From Ascidiella aspersa (taxonomy: Eukaryota), in NCBI GenBank assembly GCA_963924565.1, contig OZ004615.1, forward strand, positions 7,998,001 through 8,062,000: a stretch of 64,000 nucleotides of DNA, written 5' to 3'. How positions within the stretch are numbered: position 1 is the stretch's first letter; each line of letters opens with the position of its first letter. This document shows positions 1 through 64,000 of the stretch, in pieces. The position numbers and the translations under genes were made by a program. Under the pieces are notes generated by a model. It worked only from the letters and a program-made list of their open reading frames with translations. It searched no databases and was not told the origin of the DNA.

Positions 1-3000
1 CCAAAGAACTTTGCCGTTTTCACTAACGAAAGACTTTGCGCTACCTTCTATACAAGGGGTTTATCGGATGAAAAAAAACAACAAAAAATTATCTCCGCAC
101 GCTGTGTAGTACCTTAGTAAATTATATTATGGTAAACAAGGTAACTTATCTTTTTCAGTTCTAATAGTTGGCAAAAGCAGCAACAGGTTATTTTCCCGCT
201 TAGTTTTTAAATATGACATGAATGTTACCCTGAATCAACATTACATAGGATTGTTGACGTAAAGCAATCCGTAAGCTCGAATCGACTTTAAATAAGTGAA
301 TTTTTTCAATCATTTCTTTGCTTTGTTGTAGTGCTTCCAAGTTTGTTCTATTCAAGTTTTGTTAACGTTTTTAAAAACACTTCTCCGCACTTACCACACT
401 ATTGCAAAATTATTAAGTTAATCATGCGAATAGACTTTGCCTTAAAAGGCTGCAGAGGGGTAAATTGAAAAAAAGGTTGGGAACTCTTGTTCTTCACACT
501 CTTTGTTTTTTGCTGCGATGAAAAGGCCAATTGCCATGGCCCACTCCCCCCTCTGTCTCGACCGCTCGCTCGCTTACGGTAACCTGAGACTCTATTTGCT
601 TTGGTTAAGGACCGAAGAGATACTTCAATTTTTTATTGTACGCCGTTCGCACACCCGGGTGGTCTCGCATACTTGCAGTTGAACCTATTTTGAACCGGCA
701 ATAAGTGTCAAGGAATAACGGCAGTATGTTTTTTGAATAACTTAACAAATATGCAATGATAATTCTTTTCAATGTGTAGTCATTTAATATTAAATCCGAT
801 TGGTTTTTGTTACTATACACACAACATATATACGAGCACCGATTAGAATAATTCTAAGGTGGTTTACAAAGTTTGAGGATTTCTAATTAACGAATATACA
901 GCAAGGAAAACGGGTTACACAGCTGCAACGTCACATGCTGGCAAAACCACTCCAACGAAAAGTTGCGAAACAATAAACTGTATTAAAAAACTATGGTTTT
1001 AAAGTCAGAATGAAAAACAATGGTTTTAAAGTCGATGAAGAAAGGTGCGCTTGTGTAATTAAGTTCCCAGGATCGGTTTGTCTCGGGTAAGCCGCCACGC
1101 GCGAACGGGTGCAGAAACGGCGGAACGAAAAAGTGAAAACACATAAAAGTTGCGCGAGAGACTTGGTTTGTTTTAGCTGCGTCCGGTTCCCACGTGTTGA
1201 TGTGTCACTTGGGGATGGGACACCGATAACAGTTGCCCTATTGTATACAACGGCTTTCGTGTTTCATTGGGACGCTTTTGCTTCTTGAGAAGCGGCAATG
1301 TTACTCAAGCTTTTAGTGTATTTTTAGCCTCTTTATGGACGCTGTTAAGGGTAAAACCTTGCGTCATTTTACCCGAAATACTATAAACATTTCGATTCGT
1401 AAACTTGGTTTGTTCCTATTGTCTGCCTGTGAAGTGTTCTTAGTCTAATCTAACTATTTTTACATCTGAATAAGTACCGACGAGGGCGACATGTGCTCTT
1501 AAATTCTTTATTTCACTCTGTATAGCCTTAATGCCCCACTACTGTTCGAAAAGGGATTTAGGACACAATAGCGCATATGAGTCTAGAAATAGTTACGTTG
1601 TCATAAATAACCGTGAAATTGTAATGGATACAATTCACACGTAAAAATAGAATGGAAGAACCACTGGTTAAAATCTTCCAAAACTACACAGCAGGTAGAT
1701 ACAACATACAGGTATTGTTGTCACTGATTCTAATACTATGGAATATCAAAAGGCGGATTTAAAATGGTATATAAAGGTGCTAAACCTGAAAGCTAAATAG
1801 GCAGTCATGGCCTCATTTCAGATATTTAGATATTTACAATAACATCTTTCAACCGCGTATAGTTATTTAGAAAAAGTCGCACTCGATTTTTTTTTATTAA
1901 ACACAAATTAATAAGCCATTTAATTAGTCAATATAATACACAAAATGGTCTGTTGAGTTCATTCAATTCCCGACGCCATGATGGAAACGCAAATTGCATT
2001 AAATAACTATGTGGCTCAGTTCTTTCAAAGCTAAACGGGGTGACACCTCTTTTTTGGGTTTGCCTCTATACTCTTTTTGGGGTTTGCCTCTATAACCGAA
2101 ATGCACCAATTTAAGTCAAATAAAATACGCTACTCAACAAATTTAGTTACGCTAGCGCTAGCAATTGGATAAACACAAGCTACTCTTGACTGGTAGAAAC
2201 AAAACTCTTCGCCTAATATTCTTAACATGTCCCTGGAAGCAAAGGTTCTAATGAGGACACGCGGCGCGAGACAGTAGGCGTGAAAGCAATTCGACTCGGC
2301 CCGTCGCATATAAATTTACGCATATTAGGCTCACTAATCAAACTACAAAGGACCCCCAAGTCGCTGAGTGAAATGCTCGGGACACATATGGAGATGTTAC
2401 GGGCCTTAGCCTAAAAACCATTACAAATTCGCACGTCTCGGTCTAAATCCTTTTTACAAAGAGTGCTATTTCCATATACAGAGAATTCTAAGTTTGTGAC
2501 TTAGGCAATGGGCCATGGTCTATATGCGGAGAAGTTAGCAACGGAAACAAGTTAATCAGGCAATTCGATTTGATTTTACAATACTATATACACCTCACAA
2601 TTTAGCTATTTCAAAGTCAAAATAAGCTGTTTACTACAGGAGTTCGCCTGACATGCTGCAACGAATGTACAATATTGGAAACTACAGCTCAAATGCGCGG
2701 CGCTGCAATCGCACATCACATCTCTAATCAGCACTGCTCTCGTTTAGAGCGCTCTTTAAAATTCTAAACAGTCGCAGCAGCAGTCAGCCCGAGTTTGGTG
2801 CGGCAACTACTGGTTTTGCAACGGCGAGAACCGTGCTGCCTTATCTGCCGCGTTAGTGGGGAATTTGCGAATTTGGGGAATCGGCAGAGCACGCTTTCGA
2901 GTTTGGCAGAAAACCTGACCGCAAGAAAAAAGACTCTGGTGAACAGGGCTTGTCCCTGGTGGCTACTAGCTGGTTGTTTTATGCATTACAAGAGCCTAAC

Positions 3001-6000
3001 ACCATGAGCAAGCTATGGTTCCCTGTTATACAATGTCGGACGCAATCTACTATCCATTGTGCTATACTAAATGACGCAAACTCGCACCAGAATGTCCACT
3101 GGCACGTTTACCGTCCTACGCCAACGCAGATCCATTTCTCAACTTGCAGGGGGAAAACGAAACCTTGGCGAACGTTAAAGTTCACGAGTGTAAGTTTCAG
3201 CAGTCAGCACCAGCACCAGCAGCTTCCAAAACGCCCGTCAAGCGCGAAAGATTAGCGAAGGCTGCGGCCCCCCTTCAACTTTACCCTTTTACCTCAAGTT
3301 CAGATTTACCTTTAGGTTGGCGAATTGCTATCTCCTTTGTCGGTAGTGGGTGTGCAGGGCCAGGCAGCGCAAAGGGGGGTTGAAATCGGAATCGGTAGCT
3401 TTCTAATGCCCCAAGCACAAGAAAGCTCATTGTTTTGCGTTAAAAGTTAACGGAAGACTTAAATTTCGCTCTTGAAACGAACCGGAAAGCTTCGAGTTAT
3501 TTGTAACGCTCATGTGACGCGCCGCTAGACTTTCAGTTAGCGTATTACAGGAATGTAAAGCTAGCAGTAGGCATGAAGTGTTATATTATTGGATCAAGTC
3601 CAATCACGGTCTAGATTGCATTTAAGGCGACTGCCGGCTAATGGATTCGAAAGACAGTTGTCATTACAAAAAAGGCTTATTATTTTTCGCACTTTAAATT
3701 GCAAAATACATATTAAGAAGTAGCCTACATTGTAATTTTTAGGATATTTGAATGTGGACTTATCGAACATTATTTATGGCAATATGTTTAGGTAACAATT
3801 TTCACGTTTACATCCGACTTTAAAAAAACGAACAATCACCTAACCAATCTTGAACAACGACTTGATAAACATGCATAAGCGGAAACAAACCACAACCACC
3901 AAACTTGGTTTATATGTTACCTGCCAACACACAAGATAGCAAACACTTGCTCTTCGAAAATTTTTAATGTAAGCTCTGGGCAAACCTGGCAGACAGTTAT
4001 GCAAATGATAAAACTAGGCTGTGCTTTAGGAAATGAGATACGTTTCTGACACAAATGAATTAATTGATTATTAAACATAATATTTTATCGCCAAACCACG
4101 GTAAAATAGTGAAAAAACACGGAAAATGTGGAACGTTTTTAGTTTACAAGGTTGGCATGTAATGTGGTTTGGTTATCCCAATATCGTTAATCAAAGCAAA
4201 GCGGTCTAATTGTTTATTTTGTAAATTCGCAAATGTCTGCGGGGCGATTTACGTTTTTGTTGTTGTTTAGTTGTGTGCTTGTAGGGCTGGAGGACTTTTG
4301 GCGGTCCTGCAAATAGGCATAAGGAATTTATCACGAATGCAAGGGGAAGCAGTAAAAATATTTATTAAACGCCGCGAAAATCTTGCTCCTTTATCTTAAT
4401 TTTCCTTTGCTCTAATTTTGTAAATAGCGTGTTTAATGCCCGCGATTCCTGCACGGCGCATCGCACTGGCCAATGTCAACGCATTGTTTACACATGTCGC
4501 GCAACAGCTTTTAAATGCCTGTGTGGCAAAGCTTTTATCTACATAACGCAACTTTAAAAATCCCGGCGAGCTTTGATGTCCCTGTTTGCAGCTGTTCTCG
4601 CTTTCTTGCGATTAACCTCCATGATAGATTAAGCAAAAAAAACGACAATTTTTTCAACACATGAAATCCGGGCGACCAAATTTTATTGTGGGAAAGTTTA
4701 AAAGCACCCGATGTTCTTTCCGTTCGGATTTATAAAATATTTCCCAACCATTTGGCAGAAGTATTGCATCCTCAACGTTCAATATTACTTTATACATTAC
4801 AGCGTTTAAAAGGAAAAACCAAAACATTCTTACCCTTTAACATTCCTTAACACAATTAATTCAACCTGAAAATGAGTGTTTTTCTACACTTAACAGATTG
4901 AGTTGTTAAACACCCGCCACGAATGTAAATAATGACGTAACGTTTTTAGGGCCGAATATTCCCAACTAGGCCTATAACGTTGAAAAAATAATAGTACAAA
5001 AAAACAAAACAGGGTATTGATGCCACAGACACAACGAAATAAGGTGAAAAAACACGTTCTAAGATAAATTACTATATTAAATTTTACTATATTAAATCAA
5101 ATTCATCATCTAGGATTCGAGAAACTAATAATATCAAGCGAAATCATTGAAAAACTTTCTCAGCGCTATTTATTGCGCGATTCGGCTGTGTAATGAAAAG
5201 CTACCATATAGCCATGAGAGTTCAAGTACCTGACTTGACCTTTTTGCATCCATAACAAATGCAGAATGGCATTTGGCGTAAGCAGAAACATATTACCGGG
5301 GCCGCGTTGCTAATTTCCAGACCAAATCCTTCCCACCCACAGCGAATTTTAAAACGGTATGCAAATAACGGGATGCGTCACAGACATTATACAAAAACTA
5401 TCGCATTCAATGGCATCTTGTCCTTGCAATACGATATCAAGGGCATAAGGGGGCAACTTACGCACTTCTCCAACCGTTTGATGGGTCGCTGACTAAGCCG
5501 TTTACCAATAAACAAAGTGCGAAACGGACGGAGGGTCAGGTTTAGCTTCGGTTCATGCAACTGTAGATGCATTTTCAAACCGCCCTAAGTATTTGCGCAT
5601 TCGGATTGGCATTTCCGGGTTGTTTAAAGCAGTGGTCTCAAACCTTTTCATAACCCGACGCCAATGTAAATAAACTAAAATCAGCATTTACATGCGACCC
5701 CAGTTTTTTTCAGATAAATAATGAACTATTAGTAACACAAGTTATTGATAATTATGCTTAAATTATGTGTAAGTCCAGAGAACTGTGGCTACACATGTGC
5801 ACCAAAATGAGGCAAGTTTTCAATTAACAGAATTTAAAGTTAAAAATAAAAAACAATATTTTTTTATTTTTTTAACATTTTTAAAACTAATTGCGTTTGT
5901 TTAAACTACGAGAACAAATGAATCACTAAAACTACTGAAATTGGTGAGTGATGGAGAAGGGTTTAAAGGAGCCACCTGACGGCAAACCACGGAGAGTAAT

Positions 6001-6069
6001 GGTCCTACCATTTGTATTGTTTTGTACAAAAATAATCTCATAAGACGCTTGCCAACGGTCGTTCTAACA

Positions 6070-6603
6070 CAGTGGTTCTCAAACTGGGGTCCGCGGTCCT
6101 TTAGGGGTCCGCGAGACAATTTTCTGGGACCGCGAAGCACCTAACAAAAAAACAGCACGACGCTCCTGAAGAAAAAAATTCTTCGTGCAATAAAATTTTC
6201 AGGCAACTTACTTTACGAAACCAAGCTGATTATTATTGTTAGTTGTTCATTCACGTTATTGTACGCTTTAAGTTGAATTGTTCATTGTGACGTCATAGTG
6301 TTGCGTTGTGCTAATGAGAATTACGTTTTAACAGCTTGCTGCGCTGACACTGTGGGCTGTAGGGCCACGGTTTTAAAACTATTCGTGATTGCTTCACTCA
6401 AATAAAGTGATTCGTTAGAGGTTAACATAACCGTTATTAACCAAGCATATAGCAAAGAAACAAGTGCACCCGTCCCATTGATACCATTAAAACAACGGGT
6501 TGTTTTGTGTTTATTGGGTATATTTTTAAGGGACCGTGAACAATTAAAAGACCTTGCTGGGGGACCGTTGCGTATTTTTTTACAAAAAGTTTGAGAACCA
6601 CTG
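6070..6603. mobile_element. hAT (Buster/Charlie-type) MITE
   Basis: TIR CAGTGGTTCTCAAAC / GTTTGAGAACCACTG; 8-bp TSD TTCTAACA. Confidence 0.9.
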
Positions 6604-9600
6604 TTCTAACAAATGTCTCGCCAAAATTAACATTGCAAACAACATTTCTTGTTTAAACATTCATCCCCCGACGTTTCTTATAGTTAGGCGAAATCTCATC
6701 ACCGTCAAGCCAACCAATCGAGCGAACAACTTGGATATAAACAAATTCCAAAGATTCTTGAACGCAGTTTGTTCCACAGAAAGGCGACGTGCGGCGATGA
6801 CAGGTTGATGCCAGACCGGGCGTCAAGTGCTAGTTGATCTCCCCAGGAAAGCGGAAGCCGCGATGTGGCGATTAAAAGTGACGAACGAGTCAAGGCAGAC
6901 GCTATCAATATCCGTTTTCACAGGATTGCATCTAATCCCGATTGCAGGTTAGGGTTTTGCGGAAATGGAATTAGCTCGAAGTAGCAAGCGTCGGTCGAAA
7001 ATTGCCTTACTTGAATCAAACGCTATATAGTTTGGCTGAAACGTTAAAAATGTCTTAAAAATTTCCTTTGCAGGTTTTAAATTAAAACATTCTGTATATA
7101 TTGCTATGAAAATAAATTTTCAATGGCATAGGATAAAAATATCGTACTTTTCGTTAGTACAAAGTATGATACACCCCTCGGAAAAACTGTCCCCTCCTAC
7201 ACCAAATGCAGGTTGCGCGTCCAACAGCTGCTAATGATGCGTCGACTTTACTCCGAGAAGTCGGCGACCCGTATAACAAACGTTACGGCACCTTTCCGGC
7301 GTATACAGCAAAACACTTCGAGCCTTTCCAGGGGCCGCCAAACGCCTAGACGCGCTCAAGGGCGGCGTGCAAAAGTGTGAAGCCCAAACGCCGTCTGACG
7401 AGTGGCGATAATCTACGACTGGTTTACGTTACGGTGCCGAGCCTTCACAAAGGAAGCGAAAACAAGGCGCCTGCAAATTGACGACGGAATCCAATTTCGA
7501 TTTTTCACCTCGACTCGCCTGGAGCGAAGATCAAACGCGCGCTTGTTAACTCGAGCACTTCGCCGTCACCCATGCGTGACGTGACGTGACGTTGATGCTT
7601 GTCGCTTGCCGGTTACGTCATCGGCCCAATGTCGTTTTTTAAGTAAAGCCTTTACTCAAAACACTTGGAAAATTGAACATCAATAGATATGCATGCAATT
7701 TAAAATTAACTTTGTGTGCATTTTCGAGAAAGCATAAATAATAAAAAAGTTAACTAATGGTTTTGCGTCATCAGTTGTGGTTTAAATTAAGATTTCATTA
7801 GAGCCCTGATGAAAAAAAAACTTAGAAAAAACTAAAACAATCCTTTTTTTTGATTAGCTGGCAGTATTCTAAATAGTGGTGTTTTAGATATTTTGTTACC
7901 TCTGTGGTTCTATTTGGATCTTACGATATGGATAAAACATCAACAACGGACAGTGTTGGAACAGGCATGATCCTCATACAAACAACATAAACAACAATAC
8001 TATTACTTTGACAAGCCTGAAAACTGTATAGAAAGGTGAGATTCGAAGTCAACCCTTTACACAGCCCTGAGAGTTTTTAGCGCTTGCTCGAAACTATGTA
8101 AGTTCTGTAATTTCAGCTGAGAAAAGCAAATGAAAATATTCCCTGTCTTGTTTGCGGATAAAGTGATGGAAAGTCTGCTAGTGGTCACTCAGGTAATCCG
8201 AGTTCAAACAATCTTGAGGGCTGTGAATGAACGAAATAATAGAAGTTAAAAGAACTGAAAGGCTGATGTGGAATTTTGTGCGACAGGTGATTCAACAAAG
8301 AGGCTTCAGGGATTTAGAGTCAAGTACTTTTAATAAGGCGTGAGCCAATCCGATAAGTAAAACCAAACTAAACATTAAAAGGCGTTATATTTGGTTATAT
8401 ATGTTAATGTTTAGGACGGTATTACTCATGTAGAAATCGGGTAAATGTGGGGACTATTTTTAGGTTATTCGTTAGTTTTATGAAAAAATAAAAAAGTAAT
8501 AGGTCAACCAAACAGATTGAACACAACATTACTCAAAGGATAACGAAGCCCACAATATTTTCAAGGGCTGAACAATTTCATAGGCAGTCATACATGACAA
8601 AATCCTTCAAAAAAACGAGAAAATATCTTTTGAGTATATGGTAATAATTTAACTTGCAAATAACAACCGCAAGACAAAATGTAAAGAAGCTCTACCAATC
8701 AGTTAGAAATGACAGTTCCAAGTGAAAACACGTTGAAATTCGAAATTAGGTCCCTATGATTTGTACTTAACTTGATCAGACTTCTTACAACACAAACCAG
8801 GGCTCCGAAAAAGCAACAAACCTATAGTTGCTGCAAACATAAATGGTGCGTGAGCCGCAACATGCGCCCCGCCTTTGCTAAAACAACAAACAGATTTCGC
8901 CTTATCTCCGGGAAAAGTTTCGCAGTCGAATCGCCGAAACAAGTCCTTCGCTTTGCGAGGCGGATAGTATGAGGAATTGGCGATCTTTTTTGCGATAACC
9001 TTGTCGCCAATATGTATCGCAGCCGGGATCACGAAAATACCGCGTTTCATCGGCGATTTTCCGGCCTTAAACGGAAGTTTTGACGCTCGTCCCTGATAAG
9101 ACACAGAATGAGATGTAAGCAATTGTGCGATTACTAGAGGCGTATCGAGTTCCGTAATAAACAATCAAACTCAAAGAGTGAAAACCCGAGTAAAACCAGG
9201 ATCAGACATTTTTAATGGAATATATATTTCGCCAATACTGGAGTCGGTAGTCCCTAAATTCGAAATGGGTTTTTAAACTTTGAGTTTTACTGTTTAAATA
9301 CGCGTCAGCTGAACAGTGATCGACAAGCAGAAACCTGATGCCAAGGGGTTTGGATTCCATAAAGATACGCACTTTTTTATAGAGTTCAGTAATGTATAGT
9401 AAGTCGAGATCCAGTAAATCGCGATAAAAGTAATCTAAGTTGTGCGCCTGACGTACATTGACTTGTAAGTTCGCGTACATTGACATATAATTTCTCGTTT
9501 TGATCAGTTGGCGATTTTCTCGCGCGAGCTAAGGTATTTGTTGCAAACCAAAACGTGTGTTCAAAAAAGTGGCAATAAAAAACTAACGTAGTTCCAGTGT

Positions 9601-10444
9601 TTCTACATGTAATTCTATCGCCTTGATGGCACATATACAGTATATCGAAAGGCAGAATAGGAGAGGCAAGATTCCCATCACGATAATGCATGGCTCCTGT
9701 CAATCAATCGAATACAGCTTTTGTGCACATAATACACACGATCTCCCTGATTACAATCAAAATCTGGTGTAAAACGTGCCAAACAGATTCCAAGCCACAA
9801 CGCGTTGGTCAAGGAAGCGAAAACATAATGTATAAATTACGCACGGCAAATTGATTCCAAAGGGCGATTGGAAGCACGCATGCACCAACAACGTCATAGT
9901 CAGAAAGGGAAAAACTTTATAAGGTTTAAAACGCTAAATATCGACAAAGGAACTTAAACTGGCTCTTCGTCAATGGCGTTTTGCATTCAACGAAAAACCT
10001 ACAGAACGATCTCGGCCCAACGCAACACACACCAGGATTCTAAATCCAGGGCATGTGTTTTTACGGGTCGATGACATGGCGTCTCCAACAAGCGGCAAAT
10101 AAACGGCAAATGCTTGAACTGCATCTCGCTAATTACGTTCTCGTTTGTATACAAATTTTTCTGCACACGCCCGAACAACTATAAAACTGACTCTCGAACA
10201 ATCTCGCGCACTGCCAATGGATTATCTCAACAGAAAAGCGGGTGAGCTTCGATCGTGGTCGCCCGTCGATTTCAAGGGTCATCCACGGTACCCGAAGAGG
10301 TGCCACATTGCCGGCTTGAGTTGCCCGGGCTGCCAAAACAGCGCAAATCACACGTTGCAGAGTGGGCCTACTGTGTATTGTTGGCGAAGCAAACGCCAAA
10401 TGTCAAACGCCGAGTAACTTTTGCGCCCTGCAGGGAAAAGGCTA

Positions 10445-10930
10445 TAGGGTCGGCAAACTTTTTATGTCCCGGCCCAAAGTACTCTTTTTTTCAGGGCTGT
10501 TGAAGGCCCACTACGTAAAACCACTACGAAACAGTTACGGAGGATATTTGATTTTAAGGTGAAATGTTATACGGCGCCTTGATGCCCAAAACACTGCCAT
10601 GCCAAAATATAAAGCATATCTATAAAACGAAAAATATACGCGCAAGGTGCGAACATTTTTTTGTTTACATAATTATAGTTAAAGTTGGCAAAACATATAG
10701 TTAGACAGGCTGTAACCATGGACCATATTTGGCACTTGGGCCTTTCCAAGCAGAGCCAATTTAAAAATTCTATGCCACACCAACTTTTAAAATAAAGTGC
10801 AATAAACGTACGGCTATCACACGGCCCACAACTATATGATAAAACTAAACTATTTAAAAGTAACTCGCGGCCCACTAAAATGGATCTGCGGCCCACATTT
10901 CGGCCGCGACCCACAGATGGCCGACCACTG
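10445..10930. mobile_element. hAT MITE, left end eroded
   Basis: Ends GGTCGGCAAAC / ATGGCCGACCACTG; CTATAGG on both sides; GCGGCCC subterminal repeats. Confidence 0.55.
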
Positions 10931-13226
10931 CTATAGGACATGGATTGGGAGTGTTTGAGCGTTTTGTTTTAGTCGAAGACCGTCGGCAAATAATTCCGGA
11001 GTTGGATTTCGTTTGCTGTCCACAATAGCGTTAAACAACTTCTCAACTTCGACTGTGTGTTTGTGTGTGCGGGTGTGATCGGGAAAGGAATCAAGGGTAC
11101 TTAAGGGTTAATGGTATATTTAGAGTGAGTTATTCCTGGAATGTATTTTTTTCTACGTTCATCTATGAATTTTTTTTATTCTGCGTATACATAAACCGTT
11201 AATTGGATATACATTTTTCGCCTCACAAGAACCTTAACCGGTATTACCAATGGCCACCTTATTTGAACAAGTGTTTAAAATTATCGACACTGTCCTAAAT
11301 ATACAGCTTCTTTTGCAGTTAAAATATAGCTATAATGAATTTTAAAGTCAAGAAGGTCGAACAAATTGACATCATCGTGATTAAAACGTTTCGATACTTG
11401 TTTGCATCATCATCAGTTAATAAATATATTTGGTTTAAATATATATTTTTGGTTTGAACTAATTGCATATTAACTTCCACGTATGTTGCGCTTACGTCTT
11501 CAAAACACAAAATTTTTTTAAAATTCTGCAACATATAATAAAGTGCATGTACAAAATGTCGTTAAGATTGTGAACGGCATACATACAGAAAGTCCGAGTT
11601 TTTACGTTGATAAATATGTCGAAAATCGAAGGTGTTATGTAATGTGCAATATCTCGATCCAATCACGTTCGTTCGCTTGTTGACGCACAGATCCTTTTAT
11701 CACTGGGCATCTCGCCCATATTGGTCCGCAATGATTGATGGTCATCGCGGGGTTGGGAAAACGAACAAAAGCCTCTCAACGGCCATTATACAAGTAAAAA
11801 AACGGATCGGTGGAGATACAGGTTTAAAAATCGAATGGTGCGGTGCGGGGTATACTTGGCGTTGGTTGAAGTGCTCGCTTTTCTAGTCCGCGAATCGTTC
11901 AATCATAAACTTTTGGTCAATGACCAGGACCTGACAAGCAAAAAAGGTTCAAAGAAAGGTAACAGGAATGTATTACTGCACCACAATTTTAGATGTAAGG
12001 AGCAGTGTTCTACAATATGGTATATTTTTCTGCCACAACTTAACTCTTTAAAGGCGGGCAAATAAAGTGGGTGTATGGAGTAATAACCTACTATCAACAA
12101 ATAAAAAAAATAATCTCACATCTCCAAATTGGCCAACACAACTGAATTATTAAACGTTTCCCAAAATTAAACCGCTTCTAAATTTACATCATTGCTCTCG
12201 ATCGTGTAACGCTGAACGGTAAACGATATTTTGAACCGCATTGTACCTCTTTACCAAAATGGGATTTTCATGGCGATTTTGGTTGACGCCAACAAAGCAC
12301 AATTATCTCACACCCACTTTAGAGTTAAGTGTGGTGTATTAACAGACGGATAAAGTTGCAATCAACTAATCGAGACAGGCTTTTCAATTTCGTACAAGCA
12401 CCGATCGTGCACGACGAAACGATTTGGCCCCGACGGAGATTTTGGCAATCGTTCGATCAGCAAAGTTATCAATCACGGGTCTGCGTGCTCCGTTTGGAAA
12501 AGCCACTTGTTGGTTGAGTAAGGCTTATGCCAGAGCCGAATTACAGAGACATCCATCTCGGGTCAAGGGGGTGCAACATGGGTCACGGGTAAGGGAGCCA
12601 TTGTCCCCTTTGCAGACGCTCATTCCTTCAAAAGAAAATTGCTGAGTAACATGGCTGGCAGGGTTTAATAAAATTCCACTTATATCAGACATACTCAGGA
12701 GAAGTGGTCTGATATTGCGAATATCGAGTATACCGTAGCGAATGAATATCAAGTCAATGAATGAAACAACCGCCGGAATGTCATTCTTCGCCTATCTGTT
12801 ATCCTCAAAAAACAATTACCCTGGAATGTGAAATGCGCACCAAACCAACAAGGCAAGACTACGATAATCGTAGATATACGAACGTAAAGCCGGGTCGAAT
12901 AACAAGTGACGTTTACAGAGCAAAGCACAAAAAAGCAATTACCGAAACTTCTCGAACGAAAAATGTCGAAGCAATAGCTGGGCGAATTCGACCAGCGGCT
13001 TCCACCTGTTTGCACAGGCCAGCTTCAGCAATCATTTGCTCATCGATTCCGTTCCTACAGACAACCCGGCGCAGCACGCGCGCTTAAGCCGCGCCAGGAT
13101 GCCTAAATTACGTCACAAGTGACGTCACTGTGGACAGGGGCCCCGGCCATTGTTTACCCCGGTGTCAGCGACGAACTTATCATCTATGCGAGCGCCCGAT
13201 GTCTTTGGCGGTTGTTTGCCAAATGT

Positions 13227-13709
13227 CAGTTTTGTAAACAAGTCATTTTGAAATGACTTAAGCTCCAGTCAAGTCATTCATAAAACAACTTAAGTCCAAA
13301 GTCAAGTCTTTTAAAAAAAATAGCAAGCCAAGTCCCAGTCCAAGTCATCAGTTGCCCAAGTCAAGTCATTTTTAGAGCAAGTCATTTCCAAATCAAATCA
13401 CTAATATAATTCTGAAACGGTAAACCATTACAAAAGGGAAACTTTTCCGATTATAAGCCATAATTCATCTAAAAAATGACAAACAACAATTTGTAGCAAT
13501 CTAATCGTTTTATTCGCAAAACTTACGATAAATAGCGAAATTTTGTAATAAAATGATAAATGAAAACCCTTAATTTCAACCCAAGTCAATTGACTCAATG
13601 TCCAAGACAAGTCATTTGTCCAAAAAGACTTAAGTCAAGTCAAGTCATTCTAAAACAGTAACTTTAGTGCACTTAAGTCAAGTCATTGACCCAAGTCATT
13701 GCAACACTG
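13227..13709. mobile_element. hAT-like MITE with arrays of CAAGTC/AAGTCA subterminal repeats
   Basis: TIR CAGTTTTGTAA / TTGCAACACTG; 8-bp TSD CCAAATGT. Confidence 0.85.
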
Positions 13710-16700
13710 CCAAATGTCCGAAAGACAAAAAGTAATGCATTTTCGCCTAAAATAGGTTTTCCCCTTGGGTAGAAACGGAGCTGTCACTGGTATGTAGGTG
13801 AATATAATATCAAGTTATTCGTCAGTTGATCTCGAATTTTTGGTTTTCATTAGGATTTGGAGTATTTTAAACGATTAGTGACGTATTTTCAGAAACGTTT
13901 AGAGCACACATTGTGAGCAGCGGAAGTAAAAAGACCATCATATATAAAAGGTTGACAATTGCCATTGGCCTACGACTTTGCAAAACCAAGCCCAATTGTC
14001 ATATACCAAGATAGCAGACAAAAGTAGAAAAACTTTTGAAGGTAGTTATGGCAATTTCAACAGGAGTCTCTAATTAATTTTTATTGTTCCAAATTACAAG
14101 TAAACAAATAACTTGATTTGGATATCGTCATTACGAAAATTCCGATTTGGATTGTCGCTACGAAAACTAAATGAAAAAACCTATAGCCTGCCTATTAAAA
14201 TATTTCCTATAAATTATGTTTTAGCGATTTGTGCACAAAGGTAACCAGACTTAAACTTTGCTATACCTGGCAAATCGTCACCACGCATTCATAGTTATAT
14301 GGGACACTCCCACTTTAAAAAAAAGAAAAAAATTTTCGGTGAAATTAACGTTTCGTTAATCGCCGTTTAAAAGGGCAGAACAGGCGACAATGTGCACGAA
14401 AAAGCAGTTTGAAAACACCTGTTATGAAAGGCAAAATGTCAAATTCATGCTTGTTGACTGTTGGTTAGCATCGTAAAAACAAAGCTGAGAAACGTGATTG
14501 ACGAGCACTTGCGTTGATTTATTTTGCAGCCGTGTCTAATGAATTTTTAATTTGCGATCATAAAGCTTAACCGTAAATTACTAATGGTCTAATCCAGTGC
14601 TTCCCAACCTTTTTCAGTTCACGACCCACTTTTGATGCAAGTTTTATTGTGCGACCCAAATGAGATATGACCAAACTTTGCAGCCGTATCTAACGAACTT
14701 TAAATATGCGAACATAAAGTTTCAGCGTAAATTACTAAAGGTATTAAAAAATATTTAATGGTCTAATAGACATACTTAAAAGTTTTAAACGTAATGTCAA
14801 ATAATTTACATATCTTTGTGGTCGCATTTTAAACGTCAAGGGACATTTTATTTGTGGTGTTTCTTATATGCATTGATACGAGAGAGGAACCGGAGTAAAA
14901 CATCAAAAATAGATATATCCGTAAAAAAAGCAGAGAGTATGTAAAAAGGAGATATGAACTATGCACATATAAAAAATGAGTAACGCGAAAGTTGCTTCAA
15001 ATGGGTGTTTTTATGCGACGAGAGTGCAAACCGACAATCATGTTATGATAACACAACCAATAATTAATCCATCAAAACATGCCAAAATGACCGACGCATA
15101 AATTTCAAACAAAAACTACATGGACTTTTGTCCAGGGACGGGTTACATTAGCTTTTTTCGACACTTTAACCTTGCATATGTTTTTTTAGAATTTCAGGTC
15201 GTCAGCCGTACCTCCATTTGCTTTGAAAATAGAACCGTTTTAAAGGTTCACCACAATGCTTTCGCGACATTTCTTCTAATGGCCCGACAGGGAGCCCTAA
15301 TAACACGACTAATTTTTGCAACACGGGCGGAATCGACGTTTGTCCACCCGGCCTTTGTAAGTTACTGATCAAAAATCTCGAATAATAAAGCTAATGTGTT
15401 TGAACGCTGGTTTACCGTTCACACGAAACTACGACAATCATGCCATCTAGCGGAAACTGTTTTGTTAATAATAAAAAAAATAGAAAACTTTTAAGTTGTA
15501 TGGGGACGGGGTTTACCGAATATGCATCACTATGGAAGTGTTTTTATGTAAACTATTTGGCCAAACAAACACTTCAAAACGAACACTGTCTCCCTATACT
15601 ATTAATACACAAGTGCATGCGCCAAAGTTTAATTCACCACTAGACTAGATTAATTACCAGCTTCAGTTAAGTCAGAATTAGGTTTGCATTTAACTCAAGA
15701 CACAGAAACACGCATCAGGCATCATTTTCCAGCAATTTGAATTTACAGAAAATCACAGCATTTTACTATTCGTGTAATGAAGGACAACCGGGCCATTTAG
15801 GTTGACTGACCAGGATACCAAGGTAAAGCCCTGGAAACCTGGGGTTCTCCCAGCTAAATCGGGTCGTAAGGTAAGTCTCGGTATGGAGCTGTATTAATCA
15901 AACAAGGGCAATTGTGGTATTTCAATTTTTAAACTTATAATTCAACCAGTAGTCTAACAAGGGGGCTGAATTAAAAACGTGTATGAAAAGATTGATGCAT
16001 GCTAAATCACGTGATGTAAAAGTATAGTTCTAAAATCAGTATGAAGGTATAAATTGGTGGTCTAACTGCATATGAGTACTCAGTAAAATCCACGTAAAAG
16101 TTTCACCGTTTTTTTTTTTGCGCAAATTTTAAAACACGCAAGCGTAACACGCTATAGGTGCCCTGTGGAACAAAGGCAAAATTGAATCATTCAATACAAA
16201 AAAGCGCGATTATAAGCGATGCATTTTGCATAAGTCAATCATTGTAAGTTATCGTCGCAGAAACAGCGTTCCATAAGAGTAAATTTAGTTCATTGGATTC
16301 AATTTCGAAATAACTTAAATATCAGTAAGACAGAAATGTGGTATAAAGAGTGTGTTTAACCCCATAGGTTTACCTATACAAACTACGGGCTTTTCGGTTA
16401 AATCCCGGAAAAAATAATTCCAAATGGGTAAAATGTAACACACAGTCAAAGATTCTATTTCATTCTAAATTCAAGTTTAACAACCAAACAACCAAAGTCT
16501 AGGTAAAAACATGTTCCGATGTTCATTTGTAACTAAAAAGGTTACCTCGAGTTAAACCCAGAACTGTGGAGTAGGCCAAGCCGTTGAAAACCTTGTATGT
16601 AAACGCGTTGGGTGCGATTGCATATCCACGAAAGGTCGTGTTGCCGCGATAAGGGGCATTGGCCTAAATTCAACATCGCCCCGAGCAAATACGTAGCGCA

Positions 16701-18228
16701 GGACTGGTGTGTGTTTGCAACTATATCGCCCATTGTAATCAAACACGTTCCGGAAAATCAATCTAGCAACGTTATGTTGTTTAAAATTGTAAGCCAAAAG
16801 AGGATATATTTGATAAAGAAGGTAAGACACAGTCAAAACCTCACTGATATCCAAATGTAAAAAAAAATAAATGGCCACACGAATTACGCGTGTAGCGTTC
16901 AAACGTAGTTTAAGGTCTTATGTTGCTGTTTAAATGCCTTTACGGATCATAAAGATACTTTTTTGGACGCGTGCAGCCGACCTTTGCACAAACCACACGC
17001 GAGGGTTACATAAAACGCAGGATTTCGGCAGCCATTTATGGCTCGGTCGAGTGCCGCTTCTTAAGATGTGGTCTGCCCGGAATGGGTGCGCCAACATAGG
17101 TGGCTATATGGGAAACGCATACGATACTTATGCGTTATATTTTTACGGAACGGGTCATGCTTAATTGTAAAATAGCTCAAGCTTCTAAAGATGTGGGTTT
17201 AAACATAAATAATGAATTTTCATTTTAAAACATTGCGAAAAATGTATTGCCACTTCAACATGTCGACAAATTTTGTAAAGCCACAATTATTTGTAAAATT
17301 AATGAAATTGATGTTTACCCCATAATGCTCCTTAATGCTACAGTCCCAGTCATGAAAACAATTCTTATGGAATAACCAAGGTTTTACAATAGTTAAAATA
17401 CTGGACAATTTTGCGATAACACGTATCTGTTCTCAGATTGCAATCGCCAATTAGGCCCACATTTCTCCTTAAGCACGGAATTAGCCATAAACCACCGTTT
17501 CACGTCTCAAACTACAGAAAACGTCATGTTCGTATAGTTTACTGTATAATAATAACGTATTTATGCCAATAGAAATCACTAAACTATAGAAAACACCGAA
17601 AGTAAGATGTGAGAAATATCTCTAAAACTTACGACTATTCATTAAGCTTTAATCACTGCTATTTCCAAGCAACACACATGCCGCATACCTAAGCTTAGTG
17701 ATCCGGAAAATATAAACCGCCAGTAGAAAAAGCATTTGGTCAAATCGAATCGTAAGAAACATACTGGGTTAAATATATAATTATATTTATGTGGGTATAT
17801 TGAGTATATAGGTGCCTAGATCGTGCAATGTTTTTGTTTCCAGGGCAAATAGTCATTTTACTCAGAATTTTAATGAAATTAGACAAACAAACTTCACGTA
17901 GGGCCCTCCGACAAATTATAATAGAGGGATAGTCACACAGGTTTGTTTTCTGCTTCGGCCCACTAATTACAATCACAATTTTCGAAGTTAAAAGCGGTAA
18001 ACAAGTTTTGACAACGACCGACATTCAGCAAACGCGAAACCAGGACAAAGGACAAGCGAGTAAACACTAAACAGGCAAGTTTTGCGTCTCCTCCCAATCA
18101 AGTAGCCTCGCGTTGGAAAGACAAACATCATTTTGCTGGCGATTGCTTCGCAGAAAAGGGCATCCTACTTGGCTGGTTAACGTGTAACTATACTAAATTA
18201 GTTAGAAGCAAGGTACTTAGTCACTTAC

Positions 18229-18313
18229 CGCCCGTTTGAAGCTACTGCTTGAGTATCCTTCAAAGTAAAGGTTCTTTCAGTCGCTTGGCAGTAATTTGAC
18301 AGCCTATAAAGTC
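18229..18313 (-). CDS. candidate next exon of the Ig-domain gene
   Basis: tgtgtacAG acceptor, strong GTAAGT donor, and an open frame in the phase left by the previous exon (GLYRLSNYCQATERTFTLKDTQAVASNGR). No recognisable homology. Confidence 0.3.
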
Positions 18314-20119
18314 CTGTACACAGTACAAATACCTGTATATTAAACGAAGGTTTACTGCGACACGCGATTCAATTTAATCTGAATACAAATCTGCGCTAAC
18401 AAGGGAAAAACTGGCAGTAATCGTACGAAGATAATCGTAAGAAGATATATCTTGCTCTTTTGCTGTCGTCTCATCACTATTTTAGACAACACACCAACTC
18501 GCTTGTACCGAAGCAGCGAAATTCTCAAACGCCCTTGTTATACCATGACAGCATAGACGAATTTGTAAGGCGGTAATCGAAACGTCGTAGGTATACTATT
18601 TGCTAGATAACATCACGTATAGGCTCTCTTCGTTCTCTCAAATAAGCTGATACATATCTTGAAACAAACGCAACTCATTTATGTTTATATCATCGGTATC
18701 TTCCGAACAACACTGGTCAATTTGCCAGATAAAGCGTACGGTGTCTATATACACACTTACATATAGGCGCGGGAGTGCAAAACAACGAGGATAAGGTTTA
18801 ACGTGCTTTGCCTGACTTCTCCCAATTCCCCTTTTTTTTACCAGCCTCATAATGTTTGCGCAGAGGCGCTTTTTGCGGCATTGCTGTTTGCCTTTCGCAC
18901 CGCGCGTCCGTCGTGGTACAATGCAGAACGTACGACAATCTCGCAACATCTCGTGCACAAAACCGGCATACGCACTAAGGATCAAATTTTAAGAACAGTA
19001 AGAGCATTTTTTGCGACCTGCTCACTGTATAGCCTAAACCACAAGCAGGTCAAATACAGCAGAGGTTGACGCATTTTCCTTTGGCGACAAAAGCAAATGC
19101 TTTTAGTTGTTGCTTACAACATTGCTCCTCTCTAGCAATAGTTAGTTTTGCGTAAGTTTGTCATAGGTTTTAGTTCAGAGAAGTGTCCCATGAATCACAG
19201 CATTTTGAAAAAGCAATTCACAGAAATGCAGTACACGAAACACACCAAAATATATTGATTCAATACCACAAAATGCCGAAAAAACATCTCATATATATCA
19301 CAGATTGCATCTTAAAACCACTGGCTACTCTGTTGTCGTATAGTCCTTGTCTACCGTGGCTCATATATGTACATTCTTTTACGATATGATGCGTCCCAAT
19401 CAGTCATTTTAAACCTATTTGTCGTCGGGTAAACACAGATCTGCACAGCAGATATTATATTCAAAAAATTTCTCTTGAGTATTATATTATTTTAAGCATT
19501 GACTGAAAAAAATTTACATAACAATAACAAAATTTTTTTTTTCAGTTGGTATTTTAATAAGCTGAAACATGGGTATACACAATGTGTGTTATCTGTGATC
19601 AAAATGTCATTATATTTGCCTTTCCGGAGGCATCAGGTGTATAATGGAGCTAAGTTCGTCAAATTTACTTTGATTCCCTGTTATATACACGCAGAAATAG
19701 AGGAGTACCTTAAAATACGAACAAATATACTTCTAAGAACCACAAAATTTAAGAACTGTGACACGTATACACAATGTGTATAACACATACACACGTGCAT
19801 GTAGCCTGATAACAGCTTACATGTCGATAGAACATGTCGTTTTTCTGTAGGCAGGAAATTGTAGCCTGCAATGTGATTTAAACGAATAGTTTTGGCCATG
19901 TTGGAAAGGGTATTTTTAAAAATGTTCAAACACCTTGTTCATCGTGTTTGTATATTTGACCAATATATGACCAAATAAGCATTAGAACACTAAGGTTTAA
20001 ATCTTACCACAGTAGACTCCTACCAGCCTTCTTTTGCTAGCAAATGGAAATAAATGAAAGTCCCACTTATTTCAGTAAGCCTCCTGGAGCCCAATAGTGT
20101 ACATGGAACTAACTTTTAC

Positions 20120-21393
20120 CTTTGGAGAGGCGGTTGGGCGTCGTGCGAACGTTGAGAAAAGCGCTCGAGTTTGTTCGTCCAAGCCGGTTGACGACACTAC
20201 ACTGGTAGGTCCCGCTGTCACTTGGCCGGGCGTCTTTTATTACCAAAGCGTGTCGCCCGTCGCTTGAAGTTTCGGTCCAGCTGGCCGTAAATAAAGGCGG
20301 GAAAAGTTACTTTAAGGCTGGTTTTAGTAATACGGCCAACCTCATCGCGACTTGATAAGGTAGAGCTAGATAAAGGTTTGGATGTTGTATAGTATTTTGT
20401 GCATCACCTTATCTGAGTTTAGTAAGATCTTCAAGATCAAAACAGGTACTGCAAAAACTTTTAATTAAGTGTACAGGAGACGCATTGTTTTTTATTTGGC
20501 CGGTAACATGTAAAAACGATTAACAGAATGAACACTAGAAAAAGTTTAAAACCAGGTTTTATTTGTATAAAATCCTAATCGTATTTTGTCCTATCGTCGT
20601 GTACAGAAGCTCACTAGTTGTCAACAAAACAGATAATAGTTGCCAAAAAACGTTTTAATTAACATGTACATCCAGCGGTGAGAGTTGTTTTGTAAAAGAT
20701 AGTCATGTTAATAACTAAGTATAAAATTCTCGCATTTATTTTACAATGATGCAAAAGTTGAACCTGTAGAATGGTGGTCGAAAAAAAAACTAGCAACACA
20801 ATTAATAACTTACATTCGATAACTCGGAACAGCGATTGATATGCGATCTTTAAACCAGTAAATTGAAGGAGCCGGGTTTCCATGAATCTAAAAGAGAAAA
20901 TACATTAGTTACGAGTTTAACTCGAAATTACCATGTAACTAAAAACATAAGACTTTAAATAGATAAGTGATTGAAAGTAAACAAAAAAATTCGGACAAAA
21001 TTTTAAAGCCATGTCAGGAAAATACGGCTTCACCAAATCAAATATATCTGTAGTACATTATTGTATATGGCGGTTTTACATACATAATATGTTGATGAAA
21101 TAATTTTCGAATTTGAAGATGAAACAAACCTGGAATGCGTAACACAAACAAACCTTGCATTCGAAGTAGGCAGTGTGTCCTTCTTGGATCTCCACGCCCC
21201 TTATGGACTGCACAAACCTGGGAACAGCCGGCAATTTGTCGGCGTCTGATCGTGGTATACATTTTGGGATTTCGATTTCGCTCGTTATCGAAGGCCTTCT
21301 TTTTAGGCTGGAACCTGAACGATTTCCAACACTTGGAGTGGATAAGGTTCTCTTGTAAGCCATACGTTTCATAGTAGACATGTTCAAAAAGAA
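20120..21393 (-). CDS. 5' coding exons of an I-set Ig-domain protein (MLCK/palladin/titin-like); exons 21393-21154, 20887-20814, 20280-20120; gene continues leftward
   Basis: Three exons with canonical AG/GT ends and compatible phases (0, 2, 1) splice into MSTMKRMAYKRTLSTPSVGNRSGSSLKRRPSITSEIEIPKCIPRSDADKLPAVPRFVQSIRGVEIQEGHTAYFECK|IHGNPAPSIYWFKDRISIAVPSYRI|WTETSSDGRHALVIKDARPSDSGTYQCSVVNRLGRTNSSAFLNVRTTPNRLSK. This is a complete I-set domain (P-x-F, EG-x3-F-x-C, GxPxP-x2-WFK, L-x-I, DSGxYxC, N-x2-G). First ATG is at 21381. Exact orthology cannot be assigned. Confidence 0.88.
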
Positions 21394-23934
21394 CTGTTGC
21401 CGAAAAATAGTACGCTTATCATTGGATTTTGTCGATTGTTATCTAAGTTATTGCCTGCAATAATATGTATGTGTTTTCACCCAACTTTTAATGGTAAACA
21501 TGTTTAACAATTAATTGGTAAAATACCTGTGTTTAATGTGTTGTCGTAAGTAAGACCATATGGAAGATATATGTATTTTAAGTAATAAAATGCATACGTA
21601 CAAAGAGATAAAACCACAACAAGACTTGCAAATAGACATATGAATTTTCTAATTATATACACCCAAACAAAATATCTGTGACAAAAAAGTTGTTTGCAGC
21701 AATAGTTTTAAATGTTTTTTTCAGCCAACCTGAAAATTTCGAGGTAAACAGAATAGTTTACAAGAAATTTTAGATAAGGTCTTCAATTTGCATAATATAA
21801 CAGGTAAACTTAAGAATTCTACTGTTATCGGTCGAACTAACGTCTTAAATGAAACTGAATTGTGTCCAAATACAAGAGAAAGGCGCCAAGGCGTTATTTT
21901 TATTTAAACAGTTTTATTTACAAAAAGCTATCGCACGTTTTAAATTATACACTCAGATTTCAATAGACGTTCATGCAGCCCCAAACCAAATCTACGCACC
22001 TAAAGGGCAACAGAACTTAAACTCGAAAAACGCGCTATTTTAAAGTTAGTTTTTCGTAAATGCTTACGTGGCTTCCATACAGCTGTGAGGTGAAATGTTC
22101 ATCACCCGTACTATTTTTACAACCTAGTCGAAGTTTTTATATTGCAAATATGCCACTTGTCCTTAGAAATCAAAAGTTATTTTCAAAACCTGTAAACTTT
22201 CATAAAGATATCCTGTAATTGTAAACTCAAGCTGACTACAATACAGGTTAAACAGGCACACACTATCATAACAAGGCTGGGCTACAATTCGACACATAAT
22301 TTAAGTACAGTATATCAAACATTAACGCACGACCCTGAACGCGACAAGTGAGAAAATGCTTTGCCAAATCTATGCTGTTAAGTCTATACATATGTCTGCC
22401 AGTTATTTGTACAACTTGACACTCACATTCGCTTTCACACCTATTTTAAAATCAAATCTATGACTTTACGTATTCTGTAAGTAAGATTTGCTTATATTTC
22501 AAGTCTTACTCAGGGCACTTTGATCTATACACACTTCAAATTTCTCTCGGCAGAATTACTTAAACCAAACCGACTGTTTAAAAATTGCTTTGGAAATGAA
22601 CATCGCACAAAGGCCAGCAACAAAATCAGAATCGCTTGCTGTTTTGCTGTTTTATTCCCAGTGGTATACGCCTAAAGTGAGCTATCTTTGTTCAACTAAA
22701 AGCAACATGCCCGGTGAACATTGCCACAAAAAGCCATGACATTCCGCCAGTGCAATAAACGGCAAGGGCCCTATACACTCGCGGCCAATTGTAGTGTTCG
22801 GTACGTATAAGGTTAACTACGAATGATAGTAAATCAGTCATCGAAACCAACAAGTGGCCCTTCACCAAACGAGGACGGCTCGCACGCTTTTCAAACCACG
22901 GAGAATTATTGCTGGTCGGGTCCCATGCCTATAACGCCACGCGCCAGTTGAAATCACTGCAGGTGTTACAACTTACACTCGAATTGGAAATCTGCCACGC
23001 ACAGTGGACATCTAATAAGTTCAACCAAAAGCAATAATGTCGCTATGCTGAGTATGGCAATCATCCAGTAAAAAGTTTATGCTATAAAGGTTCATCATAA
23101 TGTTGGATGCTTTTTTTATCTTTTTACCTTGGCAATTTAAAAAAATATACGTGAAACTGTATAACTGCAGCTTTAGTAAAGTGTTTATGTCCGTACTTTA
23201 GAACTGCATAATGCTCCCAGTTGTACTGACGTTATTTTGTATGGAGCTATCCTTAAAATCGATTCATGTAACAAGCAAAAAAGTGGCCTTTTCCGAGTTA
23301 AACATATGGATTGAGCTTTATACTGTACTGACACATTTATGATTTAAAGAAATCTTTTCTAAGCCGTATGCTCAGCCACTCTTCACAAATCAGTATCTTT
23401 TTCCCTATTTACTCGACGAAAGCATTTTGTGTCAGAATATCAATCATTTACTAATAGTTATATATTAAAGTGATATTATTAGGATTTATGGTCCAGTGTG
23501 ACATTTTAAACATCAAAGGTAGCAAAATTTTTATAAGAAATCCAAAACACTCTGCATATTAATCTTAATAGAAAGAAATTTTTAAAACTGTAAGAAGTTT
23601 GACGATTTTAAACAATTTTGTTTTTAAAACAACCACATCGAAAATCCACGGCCCGGGGACTGGATTCTGCCAGCGAATGTAAACCATCGAGTCGCAATCT
23701 GTTATACAAGCTGGACACGAGGCCATTATTTTAGCTATTTAAATGAGGGAGTGGAACCGTTTGACTTTTTCGGTATAGGTTTCGGGTAGTATGTTTGAGA
23801 GTTGTGAAGTCCATGGTCTCTCAAATTGTTGTTTTACTAAAATCGTCGTGATTAATTCGATTTTATGAGGAAATGTGAGGGAACACACAATAAGACCTAC
23901 AAATCAACAATATCTAAAGCAGACTAACATACTA

Positions 23935-24330
23935 TACCATATAATTAAGACTAACGATATAATATAGCGAATTACGCATTAATATCAACGACAGAATAAG
24001 ATCTGAAATGGTCCGAAGAAGACCTAAACGTATGGGACGATTAGTGGACCCTTGTCTGGCATCGGCTGTTTTGGTGTCGTTTGGGCAATAGTTTACCTTT
24101 ATTTGGGGCTAGGGGCGGATTATGAATTGGGTTAGAAATTGGGTTAGGATTAACATTATTAAGGAACTGAAGGATAAATTTGGTGCTGGGATGTCAAATA
24201 TTTGACGTTTGGTAAAAGGTTAAATATAAGCACTAGTTTGGCTATTTAGGTCTTATTCCGATTAGGACCTTATTACGACTATTAAGTATAGTAGTTATAT
24301 TTCGGTCTTATTCTGAACTTTGCTTTAATA
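23935..24330. repeat. CGGAATAAGACC-motif repeat family, copy 1 (related copies at ~25660-26130 and ~36930-37070)
   Basis: Repeated GGTCTTATTCCGA motif and shared flanking blocks; the motif is inverted at the two ends. Confidence 0.6.
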
Positions 24331-25659
24331 CAACTTTTGTTCTAATTTCGGTCTATTGCCTTGTTGGTAAATGTGTGTATCGTTGTGTGTCCAATGTGTC
24401 ACTTAATCTACTCTAAACCTATCAAAGTCAAGTTTTGTGTTTGCGTTTTTCCGAACGCTTTGGTCACTTTTACTTGAGTACAAGAAACTCATGTTGGATT
24501 GCATAACAGCTCCTGATCCATAGTAGTTTGGGTATAGCAGATCTTGCTGGGTTTGTGTTGGCCAGCGACTCGGCATAGGTCGGGATCCTAATGTACTCGG
24601 TAACAAGGCTCTTTTAAGTTATTTAGACGGTGAAATCGAGGGACAGCTAGATGACGCTAGAGATGTTACATAATTTATGGGATGGATCAAATCATGGTTG
24701 AACCAACTCAATTAAAATGTAAGTACTTGTATTAAGAATTGTTTGTTCTTTATGTGCTCAATGAGTCACATATCCTTCTAAAATGCTTCATCTTTTCATA
24801 TTTGTCCGCTTGGCCAAACAAAAACTATACGCCCCTTTTACTTTTGTAGCCTACACTAGGGCTACCATATTTTCAGCACCCCAAAAGAGGACATTTCTTT
24901 GTCGGCAAGTAAAACGAATGTGAAATTGTTAAGTTTGAGTTTGATGATGTTTTATGCTGATTTTCGGGATCTTTGGTTATTTGGGGATTCTCGGAATAAT
25001 TTTCGATAGGAAATTTAATGTTGCTGACCGACTCGAGCACAAATATTGATCTGTTTGTTGCGAGTGCGATGTTTTTGCTCTTAGCGGCTACGAAGAGAGT
25101 TATAAGTGCTGATTTAAACTCCTACGTTTTAAAGTGAATACTTAACAATATTTTTGTTTGGGGCCTTTTTTTGGAGAGGGGGACAAGCTCTACTTCAATA
25201 TTAAACTTTTTGTCATTATTTTGTGTAGATAAGTAACTGAAGAAAAGTGGTTCATGATTTTGCCATGGGCTACTATGTTTTAATAATTTCTAGGTCTTAA
25301 AACAATATTTGCTACTTATCACGGCTGTGTTTGGTAAGAGCAGTATGATATGCTTTTTGGAGATCGAAGTTGTCCACAAGGCTCGGACATCATGTCACCC
25401 TCTCCACAAACTGTGGTTTTGCCAATTTTAACAACACAACTGCCATGCTGTCTAAGCGCAACACCTTTAACCTGTTTGTTAAAGTAAATTTTATAGTAAG
25501 TTTGATTTTTTTAGCATTTAGCTATTAAAAAAAATTAAACTAATCTGCCATCACTTGTTGGCTGCGCGGCGCATTGCGTTTGCGACATGGTATGCAATGG
25601 GCTAAAGTGCCACGAACTGCGGCGCCGCATTTGACAACACAATTAATTCAATACTTCTG

Positions 25660-26130
25660 GCGAATTAACGACCAAGTCTGCTGAGTTCCGAAATGGTCCG
25701 CTTCTTAATGATAATTATGAGTACTATTACGAGCTTCGTAAAGTTGAGTTCCCTAGGCTGGATTATGGGATGCTTCGACTCAAATTGTATATGTGCATTG
25801 TTCAACTTCCTATCGGGGGCCGTTTTGGTGACGACGTTTGAACCCTACTTTGACCGTCGCCGTCAGGGCGCCGCTGTTTTCGCCACGGAATCTTGGTCCT
25901 GTTTGGGATTATTGGTGGGTAATAGGTGGGGATAGAAAACGGGTTTTGTTTGAAATTATTGGGGGAGTTAGTGATGTACTTAGGGGTGGGATTTGGGGTT
26001 GGGTAAAGTGTTGTTTAGCCACAATTCTGACCATTTCGGTTTTGTTCCGACGTATTTAGGACTTATTCCGATTTAAACGGTACCACGACAATTAGGTATT
26101 AGTTCTATTTTGGTCTTATTCCGAACTCTG
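25660..26130. repeat. CGGAATAAGACC-motif repeat family, copy 2
   Basis: GAAATGGTCCG at the left, ACCATTTCGG...GGTCTTATTCCGAAC at the right, G/T-rich middle as in copy 1. Confidence 0.6.
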
Positions 26131-26174
26131 TTTTGTTCTGACGTTGATGTTTTTGAACAATGGTCTTATGAATC

Positions 26175-28460
26175 CAGCAGGTTGCCATTGACGTTTTCCC
26201 TTCACAAGCGCTTCTTCAGATACTGCAGTCTTCTATCTGCTCTCCACTAACTTCAAGCTAGATCTCTATGGTTAAAAAAGGTACTAGTGTCCATTGATGT
26301 ACGGGATTTCTGTCTTCATTGACTTCAAAACTTCTCTGTCCTCCTTAAGAGTTGGGATTTACCAATTCCCAAGCCCTTGACCACATTTTTTAACTTTGGT
26401 GAATAAGCTCAAATTTTTGAATTCTGTTTTCTCGAATGTAACACTTTTGGCGAAAGACCGATAAAGGACCAGCCTAAATGAGATCGATCTCAAAATGGCT
26501 CTTTCGTTCTTTCAGTTGTATATGGGATATAGGCAGGGTTGCCATACCGTCCTTATTTATAAGATTTGTCCTTATTTTGAAGGGCCAGGTCTTAGAAAAC
26601 TTGAATGTCCTTATTTACAAGAAATGTCTTATTTTCGACTTACGTCCTTATTTTGTCTTATTTTCAACAACTACAGAACTTCGATTGTTTCCTGTGGTAA
26701 CCGGTTTGAATAATATTCTAAAATTATGCTTTTGCGCCGAGATTTTATGACATCATAAATAAAAAGGTACTTCTAAGTGGTGAGATAAGTAGGGCAGTGG
26801 TACAGCAGTTTTGGTGCTCTACCAGGATACAGCAGCTGACGACATGGGTGCAGTAAACAGCCGAACAAGGTTACTGCTGTGTAGGCTACAGAAGATTAGC
26901 GGCACGGGTAGCGTTTATTGCGAAGTGGTTGGTAATGGGGAAATGGGTGCATTGCAGTCAACACTTCGATTAAACAAGTAAAGCTATAAGCTGCGGTGAC
27001 CAACACTTCAATCGCGATCCACTTTTTCATCGCCACATTTCGCCGCGTTATGAGTCGGACTTTTAAAATAGCGTTCTTTAAGCAACATAAACAGGATTAG
27101 ACGGAAAAACAAACCACAAATCTTGATAAACTGCTGGAGCAAATTGTTTCTGCCAAAAGTATGGAATGTGATATGACACGGCTCGTATAAATACAATGCA
27201 TGTCCAAAAAAGTTAAAAGTTTTTAAATGCTAATTAATTTTTCGGTTGTCCTTATTTTTGGGTCCATGTCGATGGCAACCCTGGATATAGGTGTTTATTA
27301 ACAATTTGTTGGCTATCAACATTTGACCAGTCACTTTAAATGAGGTAAATGCTGCAATTGCTCTTCAGTTGGATAGTCATATGGACAAACTTAAATATGT
27401 TCCACGGACAATAAAAACGCACTTTGGGTGTTGAATGCACTTCATTTTTATATGGATGCCTTTCTATTAAAGAATTAATGTGCGCACGAAATCTGCACAC
27501 ACTTTGCTCTAACTCGAACGCAAAACAACGCCACGTTCCCTGTTGACCAACAGCTTTCCAAAAGTATTTTTTGTTCATGGTTGCTTGTTTAACAAATTCC
27601 ACCAGTTGCAGGAAATTTGCTTCTTAAACAGACTGCCTAAGGATGGCAGCTTCATGTTGCTTCCAAAGGTTCTGTAAACTGTATAGGGTAGCTAGGTAGC
27701 CTAGTTACTTTATAGCACGGCGATCAGCAGAATTTAGGTAACTGAAATTGCCTAAACGTTTTAAATCAAGGCCTTTTCGCAATGAGGTGGCAAAATGCTG
27801 CAAGTCATCTCGATCATCAGTTTTGGGCTTAGTCAACTGGTATGTTGCGAACAAATGCCCGTGATACAATTTACAGTTCACCAAAGCTATCATATAATAT
27901 GGATCGAGCGCTTTTGTATCCAGCAGTTAAGAGTGTGTGGCTTCCCTTTGCAATGGCCTAACAGATACTGTACAATTTCACCTGATAAGATGAGTCCCTT
28001 TTTCTCTATCATCGTTTAGAACTTCTGATAAATGGTCAAAATTTCTTTGAATCTCTACTAAGCTCGGTATCAATTTTGTGTGGTGCACATTGCTTCTCCC
28101 AACTGCAGTCATAATTTTGCGAACTACAGAATTACTCTCCCTTTGTGCCTCCTTCTTCCTCGTTTTAGCTTCATAATCATTTTTGTGCACGTGCATCAGG
28201 GTAGACTGAGGCAACACCGCAGTTTAAATGGAAAACGGACGTAATCTTCAGAGGCTTTTTTGAAACGTTTTTTAAACAGGGCTTTACGGGTACTAACATG
28301 CATTACGCCGAGTTCTTCTGCATACAGTAGTGTTGCTGTCTGCTTAAGTTTAACTTTTGCTTCTGCTTCTTTAAGTTCCCTTCGTACTGCAGTTTCCGGC
28401 TCTCGGCTTCAAGTTTCTGTTGTTAAGTTTATCCTACCTTCCAAGCATTGGCTTCCAGTA
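26175..28460 (-). mobile_element. decayed BEL/Pao LTR retrotransposon gag-pol fragment, interrupted by a hAT MITE
   Basis: Frameshifted peptides match BEL/Pao gag (RRELKEAEAKVKL; GYKSARSILYDSFG; DDRDDLQHFATSLRK..LGNFSYLNS; LVEFVKQA) and the post-protease region (EPF*DRSHLGWSFIG; EDREVLKSM..NGH; RLQYLKKRL). Many stops. Confidence 0.75.
26534..27283. mobile_element. hAT MITE inserted in the BEL relic
   Basis: TIR CAGGGTTGCCAT / ATGGCAACCCTG; TSD GATATAGG; TGTCCTTATTT subterminal repeats. Confidence 0.9.
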
Positions 28461-30023
28461 TCTTTGTAATATATATGAGGTCTTGACAAAGTTTTTGCGA
28501 CGAATCCCGAACGATGTATAAACTTCGAATAGTGTGAGCTTACACTAGCGGGTACATGTTTTGGTGCTGAATTGCTCGGAAAACAACAGGAAATGTTCAA
28601 AATGTCAAGGAACGTAAACTAAGATCCTGTTTAATTATCAATTAATTTTTGTTCAAACTGCTGAATTCTATTTTCTATTTCATCTTGCCATTAATGATTA
28701 TATCCAATTGTTTCTGGAAATCACCATCCGTTAGGTTAGGGTTTCTCAACCGTGGCCCCCCACGAAGCGGTTGTTGGGGGCCACGGGCATAACTCTCTAG
28801 CTGGTCGTAGTATTTCAAAAGTCAACTACTCAAGTGTCATTATTTTCAAAATTTGCCAGTTCCAAATTGGAATCGGATTCTGCCGTTTATATCGCAAACT
28901 GGAACCGAATAAATGTGTTCGTTTTATGGCGGAAGCTTACGCGTAATCGAAAATACGTGAGTGGCAAGTTTGGATTAACGCTGCATTTCGTTGTGGCGAA
29001 ACATTTACTGTGTCGCTTCGTGTAACCATGTAGTGCGGCGTTAGCGCTATTCTGGTTGACCAAATACTTTCCGATAATTATAACCTAAGCCTAATTATTA
29101 AGTATCCATCAAATGCTGTTGGGCGAGTACCTAACGTGTAACGCCAGGTGTGGAAATTTCGTTTTAAGTTGCAAAAGAAACATTTCATCGTAAACTTGCC
29201 CAAGCGCGCTACGGGTTAGTCCAGATCAACTTTAGGCCAGTATTCAGCGAGCTAATACGCCACAGCGTAATTGTGACGTAATAGTAACGCAATAATGACA
29301 GTGGTAGCTTTGTATTCTTTGCAGATTTTGATTGCCTATAATTAACATATCACAATGAACTAGAACTAGAGCACAATATTGTTTTGTGTTGCACATACTA
29401 TATAAGCAAAATATAAGTTTTGGCAACAGCCTCGTGTTTCTATCATGTTTTAGGTTTTGTTTAGTTTTTTTGTGTAGTTATGCACTCCAATTTAACCAAT
29501 TTATTTAAGTGGAAGTTGTTTAGAATCTTAATAATTTTAATTTAAATTTCGATTACAATATGTAAAACTTAAACGACTCGAACGACATGGCAAAATTAAG
29601 GTGTGCGATTTAAATAAGCAAGGCGGTTATCCGCGTGGTGACGCAAGAGTGCATCTCTGTAGTTTTATCTATGGATATTGTCGATGTACTCTGCTGAATT
29701 GTTTAGAAATCAGTTCTATTGCGTTGTACATTATTTACTGCGCTTCTGTTATTACAAAGTGAAAGTTACTTTCCTAAAAAAATTCCTATTCCGACCATCA
29801 GGTATCCCTTTTGGTTTTCCTGTCATGGCCTGTCAACCCGTCTTGGCATATCATTAGACCAACTTTAAAAGGGAAAAAACAACATTTATAAACAGCAAAA
29901 GCAATGTTTGATTGATTTTAAAACAGGCCTTGAAACCAATAAATAATATATATTGTTTTAATAAAAGCTTGAGAAGCGCACCGCTCCGAACAAAAATCAG
30001 TCAGCAAGGTGTAAAACTTTAAT

Positions 30024-30064
30024 ACAAATATGCATTTCGCCTATAAATGGCATCATCAGTTTGT
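30024..30064 (-). ncRNA. minimal type I hammerhead ribozyme (inverted arm copy)
   Basis: Exact reverse complement of 33325-33365. Confidence 0.85.
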
Positions 30065-30436
30065 CTGTACAAATAAATAGTAAAAAATTAAAATATTAAA
30101 ATATAAATGTAAAATAAATACATCCAAGATGAACAAAGACAAAGACAGTCTGCGTATAAACCCCAACCACTACTGTAAAACAAAAGCAAAAGGAGCATGC
30201 GATACGTGTAGCGGCCACAGAAAGCCACTGATAAAAACACGGCCCAGAGGGAAGCGGTATGAGAATCAGTGACGTAGCAAAACACGGTAGATAAGAAAAG
30301 GTGGAAAGGCAAAAACAACCTAAAACCACAGTTAGACAAGAAAACGGATATGACTCACATTCCGAAATGGAACGGCACAACGCAAAAACGAAAAAACAAA
30401 TCCGCAAAGATATATATAAAAATATATATAAAAAGG

Positions 30437-31326
30437 CTACCGAATTTGGGGCAATATCATTTTTTGAATGTTAATTGAGGCTCTGGTGAGTTTGAGCCAT
30501 TTAGCCTCACATTCATCGAGCTTGCTGGTGTCTGGCTCTTCAACGAAAATTACCGTAAAACATTCGGCAATATGCGGATGTTTCTTTAACTTCTCGCCAT
30601 GGTAGGTTGCGTAGTGGTGAAGCAGCGCTGCGTTGTCGTTTGTTGTTGCTGAGTTAAATGTATTCCAGGTCGTTCGGTGTGCGTTCCACCTAACAGAAAA
30701 CCTGTTCTTGGTTTGACCGACGTACTGGGCAGAGCAGATGTTGCACGTTGCCACGTAAATTCCGTGGTTTCTACAATTAAGGCTTTGCCGGAGCTCTATG
30801 GTCTTACCTGCAGCCTTAAGTTTACTCGATTCACCAACCATCCCTTTGTGTCCCCCATGGTGACCGCAGAGTGCGCATTTGCCGCACGGCGTTGACAAAC
30901 CGACTGCATTGCCAAAGGTGTGCGCAAGTTGTCGGTAGTTAGTAAGAAGGTTACCGAGTGTATGAGGCCTTTTGTATACTATTTTAACTCGTGGTTGAAG
31001 CGCCTTTTCTTTGTTTGAGAGCCTGAGTAGATGAGCGAATGGAGTAGCCCATGCGACAACACGGTCTTTCGTCTTTTCTTTAGTGTGTCGGAGTCTCTCG
31101 GTCCACGATTTAGCCTCATTAAGGTTGTAATCCGTGAGGCCAGCGGGAAAACAGGACTTCCTGCATTTCATCTTCAGTTGCTNNNNNNNNNNNNNNNNNN
31201 NNNNNNNNNNNNNNNNNNNNNNNNNNNNNNNNNNNNNNNNNNNNNNNNNNNNNNNNNNNNNNNNNNNNNNNNNNNNNNNNNNCCGATGGATATGAAAATG
31301 ATATCATCAATAAACCGCTTGAAGAT
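30437..31326 (-). pseudogene. inverted, more truncated copy of the Penelope-like ORF (from the FIDD motif to the stop; interrupted by the N gap)
   Basis: The 30437-31171 ORF translation is identical to the C-terminal 244 aa of the plus copy; 31283-31326 encodes IFKRFIDDIIFISI. Confidence 0.9.
31183..31282. other. assembly gap (100 N) inside the inverted arm
   Basis: The flanks map to 32207 and 31889 of the plus arm. Confidence 0.98.
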
Positions 31327-32952
31327 CTTGCATCTTGCCAATTAACGGATATCCCTACCCGCCTGCTTCAGTCTGCTGGAAACACCTACTGCTCCCGTTA
31401 TACAGCATTAATTGAAAATATCCTGAAGCCAATCAGTGTAGCATACTGCCGGAATATACTCAATGAATATTGCCAAGACAGTAAGCACTACATCACTGAG
31501 CTAATCAATTGGAAGAACGGCGTAGCAAAAGAAAGTCTAAAGGCGGAGGATATCTACATTGTGGCAGCAGATGTGGTAGCGCTTTATCCTAGCGTTAGCA
31601 GACAGCTCATAAGGCGTTCCCTAGCCCGCGCGTTAGAGCTACACTCTGGGTTAAACCCTGTGGGCTGTAAATGTCTCCTGGATTTTACACTGTTCACGAT
31701 GGACAATGTTATTGTCCAGTATGACGGGAGTTTTTATCGTCAGAAAGAGGGTATTATAACAGGCGACAATCATTCCGTCTCAATAGCCAACATTGCCATG
31801 CACTTCATCGTTGAATCGATCGCAGACACGTTAGGCACGGCTCAAATCTTCAAGCGGTTTATTGATGATATCATTTTCATATCCATCGGGGTCAATACCA
31901 CGCAAAGAATTAGATCTGCGCTTTTGTCGGCATTCTCCAACGAGGGACTGCAATTAACATTTCGGGTTTTTTGTTCGGATTACCCTAAATATGACGTTGA
32001 ATTTCTCGATGTGCTTCACGCTCACTCTAAGACGGCTTCACTAGGATTCACAACTCGGGACAACGTTAAGATCACAGCAAAAAATAGATGTTTTTTGCAT
32101 GGTTCCTCTTACCATCCATTGCATATTTACAAATCTATTGTGTTGGGTGAAGCAAGCCGCCTCAGGAGGCTTAATGAATCCGATGAGGACTACCACCGAA
32201 GTCTAGAGCAACTGAAGATGAAATGCAGGAAGTCCTGTTTTCCCGCTGGCCTCACGGATTACAACCTTAATGAGGCTAAATCGTGGACCGAGAGACTCCG
32301 ACACACTAAAGAAAAGACGAAAGACCGTGTTGTCGCATGGGCTACTCCATTCGCTCATCTACTCAGGCTCTCAAACAAAGAAAAGGCGCTTCAACCACGA
32401 GTTAAAATAGTATACAAAAGGCCTCATACACTCGGTAACCTTCTTACTAACTACCGACAACTTGCGCACACCTTTGGCAATGCAGTCGGTTTGTCAACGC
32501 CGTGCGGCAAATGCGCACTCTGCGGTCACCATGGGGGACACAAAGGGATGGTTGGTGAATCGAGTAAACTTAAGGCTGCAGGTAAGACCATAGAGCTCCG
32601 GCAAAGCCTTAATTGTAGAAACCACGGAATTTACGTGGCAACGTGCAACATCTGCTCTGCCCAGTACGTCGGTCAAACCAAGAACAGGTTTTCTGTTAGG
32701 TGGAACGCACACCGAACGACCTGGAATACATTTAACTCAGCAACAACAAACGACAACGCAGCGCTGCTTCACCACTACGCAACCTACCATGGCGAGAAGT
32801 TAAAGAAACATCCGCATATTGCCGAATGTTTTACGGTAATTTTCGTTGAAGAGCCAGACACCAGCAAGCTCGATGAATGTGAGGCTAAATGGCTCAAACT
32901 CACCAGAGCCTCAATTAACATTCAAAAAATGATATTGCCCCAAATTCGGTAG
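31327..32952 (+). CDS. Penelope-like RT + Cys-rich linker + GIY-YIG endonuclease ORF, 5'-truncated
   Basis: Frame is open from the junction at 31327 (LASCQLTDIPTRLLQSAG...), extending the 31561 ORF. RT motifs ADVVALYPS, YRQKEGIITGDNHSVSIANI, KRFIDDI, VEFLDV; thumb FLHGSSYHP..KSIVLGEASRLRR; CGKCALC..LNC linker; GIYVATC..C..YVGQT..R...H GIY-YIG. Confidence 0.93.
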   Translation, partial: LASCQLTDIPTRLLQSAGNTYCSRYTALIENILKPISVAYCRNILNEYCQDSKHYITELINWKNGVAKESLKAEDIYIVAADVVALYPSVSRQLIRRSLARALELHSGLNPVGCKCLLDFTLFTMDNVIVQYDGSFYRQKEGIITGDNHSVSIANIAMHFIVESIADTLGTAQIFKRFIDDIIFISIGVNTTQRIRSALLSAFSNEGLQLTFRVFCSDYPKYDVEFLDVLHAHSKTASLGFTTRDNVKITAKNRCFLHGSSYHPLHIYKSIVLGEASRLRRLNESDEDYHRSLEQLKMKCRKSCFPAGLTDYNLNEAKSWTERLRHTKEKTKDRVVAWATPFAHLLRLSNKEKALQPRVKIVYKRPHTLGNLLTNYRQLAHTFGNAVGLSTPCGKCALCGHHGGHKGMVGESSKLKAAGKTIELRQSLNCRNHGIYVATCNICSAQYVGQTKNRFSVRWNAHRTTWNTFNSATTNDNAALLHHYATYHGEKLKKHPHIAECFTVIFVEEPDTSKLDECEAKWLKLTRASINIQKMILPQIR

Positions 32953-33324
32953 CCTTTTTATATATATTTTTATATATATCTTTGCGGATTTGTTTTTTCG
33001 TTTTTGCGTTGTGCCGTTCCATTTCGGAATGTGAGTCATATCCGTTTTCTTGTCTAACTGTGGTTTTAGGTTGTTTTTGCCTTTCCACCTTTTCTTATCT
33101 ACCGTGTTTTGCTACGTCACTGATTCTCATACCGCTTCCCTCTGGGCCGTGTTTTTATCAGTGGCTTTCTGTGGCCGCTACACGTATCGCATGCTCCTTT
33201 TGCTTTTGTTTTACAGTAGTGGTTGGGGTTTATACGCAGACTGTCTTTGTCTTTGTTCATCTTGGATGTATTTATTTTACATTTATATTTTAATATTTTA
33301 ATTTTTTACTATTTATTTGTACAG

Positions 33325-33365
33325 ACAAACTGATGATGCCATTTATAGGCGAAATGCATATTTGT
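33325..33365 (+). ncRNA. minimal type I hammerhead ribozyme in the Penelope-like 3' region
   Basis: acaaa-CUGAUGA-u-gcc(auuuaua)ggc-GAAA-ugca-UA^-uuugu: 5-bp stem I, 3-bp stem II, palindromic AUGCAU stem/loop III typical of the minimal hammerheads of Penelope-like elements; predicted cleavage after 33360. Confidence 0.85.
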
Positions 33366-34768
33366 ATTAAAGTTTTACACCTTGCTGACTGATTTTTGTT
33401 CGGAGCGGTGCGCTTCTCAAGCTTTTATTAATAAATTTTAGAACTTTTATCGTCGGCATTATGTGTTCTGTTGGAGGGCCAGATTCTGTTGTTAATACAC
33501 ATACAAAGCATATATTGTTTTACTTTGAATATGTGGATGCAAAAATCATCCAATCTTGTATTTTCCTTGAATATGTTTTAAACAAGTGGCAACCAACTTA
33601 TCTTTGAATATTTGTTTTAAAATAAATAGAAAATACTATGAGTAGTAGAACGGCCTCATCGCCATCTTGAAATATATCAACAACAAATGATTTCGATTCT
33701 AGAGCAAAATGCAATTTCTGCTAAATTAGCCTATATTTAATGCACTTTGGGGGGGGGGGGGCAAAAGTGCCCTTTTCATGAAAAATAGTATATTGCTTTC
33801 ACAACGTTAAATATTATGCGACGGAAATTATAAAGGGGGTAGGGATTGAGCTACGGAAAAATGCAAAAAAAATTCGTAAAATGACATGCTTGACACTTGT
33901 TAAAACATTTTTGGTACCATTCTAAGCCAATCTAGAGGGCGTGGCCGCAAAAAATTTTCCGGGGGAATACCCCCGCATCCCCAATATTTCGGCTCGCTAC
34001 GCTCGCTTGCGGTCTATGTTGCCCTTAACAAAAAAGTCGCCCCCTTGCTCGCAATCGATCCGGCGTCCCTGCTTATTAGGCTTGTTATGCCTGTAATCAT
34101 GACCTGAAAAAAATACTCGATTTAGTTTTGGTCGATTGACGTAATACGAAAACAAAATGTCGGATAATTATTTTATGTATTTAAAAAACGTTTTCGGGTT
34201 TTCGCCTTAGTTAACAAGGATGTTTATTCTAAACAACACCAAACTATTTCCTTCACCTCCAACTAGCTATAGCCTATACTGCATAAGGAACGTAGCATTA
34301 CACCACGGAGACAAATGCTGTTGATTTACAGGTTGTAGCAAACCTTCGAGGAGCCAATATTTCTGCAAAGCAATTAATCTTTTTTAAATAACCCCGAGCA
34401 TTTTTCCAATCGACTTTTTGTGTTTGTAAAATTTAAGCGATGCAATTAAAACTAAATATTCTACCAAGACTGCTGTGATAAGTGATAGCATTGGTTTGGC
34501 GATAATAGAACATTTGTAAATTGAACTGTGTTATCATAAATTTGTGAATGTTAATACATTTGTCTATATATAAACTTTTCGATGTGCAATGTCGTTTGTC
34601 GTTTTTTACAGTTTGCGAATTGCAAAACGCGCACACCCAAAAACACCAGTTCTAGAGGGGCCGAAACAGTTTTCTAGTTTTTTAGATACCTCTGCATATT
34701 TTACTGAATGTTTATAAATATGTGGATGGTGGATAGCGTGTAAAGAGAATTCGAATGTTGTTTTAAAG

Positions 34769-35530
34769 TAGGGGTCGGCAACCTACGGCCCGCGGGCCAG
34801 ATCCGGCCCGTCTATGTAATTCATCCGGCCCGCCGCCTCTTTGACAAATTAGACAAATTAGAGTTCATTTCACATACTTTTTGACTATTTTAACTACGTA
34901 AGTTAGAAAAATATTCGCGCTTCGCGCGAATGATTTTTATACGTCCGGTTTGTTTACGTTTTCATGCTGTCTTTTCAACCAAATCAGCGCTTGTTTATTG
35001 TTGCGCCGTGCAAGGCTACCAAGTGCGTCTCGGAAAAATTGAAAACGTATTCAAAAATATTGCACATGTATATTTTAACATTTTTTTCTTTTTCTTTTTC
35101 GGCAATGTAATAGAAACTTTCAAGAAATTGAAAAGAAATGCCGATATACCCCCCAAAAAATCGCGCTCGCTTCGCTCGCCAAAAGCGTCCTGACTTAAAT
35201 AGCTTAACCAGACTTAGATAGATTAACTTGATATGTTATCGCGCTTCCCTCAAATAAGTCTTATTACACTTTTCATTAATAGTATGGATTATGACGTGTG
35301 AACTCGAATTTTAAACCAAACAAACGCTGTTTTTTGCGCTTTGCGCTTTACTGCCTGTTTAAACGTAGTTAAATACGTCTGAAAGTGCAAAAAATAATCC
35401 GAGGCCCGCCTGATTCACAGCTGTTCTCACATTTTAATAACACAATTCTTAGTTAACATTTTGTGCGGCCCGCAGAGACCTTTCTGAGTTTGCTTCTGGC
35501 TCGCGACTAGACAAAGGTTGCCGACCCCTG
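34769..35530. mobile_element. hAT (Buster/Charlie-type) MITE
   Basis: TIR TAGGGGTCGGCAACC / GGTTGCCGACCCCTG; TSD TTTTAAAG. Confidence 0.9.
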
Positions 35531-36412
35531 TTTTAAAGGCTACTCTGCCACACGTATGGCAGCAGCACCGCGCAATGTATAAAATCGCGCGACGCCAAGC
35601 AGAAAGAGAGCATTGCGCCGTCTTTTTCAACAATTATTATTATGCCGCACATAAATGGCTAAAAATATTAAACCACGTCGCAGAAGTTGAAGTGAATTTA
35701 CAAACATCCTGGTCACGGGATTTTAAATGATGGCAAGTTAACTGCTGATTATTTTTCGGGAAAATCATGTCAAGATACTGTGCCACAACGAACTAATCCT
35801 CTGCAGCTGACTTGAACCCAATTTGTCTGCTGAAAGGCCGTAAATGATTACGCGAAAAAGTTTACTTGGTTTTCACTTATTTGTGTACACTGTGTGCTCA
35901 TTTAAAAAACCGAAGGATAGATTGTTAAATCTGAATAAATCTAATAAAGGCAAAATCAACAAAAACTGTACCTTGACCTTGTGTGCGTTCGGCGTATTAA
36001 TTATATTTAGTTTAACTTCCCGTCTTGCTATTAAGATTGAAAACCATTATTGGATAGTTCAGACGAAATATGACATTTTTTAATAGATTTAACAGCTTCT
36101 TTAAAGTGAAAAAACATCGGTTTAAACCGCGCACACCCGATATATTTTGGCGGTCAACCACTATGCCGCAGTGCACTTAATCCAACCACGACGGTCGACG
36201 CGCAGTTTTGAAAGAGAAACTAAACATTGACGTTGAGAATGCGCTCCTTTTCTCCCACGAGCGACCACCCTGGCGGTTAGCGCCTTGCTCGTTATCTATT
36301 GTGTATCTTTCATTGCAGCTATATTCGATCCAGATGAGCGATTGGTGGGGTTAAATTCAAGAGCCAACCATCGTGGTTATTTTTGAAACCTCCCTAGCCC
36401 GCACAACGCACG

Positions 36413-36419
36413 TATAAAA
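36413..36419 (+). promoter_or_regulatory. TATA box of distal SDR-A promoter
   Basis: TATAAAA starting 53 nt upstream of the ATG of exon 1a; similar spacing at the proximal promoter. Confidence 0.55.
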
Positions 36420-36465
36420 CGATTGCCGTAACGCCCCTCGGGCAAGTCAAGTTAAAATCAGTGTC

Positions 36466-36524
36466 ATGAATAGCTTGGAAATTGTCTGGAACTTTTTAAG
36501 TCCGCTGCTGGAAGCATTATTCAG
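36466..36524 (+). CDS. alternative (distal) first coding exon 1a of SDR-A, N-terminal membrane anchor
   Basis: 59-nt ATG..AG|GTGAG exon encoding MNSLEIVWNFLSPLLEALF(R). Same length, phase and MN/W8/L14/E16 pattern as exon 1b (41410) and SDR-B exon 1 (51706); in frame with the exon at 42594. Confidence 0.78.
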
Positions 36525-39500
36525 GTGAGCTGCTGTGTGGAAGCATAATCAATTAATCAAAGTAGAATTCGACGCTGTGTTGAATTTAACAGAAAAAACA
36601 ATTTTCGGTAATATTTTGTTAAACCCGCTGCGGTTTATTAGTTCTGAGAAAAATGTATAAAGTTCATAGTTATACAGTCAATATTCCAACGCCAAAATAC
36701 ATATAATATTAACTATAATATATTTTCAAATTAATACCTATAGTATTCAGGAATAGCGGTAGACGGCCATAGAGGAGAATAATAATAATGAATCAAGTAA
36801 TATTTGTTTACTTTGCCTTGTCATCAGCTATGATATTTAGAGTTTTGGTTAAAATAAGTCAAAAAAATATCAGCTTAATGGACGCAATTTGCACAATTTT
36901 CAACCAAACATGCACACACGGATTTCAGCTATATAAGACCGAAATAAGAACAACATCAACACCCGACTAAATTGCAGTTCGGAATAAGACCAAAATAGGA
37001 CTAATATCTAAAAGTCGTAACAACGTGTAAATCGGAATAAGTTCTAAACCCTTCGGAGTGAGACTTAAATTAAATGGTGATCTTTTTACTGAACCCTAAA
37101 ACTTTATTATGTTGTTGCTTTTAATGCTATGGTATTATAGTTTTTTCTGCTTTAGATTTTATTGCCTTTCACGTCGTATTGTGTGTTTCCATAAACCCAT
37201 GCTTTTTTAACATTGTTTTAAAAGGGAAATGTTAAGAATGACGGCATAAAGATTAATCAAAACATGAAGCTACAAGTTACGTCAAAACGTTAAGGTAGTT
37301 TTATGTTAGAAATACGAAAAACACTCACGCTCCGCGTAAAAAAGCCTTAGTATCATTTAAAGTTGCCTAAACTTTTATTTAGCTGACTTAACTACCAGGA
37401 GTATAAACATACAACAATTTTTTTCCATCTTTACACAAAAGTGAAAAGGGATATTTTCCATACTTTTGGAACCCATAAAATACGATTGGTAATGTGTTAT
37501 TGGCAGTTTGTTTTAGCATAAAAAGTCTTGGCAGCTGTTTCGAAAAATATATTAAGCAAAAAAGTACAACGCACCAATGTCAAGGTTTCTTTCTTCGAAA
37601 AAGCTATTAAAAGTAGGCAAAGTTCTCTAAACCGCTATTGCGAGAGGCAGCATTCAGGACTTTTCCGGCCTAAGAAATTTTAGAAAGTGTGCCAAACTCC
37701 AAAATGACATAAAGAGAGTTGATCGATACATATTATGTAGGTGTGCCGCCTAATTGTTTTAGCTTTATTGGTGTGCCGCAAGTGAAAAAAAGGTTGCATC
37801 AACCATGCTTAAGAGATTGCGATGAGACACACTGTGCCTTCGAGCAATGAATTTAACAAAATGGGACAAGACTTACTAGAAATCTAAGCCAGATTCGCGC
37901 GAAATTGCCCCAAAAAACTAAATTTTACTTAAATTTATTTGCATAAACAATTAAACGTAATGGTAATGCTGATTTTTTTTAGTTTAATTTTACGTTTTTG
38001 CGAGTTGATAATTTTATTGATAATCACTTTAAATATTTTTTATTTACAAAACACTGTAAAATTGGGTGTGGAGCGTTAGTCGAGCTCATATCCTGTATGT
38101 ACCACAAGCAAATTCAGTGAGAGGAGTTAGAAAGCTGAATAATACAACGTTCGGTGGCGATAAAGAGGCAAAGTAACGCATCATATCATTCCAAGCACTG
38201 CTGGAACACTAATCTTTCTCCATTAACAGTTTAACCCTAAACAAAATTAATACAATAATCGCAAGCCGTTTAAATTAAAGTTCCACGTTCAAAAATTGAT
38301 ACATAGAACACAAAAATTCACGTAAGACGTAAAAATTACTTTTTCCGCTTTCCGGTTTTGCCTTGAAGAATGACTTCAACTTTTAAAGCACAATGACACT
38401 ATTGTGAAACTGCAAACTACAGCTAGGGGCATAGATAAATATATACTGCCTGGAAAGTTTGCCGAACGTTGTAATATACCTTCTGGCAATTTCAAAGGGT
38501 ATCAGCCAGGCTTGAGATAATTTTTAATTATGATACAGTGGGAAATATTTTCATTAAACTTGGTAATTGTACTTTTTTTAATTGTTTAGTACATAAAAGG
38601 GTTTAAAAACAGCCTTTTTGCAAGTTTAAAGCAAAGGTCTCGTAGTTGGTAGGTCGCGTTATAGTTTGTTGGTGGCTGCTATTGTACGCCACACGAAAAG
38701 TCCGCACAGCTATTATCACTATGCTAACATGAATCAAAGTGTTTGCTCGCCGGCCATATGTCTTTGTTTTACTGGAAGTGTTTACCTTTCTTGCGAAATC
38801 ACGGTCGCAAGGTTTCCGAGAAACGAAACGCTTTACGGGAAAATTGCACTTGCACTATTGAGTGCTTCGCCATAGCTGCATTCACATCAGAAGCAATGGA
38901 ACTAAATCCATGGTGAAACTTCGTTTAAACATTTAACTTGTGTGATAACTAAGTGCCATTAAAGTGTTTAACCGTAATTTGACACGTAAAATGCAATGTT
39001 TCGTAAATTGTTACTTCAGGAGGCACTTGTAAACGGTCTAACCATGCATATTGTCTCCCAAAAGCAAGAAAAGCAAATGCGATATGTGTTTTTATTACCG
39101 ATTTTTTTCTAGCATTACTTTTACGTTTCTATTACACAGACACATTACTGCATTCTTTTTAAAGTACTGTACAATCAATCGGACAATAATCCGACTGTGA
39201 AAATGAAAATAAAAAATAAAGCCATTTATATTGTAATAATGTCATAGTATAAAAAACGTTCAAGACATCCTTTGTCGGAAGAAGTTAGATATAAATTTAA
39301 AACATTACATAGTTTAATGAACTAGCGGATTCGCAACTGGGTGCCGTGAGACCATGCCAGGTGTGCTTGCGATTTTTAAAAGGTTTTAAGCTTGCGTTAT
39401 TAAAAGAAACGTTTCAATAATTGGACGAATTAAGATCAAAATGTGCACCAAAGAAAGCGATTTGCAATAGTGGGTACCTTTCCTAATATTTAAAACTTTT

Positions 39501-40439
39501 TCAAACCCATTTAACGTAGGAGTTAAAAGTCATATTTTCGACAACCGGGCGACCAGTGCTTGTCAGCCTTTTTCGGAACACTACACACTTTTGACGTTTT
39601 CTGAAGAACTTGTACACCTTAGACCACGCAATGCAAAATAAACTGTCAACCGTTATGAACAATAACGATTATCAAGAGAAATATTCGGTTATGATGCCAC
39701 AAATTACAAGCTACGTACGCTTAAATACATGTTGTGCCATGTATTGTACACTCCAGTCTGCTAATAAACCCTGTTGTTTTATGATAGCTGAGCATATAGG
39801 CTTTATTGTAAGGCGGTATCTTGTACACCGCAGTACACCCCACCAATATGGTACACCCTTTAACAACTCTGCCCGAAACTCGTAAAAAATACAGAAAAAT
39901 TAAAGATTAAGGAAAGTAGTATACGTCAATATGTTGAGGCCTAGTCTCATTCAACCAAATAACATTCATTTGAAAGACTGCATTGGATATTTGTTCACGT
40001 GTCTATTGTCGATGGATATACAGATAATAGGTGGGTGTGCCGCCGAACTTCGGTGTTTTTAGTCATTTTCGCAAACTAAAATTAATACAGGTTTTTTTTT
40101 TCATTTGCCAGCGGTTCATCTGACAATTTTCCAAGGCGCACAGGTTAAACAACGCGGAATTAATTTATTAAATATGTCACTATGCTACATCCTAGCGGTT
40201 CGTATATCAACGTCAGAAGTTTATAACCATTCCGATACAAACAATTGAGCGCAACCACGGCCGCTTAATTGCATAAACTATTTCGTTTTATTAAACAAGG
40301 TAAAACCATAACATACAATCTCAGCAAAAGGCAATCACAAGTATTTAGTTGAATCATAGGATGGCTCCTAAACTGGTTTTCAACGATTTCCCAGCTATAT
40401 TTAGTGTTTCGACAAATGGTCTTTTAAACTAGAAAATGT

Positions 40440-40452
40440 TATATATATATAA

Positions 40453-40482
<30 letters not shown>
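40440..40482. repeat. imperfect (TA)n microsatellite
   Basis: Direct reading. Confidence 0.9.
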
Positions 40483-40483
<1 letters not shown>

Positions 40484-41354
40484 CAATTTTTAGATGAAAA
40501 AAACAAAACTTTTGTCTAAAAATTAAAAAAACAACTTCTGCAAAGTGGATCATTTTAACGATTTACGACGTATCTGCCCTATATGTATTGCACAAGCCGT
40601 TACTTTCCTAATACATTTACGCCTTTTCATAAGCTGGAGTTTGGGTCAACTTACAGAGGTACACATAAATTTATTTTTTATTTTTTGTCTTGATTTTACG
40701 ATTTGCGAATTTTATTGGACATTTCACTTCATCTAACTGTGGCAAATAAAATCCACCGAAAACAAACCATAGTTTAACGTAATTTGGTAATTCGATTATT
40801 TGTTTGTTTTTTAAATGGAAGACCAAATCATTAAAACACGTTATTTCACAATTCATATAATTTATATTACTTATGACAACTGGTAAACAAAGGGGAAGAT
40901 TAGCCCAAAGTGGAATAAGCTGCGACATACCGACGGCTGGACGCATTAAAATAAGGGCTATTACAAAGTCCACAGGTTTGTGCGCATCACTTGAGTAAGC
41001 AGGGCGCTAAAATAAATAGTTTCCGAAGGGACAAACGGTTCACGTTAGTTAACCGTTTTGGTGTTTTTTTATAATTTCAAAGCAAAACTCTTTAATCGGG
41101 TGGCTATCACATACGACGGTGCAGCTTTGTTGGTAGGATTTTCAAGCCATAAAACAAAAATAATTTCTTTGGTTTATTAAATGCTACTTTTTTTCCTGTC
41201 AAATAACAATAGAGCAAAGTGCGTTAATTTTCGACTTTAACACAAGCGTTCAAACACCCCAAATATATATTTTTTGGTTATTCTACTCAAAATAATTCCA
41301 ATGGGCAAGTGTTCCCCTTAATCCACTTTGCGGTCGTGGCTTTTTAGGCCTACA

Positions 41355-41361
41355 TATAAAA
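41355..41361 (+). promoter_or_regulatory. TATA box of proximal SDR-A promoter
   Basis: TATAAAA starting 55 nt upstream of the ATG of exon 1b. Confidence 0.55.
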
Positions 41362-41409
41362 GTACACAAGGTTTTGCAGTGGCAGACAGTCGCGTGACCT
41401 ATAACAGTC

Positions 41410-44400
41410 ATGAACATTTTATATCTTATCTGGGAGGGTTTGTTTTCTCTGCTTGAATTTATTGTAAGGTAAGAACGTGATTTTAAAGTAGGATTTTGTT
41501 TTTGTAGTAACCATTACGATCCATTCTACTATGGATCAAGAATTGAAATTAATTATTGTAAACAAGAAACAAAATTATGTTGTCCACAGTTCGCAGTTTC
41601 TAGTATCAAAATTGGTTGATAGCCTTGTTAAATTTATTTAAATAAAGCTTACAATAAATACAATTATATGAGGATACAATCGGGTAATGATGAAGTGCAC
41701 TTAGGTCACTGATTTTAAATTTTTATTTAGCAGGTTTCCTCTCTCAGAAAATCTACGAAACATACCAAGAAAATTCTTACATTGGAAAACTGAGTTAACG
41801 CCCAATTATGACATATTGATAGATCCATTAAAATAATAATCTAACAAAAAAAAACTGGCAGAATCATAGGACGTCGGTAATTTCCAGAATTGCCAAAAGT
41901 TCAATTCGTTTGCGCATTTCAAAGTGGCCAGGTTTCATACATGTTATACTTGATGAACCGGCCTTTTATGTCAAGTGCGTTTTGTTCAGACAGCAAAATT
42001 TACTAACTTTGTGTTCTTATATGTGAAATCCTGGTGTGGGTCAAAAAATAACCAGAATGTTTGTATTTTTTTTTAAATCCTCAGCAGGCCCGTAACTGTT
42101 TCCATTCCACATTCCGTGTAAAAACTGATACTAGCTGTGCTAAGGACATTAGTGTAATACCAAATTATATTTTCGTTTTCTTTATTTAACATTGTCTTGT
42201 TTTAGTTCACTTCACCCCACTTGGTTTGTTCTCTTGCCTTCCTACTTTTGCGTTTTCACTGATTCCCACTAATTGATTTTCGCCTTTGTTTTGTTGCTAA
42301 AGGGCAATTCCTTGGAAACCCCGACAGTCTTGTTTTGAGCGTGGTACACTGTATTTGTTAAGTACACTGTAGTTGTTTTATGACCAAGCGAGCTAGCGTA
42401 CGCGCCAGCCGCTGTGCTACAGTTCGAGCTTAGTGTTGTCGTTCGCGCCACACAGTCATACTGATAATAAATACTGAAGTTCAACTTACGTGCGGCATCC
42501 GGTCAATGACAGGCCGTCAAGCAGCGAATAAGATATGGCGTAACACTATTGCACCCCATCAACATTATGTATAAGTTGACGCTTTCTTGCCAGATGGTTT
42601 CTGCCGGCTAACTACAAATCCGTGGAGGGCGAGGTGTGCCTCATCACCGGAGGAGGAAGCGGAATCGGAAGACTCATGGCGATCGAGTTCGCGCGACGTG
42701 GAGCAAACGTAGTCATCTGGGGCCGAAGCAAAACATGTAAGCAATTTTTTTTAAGCTGAGCCATACTCAGCTTAGGTCAGTGGCGTAGCCAGTCGATTTT
42801 TTTTTGGGTGGGGGGGCATTAAGTCGTTCATGCTAAAATTAAAATAACGCAATCGGAGATAAGAAAGCGTATAAGATAGTCACAACACACGCTTGCATGC
42901 TTACTTGTGAGGACATTATTTGCTGTTGGGTTTTAGGCATTATTAGGTATATATTGTAAGCACTCCAAATTAAAAAGGGTAACTTGCAATTTAATGCCTT
43001 TTCGCTGCTACAGCTCTGGAACAAACGAAAGATCTCGTCCGTGAGATGGGAGGATCAATTTTTTCCGACGTTTGTGACGTTGCTTCCCATGATCAAATCA
43101 AGGACGCAGCTGCACGGGCAAGGAAACAATTCGGAGAGATCACGATTCTAGTGAACAACGCCGGTTTGTCAAATTTGATCTGCTCAATTTTCGTTTTGAC
43201 TTAAAACTGTGGTGACCACACATTTTATATCTGATTCAAATTATTGTGCTTGGCTTATTTGAAATAAGAATTTAGTCAAACCTGAATGTCCTTAATATAG
43301 AATATTTTATATTGGAATATATATGTTAATCAGTGTAATATAACCATAATGTTTTAAATAACAACAACGAAAAAAGTGTTCTTCTAAAACTATTAGACTC
43401 AATTGCAAACTTCCAGGGGTGGTTTACTGCAAGCAGTTGTTGGACCTAAGTGATCAGCAAATCGAGCAAACATTTAATGTCAACTCGCTTGCACACTTCA
43501 GAACGATCAGGGAATTTCTTCCGTCCATGAAGAAAAGCGATCATGGCCACATCGTGAATGTAGCAAGCGTCGTCGGTAAGTTTTAGCAAAAGTTTTACAT
43601 ACATATTGCCGCAGAAAGATTGGTGAAGTGTAATGTCGTCTCTTTTGACGCTGTACTCAAACTTTTATAGGTTCGAATATATTCAGTTCCATTAACTGAT
43701 GATGGTATAACTGCCTATCAAAACGTCCTTACCACGATGATGTCGATTTACTCGACCTTGTTGGCATTGGCGTTGATTTTTAGTCTACACAGCAGATCCG
43801 TGCATAGTGTATACCTAACTTAGAAAGACTTTGTTAAAAATATTATGATGCTACATATTTTTGGAAACTCAAAGGCTTTACGCAATGCATTTCAGGCGGA
43901 GGTTTATTGTCAAGGGAAAATTTTGTAAGAGTCAAAGTACAATCAATACTTCAACCCAATGTTGTAAGCACCGTAAAGTTGCTCAATTATTAACGAAATT
44001 TCTCTTTTTCTACACATCGGTTCAGGTTTATCGGCAAGTCCTGGTATGCCTGCCTATATTGCGAGCAAACACGCAGCTGTTGGTCTAAGCCAGGCTTTGT
44101 ACTTTGACTTGCAAAAGGAGCAGTGCAATGGGGTCAAAACGACCTTGGTGTGCCCTTATCACATCCACACTGGAATGTTCACGTAAGTCTGCTTGCTAAA
44201 ATGTTATTCGTTTATGAAGACGACGTGATTTACACAATTTTTATTTCTTGAATGAATATATTATTGTCATTTGTTGTATTAATTAGAAATACGTGAACAA
44301 ACTCAGGGGCCGGAGTCAATATTACTACTGTAAAACTGACCGAAATTTTATGAATTTATTATAAGTTTTGTTACTCATCTTGAAACAGCTCTTTGTTTAA

Positions 44401-44741
44401 AGATTTGTTTAGAAATTTAATTTTTTTTGAAAGGAGCAGTTTGAAATCGCTTGAACATTTCTTTCTAAAAATAAATAGGTAATAAACGTCTCATTTCCAG
44501 TGGCTTTAAAATCGACAAGGAATGGCTCATGCCGAGCCTGCAACCTGAAGAGACGGTGGAAGCCATCATGCACGCCGTCCTGACGAACCGTCCCTTCGTG
44601 GCGGTGCCTCGATTGATGTACGTCTCTTACAACATCGCATCCTGGCTGCCTATGAGGCTTCAGGCCGCCATTTATCGCTTTATGGGAATCAACGATGCTG
44701 TGGACGGTTTTGTGCCAACACGCGTGTACCAAAAAGTGTAA
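41410..44741 (+). CDS. SDR-A: SDR16C-family short-chain dehydrogenase/reductase (retinol dehydrogenase/retinal reductase-like), 302 aa; exons 41410-41468, 42594-42736, 43014-43163, 43417-43575, 44026-44182, 44501-44741
   Basis: Six exons with GT/AG ends total 909 nt in one open frame. Motifs: TGGGSGIG (Rossmann), [21 protein letters not shown], catalytic [17 protein letters not shown]-terminal helix region; N-terminal hydrophobic anchor. AATAAA at 45042-45047. Confidence 0.93.
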
Positions 44742-45239
44742 AACCTCGGCAGCTCCGCTCGGTTTAAGTGACATGATGATATTGATATGCATAAATGATT
44801 TTTCATATCGCTTTTACCTCAGTTTACCTTTTAAGTAAATAGGGTGCACGAGTTTGTCACAACAACTTTTAGGGTTTACCAAACCAAAAAAGGTTGAAGA
44901 GCACTGCGTTAGAATAAGTAAGACCAGGATCAGGGGAAAAAATACAGACGCAAAAAAAATGTTTCCTGACATGCTGCGTAAACGATGAAATTTAAACAAA
45001 TTTAATCGAAACGAACCCAAATGTCCTGCTCATATAACGTCAATAAAGATTTTATTTATTTCATATAGGTGTTCAAATTTGCTTCTTATGTAAATTGTGT
45101 GCTATTTCAATAGTTTGTCGATGCTAAAAAAAATCGGACAAACCATCATCACAGTACTGCTTCCTTGTTTACTGACATATTCTGAACAGTTTTACTGCTT
45201 TAAATACAATTTTATAATGTATTATTGCTTCCTATACGC

Positions 45240-45908
45240 CAGTGGTTCCCAAACTGTGGTTCGCGTACCACCAGTGGTACGCAAGAATTTTTCAGGTGGT
45301 ACGCGACTAACTTCAGCATACTGACAAATTTGAAAAAAACTTTCAACTTTTAAAACTTTAAGACAGGGTAATTTGTAATGTCGTTTTAGTTACCTTTGGT
45401 TTTGCACGTTTATGGCGTAATGCTTATCTTGTTCAAGATAATAAAACGCTAACTGGTTTAATATGTATGTAATAATAATGCACTGATAGCAGCAGTGGAG
45501 TATTGATATTTCAATCATATTATTATTGGACAGTAGTACTAATTTCTTCTAAAATAAAGGAATAGTGAGAGAACTATATTTCGTTAAAAAAATTGGGAAC
45601 ATGTTTAAACGAAAGTACAGTCAGGGTCACCTAAAGTACGGGTTTATAGCTATTGAACACAATGGAAAAATTCTTCCACAATGTGTATTTGTATGAAATA
45701 TGTTATAATGCTTGAACCTAGTGATCAAACTAGTAAATTTCGACAAAACATCTGCCCTTCATACTCGGTTGTTTAAATTTTCTTATCTATATGCTAAAAT
45801 AGTTATAGTTTGAGATATTCTAGTCGGATGTAGGCCTAACTTAGGTGGTACATGAACACTGTACAAAAGCTCAAATGGTACGCGAGAAAGAAAGTTTGGG
45901 AATCACTG
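45240..45908 (+). mobile_element. non-autonomous Buster/Charlie hAT with a transposase N-terminal relic
   Basis: TIR CAGTGGTTCCCAAAC / GTTTGGGAATCACTG; TSD CTATACGC/CTATACGT; ~45607-45690 encodes KRKYSQGHLKYGFIAIEHNGKILPQCV (ZBED5/Buster-type start). Confidence 0.88.
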
Positions 45909-46793
45909 CTATACGTACTTGTAAATAAAATTTCTATCTATATGTTTTATCTGCCTGAAATGAACTTACCAATGCGTACATAGATTTTGCGTATTTTTGT
46001 TTCGAAGAAAATATGTTTAGCGAAAGGAAGTATGTTTTATGGAAGGAAAAAAATGGTTGTTTGGTACTATACTTTTCAAATCAATATTACCGTTTTAAAC
46101 AAGCGACTTTAAATGAATATAACGACGGCAAAGGCGCTCTTTCGGTCCCGTTACCCTTCTGGATCCTCCCCTGTTCAGTTCACTGACCTACTTAACTATT
46201 CAGTTTCAACATAGTTCCGCAATCAATTTAACACCGCGGAAGCCGTTTATAAGACACTGTTATCACGATTGGAATTAAAGGAATCAGTCAGTTGTTTGGA
46301 AAATTTGGATGTGTGTTGGGAACCGATGACCTATATAGGATAGACTATTAGCTCGCAAAAAGTAAGCTTATTTTATAAGATCGGTGGTGTGCAACCTTTT
46401 GAACAGGACGGCCTTACACGTGTATCCAGATGAGGACACAGGGCAAACTTGCACTTCTCATAAACTATCTGTTGGACATGAGGGGGAGTCGATGTATGAT
46501 TTAATGTCAAAACACTTTAGTTTTCTGGTAAACTATAGTGCGGTAATAGGTCACATAAATTGAGTCTGATCAATCCAAACTCAAATATTGCGACTTTATC
46601 GGTTAAAATTGGCAGTACGTTTTCTTTGCAAGGAGGCCTGACGACGTTTGCACCTCAAAAACACATTGATTAATATACTATGGCATTCATTAAGACAAAC
46701 TCAGCGTAAACAGCATTCGCGAACCGCAAAAAACATAACTTGCGGGTTCTTGTGAATAAAAATAGGGTTGTTACGGACGGTGCACACCTATAA

Positions 46794-47453
46794 AAAGCGC
46801 ATTAACTACATAGGATAATTTGGAAAAATGCATTTTGCTCTAAAATCGAAATCATTTGTTATTAATATATTTCAAGATGGCAATGAGGCCGTTCTACTAC
46901 TCATAGTATTTTCTATTTATTTTAAGAAAAATATTCAAAGATAAGTTGGTTGCCACTTGTTTAAAACATATTCAAGGAAAATACAAGATTGGATGATTTT
47001 TGCATCCACATATTCAAAGTAAATCAATATATATTATTTATTGGTTTCAAGGCCTGTTTAAAAATCAATCAAACATTGCTTATGCTGTTTATAAATGTCT
47101 TTTTTCTTGTTTATAAATGTCGTTTTTCTTGTTTATAAATGTTGTTTTTTCCCTTTTAAAGTTGGTCTAATGATATGCCAAATTGGGTTGACAGGCCATG
47201 ACAGAAAAACCGAAAGGGATACCTGGTCGGAATAGGATTTGTTTTAGGAAAGTAACTTTCACTTTGTAATAACAGAAGCGCAGTAAAAATGTACAACGCA
47301 ATAGAACTGATTTCTAAACAATTCAGCAGAGTACATCGACAAGATCCATAGATAAAACTACACAGATGCACTCTTGCGCCACCATGCGATCACCGCCTTG
47401 CCTTTTTAAATCGCAAACCTTAATTTTGCCATGTCGTTCTAGTCGTTTAAGTT
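46794..47453 (-). repeat. second, uninterrupted copy of the same repeat (empty site); internal 22-bp triplication at ~47086-47150
   Basis: Reverse complement reads ...gaaaccaataaataatatatattgatttactttgaatatgtgg... with a single copy of the target. Confidence 0.85.
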
Positions 47454-49853
47454 CTAAAGTTGCCTTATGATTTTTTGGTATTAATAAACATAAAGATTCG
47501 AATAAAATAAAGCTTCAACTTTATTAAAAAAATGATTGTTTTTGCGGTTGAATAACGTAATTAGCTTCAATTCGGCCTATCATACTATGCAGTTGTTGGA
47601 ATAACGCATTTAATTGAAGCAGGGGTTCTCAAACGATATCAACAGTGTGTCCCGATAGATTCTTAAATGTGCAAGAGACGTTTTTCAACTTTGGAAAAAT
47701 ATCCATAAGCATTACAAACAGCCTTTGAAAAAAATCGCGAGAGACTTAATACCTATTTTACACTGTATAACACAAGGTTTCCAAACATCCAGTCTGTGTC
47801 CTCTTTTAATTTGGTAGAAAAAGCCTTCAAGTTTGACATTGGTAAGAAGTAAATGTTTAACTTACGTGTATCTAAAGGGGGGTTGTGTACTAGGCGTGAC
47901 ATATGCACAACGAAAGGCAGAAAAAATGTAACGCTCTGTGTGAAATTGATCTTCTCGTTCTAATCTATGGAAACTTGAAAAACCCGTGGCGCGAACTCCA
48001 GCCGGCCATCCACGCAAGATTTCGAAAGGCCTACAGTACAGATCGGTGTAATGATTAGTGCAATTGTATTTTTATCTAAAAATGAGAAATTTTGATCTAG
48101 AAATTAAAATTAACAAATTTTTTTGACAAGCATTTGACAGTTGTTAAGCAGATAATTTTTATTTCAAGGACTGTATTAGCGTCTCAGTTTTGTCAGTTTT
48201 TTGTTAACTTTTTACACAAATTCTATAAAATACTTGGGTATATGCAAAATGTAAATTGTAAATCAAAGACAAACATAGATAAAATCATTTCTTTTGGATA
48301 AAGAAAACGGTGGTTACTTTAGCATATTTCCCAGTAAACAATTTAGTTAAAATGTATACAGGATAAAAATTACTCATCATATTTCGAAATACGAACTGCG
48401 TAGTAGCAAATAATCACCAAAAGTGTAAGCAGCAAATACTGCTTAATACATTTTTCAAAATTACAGATATACGCAATATCTGAATTCAAAGCAAATTACG
48501 AGCTGAACCTAATGCAATAAACCGGGCTTGTGGAACCCTAAAAAATAACATGCAGTTAAAATGTTGTTAAATAAAATTTAAAATTAAATTTTGATAAATT
48601 TTTTGATAAAGAACGATAATTTTAAGCTCATAAAGATTCCTACTGTTTGAGTGCAAAATAACTATTTATATTTTCTTCGTTTGTCGATTGGCGCTAATTG
48701 GGTGTATTTGTAATTTAGAGTTGGACTTTGCGAGTAAACTGCCTGTTTATAACAGCTGCTTTCAAATTGAAGTAACGAACGATGATAGATAAGTGTTTCC
48801 TGCATTCGTACAAGACCACTCAAACTATGTTTTGTGTTTTTTGGCCTAAAAAAATTAACGGTATGAGCTTTCAAAAAGGATGTGAATTGTCATAGATTTA
48901 TACCTCAGATGTTTATTGTGAAAATTTTTTTTGAAAGTTAAGCGCATCTCTTTCGTCCATTAAAAGCAAATAATTGCTAAATAAAATAAGTTAATAACAA
49001 GAAACGAATAAAAATGTTTGAAAATGATTCATGCGAGCGGGTGTATTTGGTTGTAACTGCAGATAAACAATGGTTAGTCTTACCACTGACTTATGACCGT
49101 TTTGTGCTTACGCGCAAATCTAAATCTTGAGAATGTAAAAAAATTAAACTTTACATACATATGTTCGCGACTCATTAACGTTAGCTGTAGGGTACCACTT
49201 AGGATATCCGATAATATAGGATCGTAGCCTGGTATTATCGGTACTCGGCCGATACCAGGAATTAATCTGTGAGTTTCAGCCGTGATTTGCGTTCCAATTC
49301 AGTGTATCTACCTTGTTGTCAAAAAGTATCTGGCTAACACCTAGACGTAGTTAAACTTCCTATTTTTATCTACAATTTAATCTATTTTGCTTGTTTGTAC
49401 ATTAAAATGACGTCGTTTAATATCGCATCACGATACTTTCTGTCCACAATTGGGTATAAATATCAAAAAATGACAAGTATCTAACACCTTATAGTCTCAA
49501 TAAACCATGCACACACATATGTGTTAACAACTGAGATCTAGCTCTCCTAAAGCTGATTTTTGACCAACCATTGCGGCTTACGTATCATCCTTAGTCTCCT
49601 TAATAAGGTAAGGGAAAATGCTTTTTAGCATTGAACAAGTTCGAATCTTTTCAGTTTTCTATTGTAACACAAAGTCATTAGAATGATGCCGTTCGCCAAT
49701 CCAGGTTTTGATTCAAATAAAATGTCATTTAACGTTTAGGCAAAAATTTTAGATCAGTATTTACAGACATGATTTAGTTTCTATTAAGATATGATTTTAG
49801 TGGAACATTCGCTTTACCCTTTTGGCCACTTCATGTATCTATGCTCTTTAGAT

Positions 49854-51030
49854 CAGGGTTCGGCAACCTTTTTTGCACTGCGGACCGGTTTAAAACTGAA
49901 ACTTTGTCGCGGCCCGGCCTTACAAAAACAACAAATGCCAGTAAAGAAAATTAATTAACTTTTTCAATGCGATATCGGCAAACAATTGCTCCCATCTAAG
50001 AATTATTAAACCTAATGAAACCCTTGGGTGGCATATGGCCCGCCAAGCAATTTTACTCAGCCCGCGGTTCATGTCAATAAAACTTTAACGGTTTTTCTTA
50101 ATTTACACTTGTATATCATTAAATTACAATTGAATATCATTATTACCTATTCCTACTCTTACCAGCTTGTCAAAATAAAATATTTAAAACTTATTTTTAA
50201 ATAGTCACACTTTGTATAATAATCATTTCAGACCCGTTTTTTAACCAGGCCCCACACGACACTTTCTATATAGTTACGTAATACAAAAACTTGAAAATAA
50301 TATTGGCAATATGAAAAAGTACGAACCACAGACCTGCACTTAAAAAGTATAGAAGATACATATAAAAGGATACCAGATTGGCTTTTTGACAACAAATTTA
50401 AAAAATCTGTTTTTTTTCAACGTGGTTGATGTTAAAAAAATCATTTAGACTTTTTTTTTTCTGTCATTTTTATCGAGGCTAAAACTAAAAATGTAGAGGC
50501 TAAAACTTGCTAAAACTAATTAAAATGCATACGTTTTTTGAAACCTTTCCTTCTTAAATATTAAAAAAATAAATCATTTCATTATGGTACATTCTTTATA
50601 AACATTGTTTGCATGAATTTATTCTATTGCACTTTTGGGTGAGAACGCTTGAATAATAAAAATCATGACATTTTAGCGGTAGCCCATTTTGCGATATATT
50701 GTCAGTACTAGGAATTAGATTTTGCAATAAAAATATGCATTTTTGGATGTTGAGAGCGATTTGTGTAACTCATGTGGATACAGCACACTAGCTGTTTTGA
50801 ACCTCACGAGAGCCTGTTACTGATTGCGTATCATACCAGTCAGTATATTTAAACAAAAGTTAATGTGTTTTGAATATAAAAATACGTCTGTTTGTAAATG
50901 ACCTTTTTCCAGGTTTTTATGTACAGTTCGGGTTTAAACCAAAATTTTAATTTGGCAACCCTGCTACGGACCGGTAACAAACTCCTCGCGGACCGGCACC
51001 GGTCCGCGGACCAGCGGTTGCTGAACACTG
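49854..51030. mobile_element. hAT MITE (probably with nested fragments)
   Basis: TIR CAGGGTTCGGCAACC / GGTTGCTGAACACTG; TSD CTTTAGAT; GCGGACCGG subterminal repeats. Confidence 0.88.
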
Positions 51031-51188
51031 CTTTAGATGACGGGCATTAAAAAATAGTTGCTAGATTTCTGACACGTTGGATGTTTGACTTTTGACCAAA
51101 TCAAATATTATTCTTCTTATAGCAAGTCGCCTTTAAATTACAGCACTTAACCTTAACCCTCCGTTTGTTGATGCTGGTTCGTTTAGCA

Positions 51189-51530
51189 CAGTGATTCTCA
51201 ATTTTTTTTTCTTTCGTGGCCCATTTTCGTTGCAAAATAAAGCTGTGGCCCAAAAAATTTTATGTAAGAAAAAAAATAAATAATAGGTTTAGAACAAAGA
51301 AGAAAAACATTTTTTAAAACATAATGTTTATTCAACCGGGCATTATTGAAATACTGCTGCTGAACAATAAATCTACATTTCATTTACATGCGTTCTCAGT
51401 TTCTTTACAAGCCTGTAAAATTAAGTATGGGACACAAATAAAACTAAATTCTTCAATAAATGTTGCTTTAAAAAAATGGTCTGTGGCCCACCTTAAAGTG
51501 TTTCCATGGCCCACTGGTTTACAACCGCTG
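51189..51530. mobile_element. hAT MITE just upstream of SDR-B
   Basis: Ends CAGTGATTCTCAA / TTTACAACCGCTG; TSD GTTTAGCA. Confidence 0.8.
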
Positions 51531-51705
51531 GTTTAGCACAAGGTACCTGTGAGATTTTTTAATTTCCGTTGAGTGGTGACACAAGCTACAATCAAACGCG
51601 TCGAGAGAAAAAGGCAACGGTGCCACAGCTCTGTACAGAAATTCGTTGCCTCCGGCAAAGCATCTTGATACTACATGTAAGCTGCTAAAGTTAAAAACCA
51701 GAAAA

Positions 51706-54700
51706 ATGAATGTATTTCAATTCTTGTGGGTGGCTATCAAGGTCCTAATTGAAACAATTTTAGGGTGAGTTTTGCAAATGTTGCTTGTTTGATGTGCTCA
51801 TTTAAAATTACAGATACGCAGAATTCGGGTAACCGCAAATTACTTTTCGAGTTTTGTACAGTGATTGCTCGTTTAAATTGGTTTGCAAGAAAAGGGTGAC
51901 TTGGAATAGGATAACGCTAACGAATCGCGGTCTTCATTCGCAGCGTGGCTTATTAATCGGTTTGGTTTATTTACACAGCGCCGTTGTTATCAGACTCACT
52001 CATTTGAAGTAACTCTTTAGCTGCAATGGCTTTTTAACGTTAGCCTACTGACCTACTCGAACCTATTATTATACAGATGGATTAATAAGGTCATTTAACT
52101 AAAGGATATATCCACATTATTTAACGACATCATAGTTTCAAAGTTTTAAGGTTGATGAGCATCTTCTTCAATATTGCGATTACGTTTTTACTGAAGTGTT
52201 TTCATTTATGTCGATTTCCGTGTGAAGTACGAAATAGCGCTTCTGCTCTGCAATCGAGCACAATGGTTGAAGGTTATAGTAAGACGCAGTAAAAATATCA
52301 AACGCAATAAGAAAACCCATACTTTATTAAGTGCTTTCTCAATCTGTTGAAAATAAATAGAGTTATTCGAAACGTGCAAAATGATACCTACTTCCGTATG
52401 GGCTTTGATATTTTTACTACGTCTTGGTCCGCTATCATTTGTTATCTTTTTGTGACGAAACAATTTCCTGCGTAACGCAGTGTGGTAAACAGGCTGAGTA
52501 CTATTGTATAGGTTTTTCCTGCTCTACATGCGCGTGGGCCGTGGGTACGATTGACGTACGTTGATGTGATGGCGGTTTGCTTTAAACTAGGAAAGCATAG
52601 ATAGAAATCAACGCATCGTTATTAAATAGTTGTTTGAATGGCAAGATTACACAAAACCTACTGATACTTGATATCCGGTGGACAGTAGGCCGCCTTAGGC
52701 TTCAGGCAGTCTGGCAGTGTTTTGTTTTAACACATGGCGAGCCGGGTTAAAAATATCTGTTTGGGTAAATCTTCAAACTGCCATTAAGACTAGTACAAAA
52801 ATTATTACAGCTGAAAGGTAAATTTGTAGATTTTTGTAATACTTTTCTCCCCTAAATACAGCAAACTTACTTACTATAATGGTGACTTCAACTAATGTCC
52901 AGGACGGAAAATTGTCTTATACCATAGTATGTTAAACGACCTTCAAGCTTATACTGCATACCATATCCAGGATCAGAAAGACAGTGCTTCGTACTGTCTA
53001 TGCATTTGCATAGAGCGCACATGACGTAAAAGGCTCCAGATTAAGTTGGAGCAGAGGTTATAGGGCAGCTTTGTTAAAGCGCCTATTGTATTGCTTAAAA
53101 CCAAACGTTAACTGTTTTTTTGTAACACAAGCTGCGATACGGATAATAATCACAGTGTTTGCTATATGTTTTATTAGTGACCTGGTTTGCTTTTAATGAA
53201 AGTCTCTGGAAAATAACGTACGGGTGCGATGTCTTTGTGTAGTTCAGGACTTTGTTTTGCATAAGGTTGACATTTGCATATCGAAAGGAAAACAAAGCTT
53301 GAAGTACTGTGTGTAAAATTAATACAGCCTAACTGACTAACCCTAAAAAACTCATCGCGACCCCAGTTTTGTTAGTCATGATTTAGATTTGTACAAAATT
53401 TAATCCATTGGGGGGCCGGGGGCCTCCCCACCCCTCTGGGGGGCGCAATAGGTCAGCAAAGGGCGTTTGAAGGACATAAGTTAACGACGCAAAAATATTT
53501 GTTTTTATGGCTAATCCACAATAGTTTTCATGAATATCTTTCCCGATTTTCGTTGCAGTCAACTTTAGATATAAAAATAGTATAGTACTTGTACGACAAG
53601 CCTGCTATTTGTCTGTTCCTTTTCATCCAATGAACCCAATTGTTTTGCTTGGCAATGTTGAAAATCATAGTTTTGCCAAAATATTTTCCTCCTATGCCAG
53701 CAAATTATGTTTGTTCAGCATTCCGTCCGAAGTCTATGTTTGCCCTTGTCCAAATATCCAACTTTGCGAACAACGACGTGAATCTCGACAGTGTTTGCGC
53801 AAACGCTAAACACCTTTGCTTGAGTAACGTTCAACCTGTAATTAGACAACCAGTGTAACACTTCTAAAAAAATCAGTCCTATTACATTGTTTTAAACGCT
53901 AATATACAAAAAATACCTTTTTTAGTGGTGAGAAAACACTCTAAATTCTTGAATTAACTTTAACCAAAACCTCTAATCTATTTAATTTTCGAACCGTTTG
54001 GCGAAAAGAAATAGGCCTGAAACGCTTCATATAGTGAATTGCCATTAAGAAAACCCTAATTTTATTTAATCTAGACCAGGGCACTTCCTTAAATCATGTT
54101 AATGAGGCAGTAAAATACACCAAGCATACGTTCAAATTTAGCATGTACGTTCACAGATGGATATTGCCAGCCAGATACAAATCAGTTGAAGGCGAAGTTT
54201 GTCTGATTACTGGTGCTGGCAACGGAATCGGAAGACTGATCGCAATCGAATACGCCAAGAGAAAAGCAAAGCTTATTCTATGGGACATCGACAAAACAGG
54301 TAATGATAGGGGAAATAAGGGGTTGGATAAATGTGTTTTTACTCTTGATATACGATTTAAAGCGGTATAATGGAGTTCCGGACCTCTGGTAAAACTCGTT
54401 CTCCTATAAGCATTAGGACACGTTAGTCTAATAAAAAAAACGTTTACAAATAGTTAGAAACGCTCCTGACTAAATGTCATGAATTATTACCGGGCCATAT
54501 TCCGCGTAAAAGAAACTTGATGCGCTTGAACGAACACATATCGTGTCGCTTTACTGATTTTTTAATTAGCTTTTACTGTTTTGTTGTAACACGAGACTTC
54601 TAGGTATTGAGTGGAATCGTATGGTGTGTAGCGTTTTCGATGGAAGGCCCCAGTCTTAGACGTCACAGTTTATATTACCCTACGCTACAGGAAACTCCTG

Positions 54701-57700
54701 GAATTCCTAACCTTGTTTGTATATCACCTGGCCAAACCTGTCTAAACCTCATGAACACCCGCAAACTACACGTTCGTTAGAAAACGACGCTTTATCGCCT
54801 TTAGAATATGTTTAAACAATTAACTGTCCCGCCGGTTCGTAAATAACGTTACTCCCAAGGGCCGCTGTAAAAGATGTGAAACTAGAAATGAGAATTCTGA
54901 CTGTGCACTGTATTCGATGGGTAACAAATGGAAATATGGTTGGAATTACCAAGTTGTGGTGTCCAGGTCAAAAAAGAGCCAACAAATAAGGAATGTTGAT
55001 CATAATATATATTTAGTTAGCGCACTTTCGAAATAATGGTGAAACCCACATTGTGCCCTTACATAATCCATAATCCTGCTAAACTTTCGGACAATATCCA
55101 CTACTTAATGTGCAAGATAAAATACTGCAGTAGGTCCCATGTGGGCAATAGCACACAAAACCTTTACATAATATGAGGTGACCGGCAAAAGGGAAAGGCA
55201 ATCAAAATCACACGTAGGCCTATTGTTAAATTATCTGGAATCGCTCCCGTTAGTTTGGTAAACACTCTTCCATTTTCTTAGGTATTTGGTATAGCTCAAG
55301 CTAAAGCATGAACTGAGTTCGACAGCATTTGAGGCACCACCGGGCCCCTACGGAGCCATTTCGTCATGTTTGACTCGCGAGCAATGTAAAACAACGGCTT
55401 ACTGCGTCAGAAAGGTCACGTTCACAGAAGCAACAATGTTTTTAAACCAATTCTAACCGTCGAGAAGCAGAGTTTTGTTCCAAGGACAGCATAACCTTGA
55501 CAGATAACGTTAAATTATCGCATCTCTATGGCAATTTACGTTTTTTCATCACCACAATAATCTAAACCCGGCTTAAACCACTATTATTCAGCTTTTTAAT
55601 TATCATGCCCACCTACCATGGAACTCTCAACAATTACACACTCTTTGCTAACCTAGAGAATTCCGGTGGCACTATATAAAGACAAATTATATTGAGTTCT
55701 CGACAAGCTTTCGCACAACCGTGCTTCATCAGGTCAAAGTATAAATGAAGACAATTGAAAAGCACGTAAAAGCACAAGCGCGAGTAAAAGGCTTATACCA
55801 GGTTTTCTTAATCATGGTCCTCGGCCCCCCTGGGGGGCCACGGAGCGGTAATTGGGGGGCCACGGGCATAGGCGTAGCCAGGGGGACACATGGTCATTTC
55901 TCCGAAAAAATTATAATATATTTTACTCCTAATCATTTTTTGTAGCATTTATAAGCAGTACACAACTGTCGATCACAGGCATGCCACACCTTCAATTGTC
56001 AGGCACTGTTACGTCACAAACGATATAGTTATTATGTTTGCTGTATACTTATTAAAGTAGTTTTATTACTTTTAGTTATTTGTTTTTTTCTTTTTAAATA
56101 GATTTTAAGCATTGTGTTAAAACTCGACCAGTTGCTGAGCGAAATATTTTGCTAGTATATTTATTTGTTTTTGATACGGCAGTTAGTCAGTTGTAACGAG
56201 TCTCGCTGGCGGGAACCGACTAATAGACTTTTAATCGTAGTGTCATTACTGATTCGTTGTAAATATAGTTATTTGTTTATGTTTTATATAAAGTCGATTA
56301 ATCGCTGTGAGATAACAGTTTTAGTGTCAAGTTATATGTTTGCCTACTCAGCGTGTCTTGTCTTTTCCTGCATCAAGAAGCGTTGTTTTAAATCAAATAT
56401 TCTTACTAGTTCAAGTTCAAAATTTTTGCGCCACACATATTTCGGCTGGCTAAGCCACTGACCACGGGCACAACTCTCTAGCTACGTATTGCAAAACCAG
56501 TCACCACTTTCAAAAATTACCAGTTAACTTTATGACTGTAAAACTTTTTTGTAATGTTTTATAACACAGTTTTCTAAAACGTTTTTAGACGAGAGATGTT
56601 AAAAGTAGAAGCGTGGATCCTTTCTTTCGTTTATCGATAAACAGTCCGTAGGAAAACGCATGAAGTACGCTGGGTAACTCAAGGCCATTTTAGGACAATA
56701 CTCAGCTAGGTTGGTTATGTAAATTAATAGTAATTCATAAACCGAAAATCCTAAATCATCTTGACGAATGTAGTAACATTGGCTTGGCTCAGTACAAATT
56801 ATAGCAAAAAAACAAATTTTGAGACAACTAAGTGCATTTATTCGTTGATTAATGTCTGTATTTGATATTAACGTGAAACAAGAAAAAATACTCGTAGAAA
56901 CAACGCTAAATATTTTTTTATAAGCAGGGTGGCGAGTGTTAAGAACCTTTCAAAGGGGGCCACGAAGCATAAAAGGTTGAGAACCACTGGCTTATACTTT
57001 GACCTGATGAAGCACGGTTGTGCGAAAGCTTGCCAAGAACTCAGTACAATTTGTCTTTAGACAGTGCCACCTGAATTCTCTATTTGGAATTAGACAAATA
57101 CGGCCATTTACAAAGTTTGCTAACCTATAGTCTATATAGATGCTTTTTATTGCGCTTGACGTGAATACTTTTTTAAAAAGCGATTTAACATCAAGATTAT
57201 ACCAGCCCTATATTCAAAGTACACCAACAACAGATAACAGTATTATATCATACTTTAAAATCCGACCGTATCAACTATAAAATTATTTGTAAAAAACAAT
57301 GTACGGACCGTTGAGACTGTGCTGTGTTTGGTTTTGGCCCCCGACTGGAAATAGGTTGCCCATCCCTGCTACACAACTATGTCATAGGCAGTGGTTCAAG
57401 CGTAAGTATAAAAGAAAGCTTCGCGACACAATTTCCTTCACTTAACATTTTAATAAAAAATACATTAGCAATAATAAGTTCGAATGTAATTAATAAGCGC
57501 CTTATTTTGTTTTTTTCGCAATGTTATTAAATGTTCGAAAAAAACGTACCAATCTTAGTCCACCTAACCATACAAAAGTATATTTGCAGTCGGCGCCCTA
57601 ACAAAATTAAACCGCGCGCATGTGTTGAGAAACACTGTGCTAGATTGAGGCCGTAAATCAGCGTTTTTAAATATTTTTGTCATCGCGAACCAAATACTAT

Positions 57701-60700
57701 AAGCGTAAGTTTAACAACAACACTTGGCGACCAAACGATCTTCATGATTTTTTAAGCAAACAAAAATAATAAACATAGCAGACCTAATTTCCAATTTAAT
57801 TAATATGAGTAATTTATTCGTAGTGTTCCGGCAATTTTTCTCAATTAAAGGACAAATCTTGCTCAGAACCAATCTCAACCAATTTAGCCATGTAAACTAT
57901 TGCAGCAGTCGGCGACCAAACCAAATCAATTGGCGAACCAACTATAGGTCGCGACCTATAGATTGAGAAACACTCGAGGTAATTATTCGACCATTTTCTT
58001 CTTTTGTTTTACAGGCGTGGAGGAGACAGGAGCAATGGTGAGGGAGCTGGGTGCTCAGGTGTTCACTGACGTGTGCGACCTTTCACAGCAAGAGCAAATC
58101 GCGAAAGCCGCCGAAAAAGCGCGAACAATTTTCGGTGACGTCACCATTCTCGTGAACAACGCCGGTGAGAAAGTTCGTTTTTTTTCGGTGCATATTCTCC
58201 CATAAGTATATGTTGCTGGACACTGCGTCTGTAAACCTTTAAGCAGAGGTTCTTAACCAGGGGTTCGTGTACCCCTTGGGGTTCGGTATACTACTAGTTT
58301 TAGGGGGTTTATCAAGGTATAAGTATTAGTGTAAGTTTAAGGAGTAATCCATTTAAAAAAAAGAGTTTAATTAAAAATAAAACGGTATTGCACTGAATGT
58401 ATTTAGGCTTTATTTTACTTTCACAGTTTTCGGCCTGAAATCAGCATTTTTCGGCTATTTTTTCAGCCTGAAATTAGCAGTTTATTGTATTGTGACGTCA
58501 ATTTATGACGTCATCTTTGAATTTTTTTGGTCTAACATTGTCCACGCGAACCAAAAATTTGTTTAGTGGTCCGCATGAAAAGAACCACTGCTATAGATAC
58601 TCTATTTGAATGACGGTGACATTCATGACTTCGTATTTTGCGGTCATTTAATTTAGTTTAAATTGTTTTTGACAACTCGACCTAAATGTTTTCAATTATG
58701 TTAAATCTTAGCGTACATTTAGAAACAACTGCTGGCTTTAAGTTTTATATTAAAAACATTTGTATTTAATTTCCCAATAAATTCGATTAAACTGTACCCA
58801 AACCGAGGATATTTCAACGTTATTTCGGTCTAACTCTAAATTCGACTAATATGCTATATCAAAACAGCGTAAAAATAGATCACAAATCGTGACTATCGTG
58901 TCGTTGTGTCAAGGAAATCATTTAAACGCAACACAACCCCCTCACAAAGTTCAAAGTACAAGCATTACTGTGCTGTGTCAAGCTATTGTATTCTGATTGG
59001 AATGTGGATTCAGGAAATATCAGCCTCAAATCAAATAGCGTTTTTTAAGTGAACTTTTAAAGCCAAATGAACTAATATCCATGGAAATAGAGAGGTCTAA
59101 CAAAAACTCTATATCCCTTTACAGTAAACTCTCGTGTCCAGTAGTGCAAGTAAAACCGCCACCCTTAGATAACGTTTTGCACGCTCCGTTAACTCTTACT
59201 AAAAGCCTGCCCTATAAACAGAAGCTCCAAATCACGGTTGAAATCTTTCACCCACTTTATAAAATCACACGTGTGTACAGACAATTTAACTTGGAGGGAA
59301 TAATTTTTGCAGCATTGTTAAGTGTGCACAACGCTAAGTATGTGTTTCCACAACAGAATCATGTCCTTCAAAGGAACACATAAACGCCGACCTTGAAAGT
59401 TCTAGAAGTTTATAATAGCTTGGCCGCACAATAATAAAGTCAGCCAGGTTAAAACGTGTAAATGGAGATATGCATTTTAAGTGAATGGTATCATCAGTTT
59501 ATCTGTACAAATAAATAGTAAAAAAGTAATAAAATATAAAAATGTAAAATAAAACATTTTGACTGATTGTTGTTCGAAGCAGTACGCTTATCAAGCTGCT
59601 TGTAAATGGCGAGATATACATTATTAAACATATTGTTCTCAATAGGTAAACGAAGCGTTACCAGGCACTGTACGGTTTAAACTTAGAACGTCATTATGTA
59701 GTGCAAAGTGGGTAACATTCTGCCCGCCATTTTTTTACAAAATGGTAACTAGACGATTCCTTATTTTTTTGGTTGTTTCAACTATCGTAAATGCGATAAG
59801 TTCCTTCGCTTTGCGCAAATCTTGTTCATGCATCTAGTATGTTTGCTATTTGAGGCAATATTGTCAGCCTTAAGGTGTCATGCCTACCCTTGATTGGAAA
59901 TATTAATAATTAATGTTTTGCCAAATTATTATTTCTAAATGCATTCCATTGCGCTTCACACGATCCATCCTATCTTTTCAATATGAACTAGAGTTTAACG
60001 GGGTGACCCATTTCCCATTGAAAACCCTTTGTTCGCCCTGATTAACAGTCTATACAGTTGTTATAATAAAATTTACCCCGAAAATGTATGCTCAATTGGC
60101 ATGTATGCACACGAAAATAAACTAAAATTCGCTTGCTTATAGTTGTTGGTTTCCGGTCAACTTTGGAGTGGGTTTTCAAAAAGCATAAAAAGCATGTTTG
60201 GACTGCTTTAGTAAATTTACGCCAATATAAATTGCTATAGCTTTTAAAATCCAGATGCGTAAAATCAAACTATTCACTTTCCATTTCGTGTGTACCAACA
60301 TCAAAGCAAAGCTTGACCGAACTACGGATATGGCAACATAAGGCCACGCGTGGATTTCCCATTACCTCGGCAAAGGTTGCTTTGCAGACAAATAGCTGGA
60401 ACACGGATGCTTGTTTACCACCAAACAGTCGAAAAGGGAAGCGTGAAATTTGAGCTCGCGCCTGTGCGTTTCCAAACTTGCCAGCACAAGGAAACCGACA
60501 ACAACCTGAACCTAAGCCAGTTGACTTTCGTATGTGTTGTGCAGCCCAACAAACCCATGGAAATACCCATGAAAACATTTGACCGCCTCTATTAAAACAT
60601 GTACAAATGTTTTAGCCTAAACTTTTAGCCTAGATGAAATGTGGAAAATGCGCAAGCAAAAAATTAAGTCAGCCTGTTCGCATAGTAAATATGTTATAAT

Positions 60701-61642
60701 GAACTTCACACGAGGTCTGTAATGAGCCAAGGTCCTACAGACAACTGATCAATCCCACGAAACAACTTTTACTTAGTTATGGTGCAAACGAACACTACAC
60801 ATACACATTGTAAGACACTACATTCGGGAATTTTGTTTAACCTAATCTAAACGTTGTACTCGATACAGGCATCACGTATTGCAAAGACTTGCTGGACCTT
60901 TCGCAACGCCAGATAGAAATGACCTTCAAAGTCAACGTGATGGCCCACTTTTGGACCTTGAGAGAGTTTCTCCCGTCGATGCAGCGCAACAATCATGGAC
61001 ACATAGTGACGACGGCTTCTGTAGTTGGTAAGTATTCCAATCCGTGTTAACTTTTCCTTGAATTATTGGCGCGATACATTTCGTAGAAGCATGAGTTGTG
61101 TTTGTCTTCAATATTAGTCTAGCTTTGACCACAGACGGTAGTCTAGCTTTGCCCGCAGACGTGCCGTTTACCAGATTGACGATGTGGTGATCATCGCCGT
61201 AACGGTTTGCAAGAACTCGACCTAAACGCATTGCGCCTTGCGTTGCAAACCGAAACATTTTCGAGGATAGCCTTCCTCATAGCTTAACCATGACACTAAC
61301 CAAACGCATCAGTCGCGCATGAAACAGAATAGGAGTTTTATGCTCAACATCTTTGCCGATTGATCAGAACGTAGGTTGATGACCAGTTAGCTGCACTAGC
61401 CGAAATCCAATCAACAGACCACGCATTTGCAATTTTTGTTAGTCAGTTAGTCACGAACTGGTAATTAAACACCCAAGTTAAAATCGCTCGCAATACAGTG
61501 CGCTTAAATTTATAGAAATACTTTGCAAATCAAGATTTTTCACCAGGGAAATGTGGCGAGTTTTGAGGTTACACTGCCCTGTCTACAATTTCTCGCTCAA
61601 ATGCAATTTAAAGCGTTGCACTTACATATGCCTTTGCTAGCG

Positions 61643-61679
<37 letters not shown>

Positions 61680-63598
61680 TTATTTTAAAAGTTTTAATAG
61701 AGTCTGACCTGAATATGCCAGCTTTGTCAGAGTTTCTGCACTTCGATAAATACACTTTTTACATCTTCCTTTTGTTGGCTATGGTATTTATGGCTGGTGA
61801 GTCGTTTAGGCGAAAATTATTTTAACGAAACTTATAGTTATTAGAAAATAATCATCGTAATTACAAAACAGGAACTTTCCACCCGGAGAACAAAAATACT
61901 CCAAATGCAGACACACGCCATGGCCGACAACAATAAACGGGTGCAATTAATGTGGATTAAAACTTGCTACACTGAACATATTAAGATTAATTTTGTCCGA
62001 TAATATCGAACCGGGGCCGATACTCGATGTCAAGTTGCATCTGTATCTGTACTCTTCCGATACTATAGGTTGTAATCGTTCTGATACCAAATTTCAACAA
62101 ATGCCTTATGGGTTAAGTTGGCATACGGCGTGGAAAGTTGTTAATCCAGCCACGTTCGTGTTAACTAACTGTATGACAACTGTTGACCTAAATGTCTAAT
62201 ATTGGCAATGGGAATATGTGATTCGTATTAAATACATTAATTCTGTTGGCAAAGCGCGATATGAAAAAAGATTTTAGTACGACCAATACCAAATCTACAC
62301 GTGTTGAAGATAACTTACAAGAGTATGCTTTTATTAAACAGATTACAACTATGAGGTAATAATGCTATACGTCAAGCGTGACACTTACAATTGTTACCAA
62401 TATTATTTATTTGTTTAAAACTTTGTCTTTAATTTTGTATCTTGACCGGCGACCCAGAAGAGTCATCAAGTGAGCCAACATTAGGTGGCAACTCATAGGC
62501 TAGGTACATAGGGTATTCCTGTGCTATATTATATGCCCGAAATCACAACACACTTGCAATTTTATGACAACCGTCAGCTGCGAACTGTCAATTGCGGACC
62601 TAAGTAAACTTCTTTTACAATGCAGTGTGGTTTAACTTACAGTGAGGCTATGGCAAAAATAATATTTTTTTATTAAGCCCGTTTTAACGTTACAACGCTG
62701 TCTACAAGTTTTGAGTTTTGACGTTCTACACTGCTCTGTCGACAATTCCTCGCGCCAAAGCCATTTAAAGCGTCGCATTTAAATAAACAAACTTCTCTCG
62801 ACGACCTTTTGTTGGCGCCGGCATTTTCGGCCTAATTAGATGAATCGTTTACGGGCAAATTATTTCATTATTACCAATCGTCGTTATTACAAAACGGGAC
62901 CTTTTTAATCCACAACACCAAATGTCCGAAATCCAGACACACGTCACGGTAGTGACGAAATTTAATTCGACCATACTTTAATTTACGCTGGCGAGGTACC
63001 GGATTCAGCGTTAATTTTGCCTTCAGGGTCCATGCAATTAAAAAGCCTTTGAAATAAAAAAAATATGGAACAACTTGCTTATTTATAATCTCCCAACTGC
63101 AATTATTTTCCCTACTATTCTAAATAGGGATGTCAAATATTTAGGATTTTGTTTGGAAACTTACATCTTATATATTTGCCGATAGTGTATCAATGTTAAT
63201 CAATCTTCGACTTTAATGTTATATTCAACAATTAACCTCTCAGTGTACAAAACTGCATTAGATTACAAAACAAGGCGATAAGTAATTTGTTATCGGTTCG
63301 GCATCGATTCTACCAGAGTATTGGAAGTTACAACCAGTTGAAATCGGGTATCGGGACATTGGGTATCAAAACAATCATTGATACAAAACGAAAGTTTGTT
63401 CGCTAGGCTTTGCATAAATAAAAAAAATATTTTAAAAACAGGTCTTATTGCCACCGCGGGAATGCCGGACTACAATTCAAGCAAGCACGCCGCAGTTGGA
63501 CTGCACCAATCGATCTACTTTGACCTGCAGAAGAAGAAGTACGACGGCATCAAAATGACACTGCTGTGTCCCTACCACATCACCACTGGCTTATTTAA
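51706..63598 (+). CDS. SDR-B: tandem SDR16C-family paralogue (RDH10/SDR16C5-like), last exon beyond the window; exons 51706-51764, 54157-54299, 58015-58164, 60869-61027, 63442-63598
   Basis: Exon lengths 59/143/150/159/157 are identical to SDR-A and the frame is open. [66 protein letters not shown], catalytic YNSSK, LCPYHITTGLF. Confidence 0.92.
55699..55738 (-). ncRNA. minimal type I hammerhead ribozyme
   Basis: uuugac-CUGAUGA-a-gcac(gguu)gugc-GAAA-gc-UU^-gucgag; stem I 6 bp including G-U pairs; palindromic AAGCUU. Confidence 0.8.
55799..56989. mobile_element. hAT MITE nested in the small Penelope-like insertion
   Basis: Ends CAGGTTTTCTTAA / TTGAGAACCACTG; TSD GCTTATAC; a related left end occurs at ~28737-28830. 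Confidence 0.85.
55867..56460. mobile_element. MITE nested inside the preceding MITE
   Basis: TIR CATAGGCGTAGCCAG / CTGGCTAAGCCACTG; TSD GCCACGGG/ACCACGGG. Confidence 0.8.
56998..57037 (+). ncRNA. minimal type I hammerhead ribozyme, sense to SDR-B intron 2
   Basis: uuugac-CUGAUGA-a-gcac(gguu)gugc-GAAA-gc-UU^-gccaag; one mismatch in stem I. Confidence 0.72.
57389..57975. mobile_element. adjacent hAT-MITE remnants
   Basis: CAGTGGTT.. start and two TTGAGAAACACT ends; GGCGACC subterminal repeats; TSDs not recognisable. Confidence 0.5.
59333..59597. mobile_element. old, diverged relic of the first Penelope-like family (minus arm 59333-59556 plus short plus-strand arm 59560-59597); hammerhead decayed
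   Basis: 59333-59420 matches the reverse complement of 33420-33509; 59468-59556 matches 30028-30123; 59560-59597 matches 33386-33423 directly. CUGAUGA is kept but GAAA and stem II are mutated. Confidence 0.75.
61645..61673. repeat. (AT)n microsatellite
   Basis: Direct reading. Confidence 0.9.
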
Positions 63599-64000
63599 GT
63601 GAGAAACAAGCGGACACATTATTTGTGAATCGTCTATATTTATTAAAAGCCTACTGCGATTAGGTTATATCCGCAAACGGTCATAAAGTCGTCTGTAATC
63701 AGGGCTGCGGAGTCTTGAGTACAAAACAAGTTCGACTACGGCCTAGAAAATAAAGTGGAGTTCGACTATAGCCAAATTAACCGACCCCATCGATCTCTGA
63801 ATCTGCTTTCGGCTCCGCAATCCTGTTTTCCGTCCATCAACGTAACTAAAATAGGGTCGACATATACTAGAGCAGAAGTTTTCAACCTATGGGCCATGGC
63901 CCAGTAGTGGGCCACGACACTGTTTTTAGTGGGCCACAGAGCTTTGCATACAGTGATGTCAAAAAAAATGTCATTATGAACACATAAGAGTCCGACAGAT

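What the first reader, a model, noticed from the sequence alone, without database searches (positions are those of the whole stretch)
29948..59597. Recurrent 'double-primed' insertion architecture in hammerhead-bearing Penelope-like elements (three insertions, two families)
Seen: the insertions at 29948-33522, 55644-57127 and 59333-59597 all consist of two 5'-truncated copies joined head-to-head, with both 3' ends facing the flanks. One arm carries extra 3' sequence (78 nt; 33 nt; roughly 85 nt in the relic) and the other stops internally. In the two insertions with a clear TSD (13 and 12 bp), the internally ending arm overlaps the TSD end by 3 and 2 nt. Known: inverted pLTR arrangements and 3' tails occur in Penelope-like elements, and L1 twin priming gives inversions that are usually not long duplications. 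Inference: both 3'-OH ends of a staggered cut primed reverse transcription independently. Because the arms overlap by up to ~1.6 kb, this needs two RNAs, a tandem or circular template, or re-copying of one RNA, which would fit minimal hammerheads that act as dimers. All priming points lie 3' of the ribozyme cleavage site (about 71 and 149 nt; 51 and 84 nt), and five of the six arms read through it, so their template was uncleaved or re-ligated.
Basis: partly seen in the sequence, partly recalled or inferred. Interest (0 to 1): 0.85.

Follow-up and report, generated by a model that had tools for sequence, protein, structure and literature searches.

The report
Two-armed Penelope retrotransposon insertions
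These are ordinary insertions of Penelope-like retrotransposons in their known inverted form with a tail at one end; a survey of this genome adds that the two arms always use two different start points, which fits copying primed from both cut DNA ends.

Summary
All three sites are head-to-head pairs of Penelope-like element (PLE) arms with both 3' ends facing outward. One arm ends at the tail site (T). The other ends about 81 nt upstream in family 1, or 33 nt upstream in family 2 (site I). Insertions 1 and 2 have 13- and 12-bp target-site duplications (TSDs).

Two corrections are needed. In insertion 2 the 1.2 kb between the arms is an unrelated nested repeat, not arm sequence. The 2-3 nt overlaps with the TSD are no more than chance and start-site scatter allow.

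The pattern recurs across the genome. In family 1, 14 sequence-checked double insertions pair T with I. All 14 single insertions end at T. About 14 more pairs fit by coordinates. Family 2 shows the same in 16 of 16 and 16 of 17 pairs. No T/T or I/I pair was confirmed, though a few cases stay unresolved.

Raw reads show both discrete ends and many inverted joints, so the architecture is not an assembly artefact.

The architecture itself is published. So is the finding that a PLE protein cuts and extends both strands from two start sites (PMC11167929). Priming at both nicks is the best model. The strict T+I pairing is the only modestly new point. No evidence links it to hammerhead dimers or RNA circles.

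The parts
29948..29960 (.). Left copy of the 13-bp target-site duplication of insertion 1
   Evidence: Identical 13-mer at 33510-33522
29961..31326 (-). Insertion 1, I arm: a 5'-truncated family-1 PLE copy ending at the internal start site. It contains the assembly gap 31183-31282.
   Evidence: Reverse complement of 32207-33431 (100% over 1225 nt) and of 31846-31889. The register implies about 317 unread bases in the gap.
30024..30064 (-). Minimal hammerhead motif in the I arm of insertion 1
   Evidence: Mirror of 33325-33365, read by hand
31327..33509 (+). Insertion 1, T arm: a 5'-truncated family-1 PLE copy (2183 nt) ending at the tail site
   Evidence: Open frame 31327-32952 with RVT_1 (below cut-off) and GIY-YIG (above cut-off).
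33325..33365 (+). Minimal type I hammerhead: helix I ACAAA/UUUGU, core CUGAUGA, extra U before helix II (GCC/GGC), GAAA, palindromic AUGCAU. Predicted cleavage after 33360.
   Evidence: Read. Features match PMC4209133. Not detected by Rfam.
33429..33509 (+). Tail of family 1 (78-81 nt), present only on the T arm
   Evidence: Raw-read loose ends at 33427/33428 and at 33508/33509.
33510..33522 (.). Right copy of the TSD of insertion 1
55644..55655 (.). Left copy of the 12-bp TSD of insertion 2. The last 2 nt could equally belong to the element.
   Evidence: Identical 12-mer at 57116-57127
55656..55792 (-). Insertion 2, I arm of the short family-2 unit (137 nt), with a hammerhead at about 55699-55738
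   Evidence: More than 40 genomic copies match this whole stretch at about 91%. 91 nt are inverted against 56992-57082.
55799..56990 (+). Nested unrelated 1.2-kb repeat X with imperfect terminal inverted repeats, flanked by direct CTTATAC (55792-55798 and 56991-56997)
   Evidence: Dozens of colinear copies elsewhere at 78-92%, none continuing into family-2 arms. Terminal alignment.
56992..57115 (+). Insertion 2, T arm (124 nt). Hammerhead 56998-57037 with predicted cleavage after 57031. Tail 57083-57115 (33 nt).
57116..57127 (.). Right copy of the TSD of insertion 2
59333..59557 (-). Insertion 3 (old family-1 relic, about 74% identity), T arm with the full tail
   Evidence: Aligns to 33266-33509
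59560..59600 (+). Insertion 3, short I arm ending near the internal site. It lies 3' of the hammerhead cleavage site.
   Evidence: Aligns to 33386 to about 33428

Best explanation
These are insertions of two Penelope-like retrotransposon families. [quoted passage not shown] Family 2 is a short non-coding unit of about 170 nt. Both show the known PLE arrangement of an inverted 5'-truncated copy plus a tail at one end.

The most likely mechanism runs as follows.
1. The element's endonuclease makes a staggered break of about 13 bp.
2. The 3'-OH of one strand primes cDNA at the tail site T. This step always happens.
3. In roughly half of events the 3'-OH of the other strand primes a second cDNA at the internal site I, about 81 nt upstream of T in family 1 and 33 nt in family 2. 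Occasionally it primes elsewhere on the RNA instead.
4. The two cDNAs are joined head-to-head, blunt or through a few bases of overlap or filler.

What is shown: the architecture, the TSDs, two discrete 3' ends, strict T+I pairing, and arm identity. What is inferred: the order of events, the use of both nicks, and the number of RNA templates.
For: - Identity: GIY-YIG lies above the Pfam cut-off, downstream of an RT match. A near-full-length copy has an 816-codon open frame. There is a tandem array with a 3422-nt period. The hammerheads have the published PLE features.
- Two discrete ends: family-1 matches end at query position 360 or at 279-286. Raw Illumina reads show heterogeneous flanks after 33427/33428 (102 reads) and after 33508/33509 (182 reads).
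- Pairing, family 1: 14 of 14 sequence-checked double insertions are T+I, with TSDs of about 13 bp. All 14 single insertions end at T and hide no I piece. About 14 further T+I pairs were found by coordinates.
- Pairing, family 2: 16 of 16 head-to-head pairs are T+I. In 16 of 17 pairs exactly one arm reads through into the tail.
- One event: the window arms are 100% identical. Two other pairs share private variants. One 12-13-bp TSD flanks four tandem units plus the inverted I arm.
- Independent templating: the I arm is longer than the T arm in 7 of 13 pairs. The joints all differ in position and are never symmetric.
- Literature: inverted copy and one-sided tail (PMC8557442, PMC3846280). In vitro cleavage and extension of both strands, two internal start sites that bound the tail, and uncleaved RNA as the main template (PMC11167929).
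Against: - No reaction was observed, so priming is inferred from end products.
- In vitro, no difference in start site was seen between the two strands. That does not predict strict T+I pairing.
- The family-1 sample came from the best-scoring candidates only.
- The head-to-head joint of insertion 1 was not directly confirmed by reads, and its I arm holds an assembly gap.
Confidence: 0.65

Rival explanations
1. Self-priming or snap-back. One cDNA is primed at the target, its 3' end folds back on itself (or an antisense template is self-primed), and the second arm is copied from the first. This was proposed for rotifer PLEs.
For: Proposed in PMC3846280 from palindromes at inverted junctions. 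One locus (C4:18900083) has an outer joint that looks like the tail end annealed to the I site.
Against: - In 7 of 13 pairs the I arm contains sequence the T arm lacks, and the T arm always has the tail the I arm lacks. Neither arm can be a copy of the other.
- No joint is symmetric or palindromic. The joints are blunt, have 1-25 nt of filler, or overlap by 3-7 nt.
- The I end is at a discrete site next to the TSD.
Confidence: 0.08
2. One priming event followed by endonuclease resolution. The tail asymmetry arises because the element's endonuclease cuts the transposition intermediate at its own tail region, not because of a second initiation site.
For: Suggested in PMC8557442. The D. virilis endonuclease needs the tail sequence to cut Penelope DNA, as cited in PMC11167929.
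Against: It does not explain how an I arm longer than the T arm is templated. The two ends coincide in kind with the two RT start sites mapped in vitro for another PLE.
Confidence: 0.15
3. Two successive independent insertions. A second copy homed into or next to an earlier copy in inverted orientation.
For: PLE proteins can nick their own pLTR. PLEs nest in each other.
Against: - A single TSD flanks the composite, and no TSD flanks either arm alone.
- The arms are identical or share private variants.
- I ends were never confirmed alone.
- The joint positions are scattered along the element.
Confidence: 0.04
4. Assembly artefact. The inverted arms are mis-joins of repeat copies.
For: Insertion 1 has a gap inside one arm. 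Another locus (C6:17290913) has Ns exactly at the expected joint.
Against: Twelve other double insertions are gap-free with intact TSDs. Raw Illumina reads contain many opposite-strand joints within the element and both kinds of end.
Confidence: 0.03

Closest known systems
[quoted passage not shown]
   Same: RT with a C-terminal GIY-YIG endonuclease. Partial tandems and tandem arrays. An inverted 5'-truncated copy beside the main copy. A short tail at only one end. Short TSDs at AT-rich targets. A minimal hammerhead in the terminal repeat. Assembly trouble at the inverted repeats.
   Different: The family-1 tail is 78-81 nt, against the usual 30-40 nt. The hammerhead and start sites lie in the 3' untranslated part, about 150 nt before the end, not at the start of the ORF as in the anole element. 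The clade was not determined.
PAc (Poseidon of Anolis carolinensis) in vitro system, PMC11167929
   Same: Two discrete internal RT start sites whose spacing equals the tail. Cleavage and extension of both target strands. Start sites need no homology to the target. Uncleaved hammerhead RNA serves as template.
   Different: In vitro, both strands used both start sites alike. In this genome the two ends of one insertion always differ (T+I), and single insertions end at T. The paper does not discuss inverted arms.
L1 twin priming
   Same: The second nick primes reverse transcription, giving an inverted 5' part. Joints show microhomology. Three or four family-1 loci here have this classical form, with the second arm starting at a random internal position.
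   Different: In the usual PLE case the second primer uses a specific site near the 3' end. The arms then overlap by up to 1.6 kb, which one pass over one RNA cannot give.
Non-LTR retrozymes and short hammerhead repeats of animals (PMC7229834; bioRxiv 10.64898/2026.07.22.740005)
   Same: Family 2 and the 187-nt family-1 short form are short, non-coding, abundant units carrying a type I hammerhead related to PLE ends.
   Different: Here they occur as dispersed TSD-flanked one- or two-armed insertions rather than tandem arrays. No circular RNA was seen.

Membership tests
Penelope-like elements (endonuclease-positive) | Single ORF with a reverse transcriptase followed by a C-terminal GIY-YIG endonuclease | tested here: met
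   GIY-YIG E=4e-6 to 7e-6, above the Pfam cut-off, C-terminal to an RVT_1 match (E=5e-5, below the cut-off). 816-codon open frame in copy C1:40946734-40949950. PLE-specific RT motifs were not tested.
Penelope-like elements (endonuclease-positive) | Tandem or partial-tandem organisation (pseudo-LTRs) and an inverted 5'-truncated copy | tested here: met
   Four-unit array with a 3422-nt period plus an inverted arm. 14 sequence-checked head-to-head family-1 insertions.
Penelope-like elements (endonuclease-positive) | Tail extension at only one end of the insertion | tested here: met
   The tails are 78-81 nt and 33 nt.
Penelope-like elements (endonuclease-positive) | Minimal type I hammerhead in the terminal repeat: extra base between positions 9 and 10.1, a G10.1-C11.1 pair, and a palindromic helix III | tested here: met
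   Both families, read by hand against PMC4209133. Rfam models give no hit. Catalysis was not tested.
Penelope-like elements (endonuclease-positive) | Short TSDs at AT-rich targets | tested here: met
   TSDs of 10-15 bp, mostly 13 bp, at 11 double and 5 single family-1 insertions.
L1-type twin priming | The inverted and direct segments are adjacent parts of one RNA, with little or no duplication | tested here: not met
   The arms overlap by 100-1600 nt in the usual form. Only 3-4 loci show the adjacent-segment form.
Retrozyme or circular-RNA replication | RNA ends at the hammerhead cleavage site, or circular junction reads | tested here: inconclusive
   One RNA-seq run shows no starts or ends at 33360/33361. 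The only strong signal is one I arm embedded in a host transcript. No test for circles was possible.

The most novel reading that the evidence does not exclude
PLE integration is intrinsically asymmetric. The two nicks of one target site use two different fixed initiation sites on the RNA. The tail site serves the obligatory first cDNA and the internal site serves an optional second cDNA. Every two-armed insertion is therefore T+I, and no insertion is I-only. This would imply an asymmetric, probably dimeric, particle that copies two RNAs or copies one RNA twice. It is a constraint that published in vitro data do not show.
Probability: 0.4. Interest if true: 0.6.

Novelty: new member of a known kind. 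Interest (0 to 1): 0.4.

Why it matters
How PLEs integrate is still only partly known. The inverted, one-sided-tail architecture has been described for about twenty years without an agreed mechanism. The first in vitro system (2024) showed extension of both strands and two start sites, but did not connect these to the inverted arms.

Two young, abundant families in this genome offer a clean natural data set. The strict T+I pairing argues for two templated syntheses per insertion and against snap-back. So do the absence of confirmed I-only insertions and the multi-unit array lying inside a single TSD. Together they give a concrete prediction for biochemical tests. On the practical side, these structures cause assembly gaps and hairpin-like 'foldbacks' that annotators could mistake for new elements.

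Tried and rejected
- Rfam, at gathering and at permissive thresholds, found no hammerhead. The motifs were read by hand instead.
- I tested whether the tail is closed by a stem between the I site (GCUUU) and the tail end (AAAGC). Folding gave z-scores near 0 for both families, so there is no support.
- Snap-back copying, successive insertions and assembly artefact were each considered and found wanting (see the rival explanations).
- Microhomology at the I joint: overlaps of 0, 1, 2 or 4 nt in 14 joints. This is at most weakly above chance for AT-rich targets.
- A fetch of 20-kb flanks failed. The remaining census therefore used coordinates from pattern searches only. I did not use patterns to read further letters.
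- RNA-seq gave no evidence on the element's own transcript ends.
- The arms of insertion 2 are only 92% alike, which might suggest two different source RNAs. It may equally be age, so I drew no conclusion.
Full report
**What is at the three sites**

Insertion 1 lies between two copies of ATATATTGTTTTA (29948-29960 and 33510-33522). It consists of a minus-strand arm (29961-31326, holding the N gap 31183-31282) and a plus-strand arm (31327-33509). The arms are joined head-to-head at 31326/31327. They are 100% identical over the 1225 nt that can be compared.

The plus arm is open from 31327 to the stop at 32950-32952. It carries an RVT_1 match and a GIY-YIG domain. A nearly full-length copy elsewhere has an 816-codon open frame. 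This is therefore an endonuclease-positive Penelope-like element (PLE).

The plus arm runs 78-81 nt further 3' than the minus arm. I call the far end T (tail site) and the near end I (internal site).

**The gap**

The letters on both sides of the gap belong to the same arm, in the same orientation and order. The register shifts: 31182 pairs with 32207, and 31283 pairs with 31889. A colinear arm would therefore need about 317 unread bases, not 100. Continuity and frame across the gap cannot be stated. I did not fill it.

**Insertion 2**

Insertion 2 lies between two copies of TTTGCTAACCTA (55644-55655 and 57116-57127), and both arms face outward. It is not two long truncated copies.

- The I arm is 55656-55792. 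More than 40 other loci match this whole 137-nt stretch at about 91%.
- The T arm is 56992-57115, with a 33-nt tail.
- The 1.2 kb between them (55799-56990) is a different repeat. It has dozens of colinear copies elsewhere that never continue into family-2 arms. It has imperfect terminal inverted repeats and is flanked by direct CTTATAC. I read it as a later nested insertion.

**Insertion 3**

Insertion 3 is an old family-1 relic. Its T arm is 59333-59557 on the minus strand. A short I arm runs from 59560 to about 59600 on the plus strand.

**Hammerheads**

Rfam finds none. Both families nevertheless carry the published minimal PLE hammerhead:
- a CUGAUGA core;
- one extra base before helix II;
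- a G10.1-C11.1 pair;
- GAAA;
- a palindromic helix III (PMC4209133).

Predicted cleavage falls after 33360 and after 57031. Five of the six arms include the site.

**Is the pattern recurrent? Family 1**

A search of the window's own genome with the last 360 nt of family 1 gave matches ending either at position 360 or at 279-286. I fetched these loci and mapped them onto natural reference copies. The results were:

- Thirteen insertions with two outward-facing 3' ends, including one whose T arm is only about 10 nt and stuttered. With the window relic that makes fourteen. All are T on one side and I on the other.
- Most have a TSD of about 13 bp.
- Fourteen single-armed insertions, all ending at T. 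None hides an I piece at its 5' end.
- Three or four loci where the second arm starts at a random internal position, as in L1 twin priming.
- One locus with Ns exactly at the expected joint.

A four-unit tandem array plus an inverted I arm (C2:30628151-30641023) is flanked by a single 12-13-bp TSD. A cDNA of more than three unit lengths was therefore laid down in one event.

Pattern searches added about 14 more T+I pairs by coordinates alone.

- 18 I-type arms with no detectable T partner;
- two pairs with no detectable T end;
- one possible T/T pair.

**Is the pattern recurrent? Family 2**

All 16 head-to-head pairs among the scored matches are T plus a non-T arm. In 16 of 17 pairs on three contigs exactly one arm reads through into the tail, and in none do both.

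**Independent check with raw reads**

About 6x Illumina whole-genome reads of the same species label were laid on 31283-33650. They show:
- loose ends with heterogeneous flanks after 33427 and 33428 (51 reads each);
- loose ends after 33508 and 33509 (46 and 136 reads);
- a 5'-to-3' rise in depth;
- many opposite-strand joints at different positions inside the element.

The two discrete ends and the inverted joints are therefore real in the DNA, not products of assembly. The joint of insertion 1 itself could not be confirmed from this output.

RNA-seq depth over the ORF is 0-2. The one strong signal comes from a single I arm embedded in a host transcript. No molecule ends were seen at the hammerhead site.

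**Mechanism**

Several facts point to one event per two-armed insertion:
- one TSD surrounds the whole composite;
- the arms are identical or share private variants;
- joint positions differ at every locus.

Snap-back copying fails for three reasons. The T arm always has the tail that the I arm lacks. In 7 of 13 pairs the I arm has upstream sequence that the T arm lacks. No joint is symmetric: joints are blunt, have 1-25 nt of filler, or overlap by 3-7 nt.

Each arm was therefore templated on its own. This is what priming from both nicks predicts. Because single insertions end at T and no I end was confirmed alone, T priming looks obligatory and I priming optional. These last steps are inference.

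Whether two RNAs, a multi-unit RNA, or one RNA copied twice is used cannot be told from these data. The array inside one TSD shows only that more-than-unit templates or template jumps occur. Nothing here supports a role for hammerhead dimers or circles.

My idea that the tail is closed by a stem between the I site and the tail end got no support from folding. The 3- and 2-nt overlaps with the TSD are within start-site scatter and chance.

**Comparison with what is known**

- The inverted 5'-truncated copy, the tail at only one end, the TSDs and the assembly trouble are described for PLEs (PMC8557442; PMC3846280).
- Dual hammerheads on opposite strands 100-700 bp apart were noted in 2014.
- In 2024 a purified anole PLE protein was shown to cleave and extend both strands and to start at two internal RNA sites whose spacing is the tail. 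It used mainly uncleaved RNA (PMC11167929).
- That paper does not discuss inverted arms. It saw no strand difference in start site.

What this genome adds is the strict T+I pairing, T-only single insertions, and a multi-unit array inside one TSD. Earlier notes of this scan on other parts of this genome reached the same classification.

**Verdict**

- These are new members of a known kind.
- Interest is moderate to low for the architecture. It is somewhat higher for the pairing rule, if a full census and a barcoded in vitro assay bear it out.

Noticed in passing
window 55799-56990: A 1.2-kb repeat (X) with imperfect terminal inverted repeats, flanked by direct CTTATAC, is nested at the head-to-head joint of insertion 2. 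Dozens of copies at 78-92% exist elsewhere, many clustered on contig C7 between 2.5 and 5.5 Mb. It is probably a non-autonomous DNA transposon.
   Followed up: partly
G000:C2:30628151-30641023 (L004-L006, L009, L027): Four tandem family-1 units (period 3422) plus an inverted I arm are flanked by one 12-13-bp TSD, (T)ATTTCTATAGAA. The whole array of about 11.6 kb plus the inverted arm appears to have been made in a single insertion. The units differ by 2-13 mismatches.
   Followed up: partly
window 33323 (raw reads); L007 and the C1:10772187 locus: A recurrent 5' boundary lies 186-187 nt from the tail end, just upstream of the hammerhead. It suggests an abundant short family-1 form (hammerhead plus tail) analogous to the 170-nt family-2 unit. 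Read depth over 33337-33494 is about 4-5 times that of the adjacent element sequence.
   Followed up: no
window 32953-32956 equivalent; loci L011, L014, L033/L047, L038: Several arms begin 549-567 nt from the tail end, directly after the ORF stop codon. This hints at a preferred RNA 5' end or a solo 3'-UTR form.
   Followed up: no
window 33318-33431 (RNA run X23): Nearly all RNA-seq signal on the element comes from one other locus, where an I arm of the short form sits inside a transcript (loose-end consensus agreement 0.98-0.99). The reads cross the hammerhead site and mostly have the first mate on the plus strand.
   Followed up: no
run X4: Contigs from a run labelled as a different organism hold family-1 sequence with only 0-4 differences per 100-700 nt. 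This is either a close relative or synonym, or a recent shared invasion.
   Followed up: no
G000:C4:18900083-18900905 (L036/L050): A complex locus. An I-type arm has an outer end preceded by a 9-nt piece of the tail end in the opposite sense, as if the tail end had annealed to the I site. It is joined to a second arm covering the adjacent upstream segment. No clear TSD was found.
   Followed up: partly
window 31183-31282; G000:C6:17290913 (L037): Assembly gaps lie inside or exactly at inverted PLE arms in two of the loci examined. This is in line with published remarks that these structures break assemblies.
   Followed up: partly
G000: C3:25487538/25488479, C1:20282147/20283209, C7:15280874/15281979, C1:28940631/28941883: Four further pairs of full-length inverted family-2 arms are separated by 0.7-1.0 kb, like insertion 2. 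Whether something is nested at the joint there as well could not be checked.
   Followed up: no

Follow-up and report, generated by a model that had tools for sequence, protein, structure and literature searches.

The window analyzed here, a 64,000 nt stretch of the Ascidiella aspersa genome (GCA_963924565.1, contig OZ004615.1, positions 7,998,001-8,062,000, forward strand), contains two SDR16C genes, SDR-A and SDR-B, which are located on the same strand, comprise six exons each and are separated by 7 kb. All features described below are on the + strand. For SDR-A, a scan for ATG followed by 15-33 codons (encoding 60% or more hydrophobic amino acids), 2 nt and GT yielded two candidate first exons, E1a (36466..36524; 59 nt, MNSLEIVWNFLSPLLEALF + 2 nt, GT donor) and E1b (41410..41468; 59 nt, 19 residues + 2 nt, GT donor). 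E1a matches the N-terminus of Phallusia P0156 at 8 of 19 residues and E1b at 10 of 19, and both generate the junction codon AGA. Exon 2 (42594..42736, 143 nt), assigned from frames and splice sites, encodes the glycine motif TGGGSGIG and the end of strand beta-2, exon 3 (43014..43163, 150 nt) ends with the NNAG motif, exon 4 (43417..43575, 159 nt) contains the catalytic Asn and Ser regions (NVNSLAHFR and NVASVVG), and exon 5 (44026..44182, 157 nt) carries the catalytic Y-x-x-x-K as YIASK. Exon 6 (44501..44741, 241 nt with a TAA stop) encodes the family-specific C-terminal part.

SDR-B starts with a candidate first exon at 51706..51764 (59 nt, MNVFQFLWVAIKVLIETIL + 2 nt, GT donor), which shares 10 of its 19 residues with the N-terminus of P0156 and forms GGA at the junction, so that 19-residue hydrophobic candidates, consistent with an SDR16C-type N-terminal anchor, were found for both genes by the sequence scan. 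Exon 2 (54157..54299, 143 nt) encodes the glycine motif TGAGNGIG and the end of strand beta-2, and is 82% identical to Phallusia P0156 across the exon. Exon 3 (58015..58164, 150 nt), exon 4 (60869..61027, 159 nt), and exon 5 (63442..63598, 157 nt) were assigned from frames, splice sites and Pfam, and exon 6 (244 nt) lies past the window end, at contig coordinates 8063831-8064074. Exons 1-5 are thus equal in length in the two genes (59/143/150/159/157 nt), in agreement with the shared exon sizes claimed in the first-pass annotation, and only the last exon differs (241 versus 244 nt). All splice boundaries are GT-AG with equal phases, and the two genes are 63% identical at the amino-acid level and 60-67% at the nucleotide level. 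The range of 42594-54299 that had been assigned to the pair begins exactly with the first base of SDR-A exon 2 and ends with the last base of SDR-B exon 2; it therefore holds only part of the pair, namely SDR-A minus exon 1 and, of SDR-B, exon 2 alone.

Pfam adh_short was matched by eight of nine exon pieces at E<=0.01, and by six of the nine above the curated score. The matches include SDR-A exons 2 (E 1e-06), 3 (E 3.1e-08), 4 (E 3.9e-11), and 5, as well as SDR-B exon 2 (E 3.7e-05), which at 23.7 bits remains under the curated 26.6. The C-terminal exon of SDR-A matched no Pfam family and matched the HSD17B13 C-terminus weakly (E 0.0021). Both genes have the features of classical SDRs, that is, NNAG and YIASK in SDR-A and TGAGNGIG, NNAG, TTASVVG, and YNSSK in SDR-B.

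In the databases, both genes are closest to proteins of the tunicates Phallusia, Clavelina, Ciona, and Styela that are named "retinol dehydrogenase 10-like", and these neighbors, the trees and the candidate hydrophobic anchors all place both genes in SDR16C. In a 39-protein tree built without any DHRS3 sequence, the tunicate proteins and vertebrate RDH10 were split from RDHE2, HSD17B11/13, and invertebrate relatives (UFBoot 92). All 10 exon pieces of SDR-A and SDR-B were placed within the tunicate clade, the support for which ranged from 92 to 100, and both genes thus belong to the RDH10 ortholog group. The earlier description of SDR-B as RDH10-like understated the relationship, because the tunicate clade of which SDR-B is a member forms a group with vertebrate RDH10. 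When log-likelihoods were summed over five exons for 168 fixed topologies, SDR-A and SDR-B were sisters, next to Phallusia, in the best topology. Moving SDR-A out of the tunicates altogether cost 52.1 lnL (Fisher-combined AU p about 0.001), and 14.2 lnL were lost when it left the Phallusia/Ciona/Clavelina group; the lead of the sister topology over ((Phallusia,A),B) was just 1.9 lnL, and the motif-bearing exon 2 alone favored SDR-A beside a Styela protein. In addition to its 63% identity to SDR-B, SDR-A is 55-62% identical to Styela P0004 and five named Rdh10-clade proteins of Phallusia, Clavelina, and Ciona, and at most 46% identical to each of the non-tunicate proteins compared; SDR-B and Phallusia P0156 share 65.7% identity. 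These comparisons establish SDR-A and SDR-B, as judged from their sequences, as tandem paralogs of the tunicate RDH10 ortholog that arose by duplication inside the tunicates. The duplication is old; the preferred position for it is shortly after the separation from the Phallusia lineage, but it may be somewhat earlier. The distinctive blocks previously cited for a lineage-specific duplication are indeed present in both genes, but those shared blocks (including CPYHI) also occur in Phallusia P0156, so they are clade traits that alone do not prove such a duplication.

Ascidians have been described as having "single copies of Rdh10, Rdh16 and RdhE2" (PMC5882950). The single-copy Rdh10 proteins of Phallusia (P0156), Clavelina (P0157), and Ciona (P0270/P0271) belong to the same clade as SDR-A and SDR-B and share with them the N-terminal anchor, the CPY(H/L)xxTGMF block, and the C-terminal exon. 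In contrast to these genomes, that of A. aspersa has two copies, one of which lacks the Asp of the cofactor motif, whereas the others are all W-D. No A-type protein was present among the nine tunicate-clade proteins fetched from other tunicates.

At the end of strand beta-2, the cofactor-selecting codons are TGG GGC CGA AGC (W-G-R-S) in SDR-A (42718..42729) and TGG GAC ATC GAC (W-D-I-D, in the context K-L-I-L-W-D-I-D-K-T) in SDR-B (54281..54292), exactly as they had been read before, and each motif is situated about 20 residues downstream of TGxxxGxG. With the motifs read and both genes placed in the tunicate Rdh10 clade, the proposal of paralogs with opposite cofactor signatures holds. HMMER aligned VVIWGRS of SDR-A with LVLWDIN of the solved HSD17B11 (1yb1) and HSD17B13 (8g9v) without gaps, setting Gly-Arg opposite Asp-Ile; these are the best solved matches, but they represent another SDR16C branch and have NAD-type sites. 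Of 379 relatives fetched, a set from which DHRS3 was absent, 204 had a recognizable motif, which was W-D in 203 cases and W-G-R-N in one, so the contrast between SDR-A and SDR-B is not a chance variant. The Asp is common to SDR-B and all 17 of the 17 other Rdh10-clade sequences aligned. Comparison across the family establishes the Asp after strand beta-2 of SDR-B as the ancestral form of a predicted NAD-type site, and the Gly-Arg of SDR-A is, by the same comparison, the derived state, reached by Asp to Gly and, at the following codon, Ile to Arg, the latter a three-nucleotide change.

In SDRs, NAD(H) use goes with an acidic residue after strand 2, and NADP(H) use with a basic one in the loop that follows this strand (PMC2792337), and SDR16C enzymes favor NAD(H), with the exception of DHRS3 (PMC7022914). 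SDR-A has the DHRS3-type NADP(H) signature, as far as a sequence signature goes, with no acidic residue after strand beta-2 and an adjoining basic residue, and it probably prefers NADP(H). Alternatively, the cofactor might be unswitched, in which case SDR-A would still work with NAD(H), or with either cofactor, while dosage or distinct expression domains would explain why two copies are kept. The Arg after strand beta-2 is the only basic determinant, since the glycine motif TGGGSGIG contains no basic residue, so that of the two determinants usual for NADP SDR-A has just one; the motif rule is also statistical, not absolute, and the two candidate first exons of SDR-A hint at regulatory divergence. 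However, the retention of the Asp in nearly all relatives and throughout the clade makes this alternative improbable, the Asp loss together with the three-nucleotide Ile to Arg change looks directed, and the identical change pair is present in two further sequences, L007 and P0106.

A different explanation of the motif would be that SDR-A is a true DHRS3 ortholog and that its adjacency to SDR-B reflects an ancient RDH10-DHRS3 linkage. The DHRS3 motif is of the W-G-R type, like that of SDR-A, and no other DHRS3 candidate emerged when RDH10-type and RDHE2-type queries were run against the genome. Against this stand the identity values given above, the position of all five SDR-A exons inside the tunicate Rdh10 clade, the cost of 52.1 lnL for leaving the tunicates, and the exon sizes and phases shared with SDR-B; furthermore, the DHRS3 clade was already distinct before the amphioxus-vertebrate split (PMC3184775). 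Orthology to DHRS3, which the first-pass annotation had named as the outcome to be checked by phylogeny, is therefore disfavored, indirectly, as the tree contained no DHRS3, and we regard it as the most remote of the alternatives. Because SDR-A is nested in the tunicate Rdh10 clade, its NADP-type signature would have arisen independently of DHRS3, in line with the convergent origin proposed earlier.

SDR-A is transcribed and spliced, and its frame is intact. The catalytic Asn-Ser-Tyr-Lys, NNAG, and the splice sites are likewise all intact. RNA was checked at E1b and exons 2-6 of SDR-A, where sampling about 6% of one run (X3) gave 44 reads in all. Reads were found on SDR-A exons 2, 4, 5, and 6, at a low depth on exon 2, 1.9-2.6 on exon 4, and 5-6.5 on exon 6, and there was one intronic bin at a depth of about 1; none of the 44 reads covered exon 3 or E1b. 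The single junction above the listing threshold, 44182 to 44501 (exon 5 to exon 6, GT..AG), was represented by five reads with four different starts, and their strand fits + strand RNA. The notion that SDR-A is a decaying or non-functional copy, the motif change of which is due to drift, could draw on the low RNA depth, the uncovered exon 3, and the fact that we know of no ortholog sharing its motif state. It is nevertheless very improbable, given that five exons are open, that the splice sites are canonical and the catalytic residues intact, that the exon 5-6 splice is present in RNA, and that the divergence from outgroups equals that of SDR-B: unique changes number 36 in SDR-A and 24 in SDR-B (chi2 2.4), that is, there is no rate asymmetry.

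Taken as a whole, we favor, with a probability of roughly 0.55, the reading that these tandem Rdh10 paralogs comprise a putative NADP(H) reductase, SDR-A, opposing a putative NAD+ oxidase, SDR-B, with retinoids as substrates if the ancestral specificity was kept. By the general SDR rule SDR-A would bind NADP(H), and it would act as a reductase in vivo because the cellular NADP pool is mostly reduced, while SDR-B would be an NAD+-dependent oxidase. If both enzymes kept the Rdh10 retinoid specificity, SDR-B would convert retinol to retinal and SDR-A retinal to retinol; that they in fact oppose each other on retinoids is a tentative proposal, at somewhat less than even odds. A mutually activating hetero-oligomer of SDR-A and SDR-B is rather unlikely, and is plausible only because paralogs of oligomeric enzymes often retain the old interface. 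In vertebrates, the synthesis of retinoic acid is buffered by the RDH10-DHRS3 complex. In it, the NAD+ enzyme RDH10 oxidizes retinol and the NADPH enzyme DHRS3 reduces retinal, the direction of such reactions in cells being set by cofactor preference; the reductase activity of DHRS3 needs co-expressed RDH10, and the two activate each other in a hetero-oligomer (PMC7022914). The pair described here resembles RDH10-DHRS3 (SDR16C4 + SDR16C1) in combining two SDR16C enzymes with an NAD-type and an NADP-type site, and SDR-B groups with RDH10. It differs in that the NADP-type SDR-A is a tunicate-internal Rdh10 duplicate and not a DHRS3 ortholog, in that the genes are adjacent, and in that the glycine motif of SDR-A has no basic residue.

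The strongest competitor, a minority option that we consider possible but less likely than opposition on retinoids, is that SDR-A switched to NADP(H) but acts on non-retinoid substrates (steroids, lipid aldehydes, or xenobiotic carbonyls) with no tie to SDR-B, an ordinary neofunctionalization. SDR16C substrates vary, as illustrated by HSD17B11/13 versus the retinoid enzymes (PMC3184775), and sites that do not vary elsewhere in the clade are altered in SDR-A (AHFW to AHFR and NHGH to DHGH), which could affect the substrate or an interface. A consensus scan of the window for DR5, DR2, and DR1 found one DR5 at 680-696, about 36 kb from SDR-A, and no such RARE-type direct repeat near SDR-A or SDR-B, although a scan of this kind can neither prove nor disprove induction by retinoic acid, which is a trait of DHRS3. 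The genome also has another NADP-type SDR16C gene, L007. On the other hand, SDR-A lies deep in the Rdh10 clade, retains the family C-terminal exon and the CPYHIxTGMF block, and has not evolved at an accelerated rate.

Elsewhere in the genome, an RdhE2-type pair, L007/L006, exhibits the same contrast of Asp versus Gly-Arg as SDR-A and SDR-B, and the switch is therefore not unique to SDR-A. L007, as the second NADP-type SDR16C gene, could be the real retinal reductase. A second pair with an identical switch suggests that the switch was selected and is not accidental. The most far-reaching version of the preferred reading, in which a lineage without canonical DHRS3 rebuilt the opposing retinal arm with SDR-A as an NADPH reductase still pairing with SDR-B, and repeated the switch in L007/L006, is doubtful, slightly more so than the hetero-oligomer; if true, it would be a natural replay of the origin of the vertebrate RDH10-DHRS3 complex.

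How such antagonistic enzyme pairs originate is, to our knowledge, not known. Here, an NADP-type SDR-A adjoins its NAD-type parent. The two are distinguished by few changes, which are visible (Asp to Gly, Ile to Arg, and some others), so that the origin of an oxidase/reductase pair becomes approachable with two small enzymes and few point mutants, and this in a chordate in which retinoic acid is used. If the enzymes are not active on retinoids, the pair would represent an ordinary case of cofactor divergence after duplication. What is new is a tandem Rdh10 copy with an NADP-type motif, predicted to be a possible reverse-acting partner independent of DHRS3. Tilapiine fishes have rdh10-b, a lineage-specific duplicate of an Rdh10-type gene, which is similar as a tandem or same-chromosome duplication; the available text of PMC8073704 does not describe a change of the cofactor motif for it. 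Styela clava has two "RDH10-like" genes on one contig, both of which are W-D, unlike SDR-A.

The two tandem same-strand SDR16C genes of the window, SDR-A and SDR-B, carry opposite cofactor signatures at the end of strand beta-2, and the observation of the first-pass annotation to this effect is confirmed. About 20 residues past the glycine motif, SDR-A has W-G-R-S (TGG GGC CGA AGC, 42718-42729), whereas SDR-B has W-D-I-D (TGG GAC ATC GAC, 54281-54292), and in a gap-free HMMER alignment, VVIWGRS of SDR-A is matched to LVLWDIN in the solved chains of HSD17B11 and HSD17B13. In the alignment, W-D is shared by each of the other 17 Rdh10-clade members, and it also occurs in 203 of the 204 fetched relatives with a recognizable motif. 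Thus, SDR-B displays the ancestral state, and the signature of SDR-A is derived. One base change is required for the replacement of Asp by Gly, and three for that of Ile by Arg at the next codon. The DHRS3 motif at this site is W-G-R-T. The loop Arg is the sole NADP-type determinant of SDR-A, the glycine motif of which contains no basic residue. As a rule for SDR enzymes, an acidic residue following strand beta-2 goes with NAD(H), and a basic one in the loop behind that strand with NADP(H) (PMC2792337). According to a report on the SDR16C family, NAD(H) is preferred by all members except DHRS3, and the cofactor preference sets which way the reaction runs in cells (PMC7022914). Judged by this motif, SDR-A would be a putative NADPH-dependent reductase.

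The window corresponds to G000:C9:7998001-8062000 in an assembly of 308.6 Mb. Exons 2 to 6 of SDR-A are located at 42594-42736, 43014-43163, 43417-43575, 44026-44182, and 44501-44741, and exons 2 to 5 of SDR-B at 54157-54299, 58015-58164, 60869-61027, and 63442-63598, with the last exon of SDR-B past the window end at C9:8063831-8064074 (all on the + strand). In both genes, exons 2 to 5 are 143, 150, 159, and 157 nt long, the intron phases match, and all exon borders are GT-AG; the last exon has 241 nt in SDR-A versus 244 nt in SDR-B. A scan for first exons, that is, for a short hydrophobic stretch with a phase 2 end, yielded two candidates for SDR-A, E1a (36466-36524, +) and E1b (41410-41468, +), and one for SDR-B (51706-51764, +), each of which is 59 nt long, starts with MN, and resembles the Phallusia N-terminus. 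The summed exon lengths predict products of 302 (SDR-A) and 303 (SDR-B) residues. All searches, alignments, placements, and tests were run exon by exon, and only numbers were summed across exons. The identity between the two genes amounts to 63.0% across 276 aligned residues (54–70% by exon), and to 60–67% at the nucleotide level.

SDR-A and SDR-B are the only copies in the window. A match at C9:8070747 was considered as a third tandem copy and rejected, as it consists only of the last exon of SDR-B and its flank (98.8% identical). This exon, together with about 1.8 kb of surrounding sequence, is repeated 6.9 kb downstream at 98.8% identity (G000:C9:8063360-8065168 and 8070275-8072000, corresponding to 1360-3168 and 8275-10000 of the stretch L004). 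On this contig, exons 4 and 5 each occur only twice; therefore, the downstream repeat is a partial segmental copy, not a third gene.

The Pfam family adh_short was matched by 8 of the 9 exon pieces. Because exon-sized queries are too short for a word search to reach full-length proteins, exon 5 of SDR-A was used in the search of representatives, which yielded 322 matches at E ≤ 0.001. The best full-length match was P0004, annotated as 'retinol dehydrogenase 10-like [Styela clava]', of which a second copy (P0151) is present on the same contig. The proteins of Phallusia (P0156), Clavelina (P0157), and Ciona (P0270 and P0271) are nearer to SDR-A and SDR-B than P0004, and the close database relatives are tunicate in every case. 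In a maximum-likelihood tree of 39 proteins hand-picked from 379 fetched, none of which is a genuine DHRS3, the tunicate proteins form a single group (support 100) and, together with vertebrate RDH10, are split from RDHE2, HSD17B11/13, and invertebrate relatives (UFBoot 92). This tree agrees with the literature, which assigns one gene each of Rdh10, Rdh16, and RdhE2 to ascidians (PMC5882950), and describes the SDR16C subfamilies, including DHRS3, as separate before the amphioxus-vertebrate split (PMC3184775).

For placement, each exon piece was entered as its own row in the full-length reference alignment under a fixed reference topology. All ten exon pieces of SDR-A and SDR-B fell inside the tunicate clade (clade support 92, 100, 100, 100, and 99 for exons 2 to 6). 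The two genes were direct sisters for exon 6 only (support 72) and neighbors for exons 4 and 5. Exon 2 is the only exon for which SDR-A was placed beside the Styela protein P0004, with which it shares a 12-residue stretch and RGA; the remaining four exons of SDR-A were placed by Phallusia or Ciona. At the exon 2 block, SDR-B, Phallusia, Clavelina, and Ciona have GAGNG..KRKA, and SDR-A differs from them in the same way as P0004. This Styela affinity could mean that ancestral states were retained, that the duplication is older, or that the changes are linked to the cofactor switch.

Since single exons are too short to settle the exact branch, log-likelihoods were summed across exons for 168 fully specified topologies of 15 reference proteins plus SDR-A and SDR-B, with exon 2 scored after realignment of the GRSKT of SDR-A, which the mafft fragment alignment had set five columns to the right. 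In the best tree, SDR-A and SDR-B are sisters adjoining Phallusia, but the top non-sister tree, ((Phallusia,SDR-A),SDR-B), is worse by 1.9 lnL only and is not rejected, so that the grouping of the two genes proposed in the first-pass annotation holds in the best tree by a narrow margin. The shared exon sizes and protein blocks that had been adduced for a lineage-specific duplication are indeed present in both genes; as an argument, however, the blocks are weak because they are clade-wide. Placing SDR-A outside the group of Phallusia, Ciona, Clavelina, and lgn273 costs 14.2 lnL (Fisher p 0.14, not formally rejected), and placing it outside all tunicates costs 52.1 lnL (Fisher-combined AU p about 0.001).

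These comparisons indicate that SDR-A is an Rdh10 duplicate that arose within tunicates, as judged from a reference tree without a DHRS3 sequence. Orthology of SDR-A to DHRS3, to which the W-G-R signature might point, is rejected by the exon placements and the likelihood cost, in a tree itself without genuine DHRS3. The proposal that SDR-A acquired its signature independently of DHRS3 is thereby borne out. The duplication is old, not recent; its rough date is around the split of the Phallusia lineage, most likely just after it. A low-power word search for an A-type exon 2 in other species gave 5 matches (14 candidates scored), none of which was a W-G-R SDR16C. In Ciona, the gene model has a guanylate-kinase gene fused upstream of Rdh10; a corresponding synteny was not found in the window, where the best guanylate-kinase match had an E value of 0.67. 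In the literature searched, no statement was found on the presence or absence of Dhrs3 in tunicates or ascidians.

The derived gene could have been a decaying copy, but a pseudogene was rejected because the frames are open, the splice sites are canonical, the divergence is symmetric, and one junction is seen spliced in RNA. SDR-A has kept its catalytic residues and NNAG. Unique changes in SDR-A versus SDR-B numbered 36 versus 24 when Phallusia was the outgroup (chi2 2.4), and 25 versus 24 when mammalian RDH10 was used; the two genes are equally diverged from the outgroups. About 6% of X3, an RNA-seq run labeled as the same species, was read, resulting in 44 reads on the SDR-A region, which fall on exons 2, 4, 5, and 6 and on the 3′ flank. 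The splice joint 44182->44501 (GT..AG), the only junction that reached the listing threshold, was covered by 5 reads with 4 different starts, and their strand is that of a + transcript, as expected. Among the 44 reads, none was located on exon 3 or E1b, and one bin of intron 4 had an RNA depth of about 1. The summed contig depth of the DNA run X1 was about 3,300 at 43720-43840 and 11,000–17,700 at 44688-44900, compared with about 42 elsewhere, revealing repeated elements in intron 4 and right after the stop codon of SDR-A; therefore, the RNA depth of the 3′ flank may be partly repeat-derived. Within 41300-44900, the X1 contigs, which carry the same organism label, depart from the window at numerous single bases and short indels (about 1–2% of the pieces listed), and the similarity to it is just 95–99% for 29 of the 44 RNA reads. 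These mismatches indicate either high polymorphism or a different individual.

When the whole assembly was searched with an Rdh10-type query (P0156, 81 matches) and an RDHE2-type query (P0162, 72 matches), multi-exon SDR16C-like genes were found at four places only. Besides the SDR-A/SDR-B pair on C9, these are L005 (C2:32.48 Mb), which has HSD17B11 as its best match and the motif V-D-V-N, L006 (C7:26.17 Mb; G000:C7:26164000-26173999) with G-W-D-I-S, and L007 (C7:12.65 Mb; G000:C7:12643000-12652999) with G-W-G-R-T. L006 and L007, located 13.5 Mb apart on one contig, have a common gene structure that is unlike that of SDR-A and SDR-B, are 64.9% identical, and were sisters in all six exon placements (support 39–98). 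In 4 of the 6 placements, this pair was found among or beside RDHE2-type proteins, and in the other 2 it was the sister of the long-branch protein P0106. The latter is a further Gly-Arg case (W-G-R-N). The contrast between the motifs of L006 and L007 implies that the Asp to Gly-Arg contrast arose in a second SDR16C pair, of RdhE2 type; this change seems to have occurred twice in the genome. No separate DHRS3-like locus was found in the whole assembly with these queries, neither of which was a DHRS3. Intronless SDR reading frames were observed on small contigs (L008 at G000:C67:4000-7000, C48:17371-17982, and C18:25403-26095; C67 has 60 kb). They have 29–38% identity to SDR16C proteins and may not be the animal's own DNA.

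By their signatures, SDR-A and SDR-B fall under a kind already known, the NAD/NADP split within SDR16C. Their main interest is that a parent and its derivative are present side by side with few changes at the cofactor site between them, a change apparently made twice in the genome. The first-pass interpretation, an independently evolved oxidase-reductase pair resembling RDH10 and DHRS3, is partly supported: the two genes are tandem paralogues with opposite cofactor signatures, of which that of SDR-A is derived and independent of DHRS3. A retinoid would be the putative substrate of the pair, and the two putative enzymes might work together.

A scan of the window for direct repeats detected no RARE-type repeats near SDR-A or SDR-B. 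The sole DR5-type repeat, GGTTCAAAATAGGTTCA, is located at 680-696 (−), and at least one DR5 occurred in 5 of 100 shuffles; with about 36 kb between this repeat and SDR-A, which lies downstream, no link is claimed. Elsewhere in the window, a 244-residue frame at 30437-31171 (−) exactly matches the final 244 residues of the 463-residue frame at 31561-32952 (+), and the two frames are an inverted duplicate flanking the N run at 31183-31282.

Follow-up and report, generated by a model that had tools for sequence, protein, structure and literature searches.

Several features recur in Penelope-like elements (PLEs). According to the available text of PMC8557442, an inverted, 5′-truncated copy adjoins the 5′ end and inverted repeats flank the unit, a tail of 30–40 bp is present, often at one end, and hammerheads lie in the terminal repeats. 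The same text gives a CX2-5CxxC motif between the RT and the endonuclease for the Neptune and Nematis clades. Pen2 and Pen2a of Adineta vaga follow the same scheme, with a 31-bp tail in Pen2a and duplications of 9–10 bp (accessible part of PMC3846280), and the accessible part of PMC8969392 lists, among the features used in curation, both inverted ends and short 3′ extensions. The portion of PMC11167929 at hand describes two RT start sites that bound the tail and a preference for cutting at ATT, and reports that the PLE hammerhead is not needed for insertion. In Schistosoma, minimal hammerhead ribozymes (min-HHRs) occur in pairs on opposite strands, 100–700 bp apart, and are related to truncated elements; single min-HHRs gave no cleavage in vitro and dimers gave low cleavage (available sections of PMC4209133). 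Retrozymes are defined in the available text of bioRxiv 10.64898/2026.07.22.740005 as same-strand tandem repeats.

Here we analyse a locus in the window (the whole 64-kb stretch of Ascidiella aspersa DNA under study), at which a first-pass annotation had described a pair of inverted hammerheads within an intron that mimics the TIRs of a DNA transposon. We are highly confident that it is a 261-bp non-coding, 5′-truncated and 5′-inverted copy of a high-copy Penelope-like family, a copy that the RT/GIY-YIG protein of this family likely made in one round of target-primed insertion, that a single hAT-like element split afterwards and that is likely undergoing neutral decay. This reading draws on the anatomy of the locus, its family, the ORF of longer copies with the same layout and the even divergence of the arms across copies, all of which were observed directly. 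The window locus is ordinary mobile DNA, one more copy of a published type of insertion.

Anatomy of the insertion

The two arms of the insertion (Table 1) pair over 91 nt with 92% complementarity. A 7-kb stretch contains 51 inverted pairs, of which this is the longest, the runner-up reaching 30 nt at 70%. The seven mismatches are at arm positions 42, 44, 53, 56, 69, 71 and 81, with no difference at positions 1–41. The first-pass annotation, which had placed all seven in the distal 50 nt and had called 41 nt identical, is borne out here, as it is for the 91-bp inverted repeats, the 12-bp target-site duplication and the 33-nt tail. The size that it gave, ~260 bp with nested MITEs removed, also stands, at a net Penelope-like insertion of 261 bp of non-coding sequence, but the nested DNA is a single element and not several MITEs.

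Table 1. Features of the insertion and of the intron that holds it (window positions).
Feature	Position	Strand	Remarks
Host intron, short-chain dehydrogenase gene	54300..58014	+	GT..AG; exons 54142-54299 and 58015-~58164 join in frame
Left target-site duplication	55644..55655		12 bp, TTTGCTAACCTA; final 2 nt fit the arm too
Inverted, 5′-truncated copy of family 3′ end	55654..55792	-	~139 nt; stops short of the tail; right arm pairs with 55654-55744
Minimal type I hammerhead, antisense to host gene	55699..55738	-	Stem I paired 6/6, two G-U
Left 8-bp duplication of nested element	55791..55798		GCTTATAC; overlaps the head-to-head junction
Nested non-coding DNA element	55799..56989		1,191 bp; short imperfect TIRs; two internal deletions compared with family copies
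Right 8-bp duplication of nested element	56990..56997		GCTTATAC
Right arm, forward copy of family 3′ end	56992..57082	+	91 nt; pairs with 55654-55744
Minimal hammerhead, sense to host pre-mRNA	56998..57037	+	Inferred cut site 57031/57032; stem I A-C mismatch
Tail	57083..57115	+	33 nt, at one end only
Right target-site duplication	57116..57127		12 bp, TTTGCTAACCTA

At the window junction, the 5′ end of the insertion is adjoined by the inverted, 5′-truncated copy. Since family sequence on the left extends to 55792, the arms lay 48 nt apart, head to head, before the nested element inserted. The inverted and forward pieces meet head to head without microhomology or a palindrome at the junction.

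The nested element belongs to a family whose copies measure 1,258–1,570 bp at the three of 11 other loci where both ends are in view; the duplication at these three loci is 8 bp, with 7 of 8 positions matching at two of them. Several nested MITEs are ruled out, the DNA being one element of this family with two internal deletions. We take the element to be hAT-like from its 8-bp duplication and short TIRs. Pfam searches with its 101-aa and 116-aa frames returned nothing near the cut-off.

In two samples, contigs lead from unique flanking sequence into the left arm, one of them identical to the window and the other with 10 differences, and the insertion is therefore shared. The arms of the window copy differ by 7.7%, against 0–3 bases in young copies, which makes it an older copy. 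No empty allele of the insertion was present among the 15 of 76 joints listed.

The host intron, placed in SDR-B by the first-pass annotation, lies between in-frame exons of a short-chain dehydrogenase gene; its number there, 'intron 2', hinges on a putative first exon around 52398–52471 that no RNA read backed. The host exons are on the plus strand, in agreement with the earlier placement of the plus hammerhead copy as sense to the host pre-mRNA. In ~6% of one RNA data set, exon depth at the locus was below 1 and the reads on the arms were mostly those of other copies. These reads showed no pile-up of molecule starts or ends, at a depth that speaks neither for nor against cleavage. Tandem short-chain dehydrogenase paralogues, at 42583–44741 and 54142–63602, are 54–68% identical over three exons.

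A high-copy family with an RT/GIY-YIG frame

Searches of the genome (308.6 Mb in 75 contigs) found 369 exact copies of a 28-nt core (control, 0) and 790 matches to a 23-nt piece of the tail at ≤2 mismatches (control, 1). The top 30 copies have a common 3′ end and are of variable 5′ length. A tail sample was assembled from 70 of the 76 exact-tail copies, chosen independently of the hammerhead and reduced to 69 by dropping one duplicate; it includes the duplicated loci L123/L124, L158/L159 and L166/L167. An inverted arm is present in 43 of these 69 tail-selected copies (45/70 by BLAST, including one pair of tails) and there is none in the other 26. Both the lengths of the arms and the points of inversion vary between family copies. 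The head-to-head layout is the commonest in the family sample and has already been published for the class, and on both counts the arrangement in the window does not merit the word 'hidden' that was first attached to it.

Exact duplications flank 25 of the 54 anchored copies and are absent from the remaining 29. Their lengths are narrowly spread, at 12 bp in 14 copies, 13–15 bp in seven and 8–10 bp in four, this last class perhaps consisting of longer duplications that may have been broken by mutation. The tails of these 25 copies are 31–43 nt long. The trinucleotide ATT follows 63 of 113 family copies.

Upstream of the shared 3′ end, family sequence continues into a GIY-YIG frame. One copy, L059, holds a 488-aa frame (1874–3337, minus strand) that matches RVT_1 (E=3e-10) and GIY-YIG (E=2e-7), both above the Pfam cut-offs, and its linker between RT and endonuclease contains C-X4-C-X2-C at residue 349. 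The layout of L059 is that of the window copy at larger scale: a duplication, an inverted arm with the 488-aa frame, a forward end with its tail, and a 13-bp duplication. An RT with a C-terminal GIY-YIG domain, a minimal hammerhead, a fixed 3′ end, an inverted arm and a tail at one end identify the family as an EN+ PLE.

The first-pass annotation proposed to look for an autonomous partner. Longer copies carry the RT–GIY-YIG ORF, the longest open frame being 488 aa, but among the best-scoring candidates, 10 stretches of 8 kb and 11 RT matches, there is no intact full-length master in partial tandem, a point against the favoured reading; the 11 matches to the RT part of L059 include none that is longer, or more than 90% close, apart from L059 itself. 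The closest named relatives of the L059 protein are turtle proteins (unnamed, ~50% identity). The listed named proteins from tunicates, lancelets and sea urchins are 36–44% identical to it, below the turtle value.

A second, unrelated Penelope-like element of the same layout occupies 29958–33480 of the window. Its arms (29958–31182 and 32207–33431) are 1,225 bp long and 100% identical; either the element is very young or an assembly effect lies behind the identity. Its 555-aa open frame, 23% identical to the L059 protein, contains RT, CxxC and GIY-YIG-like motifs; the element also has min-HHRs at 33330 (plus strand) and 30059 (minus strand), and a run of N at ~31184–31282. At another locus, L056, a 60-bp tandem repeat (a Pro/Thr-rich unit of 20 aa) makes up a 683-aa open frame at 139–2190, ~2.6 kb from a family copy.

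Identity and formation of the outer unit

Inverted ends of 91 bp, and a duplication that is most often 12 bp (14/25), are also what would be seen if the outer unit were a TIR DNA element (MITE) that a transposase had moved and whose TIRs carried hammerhead-like sequence. The length of the duplication alone would not exclude such an element. What does so is that family sequence runs straight into an RT/GIY-YIG ORF, that the arms vary in length and inversion point from copy to copy (26/69 copies having no inverted arm), and that the 33-nt tail stands at one end only. The TIR/MITE reading of the outer unit is refuted by the ORF linkage and the variable structure, and we accord it practically no probability. 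The first-pass annotation was right to regard the arms as hammerhead-bearing 3′ ends of a Penelope-like element and not as TIRs, the family being linked to an RT/GIY-YIG ORF.

For a target-primed Penelope-like insertion, two steps can be proposed by analogy. The endonuclease would cut AT-rich DNA, as suggested by published work on other PLEs. The cDNA would then start at two nearby sites on the RNA, one giving rise to the tailed end and the other to the tail-less inverted end.

Minimal hammerheads and divergence of the arms

Each arm contains, in order, CUGAUGA, an extra A, a 4-bp stem II, GAAA, a loop-less palindromic AGCU and UU, together with a stem I of 6 bp. The motifs were identified by reading the sequence against the min-HHR description in the available part of PMC4209133. 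Rfam returned no match at the gathering threshold, and no hammerhead among five matches at E≤10. For the plus copy, the position of the cut site inferred here agrees with that of the first-pass annotation. Arm differences 42 and 44 fall in stem I of the hammerhead, and difference 42 breaks the pair beside the cut site in the plus copy.

The identical 41 nt, noted at first with the caveat of small numbers and a post hoc boundary, pointed to a possibly protected catalytic core, with uniform substitution across family copies named beforehand as the outcome that speaks against it. Substitutions are indeed even across copies, and selective protection of the core is not supported. Arm-to-arm comparison within 32 further two-armed copies gave differences at 67/949 places (7.1%) over positions 8–41 and at 84/1,251 (6.7%) over positions 42–81 (p=0.80), and 19 of these copies had been chosen by similarity of the hammerhead region, a bias toward a protected core. 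The 13 tail-selected pairs gave 54/368 differences in the proximal part against 79/491 in the distal part (p=0.63); at the 11 catalytic bases of these pairs there were 21/125 differences, to be compared with the same distal 79/491 (p=0.89). All 11 core bases are kept in 16 of 55 arms, against 38% expected from distal divergence.

Comparison of 47 arms with the column majority showed 10.0% of bases changed at positions 8–41 and 12.4% at positions 42–81 (p=0.027). This skew gave p=0.13 once CpG and subfamily columns were left out and p=0.24 in a per-column test, and a lean of this kind would be expected if selection acted on the source elements and not on the copies once inserted. At the window locus, the skew of the seven differences has p=0.012, or 0.025–0.099 allowing for the post hoc boundary, and is most simply chance.

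Two further observations concern the pattern of change. Of 47 arms, 16 have a change at G8 (arm position 18), a catalytic base outside CpG; its neighbours are changed less often. Strand-biased G>A decay, the deaminase idea, was not seen (G>A versus C>T, p=0.54 and 0.18).

The sense hammerhead in the host transcript

The first-pass annotation raised the prospect that the plus copy cuts the intron. In its strongest form, selection would keep the sense hammerhead, which would cut the host intron at 57031/57032 and change the output of the gene. In favour of this, the plus copy has the same orientation as the host gene, two samples that differ in SNPs both have the insertion, and the core and stem II are intact in both arms and identical over 41 nt, compared with the 16/55 older family arms that keep the core. 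Yet the antisense arm, which is unable to act in the host pre-mRNA, is equally intact, and divergence is even across the arms of the family.

The chemistry of the motif also argues against cleavage. This type of hammerhead needs a partner on the same strand, and none is present for the plus copy in the 64-kb window; a lone min-HHR did not cleave in vitro in the available account of PMC4209133, and in that of PMC11167929 an Anolis hammerhead cut only with the element's protein. In the plus copy, stem I carries an A-C mismatch next to the cut site, and the predicted fold engages this copy in pairing with the left arm. On these grounds the plus hammerhead probably does not cut the intron, and selection for such cutting, with an effect on the gene, is very improbable.

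The predicted fold of 55640–57130 pairs 84 of the 91 right-arm bases with the left arm, the core bases doing so with probability ~1, and leaves stem II of the plus hammerhead a negligible probability in the same equilibrium. The antisense (left) arm is transcribed before the sense arm. In this model, pairing of the arms in the host pre-mRNA would give a duplex of 91 bp in which the sense hammerhead is masked, so that no cut would be made.

Double-stranded RNA and A-to-G changes

The other earlier suggestion, that the arms could form double-stranded RNA, is plausible from a predicted duplex of -137 kcal/mol and from A>G changes at the level of the family, the latter evidence coming from other family copies. 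In a forward family copy, L058, A>G was seen at 18 of 59 listed places in RNA reads and at 4 of 55 in DNA reads (p=0.002), the RNA and DNA being from different samples and the edited reads from other family copies, not from the window locus. Eleven A>G sites lie within 100 nt at 6102–6199 of L058, changed in 29–60% of RNA reads and in 0–2.6% of DNA reads; the 110-nt stretch that holds them lies upstream of the hammerhead and has 20 adenosines, of which these are 11. The base on the 5′ side is U or A at 8 of the 11 changed adenosines, against 2 of the 9 unlisted ones. U or A is the 5′ neighbour that ADAR prefers. The cluster likely reflects ADAR hyper-editing of family transcripts that fold back on themselves.

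The duplex of the window arms may likewise be edited by ADAR. It is a further step to suppose that such editing of arm double-stranded RNA in the host pre-mRNA measurably alters splicing or nuclear retention. The stability of the predicted duplex, the RNA excess in listed A>G places and the eleven heavily changed sites would all be in keeping with this proposal. Against it, the edited reads stem from other copies of the family, the listed sites map upstream of the sequence that would be double-stranded at the window locus, the RNA and DNA samples differ, and host exon depth is below 1. We regard the proposal as improbable. Broader still is the idea that head-to-head Penelope copies are the counterpart of inverted Alu pairs, forming hundreds of ADAR-hyper-edited hairpins, with the window duplex silencing its own ribozyme and altering the host transcript; this we consider a long shot. 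A literature search on edited inverted Penelope copies returned only a review of human transposable elements, which is too little to call the phenomenon unreported.

Implications

The favoured reading, a 5′-inverted Penelope-like copy later split by one DNA element, gives the window locus some use as a warning that the inverted ends of Penelope elements can be mistaken for MITEs. Its family provides a clean data set on how an inverted end and a tail are formed, and the A-to-G clusters in its RNA suggest that the inversions are edited as double-stranded RNA. An effect on the host at the window locus, if true, would mean that a hairpin built by a retroelement tunes a gene.

Comparison with known systems

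The window motifs resemble the metazoan PLE min-HHRs of PMC4209133, as described in its available sections: they are of type I, have an unpaired base between 9 and 10.1 and a G10.1–C11.1 pair, and are palindromic at 15.2–16.2 with no loop 3. Stem II is 4 bp in the window motif, whereas Schistosoma min-HHRs in the same sections have 7–8 bp.

Animal non-LTR retrozymes, as the available text of bioRxiv 10.64898/2026.07.22.740005 presents them, are similar in being non-coding, in having a type I hammerhead and in being PLE-derived. The locus was rejected as a non-LTR retrozyme: its two motifs are on opposite strands, the lengths of copies vary, and the 64-kb window contains no second plus motif.

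With Neptune and Nematis PLEs the family shares the CX2-5CxxC motif in the linker of L059. The Pen2/Pen2a elements of Adineta vaga, in the accessible part of PMC3846280, offer further points of agreement: a head-to-head inverted 5′-truncated copy, a one-sided tail (33 nt in the window, 31 bp in Pen2a), a short duplication (12 bp in the window, 9–10 bp in Pen2/Pen2a) and an RT followed by GIY-YIG. Unlike Pen2/Pen2a, the window copy is without coding sequence, and a DNA element has inserted at its inversion junction.
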